A stretch of 64,000 nt of DNA from the NCBI RefSeq assembly GCF_030028105.1, contig NC_092379.1:28885821-28949820 (forward strand), in the 5' to 3' direction. A model generated the notes under the pieces. It was given only the letters and a program-made list of their open reading frames with translations, was not told the origin of the DNA and ran no database searches. This stretch comes from Mobula birostris. Taxonomy: Eukaryota. Below, piece by piece: positions 1 to 64,000 of this stretch; the stretch's first letter is position 1, and each line of letters opens with the position of its first letter. The translations under genes and the position numbers were made by a program.

Positions 1-1490
1 TCCGTGCCTATTCTGGTATCTGTCCCCCACTTTTCCTTCGCTACATCGACGACTGCATTGGCGCTGCTTCCTCCACGCATGCAGAACTCGTTGACTTTAT
101 TAACTTTGCCTCCAACTTTCACCCTGCCCTCAAGTTTACCTGGTCCATTTCCGACACCTCCCTCCCCTTTCTAGATCTTTCTGTCTCTGTCTCTGGAGAC
201 AGCTTATCCACTGATGTCTACTATAAGCCTACTGACTCTCACAGCTATCTGGACTATTCCTCTTCTCACCCTTTCTCTTGCAAAAACGCCATCCCCTTCT
301 CGCAATTCCTCCGTCTCCGCCGCATCTGCTCTCAGGATGAGGCTTTTCATTCTAGGACGAGGGAGATGTCTTCATTTTTTAAAGAAAGGGGCTTCCCTTC
401 CTCCACTATCTACTCTGCACTTAAACACATCTCCCCCATTTCACGTACATCTGCTTTCACTCCATCCTCCCGCCAGGAATAGGGTTCCCCTGGTCCTCAC
501 CTACCACCCCACCAGCCTCCGGGTCCAACATATTAATCTGCGCAACTTCCGCCACCTCCAACGGGATCCCACCACTAAGCATATCTTTCCCTTCCCCCTC
601 TCTCTGCTTTCCGCAGGAATCGCTCCCTACGCGACTCCTTTGTCCATTCGTCCCCCCCCCCCATCCCTCCCCACTGATCTCCCTCCTGGCACTTATCCGT
701 GTGAGCGGAACAAGTGCTACACATGCCCCTACATTTCCTCCCTTACCACCATTCACGGCCCCAGACAGTCTTTCCAGGTGAGGCGACACTTCACCTGTGA
801 GTCGGCTGGGGTGATATACCGCGTCCGGTGCTCTCGATGTGGCTTTCTGTATATTGGCGAGACCCGACGCAGACTGGGAGACCACTTTGCTGAACACGTA
901 CGCTCTGTCTGCCAGAGAAAGCAGAATATCCCAGTGGCCACACATTCTAATTCCACGTCCCATTCCCATTCTGACATGTCCATCCACGGCCTTCTCTACT
1001 GTAAAGATGAAGCCACACTCAGTTTGGAGGAACAACATCTTATATTCCGTCTGGGTAGCCTCCAACCTGATGGCATGAACATCGACTTCTCTAACTTCCG
1101 CTAGTGCCCCACCTCCCCCTAGTACCCCATCTGATACTTATTTTTATATACACATTCTTTCCCTCTCTCCTTTTTCTCCCTCTGTCTCTCTGACTATACC
1201 CCTTGCCCATCCTCTGCTCCCCCCCTGCCCCCGCCGTCTTTCTCCACGGATCTCCTGTCCCATGATCTTCTCATATCCCCTTTGCCAAACACCTGTCCAA
1301 CTCTTGGCTCCATCCCTCCCCTTCCTGTCTTCTCCTATCACTTTGGATCTCCCCCTCCCCCTCCCACTTTCAAAATCTCTTACTAACTCTTCCTTCAGTT
1401 AGTCCTGACGAAGGGTTTCGGCCTGAAACGTCGACTGAAACTCTTCCAATAGATGCTCCCTGGCCTGCTGCGTTTACCAGCAACTTTGAT
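1..1490 (+). mobile_element. Penelope-like retroelement (RT + GIY-YIG endonuclease), cut by the window start
   Basis: RT motif RYIDDCIG encoded near 40-65; ORF 214-1104 contains VIYRVRCSRCGFLYIGETRRRLGDHFAEH (GIY-YIG); CT-rich 3' UTR ending in a hammerhead-bearing tail. Confidence 0.9.
1399..1438 (+). ncRNA. Minimal type I hammerhead ribozyme motif in the Penelope 3' tail
   Basis: TTAGTC-CTGACGA-A-GGGTTTCGGCCT-GAAAC-GTC-GACTGA: intact CUGANGA/GAAA core, stem I (TTAGTC/GACTGA), palindromic ACGT stem III. Confidence 0.7.
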
Positions 1491-2694
1491 GTGCGTTGTC
1501 AGAGAATGATTTGAAGATGTTTCTCAGATAAAAGAGAAGTTATTCAAGTAAGGACAATCAGAGACTTTCCGGCAACTTGTCGCTCTCGTTTCAAAGTATA
1601 TGCGGATTATACTTCTAAATACAGGGCTGATACTAACCACAGGATGGTCTGGCGTTAATTGACTCACCTCTCCCCCCACCGCTCCCCACCCCCTTCGTCT
1701 CCTTCACTGTCTGATCTCTCTCGCTATCTCTTAGTCTCAGTCCATCACTTCTGACTCCGCATCTCCGATTATCCTACGAATCGTCTCCGTCCGTATCTCT
1801 CTTACTCACTGTCACTTTCAAGTGGATGTGAAGGAGTTTATTTTTGCATTCTTTTAGTGTTTCACTTTCTACTACCTCGATAAGCTGTTTAATTAATGCA
1901 TCTGTTAAATCCCAGTCAATGCAATCATCCGACAAGAATAAAAAAGCATATCCAGCAAAATGCCCCACGTGATGATAACATCAGATCTGTCAAATCTGTT
2001 TGGGAAACCAGGTGATACAAGCTATCACTCTGTTGTGCTCCCATTCCCTCTCTGCCTCTCTCGCTCTCTTTTCTACTGAAAGTGGCTTCAGAATATAAGT
2101 GCATGGGTAGTATGCGGTCAAGTATATGTACTTTATTATAAAGTTATTTTGAACATTGTACCTCTTACGCTATCACGTTAAACATTGGCAGGTTCTGTAG
2201 CATTATCTAAATACTCAGTACAAATCAATGTCGCTTTTGCAACATCCTTAATACCGGCAGCATGCCACTTGCAAATCGTTGTCAACCCGAAGACCACCAT
2301 TTTCCCACCTGTGTTTTCCTTTTGTCAGCAACTGTCCTATTTAAATATATCCCGCTTCCATTCTCATTATTTCTCGTTGCTGACACCAGAACAAAGTGTC
2401 CATAGACAAGGTCACGCAGAGTTGTGAATCGTGGTATGCAATTGCAGCAAAAGAGTTTAAGTGAAAGAGCATTGCAGTACCCCGGAAATGCATTTTAAAG
2501 TTCCAGTTTAGTTGCGCATTGCAATCAGGAACTGCTCCTTTAGATTCGGCGCCCTGTGCTGCTGATATCAGCGCTCTTAAGTAGGGCACGTGACCATGGC
2601 TGATTTCTATGTGCGCCCCTTCCAATTTCCCGGATAAAGGCGCTCTCCATTGCGAGCCTTTTTTTTTTTTTGCATTATACAGAACCAATTTTAT

Positions 2695-3076
2695 ACAGAC
2701 ACAAATACATGCCAGTATTCGACACAAGAGTCTCGACAAAATGTAACTAAGCCGTCTAGTTGTCCTTCTGCAACTGCGGTAAATCTCACTGGGCAATCCG
2801 GATGCCGCTCCATTAGTTTCTCCTCAGTTTTGAATATACGAAAAGATATTTGCATCAGTTTAAGTGTAATTACATCTCAGTGCATGTTCTGTCCTTTCTC
2901 AGCCGTTATGTCGGGAGGATTCCACGTCAGTGAATCATTCCCGCGCTTTCCTGAAATAAAGGACACAGTAAGTAAACATTGCTGTCTTGTATTGACCGCA
3001 GGGGAAATTCGCTGTCCACCTTCGCAGAAACTCACCAGGCGGCACTGTCAAGGCGTAATTAACAGAGGGAAAGCAT
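2695..3076 (-). pseudogene. TCR V pseudogene V1 (family A')
   Basis: Leader ATG CTT TCC CTC TGT TAA (stop); GT-AG intron; V exon with frameshifts and a deletion across FR2/CDR2; retains RHPDCPVRF; heptamer and most of the spacer deleted, nonamer remnant ATAAAATTG at 2686-2694. Confidence 0.85.
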
Positions 3077-3338
3077 GGTGTCTTATTTCTGTCTGGATCA
3101 AAAGGCAAATTCCTTCCAGGACGTAATTATCACTCAACAGATATTTTGTAGTGGGGTCGTTTCAGTGATAGCTTTCAACTTGTGTCAGACTAGAGTCGTT
3201 TCCCTGCTCTTCGTATTCGCTGACATAAAGAACCGAAAACTTTCTGAACAACAGACTCTGCTTCATTTCTGTTCAACTCTGTTTCATTTCTGTTCATCTT
3301 TCTACTCGTTTCTCCGTTCTTTGAAGATAGCACGAGAA

Positions 3339-3365
3339 CCCCCCCCCCCTTCTCTCTCTCCCTCC

Positions 3366-3397
<32 letters not shown>

Positions 3398-3420
3398 CTC
3401 TCTGTCTTTCTCTCTTTCCC
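3339..3420. repeat. Poly-C plus (CT)n microsatellite upstream of V1
   Basis: Direct inspection. Confidence 0.95.
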
Positions 3421-3894
3421 ATGCTCTTTTGGGTTTTTGTACTGTTTGGAGGATGTCTGTGGACGGTATAAATTTCGTGATGCATATTGTGCACATTCTC
3501 TGATTTTAAAAGGAACCAACCTGATCAGCAGATACCTATATGCTCAGTTTCCACGTTTCCCAAGTTATTATGTTTTCAACGTCCCACAAAAGACGCTCTA
3601 GGTAGCATTCCTCCTGATCGATCGAAGGATCACTGAGGTACGTGTTAAGAGGAATTTTCGAGAATCGGACAGGTAAATCTGTGAACCATTAGAACATAAT
3701 ATATAGGAAAAGAATTAGGCCATTTGTCCGATCGACTCTGCTCCGCCATTTCAGATCAGACAGTGTAGTAATGGAATTTTCCGAAACGGTAAACGTACCA
3801 TTAAATTGAGAGTTTCAGAATTTCAAAATATAGCTTTGGAAACAGATGTACTAAACTTCTCTTCCTTCGACAGTCACGAGGATACTGCAAATTC

Positions 3895-5010
3895 AAGCAA
3901 CACACACAAAAAATGCTGGTAAACACAGCAGGCCAGGTAGCATCTATAGGAAGAGGTACAGTCGAGGTTTCGGGCCGTGACCCTTCGGCAGGACTAACTG
4001 AAAGAAGTGATAGTGAGAGATTTGAAAGAGGGAGGGGGAGGGGGAGATCCAAAATGACAGGAGAAGATAAGCGGGGAGGAGTGGATCGAAGAGCTGGAAA
4101 GTTGATTGGCAAAAGGATACCAGACTGGAGGAGGGAGAGGATCATCGGACGGTAAGCCTAGGGAGAAAGAGAACGGGGGAAGGGGAGCCCAGAGGGTGGA
4201 GTGCAGGTAAGGAGTTATAGTGAGAGGGACAGAGGGAGAAAAAGAGAGAGAGGGAAAGAAAAACAGGGGGGAATAAACATATATTAAATAAATAAGGGTT
4301 GGGGTGTGAAGGAGATATGAGGCATTAACGGAAGTTGGAGAAGTCAATGTTCATGCCATCAGGTTGGAGGCTACCCAGACGGAATTTCAGGTGTTGTTCC
4401 TCCAACCTGAGCGTGGCTGCATCTTGACAGTGGAGGACGCGTGGACAGACATATCACAATGGGAATGGGACGAGGAATTAAAATGTGTGGCCACTGGGAG
4501 ATCTTGCTTTCTCTAGTGGACAGAGCGTTTGTGTTCAGCGAAACGGTCTCCTAGTTTGCGTCGGGTCCCGCCAATATATAGAAGGCCGCACCGGGAGCAC
4601 CGGACTCAGTATATCACGCCAGCCGAATCACAGGTGAATTGTCGACGCAACTACAAGGACTGACTGGGGCCCTGAACGGTGATGAGGGGGAATTGTAAGG
4701 GCATGTGTAGCACATATCCCGCTTACAAGGATAAGTGCCGGGAGAAAGATCGGTGGGAAGGAAATGTGGTCGGGGGGGGGGGGGGCGGGTGATTAATGAT
4801 CAAGGGAGTCGTGTAGGGAGCGATCCCTGCGGAAAGCAGAAAGAGGTGGTGGAGGGAAAGATATGCTTGGTGGTGGGATCCTGTTGGAGGTGGCGAATAT
4901 TACGGAGAATTATATGTTGCACCAGGAGGCTGTTGGGGTGGTGAGTAAGAACAAGGGGAACCCTATTCCTAGTGGCTGGCGGGAGGATGGGGTAAGTGCA
5001 AATGTGCGTG
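3895..5010 (-). mobile_element. 5'-truncated Penelope-like element (GIY-YIG part plus 3' tail)
   Basis: Reverse-complement homologue of 480-1490; same insertion site as the copy at 62.1-63.3 kb. Confidence 0.85.
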
Positions 5011-6101
5011 AAACAGTAGTCACCAGTAATCGGTTGTTCTCTCTATATATCTCTTCCATCGGAGGGAAAACACTAAAGTGGAAAAGCAGGTTCCAGTGTG
5101 CACAAGTATACACTCTACCCGATTATAAGAGTATTGAACTGTGGAATGAAATAGAATCTCAATCCCAATCCACCAGGGTCTGATCATGTTCTTATTTGAT
5201 GGCTGCGCAGCGTTTATATACGTCTGTTACACTTTGTTTATATTGTTTTATTATTTTACTTTGTACTACCGCGATAAGCAGTACAATGCATTCAACTGCA
5301 ATAAATGAATCGATGCAATCCTGCAACAATAATGAGCACATTCCGTTCGCAATCTAGATATATATACCAAAATACTCCATGTGGTGATTACATCAGATCC
5401 GTTAAATCTGGTCGGGAAACCAGATTATACAAGTTATCAGGCTGTTGTGATCCCATTCCCTCCATTCCTCTCTCGCTCCTTCATACTGAATATGACTTTA
5501 AAATATGAGTCCTGGGGTAGTATGCGGTCGCATGTATATATTTTAACCATAAAGTTATTTTCAACACTGAACCTCTTTCACACAGCACGGGAATACACCG
5601 ACGAACATCGTAACTGCATTCTCTATCACGCTAAACATACACAGGTTCTGTCGGATTATCTAAGCACTCCGTATAAATAATGAGTAGCGGCTGTATCTTC
5701 CTTAATTTCAGTGGGTTGTTAATTTCTGGGTTTCGGTAGCATGCCACTTGCAATTCTTTGTCATTCTGGAAAGCACCAGTTTTGCCACCCTCTGTTTTCC
5801 ATTGACCACTTTAAATATATCCGGGTTCCATTCCGTCCGTATTACTTTTCTTTGTGAACAAACGAACAAATGTCAGACAAGGCTGTCCATCGTTTTATAC
5901 CCTTACAGGAAAAGAAGATGGGCGAATGTACATTGTGTTATTCAGGAAATGAATTGCAAATTTCCAGTTCGCTTGCGCCTTGTAATGAGTAACTGTTCCT
6001 TCAGCTTCGGCGCCTTGTGCTGCTGCTTACAGCGCTCTTCAGCAGGGCACGTGACCATGGATGATTTCCGGGTGCATCGCTTCCAGCTTCGCCGCGAACA
6101 G

Positions 6102-6115
6102 GCGCCCTCCTGTGA
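6102..6115 (-). promoter_or_regulatory. CTCF-like motif downstream of the V2 RSS
   Basis: TCACAGGAGGGCGC versus consensus CCASYAGRKGGCRC, 24 bp beyond the nonamer. Confidence 0.4.
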
Positions 6116-6139
6116 GACCTTTTTGCATCACACAGAACT

Positions 6140-6178
6140 AGCTTTTGTCCGGACCAGCCGTCTGCATACAACAGTGTG
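6140..6178 (-). other. 23-RSS of V2
   Basis: CACACTG + 23 bp (TTGTATGCAGACGGCTGGTCCGG) + ACAAAAGCT. Confidence 0.92.
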
Positions 6179-6598
6179 GTACTCATTGCACAGAGATACC
6201 TGCCAGAGTCCGACACCAGAGCTTCACGGATGTGCAATTGAGCCGTCTTGCTGACTATCTGCGAACTAGCGGTAAACCGATTAATTCGATTCATTCCTCC
6301 AATGCTAGTTCCCTTCAGCAAATACTTTGGAGGTTCTCCACTACGTTGAATGTACCAAAAGAGATCTGGATCATCGTAAGTGTAATTACAGTTTAGTGTT
6401 ATGTTCTGTCCTTCCTTGGCCATTCGGTCGGGAGGATCCTGCGTCACTGAAGCTTTCCCACTTGCTCCTGCAAAAAGGGACAGAATAGATCAACAACGCC
6501 GGCTTGTATTGAACGCCGGGGTAATTCGCTGGCCACCTTCGCAGACACTCACCAGGCAGCACAGCCAGTGCAATCATTAGTAAACAGAGGGAAACCAT
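6179..6598 (-). CDS. Intact TCR V segment V2 (TRAV/TRDV-like, family A); leader 6553-6598, V exon 6179-6467
   Basis: Spliced product MVSLCLLMIALAVLP/GASGKASVTQDPPDRMAKEGQNITLNCNYTYDDPDLFWYIQRSGEPPKYLLKGTSIGGMNRINRFTASSQIVSKTAQLHIREALVSDSGRYLCAMS; canonical Cys, Trp and YxC; 85-nt GT-AG intron; 23-RSS. Confidence 0.9.
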
Positions 6599-6659
6599 GA
6601 TGTCTAATTTCTGGCTGAATAGAATGGCAGATGCCTTCCAGGACATAATTGTCACTCAA

Positions 6660-6805
6660 CAGATATTGTGGTGTGAGGTCGTTTCAGCGATACCTTTCAC
6701 CGTATGTAAGAGCGAGGGCGTTTTCTTGGTTAAAGGACTGGCTGACACAATAAACCGAGACTTTCTGAGCACCAATCAGAATCTGTTTTTCTCATACGTC
6801 ATTCT
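6660..6805 (-). promoter_or_regulatory. Putative V2 promoter
   Basis: RUNX-type TGTGGT 6667-6672; CCAAT box 6772-6776 (CTGATTGGT in gene sense); CRE half-site TGACG 6797-6801. Confidence 0.5.
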
Positions 6806-6809
6806 GCCT

Positions 6810-6810
6810 G

Positions 6811-6841
<31 letters not shown>

Positions 6842-6842
6842 G
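6810..6842. repeat. (CT)n microsatellite upstream of V2
   Basis: Direct inspection. Confidence 0.95.
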
Positions 6843-8039
6843 TGTGCCCTACTGCCTTTGTTACCCTGTTATCTGCATACCCACAGCATATTCAGAAACT
6901 TATCAAACTGTAATCATACGCAATTAGGCATTTTCCACACGGTCGTTTCTTCAATATCGACAGAATCCTGCTGGAAGTAGTTCATGTATTTATTTGTTTG
7001 TTTAGTTAGTTATTTGGTGATATATCCCACAATAGTCCCTTAGGTCAACATTTTTCAATCTTCAGGCATTGAACTAGTTATTCAATGTCAGCAAGTGTTC
7101 ATCTAGTTTTTGTTTGCTGTTGCGGAGCCAATCTGCCATCCACGCCAATGGACTCCTGAAAGCACACTTTGTGCAGTCAGCAATCTCTTCGTTAAGAAAA
7201 ATACTCACATCTGCATGCCACTTGTAATTATTTCAAATCGCATTAAAATATCGTAATAACGCATTCGCCATTTCCACCCATAGGTCAAAGCGCTGATTGT
7301 CCTCTCTGTCTATGCCTCTGGACATATTATGCACAGTTATTAAGTTACCCCTCATCTTCCTTCTTTACAGAAAGAAAGGGCCTTGTTCGCAGAAACTGAA
7401 ATGACCTGTGGAAGAAACAGGCACTTGCCGATGTGTAACTGAAGTTGAGCATTACGATTCCTCTTCCTTTAATTGTCGATGCCGAGAGCCAGATCTTTCC
7501 CACACGCTTTTGCAGAAGAAGGATAAAATAACTGAACATCAAGTGCTTCCATTGCACCTGCGAGACACCCACTGACTATTTGCGAAAAGATTCGCCAGGC
7601 AGCGTAGACGATATAATCAGTAAGGGTCAAGGACGCACATGGGGTCTGCTCTCACGCACGGTCCTAAGCAGATAACAAGAAGCTGATACCACAGATATGC
7701 GAGAATTATGTCAGATACGCTGCACCCTTCACTTCGTGGAAAACCTCCGTAATTTGCTCTTCTAACTGGGAGTTGAACCTTGGAAGTCAGAGCTGAGATT
7801 ATTTCACCACCGTCGTGAATGGAACTAATACACTCTCTGTTTATTTATCAGTCATTCACTTTCATTCAGGTGCCTTGCCGTTCGGTGTGGGCGATCATGT
7901 GTCTCCATCCATCACAGTCCCTAACCCTCCGAATTATGTTTTTTGCCTGCCCTGTTTCTAACCATGATGTTATTCCATCTATCATTTTCATTCCCTGTCT
8001 CGCTCTGCTTCTTTTTCTTCCAGATTTCCAGTTGTAATT

Positions 8040-8590
8040 AAATGTTCTAATGTCTCTCTTCGGATGAAGTGTCCAAAGAATTTTGATTGCTGTTTTCTGA
8101 TTTTTTAAGTAATGTACGTTTTCTTTTCGTTCTCTGTAGTACTTCTTCGTTGGTTATTCTGTCTGTATATGATATGCATATCATTCTTCTGAGGAACCAC
8201 ATCTCTGCTAAATTGATTCTATTTCCTGTTGCATTCGGGATTGCCCATGACTCACAACCATACACCAAGACAGGAAGAATTTAGCAGCTAAGTGCTCTAG
8301 GGCGGTTGTCAATTGCTTTTTTCTTGTTCGTTAGGATGTTTCTGATTTCTGTAAATGCTGTTCTTGCTATTGCTATTCTTGCTTTTATGTCTGTTTCGCA
8401 TTTGCCATCAGATGTTACCCATGATCGAAGGTACTAGAAGTTGTGAACATGTTTCAGGATTTTATTTCCCAATACGATCCTACAGTTTGGGATATCAGGT
8501 TTATTTGATATTACCATTACTTCGGCTTTCTTTTTGTTTAAGGTTCGTCCAAGTCTTTCGCTGTCTGTGTTGAAAGTAGATCATTCACTC
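8040..8590 (-). mobile_element. RTE-clade LINE fragment (C-terminal RT region)
   Basis: ORF 8047-8268 YGCESWAIPNATGNRINLAEMWFLRRMICISYTDRITNEEVLQR, typical of RTE elements. Confidence 0.75.
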
Positions 8591-9256
8591 TAACTATATT
8601 CTGTTTGTCAATCTCACTTTTCCCTTTTTCGTTCTACTTTAATAAACATTTCATTTCTTGCAACGAATCTCTGTCTTTGTTCCCTTTTTTGTTACTGTCC
8701 CACATTTCCGTTGCTATGTCACTCAATGGCTCCCAGTCTGCCTCTGTATTCCCATTTTACTGAAACCTCAATGTAGCTTTAAATGTGTTATGGGAACGTC
8801 CCTTCATCCAACGCCAGTCCATTCGGTATTAATTTGCAATTCGTAAAATAGACATCAATTTATCTGAACTTTTAGGACGCTCATGTCAATGGACACCACC
8901 TGCAATTTATCTTTAGCCGTAACATTAAGTGTGACAGCATGTCCAATGCTGTCTGGACATATACACCCTCAGTATCTCTAGGTTACACTCATCTTCGCTG
9001 TTAATCCCTCGAGGTAGTGAAAAATGAAGTCTAGCAAAAAAATAACCACAAGATATTCTTAGAGGCAACAGAGCGACATGGACACCACCATATAGTAGAA
9101 ATGCTTCAGAAAGCCGCCATAATATCCCTAGGTAAATCTAAATTCAAGCAGTGTTCCACAAGTTTGGTCACATTTTGTTGCTGAATGCGGCATTTCAAAT
9201 CCACCACGTGGTCTTCAAGCTTTCTGCGTATAGCTGTTCCAGTTCCGCAACAAAAG

Positions 9257-9270
9257 GCGCCCTCTGGTGA
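9257..9270 (-). promoter_or_regulatory. CTCF-like motif downstream of the V3 RSS
   Basis: TCACCAGAGGGCGC, 13/14 match to CCASYAGRKGGCRC, 12 bp beyond the nonamer. Confidence 0.6.
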
Positions 9271-9282
9271 TCACGCAACGCT

Positions 9283-9321
9283 GGACTTTTTACAGACCCG
9301 CTGTTTCCCTACAACACTGAG
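9283..9321 (-). other. Degenerate 23-RSS of V3
   Basis: CTCAGTG + 23 bp + AAAAAGTCC; the essential CAC is mutated. Confidence 0.75.
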
Positions 9322-9747
9322 GGGTCCTTTGTACAGAAGTATTGTATACACTTGAGTCCGGGACAAGAATTCCAGAGATACACGAATGAGCTGACCCTGC
9401 GTCTGTGCATTACAACTGTAAACCTCACCCGTCGTTCTGAGACCGCTGAAGTTTTCCTCAGCCATAGAGCTTCAGCAGGTTTTAGGACATTCTCCGCTAT
9501 GCTGAGTGTATCAGATAGGTTTTTCTTAGTTCGTGTGCAACTGCATTTCAGTGTTATTATCTGACTTCCATCAGCCAATAATTTAGGAGTATTCTGATCA
9601 CAGATTTGTACTTTCTCGTTCCTGCAATAATGGACAGAATGCAGTGACTTCTCTGACTTGCACTGAACTACGCTCTCGTTGGTCATGTGTGCAGCATCTT
9701 TGCTGTCAGGATGGAGAATGAAACCTATAAGAAACTGAGGGACACAT
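9322..9747 (-). pseudogene. TCR V pseudogene V3 (family B)
   Basis: 45-nt frameshifted leader without a GT donor; exon gives QIITLKCSCTRT, Trp codon changed to TGA (TGA TAC ACT CAG), VPDSSVY..YFCTKD; multiple frameshifts. Confidence 0.8.
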
Positions 9748-9950
9748 ATTCACTCGCTTCAGCCCCGAAGGGATCGCAAATCACTTACAAGAATTTATCA
9801 GCATGACAGATAATGCGGGGTAAAACGTATCAGAATTAGAGTGAATGGTGCAATGCTCAACGATTGCAAGATAAAACCAGAACAAAGGATATATGAGAAC
9901 TAGTCAGAATCCAGTTACATTGAAACTCCTATTTTGCCTTTTCGCACGCT

Positions 9951-9954
<4 letters not shown>

Positions 9955-9992
<38 letters not shown>

Positions 9993-10210
9993 TCCTCCCT
10001 TCCTTCACTTTGTTCCCTCCTCTCCCCACTCTACCTCTCGCCATCTATCTATTTATCTATCGTTCTCTCGTTATCTTCGTCTCCCTTTTTCACTATTTTG
10101 CTTTATCCCTACCTACTTCTCTCTCTCGTTCTCACTCCGGAAATTGATTTCTATTTTACTATTTATCTACACGTTTGAACGCTCTAACAACTCACTCTCG
10201 CTTTCTTTGC
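9955..10210. repeat. (CT)n and CT-rich low-complexity tract upstream of V3
   Basis: Direct inspection. Confidence 0.9.
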
Positions 10211-12886
10211 CATTCTGCCACTGCTCTATCCTTTTTCACATCATGTCACCCCATGCTAACCAGCGTATCCGCGACGATTCCTCCGAGTCTCCGCAAAGTT
10301 GTGACCTTCCGCTGCTGCTGTTATCTAACTTATTATTAGCCTTTTAAGTTATTGACGAAATACCTTTCAATCTTCCAGAACCCCGTTGGATATGTCTTGT
10401 CAATAGCACATCAAATATCTATTCCAAGGGACGAGCTGGGATTAAATGTTTAACGAACATGAGCAAGAGCAGGCAAACATTGCGAACATTGAGGTGTTCA
10501 GATCCCGTATCGCCGTGGAACGTTGGTGCTGAACTGCCCCAAATCTATTCAGTGGATTCCGGCACGATTCCCTCGAAGTTATTTAAGCGGAACATCTTTG
10601 CCCAGAGACACGAAATATTACTGGACTGTCTTCGCGTAGAACAATATTTCCTGTCAGGAATATTTTCATCGGTTTTCCAGAATAGTGAACGCACGACAAA
10701 CAGGTTCTGCCAGATTCCAAGTGACTGAAGCTCAGTGACACGGTTTCCCCTTCCACCGTCATTAAATCTCTCGTTCAGAGGTTCACAAAATCTGCCTCGC
10801 TCGTCCCTGTATCAAACCCCGAAGATGTGAGGGGCGCCTAAACCCAGTGACCTTTGGAGGATACGCTCTGACGGCTTTGCCAGATTCATCAAACGGAGTA
10901 GTAAGTACACAGAACATCCCAGCGGGAACTTGGTGATTTGAATAAAATAAACAGAGGAAGATTTGAGGATGTTACTCCGATAAAACAGAAGTTACTCAGG
11001 TAAGTACAACAAGAGACTTTCCGGGAGACTCGGCGCTTTCGTTTCGATGTATCTTCCTCTCCCCTCTCTCTTCCTATGTTCCGATGGGAGAATTTACTGC
11101 CGATTGCCTGTCGGGGACATTGGAATTAGAAAAATGCTTGACTGTAACATCAAAACAGCGACTGCGTCTCCTCTCTCGCTTTCGAACAAACCATATCAGA
11201 CTCTCCCTTGTCAGTGTGAGAGACAGAATGCCTGTAGAACGAAGAAATATTGCAGTAAAAAGCTATTTTTTTCCTGTACTGTAGGCCAAGCCTCGCCTTG
11301 TACCTTTGCGGTGACTTCGACGGTGGCTGGTGGTGGAAATGCTAATGCTTTATATTACAATGAGTGACAGAAGTAGAAGCGGGGTAGGTTAATGTTGCTG
11401 GCCGCTGATTTTGCGAGAGATGTGGCAGTGGGCGTTCAGGTTCATACATTTTTTCTGACATTGATGCTTTGGGTTTTTGTTCTGTATTAAGAATATCTGT
11501 GGAGACTATAAATTTCAGGTTATGTATTGTGTCCATTCTCTGATTTTAAACGTAACTGTTTAAGCATGCTGGGCATTCTTTTCGCAGTTTTCTGTTATAT
11601 CTGACAACAGCAAAATATATAATAAACGTAAACCAGTTTGGGGTATCTGTAAGCGTCTGTAAAGTGAAGGGATACATCAGGCTGTCCTTCATTAGTTCAT
11701 AAAAATATCGGTTAAGTGGGGAAGTGGCGATAGCTGTGCACTGCAGAGTGCCTATCGTGGCACCCTGGCGATATCTGGTGCTATTTCACCATGGATCCGA
11801 TTGGATTCCGACAATTTCGATGCTGTCAGCAAGTACTTCTGTGCTCAATTTCCACTTTTTGCGCATTTCCAAATGTTACACTGCCCGCAAAAGACGTTCT
11901 GGGTAGCATGTGCCCGTGATCGGAGGATCATTGAGTGTGTACGTTAAGAGGAATGTGCAACAATTGGGCCGATAAATCAGTTGACCATAAGACCATAAGA
12001 ATCGAGGAACGGAATTAGGCCACTTGATCTATCGAGTCTGCTCCAACATTTCAGAAGAGACACTGTGGTAATGGAATTCTTCGACACAGTAAACATATAT
12101 TTAATATAGGAGGTTAAAAAATCGAAATATACCTTTGGAAACAGAAGCTATCACTTTGTGCTCCCTCGGTAGGAATCTGACGTTCCCTCTCTGTGTCTCT
12201 TCGATCGTGAGGTGATTCAAAGTTCTAAAAGCAGCAATAGATTATTTCCTCTGCAAGAATATTGAACGGTAGGATGAAATTGAATCCCAATCCCATCCAC
12301 CTCGGTATGACCTTGCTCTTTATTCCTGCCTGCACTACATTTTTATACGGCTCTTACAATTTATTTTTGTATTCTTTTATTGTTTAAATTTGCACTACCT
12401 CCATCAGAGGTGTAGTGAATTCATCTGTAAAAACCGAATCAAGGCAATACTAAACAAATTCCTATCCAATTTACACATGTAGCGAACTTCACCTGGAAAT
12501 AAAATTATATCACTTAAATCCGGTTGGGAAACTAGATTATTCAAGCAATCACCCTGTTGTGATCCCATTCCCTCTCTCCTCCCTCGCTCTCTTATACACG
12601 GAAAATACCTTGAAAAATATGAATATTGGAGTAGTATGTGATGACGTATATGTAGTTTAATCATAAATTCACTTTAAGTATTGAACCTCTTTCACACAGC
12701 AACGACCAAAATAGCATCTGCATTCTCTGTCACGCTAAGCATCCGCTGGTTGTGTCGCATTATCTAAATTCTCAAAATAAACAATAAGTCGTTTTTCCAA
12801 CATCCTGACTTTCATTAGCGTGCCACTTGCAATTCTTCATCAATCGGAAAACCACAAACTTTCTCACCATCTGGTGCCCTTTAGTC

Positions 12887-15522
12887 CAGTGGTCCCCAAA
12901 CACCGGCCGCGGACCGGTACCGGGCCGCAAAGCATGTGCTACCGGGCCAAGGGGAAACGATAAGATTTGGCGATATGAAACCATATGAGTCAGCTGCACC
13001 TTTCTTCATTCCCTGTCACGCCCACTGTTGAACTTGAACTCACGCGAGGTCATTACTCACGCGATGACATCAGTTGGTCAATCACCTGCAAGTACTCAAT
13101 GAGTAAAAGAGCAAACGTCGCTTGAGAGTTTCTTTGAAATAGATGGTCGCAGACATAAAAAAGCCTAACGATGACGGTAACGCAGAGACAGCTGAGGCCG
13201 AGACTGCAAAAGAAAACAGAAAAAGTCGTTCAACAGAAAATGGTGACTCGCACGTTCCAGGCCCCCTTGTGTGTGATTTGTGGCGACAAGCTGTCCAAGG
13301 AGGCAATGAAGCCCTCAAGACTGCTTCGGAACCTTGAGTCCAAGCACCCCGTATTTAAAGACAAAGCCGTTGAGTTGTTTGAGCGGGAGAAACGTGATCA
13401 AGTGGGACAGAAGCAAGGGCTGAGGGCCACCACCTCCACAAATGCTGCTGCTCTGAGAGCGTCGTACTCAGCGGCTAGCCGGATTGCTAAGGCTAAGAAG
13501 CCTTTGACTGTCGGTGAAGAATTGATTCTGCCTGATGCCAAAGACATATGCTGTGAACTGTTGGGAGACCCTGCATCTAGCAAGATGGCACAGATTTCTC
13601 CTTTAGCTACCACAATCTCAAGGAGAATCGATTACATAGGGGAGGACATTGAAGCACAGCTGTTTGAACGACTTAACTAATCTGGTTTCACTACCCGAGT
13701 CAAATAGGTTGCTCCTGAATGACAGTCTACACACGGTGTAACACACAGGGAAATGCTGGCCAGCAGAAAAATGTCACCTGACTTTAAGAGCGTATTGAGT
13801 GACGTTGTTGAAGTTATCAATCACATCAAAGCAAAAGCCCTGACCTCACGTCTGTTTGAGCAGCTTTGCGAGGAAATGGGTACAGAGCACAAACGCCTTC
13901 TCTTACACACTGAAGTCAGTTGGCTATCAAGGGGGAGCGCCCTGGCCAGGGTTTTCGAGAGGGAAGGGCGGCTACAGATATTTCTTTCGAGAAAAAAATC
14001 ACCACTGGCAGCACACTTCAGTGACGAGGAGTGGACAGCAAAACTCGCGTATGTGTGACATCTTCAACCTGCTCAATGAACTCAATTTGTCACTTTAGGG
14101 GAGAATCACAACTGTCTTCAAGCTGGCAGATAAAGTGTCTGCTTTCACAGCTAATCTGGAACTGTGGGGACGGCGAGTGGACGGGCACATATTTGACATG
14201 TTCCCACCATTAGCTGGGAATCTGGGAGAAACTGAGGCTCACAGCTGGTGCAGGAACACCTAACTTCGCTGTCGACAGAATTAGAGTGTTACTTCCCAAC
14301 CGCATCTGACCCAAGACATGCAAAGCAATGGGTCCGTGACCAATTTGTGAATGTCCCTGGGGAATCATCTATGTCAGCGCGAGAAGAAGGTCAACTCATC
14401 GAGCTAGCAAATGACGGTGGGCTGAAAAGTATGTTTGACATAACGTCCCTTCCGGCATTCTGGATCAAAGTCAAGGCTGAAAATACTGAGACAGCCACGA
14501 AAGCACTGAAAACGTTGCTTCCATTTCCAACATCATATCTCTGCGAAGCGGAGTTTTCTGCAATGAATGCATTGAAATCCAAATTGCGGAATAGACGGGA
14601 CATAAGGAACCCCCTTATAATTGACTTATCACTATATTCATGCGAGGAAAATATGCGCTGTGTGTTTAGTATTAAATTCGTTAGGTAAACCCTTTTAGAA
14701 ACGAAATTGAGTGATTAGATTAGATTATTAGATTATGAGGACACGCAGTCCTCTTTTATTGTCATATAGTAATGCGGGCATTAGGAAATGATACAATATT
14801 CCTCCGGTGTGATATCACAAAAACACAGGACAAACCAAGACTGAAAAAAGAACAAATCCACATAATTATAACATATAGTTACAATAGTACAACAATACCA
14901 TAACTTTTTGAAGAACAGTCCATGGCACAGTAAAAAAGGTCGAAGTTTCTCGAAAGTCCCACATCTCATGCAGACGGGAGTAGGAAGAAAACTCTCCCTG
15001 CCATACCCGACTGCACTCCGACTCTGAGTCGCCCGAAAACTTCGAGCTCTGATCAGCCCTCCGACATCGAATACCAAGCACCATCTCTGTCCGGAAGTTC
15101 CGAGCTCAGCCTCGTTCGCCAGCAGCAGGCAAAGCCGGGGATTTTAGGGCCTACCCTTCGGCGATTCTCGATCGCACAGTAACAACAGCAGCGAACCAGA
15201 CATTCCAGAAATTTCTCCAGATGTTCCTCTGCTTCTCACGCCTGTCTTCATCAAATCCGAATTGTCCACGGCTCCTATTTAACAGATACGATATCATTTT
15301 CACCGGAGAGCCGCGCGCGCGTCGCGCTGCCATCTTCTCCTCCCGCCTGAGCGTATTATTCACTGACTGAGAATATTAGATTGAGTCAATAGCCACTCAT
15401 AAGTGACTTAGAGTTGACGTATGACCTATATTCCGGTAGCCACCCCACCCCCCTCGGCCAGTCCGCAAGAATATTGTCAATATTAAACCGTTCCGCAGTG
15501 CAAAAGAGGTTGGGGACCCCTG
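12887..15522 (+). mobile_element. Buster/Charlie-type hAT DNA transposon, internally deleted and decayed
   Basis: TIRs CAGTGGTCCCCAAAC and GGTTGGGGACCCCTG; transposase remnants PLCVICGDKLSKEAMKPSRLLRNLESKHP, LLLHTEVSWLSRG, LLPFPTSYLCEAEFSAM; the catalytic DESTD region is missing. Confidence 0.9.
14713..15350 (-). mobile_element. Non-autonomous retroelement nested in the hAT
   Basis: Starts with a (TAGAT)n tail and TTTATT; interrupts the hAT between the transposase end and the right TIR; truncated homologue at 47.87-48.3 kb. Confidence 0.55.
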
Positions 15523-17180
15523 CTCTAACAAACCCAATGTTTGTGAGAGGCGCCGTATCCTTATGGGTTGAGTTAAGAAACTGCAAGGGTTAAGGAACCC
15601 TGCTGGCAGTTGTATGCAAACCTCCCGACAGTATGTAGAATGTGGAGCACAGATTACAAGAGGAAATGGAAAAGGCGTCTCAAAGGATAATGTTATGATA
15701 GCCATGGGAGATGACAACATGCAGGTAGATTGGCGAAGTCAGGTTTGATATGGATCTCAAGAGAGTGAAACAACATCTTAGAGCCGATTGTCCATCACCC
15801 TGCACGGCGATCAGTTGTACAGGATTGGGTGTTGTGTGATAAACTGGAGATAATTAGTGACCTTAGGATAAAAGAACAATTTCAAGGCAGTGATCCAAAT
15901 ATGACTGAGTTCAACTTGAAATTTGCCAGTGAGAAAGTAAAATCTAACGAAGCAGTATTGCAGCACAGCAAAGGAAATTTCAGTGGCATGTGTGTGGAGC
16001 TGGCCAATGAATTCAGAATGCAGGACTTGAAAGGACAGGCTGCAAGGGTGGACAACAGAGCAGTAAGTGCGTGAATTTCTGGGGAAAATGAGAAAGGAGC
16101 CCGATAGCTGTATCCAAAAAATGAGGATATACGCAGATGGAAAAGCAGTACAACCGTGGCTGACAAGGGGACTCAAAGCTAACGTAAGAGCAAAAGAGCG
16201 GGTATACAACTAAGCAAAAATTAGTAGCAAGACAAAGGATCAGGAAACTTTCAAAACCCGAGAGTAAATCTAAAAGAATCATTAGGAGGAAAAAGATGAT
16301 ATGTGAGCGCACACCAGCAAACAATGTCAAGGTGGATAAAAAAGGTATTTTCAAGAATGTAAAAAAAAAGAATTGAATTGAGAGTGCATATCGAAAGCAA
16401 GAAAATGTAGCCGAAGAAATAATGCTGGGAGACAAGTTGATGGCCGATGAACGATATGAGTATTTCGCATCAGATTTCACAGTGGAAGACCCGAGCAGCG
16501 GGTCAGACGTTGAAGGGTGCAAGGGAAGATATGTGATTGCAATTACAGTTACAAGGGTGAAGGTCCTCAAAACGCTGAAGGACAGAAGAGCATATAAGTC
16601 ATCCGAACAACATGAACTGCACCCTTGCGCCCTGAAAGTGGTAGCCGTAGAGATTGCGGAGGCATTAGGAATGATTTTTCAAAATCATTGTCAATGATAT
16701 AGATGATGGAATATATGGCTGCGTTGCGAAGTTTGTAGATGATACAAAGATTGACGGAAGAATAAGTCGTTCTGAGGAAACATGCAGGCCACAGAAGGAC
16801 AGAAAGATGAGGAGAAAATGTAAGAGAGTGGTCGCGAAGTACAATGCACCAAAACGCATATCATGCATATTGGTATAAGAAATAAATGTGCAGACTATAA
16901 TGTAAAAGTTCAAAAATCTACGATGTAGGGAGACTTGGAGGATCCAAGTGCAGAACACCCTGACAGCTAACTTCCAGGTAGCGTCTGTGGTGAGGAAGGA
17001 AAATACGCTGTTAGCATTCCTTTCAAGATGTCCAGAATACATGGGCAGAGATGTAATGCAGAGGATTTATAAGACACTTGAGTCCACATCTTGAGCATTG
17101 TAAACAGTTTTGGGTTTCTATTGTAACAAAGATATAGTGGCATTGGAAAGGGTTCAGAGGACAGTCACATGTATGACACT
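15523..17180 (+). mobile_element. Decayed CR1 LINE fragments (EN and RT)
   Basis: Remnants such as GSDPNMTEFNLKF, LKVVAVEIAEALGMIFQ and CVAKFVDDTKI; homologous to 48.5-50.2 kb. Confidence 0.7.
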
Positions 17181-17327
17181 GTCAGTCCCGCAAGCAAAGC
17201 AGCTGTCCAACTAACTGTAAAATGTAGTCAGTAATTTCTCCCCTTTCCCCCGGAGTTTCGCCTTCTTAAATCAATCACGTGACAGTAGTAGATATGTGTT
17301 TGCGCTCCGGCTGTCTTTCGGCAAAGG

Positions 17328-17341
17328 GCTCCCTCTAGCGA
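17328..17341 (-). promoter_or_regulatory. CTCF-like motif downstream of the V4 RSS
   Basis: TCGCTAGAGGGAGC, 23 bp beyond the nonamer; identical at 50335-50348. Confidence 0.55.
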
Positions 17342-17364
17342 GCGGCCACTGCATCACGGAGGTC

Positions 17365-17403
17365 GGATTTTGTCTGAAGCCGTCATCGCCTTGCAACACT
17401 GTG
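17365..17403 (-). other. Near-consensus 23-RSS of V4
   Basis: CACAGTG + 23 bp (TTGCAAGGCGATGACGGCTTCAG) + ACAAAATCC. Confidence 0.95.
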
Positions 17404-17836
17404 GGCATCATGGCACAAAGATAAACAGCGGAGTCCGACACAAGAGCACCAGAGATGTTGAAATGGGCTGCCTTGCTGCCACGCTGCCAACCAGCGGTAA
17501 ACCTCGCTGGACATTCTGGATGCCGTTCCATCGTGCCAGTGCTATATACCCTCAGCAAATATCTTGGAGATTCCACGCGATGCTGAACGTACCAAACAAT
17601 AGACTGAGGATTGCCAGTGTAATTACAGTTCAGTGTTACAACTTGTTCTTCCGCAATCGTTAATTCAAGAGGCCATTGCGTCACCGAATCTTTACCATTT
17701 GTTCCTACAATAAAAGGACAGAATGCATGAACAGATCGGGCTTTCTTCGGACAGACTGAACAGATATAGGGCGTTACCGCGGAGACTCACCGGGCAGCAT
17801 AGTCAATATAATCAGCAGATAACACAGAGAATTCAT
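17404..17836 (-). CDS. Intact TCR V segment V4 (TRAV/TRDV-like, family C); leader 17791-17836, V exon 17404-17704
   Basis: MNSLCYLLIILTMLP/GTNGKDSVTQWPLELTIAEEQVVTLNCNYTGNPQSIVWYVQHRVESPRYLLRVYSTGTMERHPECPARFTAGWQRGSKAAHFNISGALVSDSAVYLCAMM; 86-nt GT-AG intron; consensus heptamer. Confidence 0.92.
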
Positions 17837-17959
17837 GGCGTCTGGCTTCAAACTCGATCGAAAGACAGCTTACTTTCAACAAGTTGATATCCTTGACTGA
17901 TATAGAAGAGTAAAATCAGATCTGCAGCATATTCCAGCTGGCGTAAATATTGGGTGTTG

Positions 17960-18020
17960 CCCTGCCAATGCATTGATTGGCTGTGAGCACCAATCTGCGC
18001 CGGTCGGAGCACCAATCACA
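17960..18020 (-). promoter_or_regulatory. Putative V4 promoter with four CCAAT boxes
   Basis: CCAAT at 17965, 17990 and 18012; ATTGG at 17976. Confidence 0.5.
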
Positions 18021-18224
18021 GATCGGTTTGTTTCAGTCCTTTATATGTTTTTATAAATCCGACGCCCGGAGCTGTAAATAGCGTCGCGCTAACCACTGTG
18101 TGAGAGTGATTATACCACACTCTACCCCCACCCCCCGCCCGATGTTTATCGCTCTACTCTCTGTCCTATCGATCACAATCTCCCGCTCTCTCACTTCTTC
18201 ATTTCTCTTGTGTCTGCTGGAGTA

Positions 18225-19815
18225 ATCCCGTGAGAGCGTGAGTGACGCCGAATCATGATGATGTATAGCACGCGCTAACTGATGAAGAAGAAATTATATA
18301 GACAGAGCATCCATTAAAATAGCAACAAGCACGAATGTGATTCGGTGTCTGCATTAACTTCAACAATAGGATATTATCAAATTGTGACCCAGGTAAAGGT
18401 AATTACATAACATGAGGAGCATCAGAGGCTAGGGAGAGTCATGCGCCCCTTCTCTCGAACAGGATTAGTATGTTGTCTATGATGTGCCTTCGACTCGACT
18501 GGAGATTGACTCCATGTCAACTTCCCTTAGAGCTTCATTTTTCGCCTCTTACTTTGCATAGTGTAGTGGATGGCAGTTGTGTTTTCTTCATTGCAGATGT
18601 TGGAGACCTAAGAGGTCCAGAGTGTCCCAGGGAACTACATCTGCAAGGAATGTATCTGGCTGAAGCTCCTTGAAGACCATGGTAGGGATCTGGAGTGACC
18701 AGCTCAATGACCTTCGGCTTATACAGCAGAGCGAGAACATAATCGATCGGTGTCATAGGGAAATAGCCACCGAAAAGCTGCAGGAGGCAAGTGGCTATTG
18801 GACTATCAGGAGAAATGGAAATCTGAATAGACAGTTAGAGCAGAGCCCATCTGTGATCATTCCTGTCAATAGTAAGAATATTTTATCTGCATACCGATGT
18901 GGGGAATGAACTCCCAGGGGAATGCTAGAGCGACAGGGCTACTGCCACGGACCATAGGTCCGTGCTGCAGATGGGAAAGAGGAAGAAGAAGGGAGCGGTA
19001 GCGATAGGGGACTCTTCAATCATGGGAACAGACAGGAGATTCTGTGGACGTGAACACGACACGCTGATGGTATGCTGCCTCCCAGGTGCCAGTTCCGAAT
19101 CTCGTCCACGATATTTTACAGAGGGAGGAACAGCATCCAGATGTCCTGGTACACATTGGCACCAATCACACAGGAAGGAAAAGCACAGAGATTCTGAAAA
19201 GTGTATTTGCAAAGCAGGGAAGAAGGCACTAGCAGATGTTGATGGGTACGAGGGAAGTAAAGTTACTATTACAAGGCTCAAAGAGCCGAAAGAGCTAAGT
19301 CACCCGTACCAGATGCACTGCAACCTCTGGTTCTGAAAGAAGTAGTAGCACTAGCTGTTTTGCAGGAGGTAGCGAATAGCACTATAATAATCCGGTTGGT
19401 TGCCTCTGGCAAGTGGTGCTTTGCAGGTGTCCGTGCTGGGAGTAATGCTTTTTATGCTGTACGTCAATGAATTAAATGATAGAATCCTTAGCTTTGTTGC
19501 CATATTGCAGACTGATGAAGGGTCGGGGTGTATTGATAAAACAGGTAATCTGCAAAAAGCCGGAGACAAATGACAAGAATGGGAAAGAGAGTGGTAAGTG
19601 AAATATAATCTTCGAAAATCCATGGTCATGCACTCTGTTGCAAGAAATAACTGTGCAGACTATTTTCTGAACGTGGACAAAAGCCAAAACTAAGATGTGC
19701 AAAGATGAAACGAGGCTTGGTAGTCCCTGTGCAGAACACCCTAAAGGTTAATTTTCTCCCAGAATCGACGGTGTGGAATACAAATACAATGTTAGAACTC
19801 ATTTCAGGGGATCGA
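18225..19815 (+). mobile_element. Decayed CR1 LINE (ORF1 zinc finger/esterase and RT remnants)
   Basis: GAVAIGDSSIMGTDRRFCGREHDTLMVCCLPGA (CR1 ORF1 esterase); RT remnants; homologous to 53.8-55.8 kb. Confidence 0.7.
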
Positions 19816-20085
19816 GAATACAACAATGGTCTTGCGGTCTTACCCTCTCTTCCAAAATGGGCAAATTTTAGCGGAATTTCAGTTTTTCGCTTTCGACCCT
19901 CTTTGGGTGTCTTCTTCTTGCTGTATCCGTACCATAATATGTTACGTTCCCTTCTTTGTCTCCCTTAATCACTCTAATCGCCTGTTTCTTCCCTTGTCTG
20001 CTCATTCGCTGTACACTGCTCTTTCCGTTTCTCTTTTTTCCGTCCTCCACTTTTCTCTCTGTCGTTCGTTCTCTCACTTTCCATT

Positions 20086-20240
20086 NNNNNNNNNNNNNNN
20101 NNNNNNNNNNNNNNNNNNNNNNNNNNNNNNNNNNNNNNNNNNNNNNNNNNNNNNNNNNNNNNNNNNNNNNNNNNNNNNNNNNNNNNNNNNNNNNNNNNNN
20201 NNNNNNNNNNNNNNNNNNNNNNNNNNNNNNNNNNNNNNNN
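20086..20240. other. N run (gap or masked low-complexity DNA)
   Basis: 155 N following a CT-rich tract. Confidence 0.95.
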
Positions 20241-20304
20241 CTTCTATCTATGGGATGTCCCTGACCGGGTGAACAACATCCTGCTACGAGAGAGAAAGCA
20301 ACTA

Positions 20305-23300
20305 GAATAGACAATAGACAACAGACAATAGACAATAGGTGCAGAAGTAGACCATTCGGCCCTTCGAGCCTGCACCGCCATTCTGAGGTCATGGCTGATC
20401 ATCTGCTATCAATACCCAGTTCCTGCCTTGTCCCCATAACCCTTGATTCCCCTATCCTCAAGATACCTATCTAGCTCCTTCTTGAAAGCATCCAGAGAAT
20501 TGGCCAACACTGCCTTCTGAGGCAGCGCGTTCCACACCTCCACAACTCTCTGGGAGAAGAAGTTTCTCCTCAACTCTGTCCTAAACGACCTACCCCTTAT
20601 TCTTAAACCATGCCCTCTGGTACTGGACTCTGCCAGCATCTGGAACATATTTCCTGCCTTATCTTGTCCAATCCCTTAATAATCTTATATGTCTCAATCA
20701 GATCCCCTCTCAATCTCCTTAATTCCAGCGTGTACAAGCCCAGTCTCTCTAACCTCTCTGCGTAAGACAGTCCAGACATCCCAGGAATTAACCTAGTGAA
20801 CCTACGCTGCACCTCCTCCACAGCCAGGATATCCTTCCTTAACCCTGGAGACCAAAACTGCACACAATACTCCAGGTGTGGTCTCACCAGGGCCCTGTAC
20901 AAGTGCAAAAGGATTTCCTTGCTTTTGTACTTAATTCCCTTTGTAATAAAGGCCAACATTCCATTAGCCTTCCTCACTGCCTGCTGCACTTGCTCATTCA
21001 CCTTCAGAGACTGATGAACAAGTACTCCTAGATCTCTTTGTATTTCTCCCTTACCTAACTCCACACCGTTCAGATAATAATCTGCCTTCCTGTTCTTGCT
21101 CCCAAAGTGAATAACCTTACACTTATTCACATTAAACGCCATCTGCCAAGTTTCTGCCCACTCACCCAGCCTATCCAAGTCACCTTGAATTCTCCTAACA
21201 TCCTCATCACATGTCACACTGCCACCCAGCTTAGTATCATCAGCAAACTTGCTGATGTTATTCACAATGCCTTCCTCTAAATCATTGACGTAAATCGTAA
21301 ACAGCTGTGGTCCTAATACCGAACCCTGTGGACCCCACTAGTCACCACCTGCCATTCCGAGAAACACCGATTCACTGCTACCCTTTGTTTTCTATCTGCC
21401 AACCAGTTTTCTATCCATGTCAATACCTTCCCCCACAATGCCATCAGCTCTGATTTTATCCACCAATCTCTTATGTGGTATCTTATCAAATGCCTTCTGA
21501 AAGTCAAGGTACACCACATCCACTGGATCTCCCGCGTCTATCTTCCTGGTTACATCCTCGAAAAACTCCAATAGATTAGTAAGCATGATTTGCCCTTGGT
21601 TAATCCATTTTGGCTCGGCCCAATCCGATCACTGCTATCAAGATATGCCGCTATTTCATCTTTAATAATGGACTCTAGCATCTTCTCCACTGCTGATGTT
21701 AGGCTAACAGGGCGATAACTCTCTGTTTTCTCCCTCCCTCCTTTCTTAAAAAGTGGGATAACATTAGCCATTCGCCAATCCTCAGGAACTGATCCTGAAT
21801 CTAAGGAACATTGGAAAATGATCACCAATGCATTTGCAATTTCCAGAGCCACCTCCTTTAGTACCCTAGGATGCAGACCATCTGGACCTGGGGAATTGTT
21901 AGCCTTCAGTCCCATCAGTCTACTGATCGCCGTTTCCTTCCTAATGTCAATCTGTTTCAGTTCCTCTGTTGCCCTATGTCCTTGGCCCATCCATACATCT
22001 GGGGGATTGCTTGTGTCTTCCCTAGTGAAGACAGATCCAAAGTACTTATTGAATTCGTCTGCCATTTCTCTGTTTCCCATAACAATTTCTCACAATTCAT
22101 TTTTCAAGGGCCCAACATTGTTCTTAACTATCTTCCTTCTCTTCACATACCTAGAAAAACTTTTGCTATCTTCCTTTATATTCCTAGCTAGCTTGCGTTC
22201 ATACCTCATTTTTTCTCCCCGTATAGCCTTTTTAGTTAAGTTCTGTTGCTCCTTAAAAATTTCCCAATCATCCGTCTTTCCACTCACCTTAGCTCTGTTA
22301 TACTTCTTTTTTATTGCTATGCTATCTCTGACTTCCTTTGTCAACCACTGTGGCCACTTTCCCCCCTTTGAATCCATCCTTCTCCGGGGGATGAACTGAT
22401 TTTGCACCTTGTGCATTATTCCCAAGAATACCTGCCATTGCTGTTCCACTGTCTTTTCTGCTACGATATCCGACCAGTCAACTTTGGCCAGCTCCTCCCT
22501 CATGGCTCCATAGTCTCCTTTGTTCAACAGCAATACTGACACTTCTGATCTGCCCTTATCCCTCTCAACTTGCAGATAAAAACTTATCATATTATGGTCA
22601 CTACCTCCTAACGGCTCCTTTACTTCAAGATCACTTATCAAACCCTGTTCATTGCACAACACTAAATCCAGAATAGCCTTATCCCTGGTCGGTTCTCGTA
22701 CAAGCTGCTCCAAAAATGCATCCCGTAGGCACTCTACAAACCTCCTATCCTGAGGTCCAGTACCAACCTGATTTTCCCAGTTCACCTGCATGTTGAAATC
22801 CCCCATAACGACTGTGACATTTCCTTTGCCACATGCCATTGTTAACTCCCTATTCAACTTGCACCCAATATCCATGCTACTGTTTGGGGGCCTGTAGATA
22901 ACACCTATTAGGGTCTTATGCCCTTACTGTTCCTCAGTTCTATCCACACTGACTCTACTTCTCCTGATTCAATATCCCCCCTTGCAAGGGACTGAATCTC
23001 ATTCCTCACCAACAGGGCCACACCACCCCCTCTGCCCAACTTTCTGTCCCTTCGATAGCACTTATACCCTTGTACATTCAATTCCCAGGTCTGATCCCCC
23101 TGCAGCCATGTCTCTGTTATCCCAACAACATCATAGTTACCCATTCGCACCTGAGCTTCAAGCTCATCCGCCTTATTTCTGACACCGCGCATTCAGATAT
23201 AGAATTTTAACCCATTTCTCCTCTCTCTGTTTAACTCGCTATTTATTGTGCATAACCCAGCTCCCCGAACTCTTACCGGGCTATACGCCCCTTGAATTTT

Positions 23301-24700
23301 GTTGTCCTTCTTAAATTTACCTACTCTTTCTGCACATTTAACTCCATGCTCCGTCAGACCATCCCTCTGCACATGTATCCTCCTTATCACTCATTCCGCC
23401 TCACCTTTCTCTACTTCACACTTAGTATTCCAGAACCATCTAGACCCCACCTGTCGATTATACTTCAGCTCGCTGTCCTCTCTCACGTTCTGGATCCCAG
23501 CCCCCTGCAAATTTAGTTTAAACCCCCTCCCCAAGCAGCACTAGCAAACTTTCTTGCAAGAATGTTAGTCCCCCTCCAGTTCAGGTGTAAACGGTCCCGT
23601 CGGAACAGATCCCACCTTCCCTGAAACAAAGCCCAATTATCTAAAAACCTGAAGTCCTCCCACCTGCACCATCCTCTCAGCCACGTATTGATCTGTATAA
23701 TCCTTCTGTTCCTCGCCTCACTCGCACGTGGCACAGGTAGAAATCCTGAGATGTTACCCTGGACGTCCTGCCCTTCAGCTTCGCACCTATCTCCCTGAGC
23801 TCACTACGCAGGACCCCCTCACTCTTCCTACCCACGTCGTTGTTCCCTACGTGGACCACAACATCTGGATTCTTGCCCTCCCTCTCGACAATAACGTGCA
23901 CCCGATCTGAGATGTCCCTGACCCCGGCACCAGGGAGGCAACATACCATCCGAGACTCCCGATCTCCCCCACAAAATATCCTACCTGCCCCCCTGACTAT
24001 AGAATCCCCTATTACTACCGCTGTCCTCTCTTCACTCCTCCCCTTCTGAGTCGAGGGTCCAACCTCGGTGCCAGAGACAGGACCACTGAAATTAGGTCAT
24101 CCCCACCAACAGTATCCAAAACGGTATACTTATTGTTGATGGGAATGGCCAGAGGGATGCTCTGCTCTCTCTGCCTGCTCCCCCTCGATCTCCTGACAGA
24201 CACCCAGTTGCCTACCTCCCGGGTATTTTCGGTGTGACTACCTCCCGATAACTCTTATCTATCTCTGTCTCTGCCTCCCGAATGATCCGTAGTTCATCCA
24301 GCTCCAGCTCCAATTCCCTAACTCGCTCTGATAGGAGCTGCAGCTAGATGCACCTTCTACAGATGTGGTCATCAGGGACAACTGCGTTGACCCTGACCTC
24401 CCACATACTGCATACGGAGCACAGCACTGCTCCCACTATTTCCACCATTACCTGATCCCAGATTAATCAGAATAAATGAAAAAGTACCTACCGACCTTAC
24501 CTTTTTTCCTCAGCAGGCACGTACTCAGGCTCTCTGATTACCTCTCACCGAAGACCCCCTTACGCCGAAGCCCACTGAGCCAAATCAGCACTCTGCTCCC
24601 GCGCACTCCGCTGCCCGCGCCGGAAAGTGGGCCTCTTTTGAAACTCCGTCCTTGACGCTGATGTCACCCGCGCTTGCGCAGCTTTACCTTCCTCCTCAGG
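20305..24700 (-). mobile_element. Near full-length CR1 LINE with frameshifts
   Basis: ORF1 esterase pieces (23513-23949), endonuclease (VVGITETWLQ; VVMGDFN), RT (VVYLDFQKAFDKI; ISKFADDTKLGG), 3' (TCTATTG)n tail at ~20305-20340. Confidence 0.9.
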
Positions 24701-24814
24701 TAATGCCTAGGTAGTCCCGATCTTACTCAGCCTACCTACAAAGGCTGATCCTCCGATCCTCCGATCTCCAGTCGTCCGTCTACCTCGAGCACTCCTGGCT
24801 CCCACACCGACACT

Positions 24815-26680
24815 GCCCGCGCCTGAAAGTCGTGATAAGTGTTGGGGCGAACGACGTAGGCAGGAAGAGGGATGATGTCCTGAACTGTGAGCTTCGGGAA
24901 TTAGGCAGAGGGCTGAAGAACAGGACCTCAAGTGTGGCGTTCTCAGGATTGCTGCCAGTGCTACATGACAGTGATGGTAAGAATTGGAGGAGATGACAGA
25001 TGAATGCGTGGCTGAGGATTTGGTGCAGGGAGCAGGGTTTTAGATTTTTGGAACATTGGGATCTCTTCTGGGGAACGTGAGACCTGTAGATATTGGATTG
25101 GTTGCACCAGAACTCGAGGGGGAGCATTAACATTGCAGGTAGCTTCGCTGGCATGGTTCGGGAGGGTTTAAACTAATTTTCAAGGGGGATGGGACCCAGA
25201 GCGATAGAGCAGTGAAAGAAGTGCATAGAGTGAAGCCAGATCTAACATATACAGAGGCTTTGAGGAAAGAGAAGCAGAATAAACGGTGTAAAGACAGTAA
25301 GGTAGAAAGGCTGAAATGTGTGAACCTCAACGCAAGAAGCATCAGGAACAAAGGTAATGAACTGAGAGCTTGGATACATACATGGAATTATGATGTAGTG
25401 GCCATTACATAGACATGGCTGGCAGCAAGTCACGAATGGATTCTCAATATTCCTGGATTCCAGTGTTCTAAAAAGGATAGAGAGGACGGAAAAAGGGGAG
25501 GAGGGTTGGCATTACTGGTCAGGGATACAATTACAGCTACAGGAAGGGTGGGTAATGTAGCAAGATACTCTTTTGAGTCAGTATGGGTGGAAGTCAGGAA
25601 CAGGAAGGGAGCAGTTACTCTAATGGGTGTATTCTATAGGCCCCCTGGTAGCAGCAGCGATACAGAGGAGCAGTTTGGGAGGCAGATTTTGGAAAGGTGC
25701 AAAAATAACAGGGTTGTTATCATGGGTGACATTAACTTCCCTAATATTGATTGGCACCAAGGGTTTAGATGGGGCAGAGCTTCTAAAGTGTGTCCACGAC
25801 GGATTCCTGTCACAGTATGGGGACAGGCCGAATTGGGGGAATGCCATACTAGATCCAGTACTAGGTAATGAACCGGGTCAGGTCACAGATCTCTCAGTGG
25901 GTGAGCATCTGGGGGACAGTGACCACCGCTCCCTGGCCTTCAGAATTATTATGAAAAAGGATAGAATCAGAGAGGACAGGAAAATATATTAATTTGGGAA
26001 GGGCAAATTATGAGGCTACAAGGCTAGAACTTGCGGGTGTGAATTGGGATGATGTTTTTGCAGGGAAATGTACTATCGACATGTGGTCGATGTTTAGAGA
26101 TCTCTTGCAGAATGTTAGGGATAAATTAGTTCCGGTGAGGAAGACAAAGAAAGGTAGGGTGAAGGAACCATGGGTGACAAGTGAAGTGCAAATCTAGTTA
26201 GGTGGCAGAAGGCAGCATACATGCGGTTTAGAAAGCAAGGATCAGATGGGTCTATTGAGGAATATAGGGAAGCAAGAAAGGAGCTTAAGAAGGGGCTGAG
26301 AAGAGCAAGAACGGGGCAGGAGAAGGCCTTGGCGAGTAGGGTAAAGGAAAACCGCAAGGCATTCTTCAATTATGTGAAGAAAAAAAAAAGGAGGACAGGA
26401 GTGAAGTTAGGACCGATTAGAGATAAAGGTTGGAAGTTGTGCCTGGAGGCTGTGGAAGTGAGAGACGTCCTCAATAAATACTTCTCTTCGGTAATCACCA
26501 ATGAGAGGGAACTTGATTATGGCGAGGACAATATGAGTAAGGTTGATGTTCTGGAGCATGTTGATATTACGGGAGAGCAGGTGTTGGAGTTGTTAAAATA
26601 CATCAGGATGGATAAGTCCCCGGGGCCTGACGGAATATTCCCCCGGCGGCTCCATGAGGCGAGGGAGGAGATTGCTGAAT
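24815..26680 (+). mobile_element. CR1 LINE fragment (ORF1 end, endonuclease, start of RT)
   Basis: LNARSIRNKGNELRAWIHTWNYDVVAIT; VFYRPP; DKSPGPDGIFPRRL. Confidence 0.85.
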
Positions 26681-26689
26681 TCAACAGGC

Positions 26690-27940
26690 CAGACAGAATC
26701 TATGAAAAAAGTACAGTCGACATTTCAGGCCAAAACCCTTCGGTAGGACTGGAATAAAAATATCCTCCCGTTTGTCGGCAGCGTACAGTAGTCTATGTCC
26801 CACGCTTCTGCTTACTTCAAACAAAAGGGGTAGCCACGAGGACGCGAATGGGTCCCAGTTATGCCTGCCTGTTTGTAGGCTCTGTGGAACACCAGTACAC
26901 TGGCGACCGCCCCGTACTTTTCCTACGCTACATCGCCGACTGCTTTGGTGCTGCTTCCTGCACCCATGCTGATTGCATCCACTTTGGCTCCGACTTCTGC
27001 CCTGCCCTCAAATTTATCAGTTGAAGTTCCGACACCTCCCTTCTCTTTCTGGATTTCGCTGCCTCTGTCTCTGGGGACAGCTTATCCACTGATCTCTATT
27101 ATAAATCCACGAACTCACAAAGCTATGTGGACTATACCTCGTCCCAACCTGCTACTTGTGAAAACGTCATCTCCGTCTCTCAGTTCCTCATCTACTCGCA
27201 GGATGAGGCTTTTCATTCGAGGACGAAGGAGATGTCATTTTTTTTTCAAAGAAAGGGGCTTCTCTTCCTCGACCATCAACGTTGCTCTAAACCGTATCTC
27301 CTCAATTTCACATATGTCTGCTTTTACTCCATCCTTCGGCCTCCCTATCAGGGAGAGGGTTCCCCTTGTTCTCAACTACTAATCCACTAGCCTCCGCGTT
27401 CGGCACATAATTCTCCGAAAATTCCGCCACCTCCAACGGGATCCCACCACTAAGTGCATTTTTCCCTCTCCCAAACACTGAACCTCACCCAGTCCCCATT
27501 TACTGCTTACTGGAGGGACCGCTTCCTACGCGACTCCCTGGCCCATTCATCCTTCCTCACTGATCTCCCTCCTGGCATTTATCCTTGCAAACGGAACAAA
27601 TGCTGCACCTGCCCCTAAAGTTCGTCCACGCAACCATTCAGAGCCCTAAGCAATCCTTCCAGGTGTCGGCTATTGGGGTCTTATACTGTGTTTAGAGCTC
27701 CCATTGTGGCGTCCTGTATATCTGTGAGGCCCGATGTACATATGGAGACCGCTTCGTCGAGCATCTGTGCTCCATCCTCCTGAAAAAGCAGGACCTTCCA
27801 ATGGTCATTCATTTTAATTCCACTTCTCATTCCTTTTCCAATAACGTACATCCATGGCCTCCTCTACTGCCGTGATGAGGCCACACTTAAGTTCGTGGGA
27901 GAACACCTTATATTCCGTTTGGGTAGCCTCCATCCTGACG
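26690..27940 (+). mobile_element. Decayed Penelope-like element with an inverted 3'-tail copy at its 5' end
   Basis: Homologous to 1-1100 (GVATRTRMGPSYACLF; FLRYIADC); 26690-26760 is a reverse-complement tail with a mutated hammerhead. Confidence 0.8.
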
Positions 27941-28745
27941 TTCCAAAAGTGTTTCTCTTATACTATCTCGTCACACAGTGCAATGAATCGATCTGTGTGA
28001 TCTGAACAAATTCAACATTTCACAACATGCAATTCTAACTTGGATATTTAAAGATACATTGGAAGGAAGACATTGCCATTGACATGTCTATTCTGGAGAC
28101 ATTAAACAATCTAGTTTTGTCCTATCTTGTCACTCCTATTCCTTCCTCACAGATTGTGAACGCATCTATCACAATGGTACCCGCTATATGTATCATACTA
28201 TAGATCCATAGGTTGTGTAACTTATGTAAATAATCAATAAAATGATAAGTATTTGTCACAACATCCTATCTTTCAGCGGCAAACCATTCGTTATGCATAG
28301 TCAATCCGAGGAACGCCGATTTTCCCCACTCTCTGGTTTTCTTTTTTGAATCAATGTCAATAGTTTCCACATGAGCATTCGCCTTGATCTGTAGCTGTTG
28401 ATGTTGCACCGCATTCAATGTTCTCTATTTCCAAGTTCGACGATAACCTCACTGTTGCTCCCTCAAGGATCCCTAACAACGTTGAATACAGTTGACAATC
28501 GTGATATGGCATCCCAAGCAAAAGAGGGTATTTAGATACTGTAGACATACAAGAAATCCAATGTAATGTTTTCATTTGAATTGAATCCAAGAATAGCACT
28601 CAAGCTTGCCACATTTTGCGACCGAGCGGCGCCCATTTAAGTCGACCACGTAACCTTACTAATGTCTGTGTCCGCTCTTTGCAGTTAAATGGCAAAACAG
28701 GCCCTCCGCTGACATTTATTGCATCATCCAGAATTGGTTTATTTT

Positions 28746-28784
28746 TGTTTTTGTCCGGACCAGAGTTTTCCCTGCAAGAGCGTG
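28746..28784 (-). other. Degenerate 23-RSS of V5
   Basis: CACGCTC + 23 bp + ACAAAAACA. Confidence 0.7.
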
Positions 28785-29412
28785 GTTTCTCATAACACAC
28801 AGAAACATTGTGCTGTACAACAAACAGCTCCAAGATATTCTTGACGTTAACTCTAACCAGACATTATGGAGGACGCTCGAAATTTTCCTGAAATTATTTT
28901 AGAGATTCCCCGCAATGCTGATTGTACTGAAAGTAGTTACGGCAGCGCTAGTGTTGCGTTCTGTCTTTCTCATACTTTAATTGAAGGGAAAACTACATCA
29001 CTAATAGAATATTGGAAGATACCTGGCTTGCACTAATCTCACTAGAAATCAGTTGGACGCCACTTCACGGCATTCGTAGGCAAAAGGTCAATGCAAACTA
29101 GAAGGAACAAAGGAATGGCGCATGGCGTCAGGCTTCTGACTCTGTCGAATGGCAGTCTAGTTTCCAAGTAGTTACTTTTAATTAGCAGATATTCGCTAGT
29201 ATAAGTAAAATTCAGTGTTATGGCCAGTCCTTCTTCGAGCGTTAATTCAGGAGGGTCCTGTTTCACTAAATCTTCCCTCTCGCTTCTGCAAGAAAGAACA
29301 TGTGCATGAGCATCCCTGGTTTGCAATGAAACCACGGGGCACTGATTGTCCATCACAGAGACTCACCGTACAGAACAGATAATACAATTAGTAAGGAACG
29401 GAGGGGATGCAT
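28785..29412 (-). pseudogene. TCR V pseudogene V5 (divergent family D) with an internal insertion
   Basis: 46-nt leader MHPLRSLLIVLSVLY with GT donor; exon LVKQDPPELTLEEGLAITLNFTY (Cys to Phe, frameshifted); ~240-bp insertion; FR2 remnant QHCGESLK; ends FLCVMR before the RSS. Confidence 0.75.
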
Positions 29413-30129
29413 AGTGTTGGCACAGGCGATAGATCAGAAGCGAAATGGTAGGGTGAGAATGGATCAGCCACATCGTTCTCCGTGGGTAAGACTTGGGGCG
29501 TTTTCCTGCTAAAGTATTAGATGATAACGCGGAATCGGGCCTATTTAGGCAGAAATCGGCATCCACTTTCGTTCTTTTCCTCTTTGCTATTTTTTCTGTT
29601 CCATCAATCATCGAATTCTGATAACTATCTCTGATAACTATCGCTGCTCTAGGGTCTCCCTACACCCTACATGCCTACCTTTCCACAAGTGTTTATTTTT
29701 GTCGTTCCCTCTCTACCGATGATGATCTTCCTCTCATGCTCCCTGCTCGGTTGCAGTCGCTGAAACATTGAGTTATTGAGGCTCCAAGACAAATGGGTGA
29801 CGTGGTCGAGTGTTCAAGATGGAATAAATTTCCATTGCCTCTACTTGCGGGGTTTTCAATCCCACGCTGTAATTTCTGCTTCTGTTTATCAGTGTCGGTG
29901 CATGAACTTTTTTTTTGAATGGAAAGAATGGACGTTTAAATCCGAAATGACGCCTATCGGCGACTCTTTTCCTTGCAACTTCGGAAACAGCTCTACTTCC
30001 ATCTTGAATATCTCTATTTTCCCCTTTCAGGGTTCTTTTGAAGAGCCTGATCCGGAGTTACATGCTGACTTCAGTTCTTTGCGGAAATGGGGCCCGCTCC
30101 CTGGGTTCCACCACTGGCCGTTATTAGAT

Positions 30130-30705
30130 ATCAAGGATGCGGCCTAAGAAATTAGTGGCTCTGGAGACGGGCGAACCGAAGGTCTGTGTCTCTGCAGGGT
30201 TCCGGTGTGTAGAGTGCACGGAAGAACGAGAGCAGAGAGCTGGTTGCTGGCAGTGTGTCCCTGGACCCTCTTCATTTGGGCACAGAGCTCGGAAAACGGA
30301 CTGTTGACATCGCAATTCGCCGATATTTGTTATGTCTCCCCTCTGAATGTGAAACGGAGACACCTCTTTCTCCCTCATAAGGGACAGAGAGACCCGTAGT
30401 ATGTCGAATACCGGGTGAACAAATAGTCTTTCGGGTAGTGCAAGACTGTGTCTCTGCTGATGCTTTTCTGCACGCTTAAGTGCACAATGTTGGTGGTGAG
30501 GAAGAGGGGATTGTTGATTTGCTGCTGTTTACGCGTTTGACGGAGGAGCTGCGGGTGGTCTTTGGGGTTCTAACATTTAAATGTCGTTCATTTTTGGGGT
30601 TACTCCTCTGTTTTTCCTTGATGGCTACGAAGAGAATGTATTTTAGAATGTATATGGTATATATTTCTCTAACATTATTTGTACCTTTCAAGCCTTTGAA
30701 ATCTA
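30130..30705 (+). mobile_element. Probable SINE or LINE 3' end
   Basis: Ends with TGTACCTTTCAAGCCTTTGAA, a tandem tail typical of L2-related elements; family not identified. Confidence 0.4.
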
Positions 30706-31438
30706 ATCCGTGTTGACAAAAGAAGAAATTGGGCACATGACTTGAAATATGCGGCTAGTCGAGAAAGGTCTGAGGGGAGAGGACGTTCAGGCTTAACATC
30801 AGCAGGTTCTCCTGTAAATGTCAAAGGGCACTAGCGCGATAAAAAAAAAAGTCTCATACATCTTATATTTATCAGGATGGCCATTGCTGATCCAGGGTGA
30901 GAGGGTTAACGTGATTACGGCGCTCCTTAAACAAATTTATCGTAAAATGCAACTCGCAGAAGTCGTAGAGCCTTACCAAATCAGCTTCAAGTATTCTATA
31001 TCTGTTTCGAATAGAAGATAGCAGCTGCGTTACGATACACACAGAGATCTTCCAATGCACATGAAGCCACAGTCAGCGCCGTGGATGTAAGTTCCATCAT
31101 CAGGAGAGTGAACCCGTGGAAAGTACATGGGCTGGGTGGTGTCTAAGGCATTGTGGTTCGTTGCTGCACAACTCAGTTCACGGGGCTACATGCAGAACAT
31201 TTTCACTTCGTCCCACTTCAATATGAGGCTCGCTCCTGGCTTAGAAGATCACTATTAAGTTTTCTCCTCAGAAAAAAAATAGGTAACGTGTCTTATTGAC
31301 CACCGGCCAGTGACTCTGAATCTCTGAATCCATCATCGTTACGTGATCATGGCACAGATTAACTCCAGCTATCCAGCCAAACTCGACCCACTGCTGTTCA
31401 CTACTGCCAAAGCAATTCAACAGTTGACGCCTGCTTCC

Positions 31439-31871
31439 TAGTCATTGCACAAAAGTACATGCTGGAGTCCAAAACATGAGCTTAAACGATCTGCAATTGA
31501 GCTGTCTTGCCGCCTTCCTGCAGACTAGCGGTGAATCTCTCTGGGCAATGTGGACGCCGCTCCATTCTTCCTGTGCTACATACCGTCAGCAAATAATTTG
31601 GAGGTTTTCCACAATGCTGAATCCACACAATGATATCTGCATCATCGTTGGTATAATTACAGTTCAGTGTTATGGTCTGTCCTTTTTCAGCCGTTACGTC
31701 GGGAGGATCCTGCGTCACTGAGTCATTGAACTACTCGTTCCTGCAATAAAGGGCAGAATACATCAACATCGCCGGCTTGTATTGAACGTCGGAGAAATTC
31801 GCTGGCCACCTTCGCAGAGACTCACCAGGCAGCACAGCCAACGCAAGCACTAATGAACAGACGGAAATCAT
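31439..31871 (-). pseudogene. TCR V pseudogene V6 (family A position), RSS absent
   Basis: Leader MISVCSLVLALAVLP intact; early frameshift giving TGA; TAA after QIV; ends TAC TTT TGT GCA ATG ACT with no heptamer. Confidence 0.85.
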
Positions 31872-33789
31872 GCTGTCTAATTTCTTGCTCGATCGAGCGG
31901 CAGACTCCTTCTAGGTCGTAAATATCACTTAGCAGTTACTGTTGTGTGAGATCGTTGAAGCGGTACCGTTTACTATAGTTAACACCGCGGACGTTTCCCT
32001 GGTTAAAGAATTCGCTAAAACTAAGAACCGAGCCTTTCTGAGCGCCATTCAGAATCCGCTTTGTTTCCATTCGTCATTCTCAGATTTTCTCCGCTCATTC
32101 AAGATCCCGCGTCCACGCCCCGCCCTATCCGTCTCTCTGCCTCACACTCTCTCTTTCTCAGTGTGCCCAACTGCCTCTGCCCTCTGTTCTCTTTATATTC
32201 ACAGCATATTCATATACTTATCGATGTGTAATCCAAATCAATTATCAATGTTCACGTGGTCACTTCGTCATCTTCGTCAATATTACGCTGTAAGTAGTTG
32301 TTTATACATTTGTTTATATAGTCAGTTATTTGGAGATATATCCCACAATTGTCCCTCAGATCAACATTTATCAGTCTTCCGGCATTGAACTAGTTATTCA
32401 GTGTCAGCAAGTGTTCATCTGGTTGTTCCCTAATCTTGGTTGGCTGTTAGGGAGCCAATCTCCTATCCACGCCAATAGACTCCTCACATCACCCTTTATG
32501 CAGCCACCACTCCTTTCGTTAAAAAAAACAACTCACATCTGGCAGTCCCCCTGTAATTTCTTTTCATCGCCTTAAAATATCGTCCTCTCGCATGACCCAT
32601 TTCCTCCCTTAGGTTGTCCATCTTTCTTGCCTTTTGTCATATTATACATAGCTATTAACTAACCCCTCATCTTTCGTCTTTCCAAAAAAAAAAGGTACTT
32701 GTTCGCAGAAACTGAAATGTCCCGGGAAATATACATGCACTTGCGGATGTGCAACTGAACTTCAGCATTTCGATTCGTCCTCCTTTAATCGTCAATGCAG
32801 AGAGTTTAATCCTTCCCAAACGATTCTACAAAAGAAGGACAAAATGACTGAACATCTATTGCTCCTGCTGCACCTGCAAGACACCCACTGTATATTTGCG
32901 CAAAGATTCACGGCAACATAGCCCATAGACTCAGTAACAATCAAGGAAGCACATGGTGTCTGCTTTCAAGCGCGAACTAAATCCAGATTACATACAAGAA
33001 GCTAATACCACAGGTTTGAAAGAATGTTATCAGATACGATGTACCCTTCATTTCGTGTAAAACCTGCGAATATTGTTCTGCTAAGTGAGAATTGAACCAG
33101 GGAAGGCACAGCTGAGCCTGTTTAGCCACCGATCTGACTGGAACTACTACATTCTGTTTAGTTCTATATTTCTGTTCTACTTGTCGATCTCAACCCTCAT
33201 CTCTTCGTTCCTTCTTTCTCCTATGTTTCCGTCCCTGTGTCACTCGATCGCCCTCTTTCTGCCTGTATATTCCAATCTCCATTTTTTCTAAATCACCAAT
33301 GCAGATTTCAACTAGTTGTGGGAACATCGTTTAATCCAATTCCAGTCCACTAGGGATTCATTTTCAATCCGAAACATAAACATCCATTTATCTACACTTT
33401 GAGAAAGCTAATGTTAATAGACGCCATCTGAAATTTATCTTCATCTAAGCATTTAGTGTTACAGCTAATAGGATGCTGTCTGGTTATATACACCGTCGGA
33501 ATCTCCAGGTTGCGCTCATCTTCACTGCTATTCCCTCATGGGGATGGAAAATGATGTCCAGCTGAAAAGAAAATAGTCACAAGATATTGTTATAGGCAAG
33601 AAAGAGAGACATGGTCACCGAGATGTAGTGGAAATGTACCGGAAAACTGCCACGATATCCCGAAGTAAAGGTAAATTTAAGTAGTGTTCCACAAAGGTGG
33701 GAACATTTTGTTGCTGAATGCCGCGTTTTACGTTGACCACGTTATCCTCATGCTCTGTGCGTGCAGCTGTTCCAGTTTCCCAACGAATG

Positions 33790-33803
33790 TCGCCCTCTAG
33801 TGA
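33790..33803 (-). promoter_or_regulatory. CTCF-like motif downstream of the V7 RSS
   Basis: TCACTAGAGGGCGA, 12 bp beyond the nonamer. Confidence 0.55.
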
Positions 33804-33815
33804 TCACACAGGGCT

Positions 33816-33854
33816 GGATGTTGCCCGTAACCGCTGTCTCCCTGCAACACTGAG
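33816..33854 (-). other. Degenerate 23-RSS of V7
   Basis: CTCAGTG + 23 bp + GCAACATCC. Confidence 0.7.
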
Positions 33855-34262
33855 TGGTCCATTGAACAGAGGGATACGCCAGAGTCCGGGACAAGAATTC
33901 CAGAGATATTTAAATGAGCTTATTCTGCGTTTGTGCACATCAGCTGGAAACCTCGCCAAATATTCTGGAGGCCGGTCCAGTGTTCCTGCGCCATATAGCT
34001 TCAGTATTTCTTCTGAAACTTTCCGCAATGCTGAGTGTATCAAAAATATTTGCATTAGTTCGTGTATAATTTCAGTGTTATGATCTGACTTTCGTCAGCC
34101 ATTAATTTAGGAGAATCCTAGATCATTCAATTGTTCCCTCTCATTCCTGCAATGAAGGGCAGAATGCTGCAATATCCCTGACTTGCACTGAACTAACGTG
34201 GCACGCTCTGGTTGTGTATGCAGGATGACGAATATAATCAATGATAAACGGAGGATACGCAT
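33855..34262 (-). pseudogene. TCR V pseudogene V7 (family B)
   Basis: Leader MRILRLSLIIFVIL without a donor; TAG in FR1; Trp changed to TGA; LKLYGAGTLDRPPEYLARF remnant. Confidence 0.8.
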
Positions 34263-35654
34263 ACTCCCTGGCTTTATCCTGCGACAACTTACTTCCGAGA
34301 ATTTAACACTATGGCAAGTATTGATGAGTAAGACTGTATCAAAATAGACTTCACGGTGCCCTGCTCAACGATGACAGATAAAACAAACTGAGGCTACATG
34401 AGGATGAATCAGAATCCGCTTTCTTGAATTCCTATTTTTGCCTTTTTTCCGAAACTATAAATCTCTCTCTCTCTCCATCTATCTATTTATCTATCTTTCT
34501 CTCTTTTGCGCTCTTTCTCTCTGTCTCTGTTTCTCACTCTCTTGTTGTCTACCTGCCTTCTTCTCTCTCTCGGTCTCAATCCGAATCGTAAATTCTATTC
34601 TTTTTTCGATTTCTCCACCTCTTTTGTTCGCTATACCAGATTACTCTCGATTACTTTGCTATTCTGCCCTGCTCTCTCCCTTCTTACACCATGTGACACC
34701 ATGCGAAGCAACGTATTATTGATTCATTCGCAAAATTTTGACATTCAGCAGCATCAGTTACCTAAAATCATCAGTCGTTTAAGTTTGTGACGAATTCCTT
34801 TCAATCTTTCAGCATTCCGCTGGATATTACTTATCAATAACACACGAAATATTTATTGCCGTGGACCAGCTGGGTTTGGATGCTGAGGAGATATCGAAGG
34901 CACCTGTTAGAGCAAGCAAACACTGCGAACACTGAGGTGTCCGGATCCTGTATCGCTGTGGAAATTTGAGTGCTGATCTGCGAACACTATCCAGTGGTGT
35001 CCGGCACAACGCCTCCGGAGATATTTAAGGCTTTTTAGCCCAGAGACCAGAAAAAGTGAACGGACTGTCCTCGCGTAGACCAAATTCTCCAATCATGAAT
35101 ATTTTCATCGGTTCATTAGAACCCTTCCACGTTCATTAAATCCCTCCTATTGGGGACACAAAATCTGCCCCACTCGTCCCTGTAAGAAGCCCCGAATGTG
35201 TGAGGGGCGCCGGAACGCAGTGACACTTCAGGGCACATTCTGACCGATTAGACAGATTCAACAGACAAAGTATTCGATACAGAGAAATTCCAGGGGGTGG
35301 TTGTAGTGGGAACATAGCACAACGCATAATGTAAACAGAGGTTGATTTGAAGATATTACTCCAATAAAAGAAAAGTAATTCAAGAAAAGATAAGCAGAGA
35401 ATTTCCGGGAGAATCGGCGCTTCCGTTTCGAAGCATATGCGGATTTTATTACTGAATTAGGGCACTATAGCAATCCTAAGACTGCAGTGGAGTAAATCGA
35501 CTCCTCCTGCAACCCCCCTCCATGCACTTTGCCTCCGCCTCTCTCCGTCACGCTCCTGTTCGTCTCCTTCTGTTCCTCTCTGTTACTGTCACTTTAAAGA
35601 GGGAGTTAAAGTGTTATTACACATTATTTCACGTCGGGTGATTACGCATGGGTT

Positions 35655-36000
35655 TGAGTACACAGTACAGAGAGGAAATTAAGAACGTGGTAGCATGGTG
35701 CGAAGACAATCACCTATCCCTCAACATCAGCAAGACGAAGGAAGTGGTTGTTGACTTCAGAAGGAATAGCGGACCGCACGACCCAATTTACATCGGTGGT
35801 GCGCAAGTGGAACAGGTGAAAAGCTCTAAGTTCCTAAGGGTCAATATCACAAATGAACTGACTTGGTCCAAACAAGCAGAGTCCACTGACAAGAAGGCTC
35901 ACCAGCGCCTTTACTTCCTGAGAAAGCTAAGAAAATTTGGCCTGTCCCCTAAAACCCTCACTAATTTTTATAGATGCACCGTAGAAAGCATTCTTACAGG
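35655..36000 (+). mobile_element. L2/Rex-Babar-type LINE RT fragment
   Basis: WCEDNHLSLNISKTKEVVVDFRR...KKAHQRLYFLRKLRKFGLSPKTLTNFYRCTVESILTG. Confidence 0.8.
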
Positions 36001-36011
36001 ACCAGTTTTAC

Positions 36012-36416
36012 ACAGATGCCAGAATTCAACCTAAGAGCTTGAAGGATATGCAATTGAGCCGTCAGCTGCCTAAACGCAAACTAGTGATAAATCTAACTGG
36101 GCAATCTGGATGCCGCTCCATTACTGCTGTGCTATAATTTGCTTCAACAAATTCTTTGGAGTTTCTCCAAAATGTAGAATGTACCAAAATCTATCTGCAT
36201 CAGCGCAACTGTGATCACATTAGAGTGTTATGGTCTATCCTCTCTCAGCCGATCAGTCAGGAGGATCTGGCGTAACTGAATCTTTACCACTCGTTCCTGC
36301 AATAAAGGACACAATGCATCAACATAGCTGGCTTGTATTGAACGCCGGGCAAATTCGCTGGACACCTTCGCAGGCTCCCCAGGCAACACAAACAATGCAA
36401 TCAGTCTAAAACAGAG
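36012..36416 (-). pseudogene. TCR V pseudogene V8 (family A')
   Basis: ATG lost next to a (TAGAT)n element tail; donor GT changed to GG; stops and frameshifts; RHPDCPVRF retained; heptamer and spacer deleted, nonamer remnant GTAAAACTG at 36003-36011. Confidence 0.8.
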
Positions 36417-36512
36417 ATTAGATTAGATTCGAGTAGATTCAACTTTATTGTCATTGTGCCGAGTACAGATACAAAGCACACCGTCCCACCCATCTCTCTG
36501 AGTCTCTCTCTC

Positions 36513-36651
36513 NNNNNNNNNNNNNNNNNNNNNNNNNNNNNNNNNNNNNNNNNNNNNNNNNNNNNNNNNNNNNNNNNNNNNNNNNNNNNNNNNNNNNNNN
36601 NNNNNNNNNNNNNNNNNNNNNNNNNNNNNNNNNNNNNNNNNNNNNNNNNNN
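36513..36651. other. N run
   Basis: 139 N following (CT)n. Confidence 0.95.
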
Positions 36652-38591
36652 AGGTTACCGCCGATTCCCAGTTGGAGATATCGGTACGAAAAGAATACTT
36701 AATACCGACTGTAACGTCGAAATAGTGACTGCTGATTCCACTCTCGCTTTTGAACGAGCCATATCAGTCTGTCATTTATTAGGGGGAGAGAGAGAGAGAG
36801 AGAATGCCTGTGAAACGATGAAATGTTGCAGTAAACAGCTAGCTTTCGTTTTACTGTAGACCGTGTCCCTCTTTGTGTTTGTGGTTGTTTCGATGGTGAT
36901 TGGTGGTGGAAATGCTGATACTATATGCTAGAATAAGTGAGAGATGCAGAAGCTCGTCAGGTTAATGCTGCTTGCCGCTGATTGTGCGAGGGATGTGGCA
37001 GGGGAATTTTAGGTTCTTATCTTTTTTCATGATATTGATGCTTTGTGTTTTTATGCTGTTTTAAGGATGTCTGTGAAGACAGTAAATTTCAGGCTGTGTA
37101 TTTTGTACCTCTCTGATTTTAAGCGGAACCATTGAAACAAGCTGGGCATTCGTTTCGCTGTACCCTGGTACAAATGACGACAACAAATATATAATAAATA
37201 TAAGCCAGTTTGATGTAACTGTGATCGTCTGCAAAGTGAAAGAATATATCAGGCTGTCCTTCATTAGTTCATAGAACATGGGTTGAGCCGGAAAGTGTCG
37301 GTGGTGGTGGACTGCAGAGTGCCTATCATGACATCCTGGCGATATCTCGTTTCATGTCCCAGGGATTCGGTTCGATTCCGGCCTTCCGATGCTGTCAGTG
37401 GATCCTTACGTGCTCAGTTTCCACAATTCCCGAGTTGCTATGTTTTCCACTGCCCGAAAAAGTCGTTTTGGGTAGCACGTGCTCGTGATCGGAGGATCAC
37501 TGAATGTACATGTGAAGAGGAATTTGCGAAATTGGACAGATAAATCAGTCGACAATAAGACCATAAGATACTGGACCGAAGTAGGCCATTTGGCTTGTCG
37601 AGTCAGCTCCGCGATTTCAGAAGAGAAGGTTTCGTGATGGAATTATTCGATACACTAAACATATAATTAAAATGAGATTTCAAAAAGTCGAAATATACCT
37701 TTGGAAACAGATGCTATCAGTTTGTGCTCCTTCGACTGTAACGGAACGTTTTCACTGTTTGTCTCTCTCATTGGTGTGAAAACACAAACTTCTCAAAGCG
37801 AGTTCTCAAGAAACAACAATAGACTATTCCCACTTGCAAGAGTATTAAACTGCAGGATGAAATTGAATATTAATCTTGGTATGACCTATCTCTTTATTTC
37901 CTGCCTGCGCTGCATTTTTATACACCTGTACAGTTTATTTTTGTATCTTGAAAATGTTTTACTTTGTACCATCTCGATAAGCTGTGTAGTGAATGCTACA
38001 CGTGGTGATAACATCAGATCCGTTAAATCTGATTGGGAAACCAGATTATACAAGCAATCACTCTGTTGTGATTCCATTCTCTCTCTCTTTTCCTTCGCTT
38101 GCTTTTATACTGAAAATACCTTCAAAGATATGAATCTCGGGGTAGTGTGCGGTCACGTATATGTCCTTTAATCATGAGAATGTAACGACCAAAATAGTAT
38201 CTGCATTCTCCGACACGCTGAGCATCCGCAGGTTCTGCCGAATTATCTAAATACTCAGTATAAATCATAAGTAACTCCTGCAACATCCAAACTTTCAGTA
38301 GCATGCCACTTGCAATTATTTGTCAATTCGAAAACGACCAATTTTCACACCCTCAGTTTCCTTTAGTCCGCCATTGTGCCATTTAAATATATCCCGGTTT
38401 CACTCCGTCCTCATTATTTCACACTGCAGATACTTGAACACAGTGGCCAAAGACGATGTCAAACAAGGCTGTCAATCGTGATATGTCGTTGCAGCAAAAG
38501 ATGGTGGGTGATTGCACATTGCGGTATCCCAGAAAGTTATGAAGCTCAGTTTCTTTCCGCGTTGTAATCAGGAACTGCTCCTTTAGCTTCG

Positions 38592-38697
38592 GCGCCTTCT
38601 GCTGCTGAATGCAGCGGTCTGAAGTAGGGCACGTGACTGTGACTGATTTCTGGGTGCGCCCTCTGCAGATTCCTCGGTAAAAGGCACCCTCCACTGA
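38592..38697 (-). promoter_or_regulatory. Cluster of three same-orientation CTCF-like motifs plus an E-box downstream of V9
   Basis: TCAGTGGAGGGTGC (38684-97), TCTGCAGAGGGCGC (38656-69), GCAGCAGAAGGCGC (38592-605); CACGTG at 38630-35. Confidence 0.45.
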
Positions 38698-38721
38698 GAG
38701 CTTTTTGCAATATACAGAACC

Positions 38722-38760
38722 AGTTTTTGCACGGACTCGCCGTCCCCATATAACAGTGTG
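38722..38760 (-). other. 23-RSS of V9
   Basis: CACACTG + 23 bp (TTATATGGGGACGGCGAGTCCGT) + GCAAAAACT. Confidence 0.9.
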
Positions 38761-39183
38761 GTACTCATTGCACAGAGATACATGGCAGAGTCCGACACAA
38801 GAACTTCACGGATATTCAATTGAGACGACTTGCTGCCTTTCTGTGAAGTAGCGGTAATCCTCTCTGAATACCGCTGCGTTCCTCCTGTGCTATATAACTT
38901 CAACAAATAGTTTGGAGCTCCTCCACTATGTTGAATGTACCAAAACATATCTGTATTAGGGTAGGTGTAACTACAGTTCATTGTTATGCTCTGTCCTTCC
39001 TCAGTCGTTACATCGGGAGGATCCTGCGTCACTGAATATTGCCCACTCGTTCCTGCAAGAAAGAACAGAATATATCAACAACACTGGCTTGTATAGAATG
39101 CCGGGCAAACTCGCTAGCCAGCTTCGCTGAGACTCACCAGGCAGCACAGCCAATGCAATCAGCAATGAACAGAGAGAAATCAT
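38761..39183 (-). CDS. Intact TCR V segment V9 (TRAV/TRDV-like, family A); leader 39138-39183, V exon 38761-39052
   Basis: MISLCSLLIALAVLP/GTSGQYSVTQDPPDVTTEEGQSITMNCSYTYPNTDMFWYIQHSGGAPNYLLKLYSTGGTQRYSERITATSQKGSKSSQLNIREVLVSDSAMYLCAMS; 85-nt GT-AG intron; 23-RSS. Confidence 0.92.
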
Positions 39184-39244
39184 GGTGTCTAATTTCTGGC
39201 TGAATTGATCGGCAGTTTCCTTCCAGGGCGTTATTATCACAACA

Positions 39245-39390
39245 GATATTGTGGTAGGAAATATTTTCAGCGAAACCTTTCACCTTTTATAAAACCGGAG
39301 GTGTTTCTAGGATTAAAAGATTGGCTGACAAAAAGAACCGAGCCTTCCTGAGCACCAATCAGAAGCTGCTTTGTATCCATTCGTCATTCT
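39245..39390 (-). promoter_or_regulatory. Putative V9 promoter
   Basis: TGTGGT 39250-55; ATTGG 39320-24; CCAAT 39355-59; TGACG half-site 39382-86. Confidence 0.5.
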
Positions 39391-39431
39391 GTCTGTTTCC
39401 CAGCTCTTACAATGCCCGGTGTTCATCCCCC

Positions 39432-39433
<2 letters not shown>

Positions 39434-39484
<51 letters not shown>

Positions 39485-39510
39485 TCTCTCTCTCGCTCTC
39501 TCTCTCTCTT
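39434..39510. repeat. (CT)n microsatellite upstream of V9
   Basis: Direct inspection. Confidence 0.95.
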
Positions 39511-40390
39511 AATCACAACAGATTCACACACCCTTTAATGTGTAATCGAACGTAAGTAAGACATTTCACGAGTTCGCTTCTTCAAAATTGACAATATCCC
39601 AATGGAAGAGGTTGATTCCTTTACTGTATTTGCTTTGTTGGTTAGTTATTTGAAGATATATCCTACCGTAGGTATTTAAGTCAATATGTTTCCATCTTCC
39701 TGCATTGAAATACTTATTCAAAGGTCATCAAGAGTTCATCCAGATATTTTCAAATCTTTGTTTGCTGCTAGGGTGCCAATTTCTTATCTACGCTAATAGA
39801 CTCCTGACAGCACTTTCTGTGTAGCCACCACCGTCTTCGTAAAAAAAAACCTCACATCTGGCAATTACCTTGTAATTTCTTCCATTCGGCTTAAGATATC
39901 GCTCTCTTGCTGAGCCATTTCCACCTAGTGCTAGTTGTCCACTTTATTATGCCCCTTATCATATCATACACAGCTATTAAGTGACCCCTTACCTTCCGTC
40001 GTTCCAAAAAGAAAGGTCATTGCTCCCAGAAACTGAAATGTCCCGTGGAATATAAATGCACTAGCGGATGTGCAACTGAATTTCAACATTACGATTCGTT
40101 CTCCTTTAGTCGTCGATGAAGAGAGATGAATTATTCCCAGACGATTCTGCAATAGAGGGACAAAATGACTGAGCATTCAATGCCCCCATTGTACATGTGA
40201 GACACCAGCTCACTATTTGTGCAAATGTACGCCGGGCAGCATAACCCATATTATCGGTAAGGATCTAGAATCACATAGAGTCTACTTTCAGGCGAGATTT
40301 GAGACAGATTACATTCAAGAAGCTAATACCACAGACTGGTGAAAATTATGTCAGATACGCTACGCCCTTCACTTCGTGAGAAACCTCCGT

Positions 40391-41438
40391 TGTTGCAAGG
40401 GGGAGCTTAAGGAGCCGACACAAAAGCAAGACACAGGCAGCGAAGTACGAGGAACTGGACTAAGATTATTAAGAATGCAAGGAAAGTCGGGAAGCAGGGA
40501 TTGATCAGAAGGCATCCAGGAAAGAGCAAAGCGTAAGCGGGAATAAGTGTAGCTGGACACGGACGCAGACCCTACACTAGACTAGGACTCAGGGCCTGGG
40601 ATAGGACTTGGACTAGGAGCACAGGACCCGGACATAGAACTTATAACAAGGAGCCCGGAGGAGGAACTAGGAACTCTGGTACCAGAGTGTGGACAGGGTC
40701 TTGGAACCTCGGACCCGGGTCCCGGGCCTAGGCTAGGACTCGGGACTATGATCTTGTCAAGGACTGGGGAGGAGGACTTGGATCGGACTTGAAATTCGAC
40801 TGGGACTTGGATCTGAATTGACACTCGACTGGGACCTGAAACACGAGGCCTCGACTTGGACTAGACTGGAACGTGAAGCCTTGACTTGGACTGGACTGTA
40901 ACACGAAACACAGAGCCGGGACCCCTCCTTGGATACAGGATATGGGGCCGGGACTCCTCTTAGACACGGAACACCGAGCCAGAAGCCCTCCTTGGGTAAA
41001 AGACATAGGGCCGGGACTCTTCATATGCACAGAACACTAAACACGAAGAGACAGAACTCGACTCAAGGTAGCGGCAAACAGCCGGACCTACCTAGCAAAG
41101 GCGAAGACATGAAGACACAAGACTACACAACAATAGACTGCTCCTTATATTGACGAGACAAGGCTCCAATCTCACTCGGGCTGATTAACTTGACGGGGAT
41201 TCTGACGAAGTCACAGATGAAGTTGCAGACAAGGTTACAGACGAGGTCGCAGACGAAGGCTGCTGACAAATTTTCAGAGCCGGTTTCAAACGAGGTTACA
41301 GAAGAGCTAACTCATAGGTTTCTGAAGGGAACGGTCCAGGCCCCCAACGGAACAAGGGAAAAACGGAATATCCGCAGTACCGAATCTACGGACCGGACCG
41401 TGAACCGGAATGCGCACTTCACGGACTGGACTGTGACA
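40391..41438 (-). mobile_element. Probable solo LTR (~1.05 kb)
   Basis: TGTTGCA...TGTGACA termini; near-perfect 5-bp TSD TCCGT/TCCTT; absent from the paralogous site at ~7750; internal GGACT-type tandem repeats. Confidence 0.7.
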
Positions 41439-41744
41439 TCCTTAAATTGCTCTTCTAAATAGGAGCTGAACCAGGCAAATCAAAACTGAACCTATTTAGC
41501 CAGCGATCTGAATGGAACTGTGACGCTGTCGGTTTCTTAATAATTTACACTAATTCTAATGTATGTGCCGATCTCACAACTCCGTCCTTCGTTGGACTTT
41601 AAATGATACTTCATTTCTAGTAATGGATCTCCGTCTTTGGTCCGTCTTTCGTGACTGTCTTAAACTTCCGTCGTCGTGGCACTCTGTGCCTGTCACTGTA
41701 GTCCAATCTAGTCCTTTATTTGTCTACCCCATACCCCGGCCGTC

Positions 41745-41774
41745 CATCCATCTCTGTCTCTCTCTTTCACGTTC

Positions 41775-41845
<71 letters not shown>
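41745..41845. repeat. (CTGT)n/(CT)n microsatellite
   Basis: Direct inspection. Confidence 0.9.
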
Positions 41846-41847
<2 letters not shown>

Positions 41848-42379
41848 ACGCTCCCTAGCTCTGCGGGTACACCCGTTTACAAACTGCCAGTTCACTCGGT
41901 ATTCAGGTATTCATTGTCAATCTGAAAAACAGCCAATTGTTCTCCACTTTTAAGACTCGAATGTTAATAGAGTCCACCTGAAATTTATCTTCATCAGAAG
42001 GATTTACATGATAACTTATCCGATGCTGTCTAGACACATGCACCCTCAGTATCTCCAGGTTGCAACTTCTCTTCACTGTAAATCGCGCAAGCTCGTCAAA
42101 AATTATGTCCAGCCTAATGTTAACCACACAATAATGTTATAGGCAACAGACACACAATATTGTTATAGATACTGAGATATAGTGAAAAATGTTTCGGAAA
42201 GATGCCACGGTAATCCGAGGTAGAGCTGAATTCAAGAAGTTTTCCTCAATGTTTGGCGCATTTCGCTGCTGAATGCAGCATTTTAAGTCGAACACATGAT
42301 CCTTATTCTTTGTGCGTGCGGCTGTCCAGTCTCCCAGCTAAGCCGTTCTCTACTGATCCTGAGTCCCTGCAATTCTGTA

Positions 42380-44638
42380 GGGTGCATTGCACAGTGGTAT
42401 ACACCAGAGTCTGGGAAAAGAATTCCAGATATATATATATAAATGAGCTGACTCTGCCTCTGTGTATATCAGCTGAAAATCTCACCGAACATTCTGGAGG
42501 TTGCTCCAGTGTTCCTGAGCCATATACCTTCAGCATTTACTTTTCAAGATACTCCGCGATGCTGAGTGTATCAAAAATATTTGCATTAGAACCATAGAAA
42601 CCATAGAAACTACAGCACAGAAACAGGCCTTTTGGCCCTTCTTGGCAGTGCCGAACCATTTTCTGCCTAGTCCCACTGACCTGCACACGGACCATATCCC
42701 TCCATACACCTCCATTCCATGTATCTGTCCAATTTATTCTTAAATGTTAAAAAAGAACCCGCATTTACCACCTCGTCTGGCAGCTCATTCCATACTCCCA
42801 CCGCTCTCTGTGTGAAGAAGCCCCCCCCTAATGTTCCCTTTAAACTTTCCCCCCCTCACCCTTATCCCATGTCCTCTGTTTTTTTTTCTCCCCTTGCCTC
42901 AGTGGAAAAAGCCTGCTTGCATTCACTCTATCTTTACCCATCATAATTTTATATACCTCTATCAAATCTCCCCTCATTCTTCTACGCTCCAGGGAATGAA
43001 GTCCCAACCTATACAACCTTTCTCTGTAACTGAGTTTCTCAAGTCCCGGCAACATTCTTGTAAACCTTCTCTGCACTCTTTCAAACTTACTTATATCCTT
43101 CCTGTAATTTGGTGACCAAAACTGAACACAATACTCCAGATTCGGCCTCACCAATGCCTTATACAACCTCATCATAACATTCCAGCTCTTATACGCAATA
43201 CTTTGATTAATAAAGGCCAATGTACCAAAAGCTCTCTTTACGACCCTACCCACCTGTGACGCCACTTTTAGGAAATTTTGTATCTGTATTCCCAGATCCC
43301 TCAGTTCCACTGCACTCCTCAGTGCCTTACCACTAACACTGTATGTTCTACGTTGGTTTGTCCTTCCAACGTGCAATACCTCACACTTGTCAGTATTAAA
43401 CTCCATCTGCCATTTTTTAGCCCATTTTTCCAGCTAGGCCAAGTCCCTCTGCAGGCTCTGAAAACCGTCCTCACTGTCTACTACACCTCCAATCTTTGTA
43501 TCATCAGCAAATTTGCTGATCCAATTTACCACATTATCATCCAGATCATTGATATAGATGACAAATAACAATGGACCCAGCACTGATCCCTGTGGCACAC
43601 CACTAGTCACAGGCCTCCACTCAGAGAAGCAATTCTCTACCACCACTCTCTCCCTTCTTCCATTGAGCCAATGTCTAATCCAATTTACCACCTCTTCATG
43701 TATAGCTAGCGACTGAATTTTCCTAACTAACCTCCCATGCGGGACCTTGTCAAAGGCTTTACTGAAGTCCATGTAGACAATATCCACTGCCTTCCCTTCA
43801 TCCACTTTCCTGGTAACCTTCTCGAAAAACTCCAATAGATTGGTCGAACATGACCTACCACGCACAAAGCCATTTTGACTCTCCCTGATAAGTCGCAGTC
43901 TATCCAAATGCTTGTAGATTCTGTCTCTTAGTACTCCCTCCAATAACTTACCTACTACCGACGTTAAATTTACTGGCCTATAATTTCCCGGATTACTTTT
44001 CGATCCTTTTTTAAACAACGGAACAACATGAGCCACTCTCCAATCCTCTGGCACCTCACCTGTAGACAGCGACATTTTAAATAGTTCAGCCAGGGCCCCT
44101 GCAATTTCAACACTAGTCTCCTTCAAGGTCCGAGGGAACACCCTGTCAGGTCCCGGGGATTTATCCACTTTAATTTTCCTCAAGACAGCAAGGACCTCCT
44201 CCTTTTCGATCTGTACAGTTTCCATGATCTTACTACTTGTTTCCCTTAATTCCATAGACTTCATGCCAGTTCCCTTAGTAAACACAGACGCAAAAAACCT
44301 ATTTAAGATCTCCCCCATTTCCTTTGGTTCCGCACATAGCCGACCACTCTGATCTTCAAGAGGACCAATTTTATCCCTTACAATCCTTTTGCTCTTAATA
44401 TACCTGTAAAAGCATTAGTTCTTGTGTAATTGCAATTTAGTGTTATGAGCTGACTTTCGTCAGCCATTAATTTGGCAGCATCCTAGATCACTGAACCTTT
44501 CTCGTTCTTGCATTAAAGGACAAAATGCACTAATATCCCTGACTTGCACTGAACTCACGTGGCACACTCTGGTCATATGTGCAGCGTCTTGCCTGTCAGA
44601 ATGACGAATGTAATGAATACGAAACAAAGGGAACACAT
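42380..44638 (-). pseudogene. TCR V pseudogene V10 (family B) split by a CR1 insertion
   Basis: 46-nt leader MCSLCFVFITFVILT with GC donor; LITLNCNYTRTN before the insertion; PDSGVYHCAMH at the end; decayed RSS TACAGAA at 42373-79. Confidence 0.85.
42590..44411 (-). mobile_element. 5'-truncated CR1 LINE with a 7-bp TSD
   Basis: RT ORF 43434-44318 (VPQGSVLGPLLFVIYINDLD...KFADDTK); (TTCTATGGT)n tail; TSD GCATTAG at 42583-89 and 44412-18. Confidence 0.92.
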
Positions 44639-46062
44639 GATTCTGGCTTCAGCTTTGATAGGACGGCAGATAACTTGCAAGAAATTATCGCTATGTTAGG
44701 GAGGAAAATCGCATAAAAAATAGATTTCACAGAGCCCTGCTCAACGATTGGTAGATAAAACGGAGCCGAGGCCCTGTGAATACGATAAAGAATCGGCTTT
44801 GGTTGATTTCCGCTCTCTGCCTTTTCTCCCCCACACTATAAACCTTTCTCCGCATCTCTCTCTCTCTCTCATTTTCTCTCCTTTATCTCCACTCCCTATC
44901 TCTCTCCATCTATCTATTTATCTACCGTTCTCTCTTTCTCGCTCTTTCACTCTGTCTCTCTTTCTCACTCACTTGCTCTCTCCCCACCTTCTTCTCTATC
45001 ACTTCAGCTCTCTTTCAGAACTTTGAATTCTATTTATCTACCTCTATTTTTCGCTCCATGATTTCATTCTCGCTGGCTTTGCCTCTGTTCTCTCCCTTCT
45101 GTCACCATGTCACTCCATGCTAACCAGCGTATTACTGAGTTATTCACCATGTTATTACTTTCTACTGGCCCTGCTATCTATCTTATCAATAGCCTTTTAA
45201 GTCATTGACGTAATACCTTTCAATCTATCAGCATCCCGCTGGATATCGCTTTTCAATAGCACACCAAATATTTACTCCCTAATATTTTTCCATAAGTGAG
45301 CCAATCTCCTATCCATTGCAATCGACTCAATTGAGAATTTGTTTTCTGCTGTTGCCTTCCGCCTCACATCTTAATGGATCCCTTCTCAGAATATAAAAAC
45401 CCTGTAAGTACAGTTCACCGTGTACCAGGACGGAAATCTTGCGAAGTGTTCAAAGTCATGACCGTGTACTGTAGACAACGAGGGGAAATGAATATTTAGA
45501 TGTCTCAAAATCGTTTAACTTCTTATTTGTACCAACAAACTGAATTTAGGCCTAGATGCCTGCGATCCTGAGAGCTGCCAGATTAAGGCGAACGAGTGAC
45601 CCTCCCTCGTTTTTGCGTCCATTCTTGATTCGCTCTCTAGTCAGCGCTCTGTACACCTGCTAGTGACTGTATTTCCGTGTCGATTATTCCCCTTTAATGG
45701 TGCGTGCTGCAAGGCAGAAAGATACAATGAAGAGTCCGACGCAAGTGCCTCGGTCTTTTATCATTGAACCATCTTCTTTCATTGCGCAAAGCAGTGGTAA
45801 ACAGCAAAACATATTTTCTTTGTTTCTATGTTTCTAAGTTTCTATATCTTGACGTGCTCATGTGTCTCGCTTCCTACGGAATCCGAAAGACCATAAGACC
45901 ATAAAATATAGGGACAGAAGTACGTCATTCTGCCCATCGAGTCTGCTCCGCCATTCAATCATGGACTGATCCGATTCTTTCAGTCATCGCCATTCCTGTG
46001 CCTTCTCTCCATACCCTTTGCTGTTTATGCTAATCAAGAACTTAGCTATCTCTGCCATAAGT

Positions 46063-48494
46063 CAGTGGTCTTCAACTACCGGCGGCGGACCGGTACCAGG
46101 CCACAAAGCATGTGCAACCGGGCCGCGGGGAAACTATACGATTTGGCTCTAGGAAACGATATGAGCTCGCTGCAACTTACTTCATTCCCCGTCACGCCCA
46201 CTATTGAACTTGAACGCACGCGAGGTCTTTATCCACGCGAGGACATCAGTTTGTCATTAACCTGCAACTACTCAATGAGTAAAAAACAAAACGTCGCTTG
46301 AGAGATTCTTTGAAAGAGATGGTAGGTGACATAAAAGGCCTAACGATGGTGATAACGCAGAGACAGCTGAGGCCGAGACGGCAAAAAAAAACGGAAAGCT
46401 TCCTTCAACAGAAAATGCGACGAGTCGTACATAAAATATGGCTTATTACGACCGGTGACTCGCACGCTCCAAGCCCCCTGTGTGTGATTTGTGGAGACAA
46501 GCTGTCTAATGAGGCATTGGAGCCCTCAAAACTGCTTCGGAACCTTGAGTCCAAGCACCCCGCATTTAAAGACAAAGCCGTTGAGTTTCTTTGAGCGGAA
46601 TAAACGTGATCAAGCGGAACAGAGGCAAGTGCTGAGAGCCACCACCTCCACAAATGCTGCTGCTCTGAGAGCGTCGTACTTAGTAGCTAGCCGTATTGCT
46701 AAGGCTAAGAAGCCTTTCCACTGTTGGTGAAAAATTGATTCTGCCTGCTGTCAAAGACATGTGCCGTGAACAGTTGGGAGAAACGGCAGCTAACATGATA
46801 GCACAGGTTTCTCTTTCAGCTACCACAAATTCAAGGAGAATCGATGACATAGCGGAGGACATCGAAGCACAGCTGTTGGAACGGTTTAACGAGTCTGGTT
46901 TCACCACCCGAGTCAAAGAGGTTGCTCCTGAAAGACACTCCATACTGTGTCGCACATAGGGAAATGCTGGCTAGCTGAAAAATGTCACCTGACCTTAACA
47001 GCGTATTGAGTGACGTTGTTGAAGTTATCAATCACATCAAAGCAAAAGTCCTGACATCACATCTGTTTGAGCAGCTTTACGAGGAAATGGATACAGAGCA
47101 CAAACGCCTTCTCTACACAATGAAGTCAGGTAGCTATCAAGGGGACCAGGGTTTTCGAGATAAGAGGCCAGCTACAGAGATTTCTTTCGAGAAAAAAGTC
47201 ACCACTGGCAGCACACTTCAGTGACGAGAAGTGGACAGCAAAACTCGTTTATCTGTGTGACATCTTCAACCTGCTCAATGAACTCAATTTGTCACTTCAG
47301 GGAGGATGACAACTGTCTTCAAGTTGTCAGATGAAGTATCTGCTTTCACAGCCAAACTGGAACTGTGGAGCCGGCGAGTGGACAGGGGCATATTTGACAT
47401 GTTCCCAACATTAGCTGGGAATTTGGGAGAAACTGGGTCTCGCAGCTGGTGCGTGAACACCTATCTTCGCTGTCGACGTATTTCGAGCGTTACTTCCCAA
47501 CAGCAAATGACGTAAAACGTGTGAAGGAATGGGTCTATGACCCATTTGTGAATATCCCCGGTGAACCATCTATGTCAGCGCGAGAAGAAGATCAACTCAT
47601 CGAGCTTGCAAATGACAGTGGGCTAAAAAGTATGTTTGACATAACATCTGTTCCGGCATTCTGGATCAAAGTCAAGGCTGAATATATTGAGATAGTCTTG
47701 AAAGCACTGAAAGGGTTGTTTCCATTTCCAACATCATATCTCTTCGAAGCGGAGTTTTCTGCAAAGAATGCAATGGAAACTAAATTTCAGAATAGACTGG
47801 ACATAAGGAACCCTCTTATAATTGATTTATCACTATATTCATGCGAGAAAAATATGCGCTATGTGTTTAATATGGCACAGTAAAAAGAAAAGTTCAAAGT
47901 TTCTCGGAAGTCCCCCATCTCACGCAGATGGGAGAAGGCGGAAAACTCTCCCTGCCATACACGACCATACTCCGACTCTGCGTCGTCCGAAAACTTCGAA
48001 CTCTGATCAGCCCTCCGACACCTAGTACAGAGCACCATCTCTGCCCGAACATTTCGACCTCAGCCTCGGTCGCAAGCAGCAGGCAAAGCCGGGAATTTTG
48101 GGGCCTAACCTTCGGAGATTCTCGATCGCACAGGAACAACAGCAGCGAACCAGGCATTCCAGAAATGTTTCCAGATGTTCCTCTGTTTCTCACGCCTGTC
48201 CTCCTCAAATCAGTATTGTCCACGGCCCCTACTTAACAGATACAATATCATTTTCACCGGAGATCTGCACGCGCGTCGCGCTGCCATCTTCTCCTCGCCT
48301 GGGCGTATCAGCCACTGACTGAGCGTATTGGATTGAGTGCATTAGCCACTGATAAGTGACTTAGAGTTGACTTATCACCTATATTCCGGTCGTTATTGAC
48401 GACACCGCGCCCCCCCCCACCCCCCACGGCCAGTCCGCAAGAATATTGTCAATATTAGACCGGTCCGCGGTGCAATAAAGGTTGGGGATTCCTG
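46063..48494 (+). mobile_element. Second Buster/Charlie hAT remnant, paralogous to 12887-15522
   Basis: TIRs CAGTGGTCTTCAAC and GGTTGGGGATTCCTG; same transposase remnants, same internal deletion and same nested element. Confidence 0.88.
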
Positions 48495-50180
48495 CTCCAA
48501 CAAACCCAAAGTTTGTGAGTGGCGCCGGATACTTAAGGGTTGAGTTAAGAAACTGCAAGGGTTAAGGAACCCTGCTGGCAGCTACATACAAGCCTCCCGA
48601 CAGTATGTAGAATGTGGAGCAGAGATTAAAAGAGGAAATAGAAAAGGCATCTCAAAAGGGTAATGTTATGGTAGTCATGGGAGATGACAACATGCAGGTT
48701 GATTGGGAAAGTCAGGTTAGATATGGATCTCAAGAGAGTGAGTTTGTTGAATACCTATGAAACGACATTTTAGAGCAGATTGTCCATCACCCTGCAAGGC
48801 GATCAGTTGTACAGCATTGGGTGTTGTGCAATAAACTGGAGATAATTAGTGACCTTATGATAAAAGAACAATTTCAAGGCAGTGATCCCAATATGATTGA
48901 GTTCAACTTGAAATTTGCCAGTGAGAAAGTAAAGTCTGACGAAACAGTACTTCAGCACAGGAAAGGAAATTTCAGTGGTGTGACAGAGGAGTTGGCCAAC
49001 GAATTTAGAATGCAGGACTTGAAAGGACAGAATGAAAGGGAGCACAACAGCGCCGTAAGGGCGTGAATTTCTGCGGAAAATGAGAAAGGAGCCCGGTAGC
49101 TCTATCCAAAAAAAGAGGAAATACGCAAATGGAAAAGTGGTGCACACGTTGCTGCCAAGGGGACTCAAAGCTAATGTAAAAGCAAAACAGGGGGTATACA
49201 GCTAAGCAAAACTTAGTAGCAAGACAGGGGATCAGGAGGCTTTCAAAACCCTAAAGAAACACTAAAAGAATCATTAGGAGGAAAAAGATTAGATATGAGC
49301 GCAATCTAGCAAACAATATCAAAGTGGATAAAAAAAAGGTTTTTTCAAGAATGTAAAAAAAATGAAAGTGAATTGAGAGTGCCTATAGAAAGCAAGAAAA
49401 TGAAGCAGAAGAAATAATGCTGGGAGACAAGTTGATGGCAGATGAACGATATGGGTATTTCGCTTCAGGCTTCACTGTGGAAGACCCGAGCAGCGGGTCA
49501 GACGTTGAAGGGTGCAAGGGAAGACAGGTGAGTGCAATTACAGTTACGAGGATGAAGGTCCTCAAAACGCTGAAGGACAGAAGAGTATGTAAGTCATCCG
49601 AACCAGATGAACTGCCCTCCTTGCGCCCTGAAAGTGGTAGCTGTAGAGATTGCGGTGGCATTAGGATTGATTTTTCAAAATCATTGTCAATGATATAGAT
49701 GGTGGAATATATGGCTGTGCTGTGAAGTTTGCAGATGATACAAAGATGTATGGAAGGATAAGTCGTTCTGAAGAAACATGCAGGCTACAGAAGGACAGAA
49801 AGATGAGGAGAATGGGCAAGCGAGTGGCCGATGAAGTACAATGCACCAAAACGCATGTCATGCATATTGGTATAAGAAATAAATGTGCAGACTTTTTTTG
49901 TAAGCGGGGAAAAAATCCAAAAATCTCCGATGCAAAGAGACTTGGCGGATCCAAGTGCAGAACATCCTGACGGTTAACTTGCAGATAGAGTCGGTTGTGA
50001 GGAAGGAAAATACAATGTTAGCATTCATTTCAAGATGTCCAGAATACATTGGCAGAGACGAAATACAGAGGTTTTATAAGACACGTGAGGCCTCACCTTG
50101 AGCATTCTGACAATTTTGGGTTCCTATTCTAAAAAAAGATGTGCTGGCATAGAAAAGGGTTCAGAGGATATTCACATGGA
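48495..50180 (+). mobile_element. Decayed CR1 fragments (duplicate of 15.5-17.2 kb)
   Basis: Colinear similarity; MKFADDTKMYG remnant. Confidence 0.7.
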
Positions 50181-50371
50181 TGACACAGTCAGTCCCGCAA
50201 GCAAAGCAGCTGTCCAACTAACTGAAAAATGTAGTCAGTAATTTCTCCCCTTTCCCCTGGAGTTCCGCCTTCTTAAGTCACTCACGTGACAGTGGTGGAT
50301 AAGTGTTTGCGCTCCGGCTGTTTTCCGGCAAAGGGCTCCCTCTAGCGAGCGCTCACTGCATCACGGAGGTC

Positions 50372-50410
50372 GGATTTTCTCCAGAGCCGTCATCGCCTTG
50401 CAACACTGTA
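50372..50410 (-). other. Mutated 23-RSS of V11
   Basis: TACAGTG + 23 bp + AGAAAATCC. Confidence 0.85.
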
Positions 50411-52668
50411 GGCATCATGGCACAAAGATAAGCGATGGAGTCCGACACAAGAGCCACTAGAGATGTTCAAATGAGCTGCCTTGCTGCCACGCTGCCAGCC
50501 AGCAGTAAACCTCGCTGGTTCCGTTCCATCGTGCCAGTGCTATATACCGTCAGCAAATATATTGGAGATTCCACGCGATGCTGAACGTACCAAACAATAG
50601 ACTGAGGATCGCCAGTGTAATTACAGTTTACTGTTACAATTTCTTCTTCCACAATCGTTAATTCAAGAGGCCATTGCTTCGCAGAATCTTTTCCATTTGT
50701 TCCTGCAATAAAAGGACAGAATGCATGAACATAGAAACATAGAAACATAGAAAATAGGTGCAGGAGTAGGCCATTCGACCCTTCGAGCCTGCACCGCCAT
50801 TCAATATGATTATGGCTGATCATCCAACTCAAAACCCTGTACCAGCGCTCCCTCCATACCCCTGATCCCTTTAGCCGCAAGGGCCATATCTAACTCCTTC
50901 TTAAATGTAGCCAATGAACTGGCTTCAACTGTTTCCTGCGGCAAAGAATTCCACAGATTCACCACTAACTGTGTGAAGAAGTTTTTCCTAATCTCGGTCC
51001 TAAAAGGCTTCCCCTTTATCCTCAAACTGTGATCCCTCCTTCTGGACTTCCCCAACATCGGGAACAATCTTCCTGCATCTAGCCCGTCCAATCCCTTTAG
51101 GATTTTATACGTTTCAATCAGATCCCGCCCCCCCAACCTTCTAAATTCCAACGAGTATAAGCCTAATTCATCCAGTCTTTCATCATATGAAAGTCCTGCC
51201 ATCCCAGGAATCAATCTGGTGAACCTTCTTTGTACTCCCTCTATGGCAAGGATGTCTTTCCTCAGATTAGGGGACCAAAACTGCACACAATACTCCAGGT
51301 GTGGTCTCAGCAAGGCCTTGTAAACTGCAGTAGTACCTCCCTGCTCCTGTACTCGAATCCTCTCGCTATAAATGCCAGCATACCATTCGCCTTTTTCATC
51401 GCCTGCTGTACCTGCATGCCCACTTTCAATGAGTGGTGTATAATGACACCCAGGTCTCGTTGCACCTCCCCTTTTCCTAATCGGCCATCATTCAGATAAT
51501 AATCTGTTTTCCTGTTGTTGCCACCAAAGTGGATAACTTCACGTTTATCCACATTAAATTGCATCTGCCATGAATTTGCCCACTCACCTAACCTATCCAA
51601 GTCAGCCTGCATCCTCTTAGCATCCTCCTCAGAGCTAACACTGCCGCCCTGCTTCGTGTCATCAAACTTGGAGATGCTGCATTTAATTCCCTCGTCTAAG
51701 TCATTAATATATATTGTAAACAAATAGGGTCCCAGCACTGAGCCTTGCGGTACCCCACTAGTCACTGCCTAGTGAAAAGGTCCCATTTATTCCCACTCTT
51801 TGCTTCCTGTTTGCCAACCAATTCTCTATCCACATCAATACCCTACCCCCAATACCGTGTGCTTTAAGTTTGCGCACTAATCTCCTGTGTGGGACCTTGT
51901 CAAAAGCCTTTTGAAAATCCAAATATACCACATCCACTGGTTCTCCCCTATCCACTCTACTAGTCACATCCTCAAAAAATTCTATGAGATTCGGCAGACA
52001 TGATTTTCCTTTCACAAATCCATGCTGACTTTGTCCGATATTTTCACCGCTTTCTAAATGTGCTGTTATCACATCTTTGATAACTGACTCTGACAGTTTC
52101 CCCACCACCGATGTTAGGCTAACCGGTCTATAGTTCCCTGGTTTCTCTCTCTCTCCTTTTTTTAAAAAGTGAGGTTACATTAGCCACCCTCTAATCCTCA
52201 GGAACTAGTCCAGAATCTAAAGAGTTTTGAAAAAAATATCACTGATGCATCCACTATTTCTTGGGCTACTTCCTTAAGCACTCTGGGATGCAGACCATCT
52301 GGCCCTGGGGATTTACCTGCCTTTAATCCCTTCAATTTACCTAACACCACTTCCCTACTAACATGTATTTCCATCAGTACCTACATCTCACTTGACCCTG
52401 TGTCCCCTACTATTTCTGGAAGATTATTTATGTTCTCTTTAATGAAGACATAACCAAAGTAATTATTCAATTGGTCTGCCATGTCCTTGCTCCCCATAAT
52501 CAATTCACCTGTAGGGGACCTACTTTTGTCTTAACCAATCTTTTTCTTTTCACATATCTATAAAAGCTCGGGCTTTCTTCGCACATACGGAACAGATAGA
52601 GACCGTTACCGTGGAGACTCACAAGGCATCATAGTCAATATAATCAGCAGATAACACAGAGAATTCAT
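50411..52668 (-). pseudogene. TCR V pseudogene V11 (family C, paralog of V4); leader 52623-52668, V exon 50411-50702
   Basis: CR1 in the intron; spliced junction codon T|GA is a stop; net 10-nt loss at RHPECP causing a frameshift and TGA; heptamer mutated. Confidence 0.9.
50731..52565 (-). mobile_element. 5'-truncated CR1 LINE in the V11 intron
   Basis: RT ORFs 51758-52108, 51307-51765 and 50810-51313; (TTCTATGT)n tail at ~50731-50752. Confidence 0.9.
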
Positions 52669-53492
52669 GGTGTCTGGCTTCAAACTCGATCGAAAGACAG
52701 CTTACTTTCAACAAGTTAATATCCTTGACCGATATTGAAGACGAAACTCAGATCTGCAGCGTATTTCAGCCGGCATTGCCCTGCCAATGGATTGTTTGGC
52801 TGTGAGCACCGATCTGCGCCGGTCCGAGCAGCAATCATAGATCGGTTTGTTTCAGTTCCTCGATATGCTTTGAAAGATCCGACGCCAGGAGATGTATATA
52901 GCGTCGCGCTAACAACTGCGCTAGAGTGGTTATACTTCACTCGCTCTCTCTTGCTTTCTTCTTCCAGGCAGGCTCCCATCCCTATTTCTCTCTCCTCCCC
53001 ATGGTTATCGCTCTACTCTTTGTTCTATCGATCACCATCCCTCGCTCTCTCACTTCATTTCTCTTACGTCTCCCCGAGTTATCCACTTTGTCATTCCATC
53101 ATACCAAACCGCCTACTTTTTCCTCCCACTTTGCTCACCACATCAACCGCCCACCGTTTTCCCTGGATGTCACTTCCTCTGTCCACTCGCAAACCGCAAT
53201 TCACACTCAGACGCATTTATCTCCACATTTCTTCCCTCCGGCAAACGGGCGAAACGCCACTGAGGCAGACAATAAGAAAAACGTCTTCTCTCTGGGGAGC
53301 TTAGTAAGCGCTTTGTGTGCTAGTCTCTTGTCTCTCTGCGACTCAGCCTTCTCTCTCCAGGAAATTTGTCGACGCTAGTGTCTTCTGGACGGACGAGAGT
53401 TGGATGAAAAAATTGCAGATGCTGAAAATCCAATGCAACTCACAGAACTCTGGAGGAAGTCAACAGGTCAGGCAAAATCTGGGAAAATGTAA

Positions 53493-53532
53493 GTCGTCGA
53501 CGTTTCGGGCCGAGACCCTTCTTCAGGACTGA
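53493..53532 (-). ncRNA. Minimal hammerhead motif in an isolated Penelope tail fragment
   Basis: TCAGTC-CTGAAGA-A-GGGTCTCGGCCC-GAAAC-GTC-GAC; core intact, stem I short. Confidence 0.55.
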
Positions 53533-53799
53533 GAAGTAAGGAGGGAGATGCATAAATTTAAATGTGAAGGAACATGAAAGAGGCTATAGGTTAAACCAGG
53601 CAGCTGGGACAGGCCAAGGGCTGTAGAAGAAATAAACTGATGATCTTATTAAGGCATGATCTTATTCAATTGCGGAGCAGGTTCGACGGGTCAAACGGCA
53701 TACTCCTAGTCTTATTTGTTATGGCCTTATGTTCTGCCCTTCCACGGTCATTAATTTCCTCACATCCTGAGTTACCGAATTTACCCCACTCGTATCTGT

Positions 53800-56420
53800 A
53801 ACAAATCTCGGAGAGCGTGAGTGGCGCCGAATCTTAATGACGATGTAGACAACGCTCAAACTGCTGTAGAAGAAATTCTCCAGACAGAGCAGCCATTAAA
53901 ATCAGCTAAAAACACGAGGGTGATACGCTGTCGGCATTAACATCAACAGTCGGATTTTATCAAATTGTGAACCAGGTGAAGTTAATTACGTCACGTCAGG
54001 AGCATCAGAGGCTCGGGGGAGACACGTGCCCTTCCTCTCGAACCGGATTGGTATATTGCCTATGATGTGCCTTCGACTTACAGGCGTGCTGGGTCTAGGT
54101 CATCTTCTCTTAGGGCTTCATTTTACCCCTCTTACTTTGCATAGTGTAGTAAATGGCTGTTATGTTTTCTTCATGGCAGATATTGGAGACCTGGGAGATC
54201 CAGAGTCTCCCAGGGAACTACATCTGCAAGGAATGCATCTGGCTGAAGCTCCTTAAAGACCATGATAGGGATCTGGAGTGACCAGCTCAATGACCTTTGG
54301 TTAGTACGGCAGAGCGAGAAGATAATTGATCGGTGTCACAGGGAAGTAGTCACCGCGAAGCTGCAGGAGGCAAGTGGCTATTGGACTATCAGGTGAAATG
54401 GAAGTGTGAATTGAGAGTTAGCGCAGCGCACCCCTGTGGTCATTCCTGTCAATAGTAAGAATATTTTTCTGCATACCTATCTGGGGGATGAACTCCCAGG
54501 GGCATGCTAGGGAGACACGGCTAACGCAACGCAGCATAGGACGTGTTGCAGATGGGAAAGAGGAGGAAGAAAGCAGTGGTAGCGATAGAGGACTTAACAA
54601 TCATGAGAACAGACGGGAGATTCTGAGGCTGCGAGCACAGCACCCTGATGGTATGCTGCCTTCCACATTTCAGTTTCCAACCGCGTGAACGACGTTTTAG
54701 AGAGAGAGGAGCAGCATCCAGATGCCATGGTACACATTGGCAACAATCACACACGAAGGAACAGAAAAGAGATCCTGAAAAGTGTATTTCCAAAACAAGG
54801 AAGAAGGTACGAGCTGATGCTGACGGGTACGAGGGATGTGCAGTTACTATTACGAGGCTCAAAGTGCCGAAAGAGCTAAGTTACTCGTACCAGATGAACT
54901 GCAACCTCAGGTTCTGAAAGAAGTAGTGGTTGAGATTATGGCGATGTTATTAACGATCTTTCACAATTATTGGTCTGTGGCATGGTGCCAGAGGAATGTA
55001 AAATTGGAAACGTCACTCTACTCTTTAAGAAAAGAAGAAATAAAAGACCTGTTAACCTGATCTCAGTGGTTGGGAATATGTTGGATTCAATTGTTAAGGC
55101 TGAAGTTTCGGTCTGTTTAATGACACAGGACCAGATAGGAGAAAGTCAGCATGGTTTTCTTCAGGAAAAGATTGCCCGACGATCATGTTGGAATTGTCGG
55201 AGGACACTACATGTCAGTCGGATAAAGCGGTTGCAATGGATGTTGTATGTGAGGAGTTTCATAAGGCCTTTGCCAAGGTGACAAATATGAGGATGCTTAC
55301 CAATTTAAGAACCTTTCGTATTACAGGAGGTTTACTGGCATAGTTAGAGCACTAGCTGTTTGGCAGAAGGTAGCAAATAGAACTAAAATAATCACTCTCC
55401 GGTTGGCTACCGGTGACAAGTGGTGCTCCGCAGGGATCCGTGCTGGGACCAAGTCCTCTTATATTGCACATCAATGATTTACGTGATAGTATCCATCGCT
55501 TTGTTGCCAGGTTTGCAGATGTTTCGAAGGCTGATGAAGGGTCAGGGTGCATTGATTAAACGGGTTATCTGCAGAAGGCCTGAGACAAATGACAAGAATT
55601 GGAAAGAGAGTGGTAAATGAAATATAATGTTGGAAAATGCATGGCCATGCACTTCGTTGGAAGAAATAATTGTGCAGACTACTTTCTGAATGTGGACAAA
55701 AGCCAAACCGAAGATGTGCAAAGATGCAACGAGGCTTGGTAGTCCTTGTGCAAAACACCCAAGGGATTAATTTTCACCCAGAGTCTGCGGTGAGGAAGAC
55801 AAATTCAGTGTTAGAACTCATTTCAGGGGGTCGAGAATACAAGAGTAGGGATGTGGGGCTGACGTTTCAAGGCACTGGTAAGGCCCCACTTTCAGTATTG
55901 TGAACAGTTTATGGCTCCTCATTGCAGAAAAAATCCGCTCGCATGGATGATTCCAGAAATGCAAGTGTTATCATCGAGGAAAGTTTGATATTTATGAGTC
56001 TGTGCCCATTGGCATTTAGAAGGATGAGGGGGATCTCACTGAATCCTTTCTAACGTTAAAAGTCCTAGACAGAGTAGATGTGCAAAGGATGTTTCATATG
56101 GTGGGGGAGTCCAGGACAAGAGGGCAAATCCTCAGGCAAGATGGCGTCACCTTAATACAGAAATGTGGAGAGATTCCATCAGCGCGAGTGTGGTGAATGT
56201 GTTGCATTTATTAGCACGGGCAGCTGTGGAGGACAGGGGGTTGGGTATACTTAAGGCAGAGCGTGATATGTTTTCAATTGGCCATCGTATCAAAGGTTCC
56301 GAAGGGAAGGCCGGGAGTAGGGCTGAGGAAAGGTCAATCGATCAGCCATAATTTAATGGTGGAGCAGATTCGATGGGTCATATGCCCTAAATCTTCTGCT
56401 ATGTTTTATGGTCTTATGGT
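53800..56420 (+). mobile_element. Decayed CR1 LINE (duplicate of 18.2-19.8 kb plus a retained 3' end)
   Basis: Colinear similarity; ORF1 and RT remnants; 3' end GGTCTTATGGT. Confidence 0.7.
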
Positions 56421-56581
56421 GTTACCCTCTCTTTCAAAATGGGCAGGTTTTAGCAGACTTTCAATTTTTTGCTCTCGACCCTTGTCGCGTGTCTTCCTCT
56501 TGCTGTATCCTTACCAGGAGATGTCTCATTTCCTTCTTTGTCTCCCTTAATCACTCTTAACACCTCTTTCTTCTCCTTTCT

Positions 56582-56758
56582 NNNNNNNNNNNNNNNNNNN
56601 NNNNNNNNNNNNNNNNNNNNNNNNNNNNNNNNNNNNNNNNNNNNNNNNNNNNNNNNNNNNNNNNNNNNNNNNNNNNNNNNNNNNNNNNNNNNNNNNNNNN
56701 NNNNNNNNNNNNNNNNNNNNNNNNNNNNNNNNNNNNNNNNNNNNNNNNNNNNNNNNNN
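56582..56758. other. N run
   Basis: 177 N at the position paralogous to 20086-20240. Confidence 0.95.
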
Positions 56759-57870
56759 GGATTCCCTGTGGGTGCTCCTAATTGGCAAACATTTATCCAC
56801 GCATCAGTATATTCCTCCTTGAACGAAACTGCTACTAGGGGTTCTGGGTGTATTGTAGTTCTTGTCGCCCTGCCCCTTCACCCTCTTGTAGCCTCTGAGC
56901 AGGGAGGTTGTGTTGTCTCATGGCTCCTGAGGACGGGAAGTTCTTCGATGTTGTGCAGGATGCGGTGGGCCGCGGGTGCTCTTCATTCCAGCCGTCCATT
57001 GTACGGACGATCTGTTCTTTCGAGATCGGTAATCGCACTGCATTAGGGAGAGCTGATCATGCAAATATACATAGCGGAAACAGGCACAAAACCACTGAAG
57101 CTATTTGAATCTAAGCAGTGGCCATTTCATGTTAAACAACCTGAAATCTTCACCGATGTAGTTTGCTACTGAGTTTCACTCTCATAAGTCAACCACGTGA
57201 TTCCCGCAAATACTTGGGTACGCCACTTCGACTTTTCTAGCACGACCCGCTCTCTAGCGACGGTTTACTACATCACACCTCACACATACAGTATGTACTT
57301 TAAACATAAATTCACTTTGATCAATGAACATTTCTCACAGCCCGGTAATACAACGGCCAAAATACTATAAGCATTCTCTATCATGCTAAACATCTGCAGG
57401 ATCTGTCGCATTATCTAAATACTCAGTATAAATCATAAGTAGCCACTGCAACATCCTTAATTTCAGCAGCATGTCACCTGCTGTTCTTTGTCTAACTAAA
57501 AACAACGATTTGCCCATACTCTGTTTTCCCTTAGTGTACACTGTCCTACTTAACTATATTGCAGTTCCACTCCACTCCAACCTCGAACAATGTGGCCGAA
57601 GACGACGTCATTCTAGGTTGCCAATCGCGATCTGCAGTTGCAGCAAAGAGGGTGGGTGAATGCACATTGCCGTATCCCGGAAATACATTATAAAGATCCA
57701 GTTTGGGTTTGCATTGTAGTCATGAACTGTTCCAATACCTTCGGCGCCTTGTGTTGGTGATTGCAGCGCTCTTAAGTAGTGCGCGTGACTATGACTATTT
57801 TCAGTATGCGCACTCCCAATTTACCGGCAAAAGACGCCCTCCAGTGAGATCTTTTGCTTTATACAGAACC

Positions 57871-57909
57871 AATTATTGTTCGAGACCCGCCTTCTTCATG
57901 CAACAGGTG
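57871..57909 (-). other. Degenerate 23-RSS of the A-type half of V12
   Basis: CACCTGT + 23 bp + ACAATAATT. Confidence 0.6.
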
Positions 57910-58382
57910 GCACTGATTGTACAGGGATAGATGCCAGAGTCCGACACAAGAGCTTTAACGATATTCAATTGAGCGGTCTTGCTGTCTTTGTACAGGGGTA
58001 TACTCCAGAGTCCGGGACAAGAATTCTACAGATACTGAAATGAGCTGACTCTGTGTTTGTGCATAACAGCTGTAAACCTCGCCCGACATTCTGAATCCAC
58101 GCCAGTTTTCCTCATCATATATAATCAGCAGTTTTTAGGAGATACTCCGCGATGTTTGTCTTAGTTCGTGTGTTACTGCATTTCAGTGCTATCATCTGAC
58201 CTTCGTCAGCCGATAATTCAGGAGCACCCTGATCACAGAATTGTACTTTCTTGTTCCTGCAATGAAGGATAGATTGCAGTGACTTCCCTGACTTGCACCG
58301 AACTGCGCTCTCGCTGGTCATGTGTGCAGCGTCTTAGCTGTCAGGATGGCGAATAAAACCTATAAGAAACTGAAGGACACAT
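57910..58382 (-). pseudogene. Chimeric TCR V pseudogene V12: a family B V fused at its coding end to FR3 of a family A V
   Basis: B part ends GTC CCG GAC TCT GGA GTA TAC CCC TGT ACA AAG AC, then A-type AGC AAG ACC GCT CAA TTG AAT ATC...TCG GAC TCT GGC ATC TAT CCC TGT ACA ATC AGT GC plus RSS. Confidence 0.85.
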
Positions 58383-58590
58383 GCTCCCTCGCTTCAGCCA
58401 CGCTGGGATCACGAATCACTTACAACAATTTATCAATATGACAGATAACGGAGAGTAAAACGTATCGGAAGTAGACTGAATGGTGTAGTGCTCGACGATT
58501 GCAAGGTAAAACCAGAACAAAGGCTATATGAGAACTAGTCAGAACCCAGTTAAGTTGAAATCCCCTTTTTGTCTTTTCCCACACTATAAA

Positions 58591-58621
<31 letters not shown>

Positions 58622-59713
58622 GTCTCTCTGTCTCTCTTTCCCTTTCTCTGTTTCTTTGACTCCCGCCCCCCACTCTACCTGTCTCCATCTATCTATTTAT
58701 CAATCTTTCTCTCTATATCGCATTCTCTCTTTCCCACTCTTTTGCTCTATCCCTACCGACTTCTCTCTCTCATTCTCACTCCGGACATTGATTTCTAATT
58801 TTCTATTTATCTACTCAGTCTCGCTTTCTTTGGCATTCTGCCCGTGCTCTATCCTTTTTCACACTATGTCACTCTATGCCAACCAGCATATCAGTGACAA
58901 TTCCAACGAGTCATCTGCAAAGTTAGGACTTCTCGCTGTTATCTAACTTATGATTAGCCTTTTAATTTATTGACGGAATACCTTTCAATCTTCCAGGACC
59001 CCGTTGGATATTTCTTGTCAATAGCACATTAAATATTTTTTCCCATAGACGAAATGGGATTAAATGTTTAGCGGACATGGAAGGCACCGGTTAGACCAGA
59101 CACACATTGCAAGCACTGAGGTGTCCAGATCCTGTATCGCTGTGGAACGTTGAGTGTTGAACTGCGCAAAGCTATTCAGTGGAGTCCGGCACGATGCCCC
59201 CGAACTTATTTGAGCGAAACATCTTTCCCTAGAGACTTGAAATATTACTGGACTTGTCTTCGCGTAGAACAATACAGTGACACGGTCTGCTCTTCCACGG
59301 TCATTAAATCTCTCCTTTTTCAGTTCACAAAATCTGCAAACTCGTCCCTTAAACAGGTCCTGACTGTAGAGGAGCGACAGAACGCACTGACCCTGCAGGA
59401 CGCGCTCCGACTGATTAGACGGATTCACCAAGCAGAGTAGTCGATACAAAGACCATCCAGGGGTGGTTGTAGCGGGAACATCGGACGTTGAATAAAGTAA
59501 ACAGAGAATGAAATGAAGATGTTTCTCCGATAAAAGAGAAGTTATTCAAGTAAGGAGAAGCAGAGACTTTCCGGGCAACTCGACGCTTTCATTTCAAAGT
59601 ATATGCGGATTTTATTTCTAAATACAGGATTGATATCAACCACAGGACGGTGTGGCGTTAATTGACTCACCTCTCCCCCCACCATCCCCCACCCCCCGTC
59701 TCCGTCACTGTCT

Positions 59714-59768
<55 letters not shown>

Positions 59769-60726
59769 TTTTTTCTCAGTCCATCACTTCTGACTCCGCA
59801 TCTCCGATTATCCTCCGAATCGTCTCCGTCCGTATCTCTCTCACTCACTCTCACTTTCAAGTGGATATGAAGGAGTTTATTTTTGCATTCTTTTAGTGTT
59901 TCACTTTCTACTACTCGATAAGCTGTTTAATTAATGCATCTGTTAAATCCCAGTCAATGCAATCATCCGACAAGAATGAAAAAGCATATTCAGCAAAATG
60001 CCCCACGTGGTGATAACATCAGATCTGTTAAATCTGTTTGGGAAACCAGATGATACAAGCTATCACTCTGTTGTGCTCCCATTGCCTCTCTCCCTCTCTC
60101 GCTCTCTTTTCTACTGAAAGTGGCTTCAGAATATAAGTATATGGGTAGTATGCGGTCAAGTATATGTACTTCAATTATAAAGTTATTTTGAACATTGTAC
60201 CTCTTACGCTATCACGCTAAACATTGGCAGGTTCTGTAGCATTATCTAAATACTCAGTATAAATCAATGTCGTTTTTGCAACATCCTTAATACAGGCAGC
60301 ATGCCACTTGCAAATCGTTGTCAATCCGAAGACCACCATTTTCCCACCTGTGTTTTCCTTTTGTCAGCAACTGTCCTATTTAAATATATCCCGCTTCCAT
60401 TCTCATTATTTCTCGCTGCAGACAGTGGAACAAAGTGTCCATAGACAAGGTCACGCAGAGTTGTCAATCGTGGTATGCAATTGCAGCAAAAGAGGTTGAG
60501 TGAAAGAACATTGCAGTACCCCGGAAAAGCATTTTAAAGTTCCAGTTTAGTTGCGTATTGCAATCAGGATCTGCTCTTTTAGATTCGGCGCCTTCCGCTG
60601 CTGATTTCACCGCTCTTAAGTAGGGCACGTGACCATGGCCGATTTCTATGTGCGCCCCTTCCAATTTCCCGGAAAAAGGCGCCCTCCATTGCGAACCTTT
60701 TTTGCATTATACAAAACCAGTTTTAT

Positions 60727-61148
60727 ACAGATACAGATTCATCCCAGTATTCGACACAAGAGCCTCAACAAAATGTAATTAAGCCGTCTAGTTGTCCTTC
60801 TGCAACTGCGGTAAATCTCACTGGGCAATCCGGATGCCGCTCCATTATTGCTATGCGATCTAACTACAGCAAGTAATTTGGAGTTTCTCCACAATGTTGA
60901 ATATACGAAAAGGTATTTGCATCAGCTTAAGTGTAGTTACATTTCTGTGTATGTTCTGTCCTTTCTCAGCCGTTACGTCGTGAGGATCCCACGTCAGTGA
61001 ATTATTCCCGCGCTTTCCTGAAATAAAGTTCACAGTAAGTAAACATCGCTGCCTTGTATTGACCGCAGGGGAAATTCGCTGGCCACCTTCGCAGAGACTC
61101 GCCAGGCAGCACAGCCAATGCAATCCGTAACGAACAGAAGGAAAGCAT
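60727..61148 (-). pseudogene. TCR V pseudogene V13 (family A', closest to V1)
   Basis: Leader MLSFCSLRIALAVLP with GC donor; frameshift before the first Cys; RHPDCPVRF; heptamer deleted, nonamer remnant ATAAAACTG at 60718-26. Confidence 0.85.
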
Positions 61149-61392
61149 GATGTCTAATTTCTGTCTGGATAGAAAGGCAAATTCCTTCCAGGACGTTATT
61201 ATCATGTAACAGATATTGTGTTGTGAGGTCATTTCAGTGATAGCTTTCAACTTGTGTAAGACTAGAGTCGTTTCCCTGCTCTTCGTATTCGCTGGCATAA
61301 AGAACCGAAATCATTCTGAGCAACAATCAGACTCTGCTTCATTTCTATTCGTCCTTCTACTTGTTTTTCCGTTCTTTGCAGATCGCATGTGA

Positions 61393-61549
61393 NNNNNNNN
61401 NNNNNNNNNNNNNNNNNNNNNNNNNNNNNNNNNNNNNNNNNNNNNNNNNNNNNNNNNNNNNNNNNNNNNNNNNNNNNNNNNNNNNNNNNNNNNNNNNNNN
61501 NNNNNNNNNNNNNNNNNNNNNNNNNNNNNNNNNNNNNNNNNNNNNNNNN
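61393..61549. other. N run at the position of the (CT)n tract upstream of V13
   Basis: 157 N; paralogous to the microsatellite at 3339-3420. Confidence 0.9.
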
Positions 61550-62139
61550 TTTTTTCACTGTTTGGAGGATGTCTGTGGAGGGTATGAATTTCGTGATGTA
61601 TATTGTGCACATTCTCTGATTTTAAATGGAACCATCGAAGCATGCTGGATATCGACTGAGCAGAAAAATATAGGTGATGGAATGCACAATACCTACCTTT
61701 CAGAGCGGTGATATCTGGTGTCATGTCACCTGGGATCCGGTTCGTTTCCGACATTCAATTCCATCAGCAGATACCTACGTGCTCAGTTTCCACGTTTCCA
61801 GCGTTATTATGTTTTCAACGTCCCGCAAAAGATGCTCTGGGTAGCATTCCTCCTGATCGAAGTGTCACTGGGGTACCTGTTAAGAGGAATTTGCGAAAAT
61901 TTGACAGGTAGATCTGTGAACCATTAGAACATAATATATAGGAACAGAATTAGGCCATTTGCCCGATCGACTCTGCTCCGCCATTTCAGATCAGACAGTG
62001 TAGTAATGGAATTTTTCGAAACGGTAAACGTACCACTAAATTGAGAGTTTCAGAAATTCGAAATATACCTTTGGAAACAGATGCAATAAATTTCTGTTCC
62101 TTCTACAGTCACAAGGAAATCTACAGATACTGGAAAATC

Positions 62140-63255
62140 AAGCAACACACACAAAAAATGCTGATGAAGACAGCAGGCCAGGCAGCATCTATAGGAAGAG
62201 CTACAGTCGACGTTTCGGGCCGGGACCCTTCGGCAGGACTAACTGCAAGAAGTGATAGTAAGGGATTTGAAAGTGGAGAGGGAAGGAGAGATCCGAAATG
62301 ATAGGAGAAGACAGGAGGGGAGGGGTGGATCTAAGAGCTGTAAAGTTGATTGCCAAAAGGGATACCAGACTGGAGAAGGGGGAGGATCATCGGACGGTAA
62401 GCCTGGGGAGAAAGAGAGGGGGGGAAGGGGAGCCCAGAGGTTGGAGTGCAGGCAAGGAATTATAGTGAGGGGGACAGAGGGAGAAATAAGAGAGAGAGAA
62501 AGATAAAAGGGGGGGGGGAAATAAAACATATATTAAATAAATAAATAAGGGTTGGGGTGTGAAGGCGATATGGGGCATTAACGGAAGTTGGAGAAGTCAA
62601 TATCCATGCCATCAGTCTGGAGACTACCTAGACGGAATATAAGGTGTTGTTCCTCCAACCTGAGTGTGACTTCATCTTTACAGTAGATGACCCGTGGACA
62701 GACATATCACAATGGGAATGGGATGAGGAATTAAAATGTTTGGCCACTGGGAGATCTTGCTTTCTCAAGTGCACAGAGCGTACGTGTTCAGCGAAAAGGT
62801 CTCCCAGCTTGCGTCGAGTCTCGCCAATATATAGAAGGCCGCACCGGCAGCATCGGACGCAGTATATCGCGCCAGCCGAGTCACAGGCGAAGTGTCGCCT
62901 CACCTGGAAGGACTGTCTGGGGCCCTGAATGGTGGTGAGGGGGAAATTGTAAGGGCAGGTGTAGCACATATTCCGCTTACAAGGATAAGTGTCGGGAGGG
63001 AGATCGGTGGGAAGGAATTGGAAGCGGGGGGTGGGTGCTAATGATCAAGGAAATGTGTAGGGAGCGATCCCTGCTGAAAGCAGAAAGGGGGAAGGGGAGG
63101 GAAAGATATGCTTGGTGGTGAGATCCCGTTGGAGGTGGCGGATGTTACGGAGAATTATATGTTGCACCCGGAGGCTGGTTTGGTGGTGAGTAAGAACAAG
63201 GGGAACCCTATTCCTAGTGGATTAGTGGAAGGATGTGGTAAGTGCACATGTGCGT
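62140..63255 (-). mobile_element. 5'-truncated Penelope-like element (duplicate of 3.9-5.0 kb)
   Basis: ORF 62628-62969 AIYCVRCCRCGLLYIGETRRKLGDLFAEH (GIY-YIG); same flanks as the 3.9 kb copy. Confidence 0.85.
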
Positions 63256-64000
63256 GAAACAGTAATCACCAGTAATCGGTTGTTCTCTCTATATGTCTCT
63301 TCCATCGGAGGGAAAACACTAAAGTGGAAAAGCAGTTTCTAGTTTGCACAAGTATACATTCTAACCGATTATAAGAGTATTGAACTGTGGAATGAAATAG
63401 AATCTCAATCCCAATCCACCAGGGTCTGATCATGTTCTTTATTTGATGGCTGCGCAGCTTTTATATACGTCTGTTACACTTTGTTTATATTGTTTTATTA
63501 TTTTACTTTGTACTACCGCGATAAGCAGTACAATGCATTCAACTGCAATAAATGAATCGATGCAATCCTGCAATAATAATGAGCACATTCCGTTCGCAAT
63601 CTAGATACGTATACCAAAATAATCCATGTGGTGATTATATCGGATCCGTTAAATCTAGTTGGGAAAACAGATTATACAAGATAACACTCTGTTGTGTTCC
63701 AATTCCCTCTCTTCCTCTCACCTCTTTCATACTGAATATGACGTCAAAATATGAGTCTTAGCGTAGTATGCGGTCGCCTGTATGTATTTTAACCATAAAA
63801 TTACTTTCAACACTGAACCTCTTTCACACAGCACGGGAATACACCGACGAACATAGTACCTGCATTCTCTGTCACGCTAAACATACACAGGTTCTGTCGG
63901 ATTATCTATATTCTCAGTATAAACCATGAGTAGCTGTTGTACCTTCGTTAATTTCAGTGGGCTTTAATGTCTGGGTTTCGGTAGCATGCCACTTTGAATT

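Follow-up and report, generated by a model that had tools for sequence, protein, structure and literature searches.

Do the V segments of a cartilaginous-fish TCR locus carry CTCF-type elements directly behind their RSSs, as a first-pass annotation of this ray DNA had proposed? To our knowledge, RSS-adjacent CTCF elements have so far been a property of the proximal VH segments of Igh in mouse and human, linking loop extrusion to V choice, and full-text searches turned up no account of such an arrangement among the TCR V genes of a cartilaginous fish. In the mouse D-proximal VH segments, CBEs immediately beside the RSSs promote V use (bioRxiv 10.1101/2020.01.01.891473). We analyzed a 64-kb stretch of DNA (hereafter, the window) from which the J/C end is absent; its V segments, encoded on the minus strand, are V exons of the TCR alpha/delta type. 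The window represents a part of the V array that is rich in pseudogenes and riddled with transposons, and recent segmental duplications contain V1/V13 and V4/V11. Open V exons include V2 (6181-6447; RSS 6140-6178, CACACTG/23/ACAAAAGCT), V4 (17406-17684; RSS 17365-17403, CACAGTG/23/ACAAAATCC) and V9 (38763-39032; RSS 38722-38760).

All nine 14-mers that the first-pass annotation had quoted are present where it placed them and, given the minus-strand location of the V genes, appear as reverse complements of the + strand. Inspection of the DNA beyond the RSSs indicates that these 14-mers are paralogous copies of one element, which forms the opening block of a V-cassette module 110-180 bp long. 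An nhmmer model built from ten copies returned those copies with E values of 1e-34 to 1e-53, together with two further copies at 4.5e-11 and 8.5e-8, giving 12 copies in the window. Every copy is on the minus strand, which upholds the claim that the motif always runs in V sense, and every copy lies behind a V unit apart from an orphan at 57161..57260; the uniform orientation is a consequence of cassette duplication. Modules begin 12-24 bp past the RSS nonamer, and the gaps between nonamer and core were confirmed as 12 bp for V3 and V7, 23 bp for V4 and V11 and 24 bp for V2, with 23 bp also measured at V12 and 24 bp at V9. The weaker copies suspected at V1, V5 and V13 exist, and two more were found at V10 and, with no V, in the orphan. 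In contrast to the suggestion that the remaining flank barely aligns between families, the ~110-180 bp beyond the RSS are homologous in all V families, with cross-family identities of 52-69%. Given the recent duplication of V1/V13 and V4/V11, the module copies are not 13 independent cases. The copies are as follows, with bit scores against a hand-entered version of the CTCF matrix JASPAR MA0139.1 (7.8 bits, p 1e-4; 12.8 bits, p 1e-5).

V1 module, 2474..2656, minus strand, behind a pseudogene: core 2640-2653 GCAATGGAGAGCGC, -2.1 bits; site 3 at 2547-2565, 5.5 bits; E-box CACGTG at 2587-2592.
V2 module, 5938..6118, minus strand, behind an open V: core 6102-6115 TCACAGGAGGGCGC, 5.3 bits, with G replacing the near-invariant A of the CTCF core; E-box at 6048-6053.
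V3 module, 9100..9270, minus strand, behind a pseudogene with stops and a dead heptamer, CTCAGTG: core 9257-9270 TCACCAGAGGGCGC; 19-mer 9255-9273, 18.0 bits; E-box at 9205-9210.
V4 module, 17179..17343, minus strand, behind an open V: core 17328-17341 TCGCTAGAGGGAGC, 10.3 bits; E-box at 17276-17281.
V5 module, diverged, 28552..28712, minus strand, behind a V fragment (29198-29266): core 28699-28712 TCAGCGGAGGGCCT, -1.3 bits; E-box changed to TACGTG at 28647-28652.
V7 module, 33633..33803, minus strand, behind a pseudogene with stops and the same dead heptamer, CTCAGTG: core 33790-33803 TCACTAGAGGGCGA; 19-mer 33788-33806, 17.2 bits; E-box changed to AACGTG at 33738-33743.
V9 module, 38521..38701, minus strand, behind an open V: site 1 at 38684-38697, 4.5 bits; E-box at 38630-38635.
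V9 module, further sites, minus strand: site 2 at 38654-38672, 10.6 bits; site 3 at 38590-38608, 14.3 bits.
V10 module, 42188..42356, minus strand, behind a LINE-split pseudogene whose RSS region is deleted in part: core 42343-42356 TCAGTAGAGAACGG, 3.1 bits; E-box changed to CATGTG.
V11 module, 50186..50351, minus strand, behind a frameshifted duplicate of V4: core 50335-50348 TCGCTAGAGGGAGC, 10.3 bits; E-box at 50283-50288.
V12x orphan module, truncated, 57161..57260, minus strand, lacking an upstream V or RSS: core 57247-57260 TCGCTAGAGAGCGG, 3.9 bits; E-box at 57194-57199.
V12 module, 57669..57850, minus strand, behind a V-V fusion with a degenerate heptamer: core 57834-57847 TCACTGGAGGGCGT, 2.8 bits; E-box changed to CACGCG.
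V13 module, 60513..60695, minus strand, behind a pseudogene that is a recent duplicate of V1: core 60679-60692 GCAATGGAGGGCGC, 4.7 bits; site 3 at 60586-60604, 9.9 bits; E-box at 60626-60631.

A coding exon is an unlikely identity for the module, as its copies differ by 1-bp indels; a structured RNA is likewise unlikely, with no Rfam match in the window.

Comparison of the flank profile with the CTCF matrix addresses whether the 14-mers resemble the CTCF core. The mean column correlation is 0.595, as compared with 0.06 +/- 0.13 for permuted matrices, none of which did as well (0/5000), and the information-content profiles of flank and matrix correlate at r=0.65. Little or no variation is seen at core positions C5, G10, G12, G14 and G16, positions 7 and 8 change only among bases that the matrix allows, and a T stands in place of the first core C in all copies, as it does in 4% of JASPAR sites. 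At the family level, the consensus TCACTAGAGGGCGCC thus reads as the CTCF core motif in V sense. The resemblance holds for this consensus and for V3 and V7; it fails for most first sites, where V1, V2, V5, V9, V10, V12, V12x and V13 score at or below 5.3 bits. Strong sites are found at V3 (the highest CTCF score in the window), V7 and V9 site 3, with p values of 5e-7 to 4e-6, and four moderate sites (V4, V11, V9 site 2 and V13 site 3) span 9.9-10.6 bits. Only 3/12 copies reach p<1e-5 and 7/12 modules exceed 7.8 bits, such that a CTCF match at genome-scan stringency is a property of a subset of sites and not of the array as a whole. The key positions lost in weak copies are mostly A to G changes within the core AG. 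Motif strength does not track V intactness here: the two best motifs, those of V3 and V7, adjoin dead V genes that have stops and a dead heptamer beginning with CTC, and the weakest belongs to the intact V2, with no site above 5.3 bits in its module. With three strong copies, four moderate ones and the others lacking key positions, the element appears from its sequence to be decaying in the window.

The CTCF signal in the window is purely positional. A window-wide scan, proposed with the annotation as a check, gave 9 matrix matches of at least 10 bits versus 6.0 +/- 2.3 expected, which is no excess, and an IUPAC consensus allowing up to two mismatches likewise gave a chance-level 7 versus 4.4 +/- 2.1. 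The locus-specific pattern, in contrast, has 8 matches versus 0.78 expected, every one of them behind a V RSS. Orientation bias derives from the modules alone, as matches of at least 8 bits outside them divide into 5 plus and 5 minus. A canonical CTCF upstream (U) motif (TGCAGTNCC, with 8 bp separating it from the core), which is missing from many genuine CBEs, was also considered and rejected because the TGCAGT block lies 5 bp too near; in V4, V11 and L001b, a copy from a comparison locus described below, this block is 6 bp ahead of the core start versus 11 for the U motif. The reference for U-motif spacing was a set of CBS sequences (bioRxiv 10.1101/2023.12.05.569896).

Conservation of the motif was compared with that of its surroundings. 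Agreement among three V families is 0.64 for the core, 0.67 for the RSS heptamer, 0.67 for the coding end and 0.14 beyond the module. Within family A, conservation of the motif window does not exceed that of neutral flank, with 68% identity between V2 and V9 versus ~76% overall. The module could be a passive relic, that is, a sequence with a CTCF-like start carried along by cassette duplication and functionless in this stretch, its ancestral site drifting. We consider this rather unlikely, even though it would account for the recent segmental duplicates, for the degraded state of most copies with the best ones beside dead V genes, and for the even identity along the whole unit within families, where the motif has no extra conservation. 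In a test of whether differences from the consensus fall at positions that CTCF tolerates, in which the ‘ancestor’ was the consensus of the very sequences tested, P was 0.06 for window copies alone, 0.003 for all copies pooled and 0.001 for the copies from two other loci (L001 and L002). Constraint on the motif within the window thus appears weak, and the claim of a motif system across the whole V array gives way to that of a few strong copies. A passive relic is harder to reconcile with a core as conserved across families as the RSS heptamer when DNA past the module is unalignable, with a CpG observed/expected ratio of 0.94 in the first 115 bp of the module versus 0.65 beyond, and with the strong motifs that L001 and L002 hold through CTCF-compatible changes despite V exons only 40-55% identical to those of the window. 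In four related organisms, 501 bp contain 61 variable places, and none of the 40 that were listed falls in 9251-9282, an interval covering the V3 motif, a comparison of little power drawn from the relatives' assembled contigs at 88% likeness. At 80% likeness, hundreds of the relatives' contigs overlie the stretch, and paralogy largely defeats orthologue footprinting.

The module contains a second conserved block. A CACGTG E-box is exact in 8/12 copies at a fixed 58-62 bp beyond the core. It is conserved as well as the CTCF-like motif, and no other part of the flank agrees better among the three families (0.70). This block raises the alternative that a composite module is read mainly by other factors, through a USF/TFE/MYC-type E-box (TCACGTG) and further blocks. 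Such a module might open the RSS through germline or antisense transcription, for which it would provide a barrier, promoter or enhancer; the CTCF-like core would then be one of its components or the target of another zinc-finger protein. We judge this improbable. It is consistent with the GC and CpG content of the module, which exceeds that of its surroundings, with contig depth in two related organisms that is greater over 38570-38643 (E-box and site 3) than over site 1, and with the retention of GGAGGGCGCC in family A, which nonetheless has G at the near-invariant A. The homologous flanks of L001 and L002, however, have no E-box, only the CTCF core persisting there, and the core is conserved at some positions and degenerate at others in a way specific to CTCF. 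The chicken beta-globin HS4 insulator core pairs CTCF footprint II with USF footprint IV, and the ray module is alike in placing a CTCF-type site and a USF-type E-box within ~60-100 bp; the L001/L002 copies differ in lacking the E-box and the ray USF site is putative, leaving the resemblance as a lead only.

The site might instead have arrived on a transposon, the module being a fragment of a SINE-like repeat carrying CTCF motifs, as mouse B2 does. CTCF sites are known to have spread through retroposons (PMC5504073), and hundreds of relatives' contigs fall on the V9 unit at 80% likeness. The high contig depth covers the V exon too, however, and therefore reflects V family size. Since copies keep to V units throughout the 64 kb (the orphan apart), in V sense behind V RSSs at the same offset with none on the + strand, and with no Rfam match in the window, we regard a transposon-borne site as highly improbable.

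Comparison with other vertebrates bears on the age of the element. CTCF specificity is kept from lamprey to human (PMC5504073) and skate TAD boundaries bear oriented CTCF motifs (PMC10115646). Comparison loci came from an exhaustive phmmer protein search; a word-indexed protein search gave nothing useful for them. Intact V genes of L001 (n=3) and L002 (n=1), a skate-assembly scaffold and one further contig, have V-sense motifs of 16.6-18.1 bits located 23-28 bp past the nonamer. RSS-adjacent placement is absent from the sampled V arrays of bamboo shark, a putative frog, Danionella, gar and paddlefish. For this V family, an origin that is lineage-restricted or convergent fits better than an ancient one.

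The layout matches that of mouse proximal VH, as had been claimed, with the core directly behind the RSS and in V sense. Like VH81X-CBE and other D-proximal elements of mouse Igh, the ray TCR alpha/delta-type array has a CTCF core tens of bp downstream of the V 23-RSS, directed toward the D/J/C side and repeated over many V units. The ray copies differ in descending from one cassette module that also holds the E-box, in having T for the first core C and in being mostly weak or dead in the window; moreover, promotion of V use was demonstrated by mutation for mouse VH elements, whereas the ray elements are known from sequence. Co-oriented inter-V or V-promoter CBEs (mouse distal VH, Tcra and Tcrb; gar L010) similarly run in one orientation across a V array, implying loop-extrusion organization, but their distance to the RSS ranges from hundreds of bp to kb, as opposed to a ray site fixed 12-24 bp from the nonamer.

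Taken together, the original observation is real but overstated, and its interpretation is supported in part. We place at an even chance the reading that this is a lineage-restricted, RSS-adjacent CTCF-type element of the mouse VH type, inherited through the V-cassette module and decaying in this part of the array. The homology, position, orientation and matrix match of the copies are observed directly, as are strong versions behind intact V genes elsewhere; from these we infer that CTCF would bind, that cohesin would stall and that recombination might be affected. By analogy with the mouse D-proximal VH segments, CTCF bound at the module core would point its N-terminus to the J/C side and would stall cohesin as it reels the V array past a RAG-loaded recombination center. 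Stalled cohesin would keep the adjacent 23-RSS at the center for longer, which would raise the use of that V. More tentatively, and in our view doubtfully, rays and skates may have evolved, independently of mammals, a V-cassette module through which every TCR alpha/delta V RSS is followed at ~24 bp by a putative CTCF site in fixed position and, 60 bp beyond that, by a USF-type E-box. If so, loop-extrusion stalling at the RSS would be a recurrent solution for V choice in large arrays, and the birth and decay of a module could be traced along a single array. An element of the mouse VH type in this locus would, if true, make the link between cohesin stalling and RAG targeting very old or repeatedly invented. 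The sites of the window form a natural series running from strong through weak to dead (TAG versus TGG cores, for example), along with the cautions that a single inherited module is involved, that it is decaying here and that a second conserved block accompanies it.

Four N runs interrupt the window and none touches a V-RSS-module unit; the V8 exon comes closest, 237 bp from 36513, followed by the orphan module, 403 bp from 56758. Continuity across these runs bears only on the number and spacing of V units. CT-rich low-complexity DNA borders all four.

The array consists of minus-strand V segments of TCR alpha/delta type, with YLCAM at their coding ends. A tblastn search of the window with the three open V exons as queries recovers about 13 V units, where both the count and the spacing assume the assembly order across four N runs. 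None of these runs touches a V-RSS-motif unit (0/4), and CT-rich low-complexity DNA flanks all of them. Only V2, V4 and V9 combine an open exon with both cysteines, a canonical CAC heptamer and a 23-bp spacer; the remaining units are disrupted by stops, frameshifts, LINE insertions or truncations. The heptamer of V3 and V7 reads CTCAGTG, and since RAG cleavage requires the CAC triplet of the heptamer, both are dead for recombination.

Open exons, duplicated segments and orphan module (window positions)
6181-6447, minus, open V exon of V2
17406-17684, minus, open V exon of V4
38763-39032, minus, open V exon of V9
1715-5749 (1.7-5.7 kb) and 59754-63994 (59.7-64.0 kb), segmental duplication carrying V1 and V13, 89-94% identity
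13.2-19.3 kb and 46.4-54.9 kb, segmental duplication carrying V4 and V11, ~87% identity
57161-57260, minus, orphan truncated module (V12x) with no upstream V or RSS; an assembly gap lies 403 bp away on its lower-coordinate side, the V12 module ~400 bp away on the other

The likeness of the window ends indicates a recent large segmental duplication within the array with a period of ~58 kb, which probably extends past the window edges. The V4/V11 cassette (roughly 6 kb or more) was duplicated together with a transposase-like element inside it, visible as two copies of an ORF set at 13171-14688 and 46298-47883. The V exon of V6 (31440-31718) is open apart from one stop, and V6 has neither an RSS nor a post-RSS module; the DNA past its FCAMT end is unlike the other flanks and holds no J-like FGXG motif.

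All nine CTCF-like 14-mers quoted in the first-pass annotation were recovered in place as plus-strand reverse complements, and the nonamer-to-motif gaps agree as well (12 bp for V3 and V7, 23 bp for V4, V11 and V12, 24 bp for V2 and V9). Its statement that the other flanking DNA barely aligns between families holds beyond ~150 bp, where sequences are unalignable (35-50%), and fails for the first ~100 bp past the RSS, where cross-family identity is 52-69% compared with 60-74% for the V exons. An HMM built from the flank alignment finds a module of 110-180 bp at 12 places in the window, all on the minus strand just behind a V; the 12 include the orphan and a diverged copy that follows the V5 fragment. 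Cassette duplication copied the module and thereby produced the uniform motif orientation; the copies share cassette descent and are not 13 independent events. The HMM search finds no module copies elsewhere in the window or on the plus strand, and the Rfam search returned no matches; a site brought in by a transposon is a very improbable origin for the element.

Agreement across three V families was measured block by block.

Three-family agreement by block
14-bp core, 0.64
CACGTG E-box +/- 2 bp, 0.70
RSS heptamer, 0.67
V coding end, 0.67
Rest of module, 0.33-0.55
Beyond module, 0.14

The E-box, usually TCACGTG, is thus conserved across V families on par with the RSS heptamer. It is exact in 8 of the 12 copies (2587-2592, 6048-6053, 9205-9210, 17276-17281, 38630-38635, 50283-50288, 57194-57199 and 60626-60631), and its distance from the core start is constant at 58-62 bp. 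Such conservation is what a composite regulatory module centred on the E-box would display; the module copies at the two related loci described below lack the E-box, and we regard this explanation as unlikely. CpG observed/expected is 0.94 over the module's first 115 bp (53% GC), 0.65 just beyond it (41% GC) and 0.68 over the whole window.

The window was scored with a hand-entered copy of JASPAR MA0139.1, whose column sums and consensus agreed with expectation; thresholds were 7.8 bits (p=1e-4), 12.8 bits (p=1e-5) and 16.8 bits (p=1e-6). The skate genome paper (PMC10115646) applied the same CTCF matrix, taking 8 as the cut-off.

CTCF score of the first-block core (site 1) of each module copy
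V3, 18.0 bits
V7, 17.2 bits
V4 and V11, 10.3 bits each
V2, 5.3 bits
V13, 4.7 bits
V9, 4.5 bits
V12x, 3.9 bits
V10, 3.1 bits
V12, 2.8 bits
V5, -1.3 bits
V1, -2.1 bits

In family A (V1, V2, V9, V12, V13), G replaces the near-invariant A of the core AG, so that TGG variants stand against the form TCACTAGAGGGCGCC. Further V-sense sites lie within the modules of V9 (10.6 and 14.3 bits) and V13 (9.9 bits). Any window-wide excess of the motif over background disappears on counting: at >=10 bits, 9 matches compare with 6.0 +/- 2.3 expected, and the IUPAC consensus with <=2 mismatches gives 7 against 4.4 +/- 2.1, both at chance level. Hits of >=8 bits that fall outside the modules divide evenly between strands (5 plus, 5 minus). 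The locus-specific pattern has 8 matches versus 0.78 expected, 8/8 of them behind V RSSs, and the motif signal is therefore positional. A column-by-column comparison of the CTCF matrix with a weighted profile of 15 copies gives r=0.595, against 0.06 +/- 0.13 in permutations (0/5000), and the information profile of the copies tracks that of CTCF (r=0.65). The family-level match to the matrix is specific, with a first core position of T rather than C as the sole systematic departure. Some copies carry TGCAGT ahead of the core; this block was considered as the canonical CTCF upstream motif and ruled out because it lies 5 bp too near the core. An antisense match of 12.4 bits at 57897-57915 (plus) overlaps both the coding end of V12 and its degenerate heptamer; a window this long is expected to yield such a hit by chance.

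Two related loci share the layout. The first (L001), a scaffold of GCA_028641065.1, probably little skate, came from an exhaustive phmmer search that used the V9 exon as query. Its three intact V genes carry V-sense motifs of 17.3, 16.6 and 17.3 bits, 23-28 bp beyond the nonamer; this locus is also matched by the module HMM. The second (L002), 952 bp long and taken from run SRR17051963, is a contig with an intact V ~40-47% identical to the window V genes, followed 23 bp beyond the nonamer by TCAGCAGATGGCGC (18.1 bits), which departs solely at CTCF-tolerated positions, and then by a second site of 14.4 bits. In a mutant-tolerance simulation, approximate because its reference is the consensus of the same sequences, copies retain more CTCF score than random mutants with equal numbers of changes (P=0.003 for all copies; P=0.001 for those of L001 and L002; only P=0.06 for window copies alone).

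The layout is absent or sporadic in six other loci, admittedly small samples. An RSS-adjacent motif is found in 0/12 V genes of L003, an array spanning 118 kb of a 330-Mb chromosome, in neither a short elasmobranch-like contig (L006) nor the one RSS-bearing V scored in bamboo shark (L007, whose second V has no RSS by the criteria used), in 1/14 in Danionella (L008), in 1/4 in paddlefish (L009, at 47 bp) and in 0/8 in gar (L010). TCR alpha-type arrays of gar (L010 1753, 7543, 15307, 20701) and paddlefish (L009 21334, 22796) do contain strong CTCF motifs (15-20 bits), mostly V-sense; these occupy the stretches that separate the V segments, removed from the RSS by hundreds of bp to ~1 kb and not adjoining it. 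As far as these samples go, sequence comparison points to an RSS-adjacent layout that, in this V family, is confined to the ray/skate lineage rather than ancient, as had been entertained. A full-text literature search found no published description of it for a cartilaginous-fish TCR.

With about even confidence, we propose that an RSS-adjacent CTCF-binding element was built into the ancestral ray/skate V cassette and is now decaying in a pseudogene-rich stretch. The candidate elements resemble those adjoining the RSSs of mouse proximal VH segments (bioRxiv 10.1101/2020.01.01.891473), and CTCF specificity and oriented CTCF sites are documented in this part of the tree (PMC5504073, PMC10115646). 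By analogy, CTCF facing the J/C side would stall cohesin-driven scanning, and the adjoining RSS would then dwell at the RAG-loaded recombination centre. Against present function in the window, the best motifs adjoin dead V genes, intact V2 is without a usable site, and constraint within the window is weak. These observations would suit a passive relic, a reading we consider possible but distinctly less probable than the ancestral binding element.

Contigs of related organisms add variation data. Hundreds match the V9 unit at 80% likeness, which therefore belongs to a large paralogous family, and in two organisms contig depth over the E-box and third CTCF-like site of V9 exceeds that at site 1. 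The V3 flank, compared at 88% likeness, has 61 variable places in 501 bp; the 40 that are listed all lie outside 9251-9282, an interval that includes the 18-bit V3 motif, a sparing that is suggestive only.
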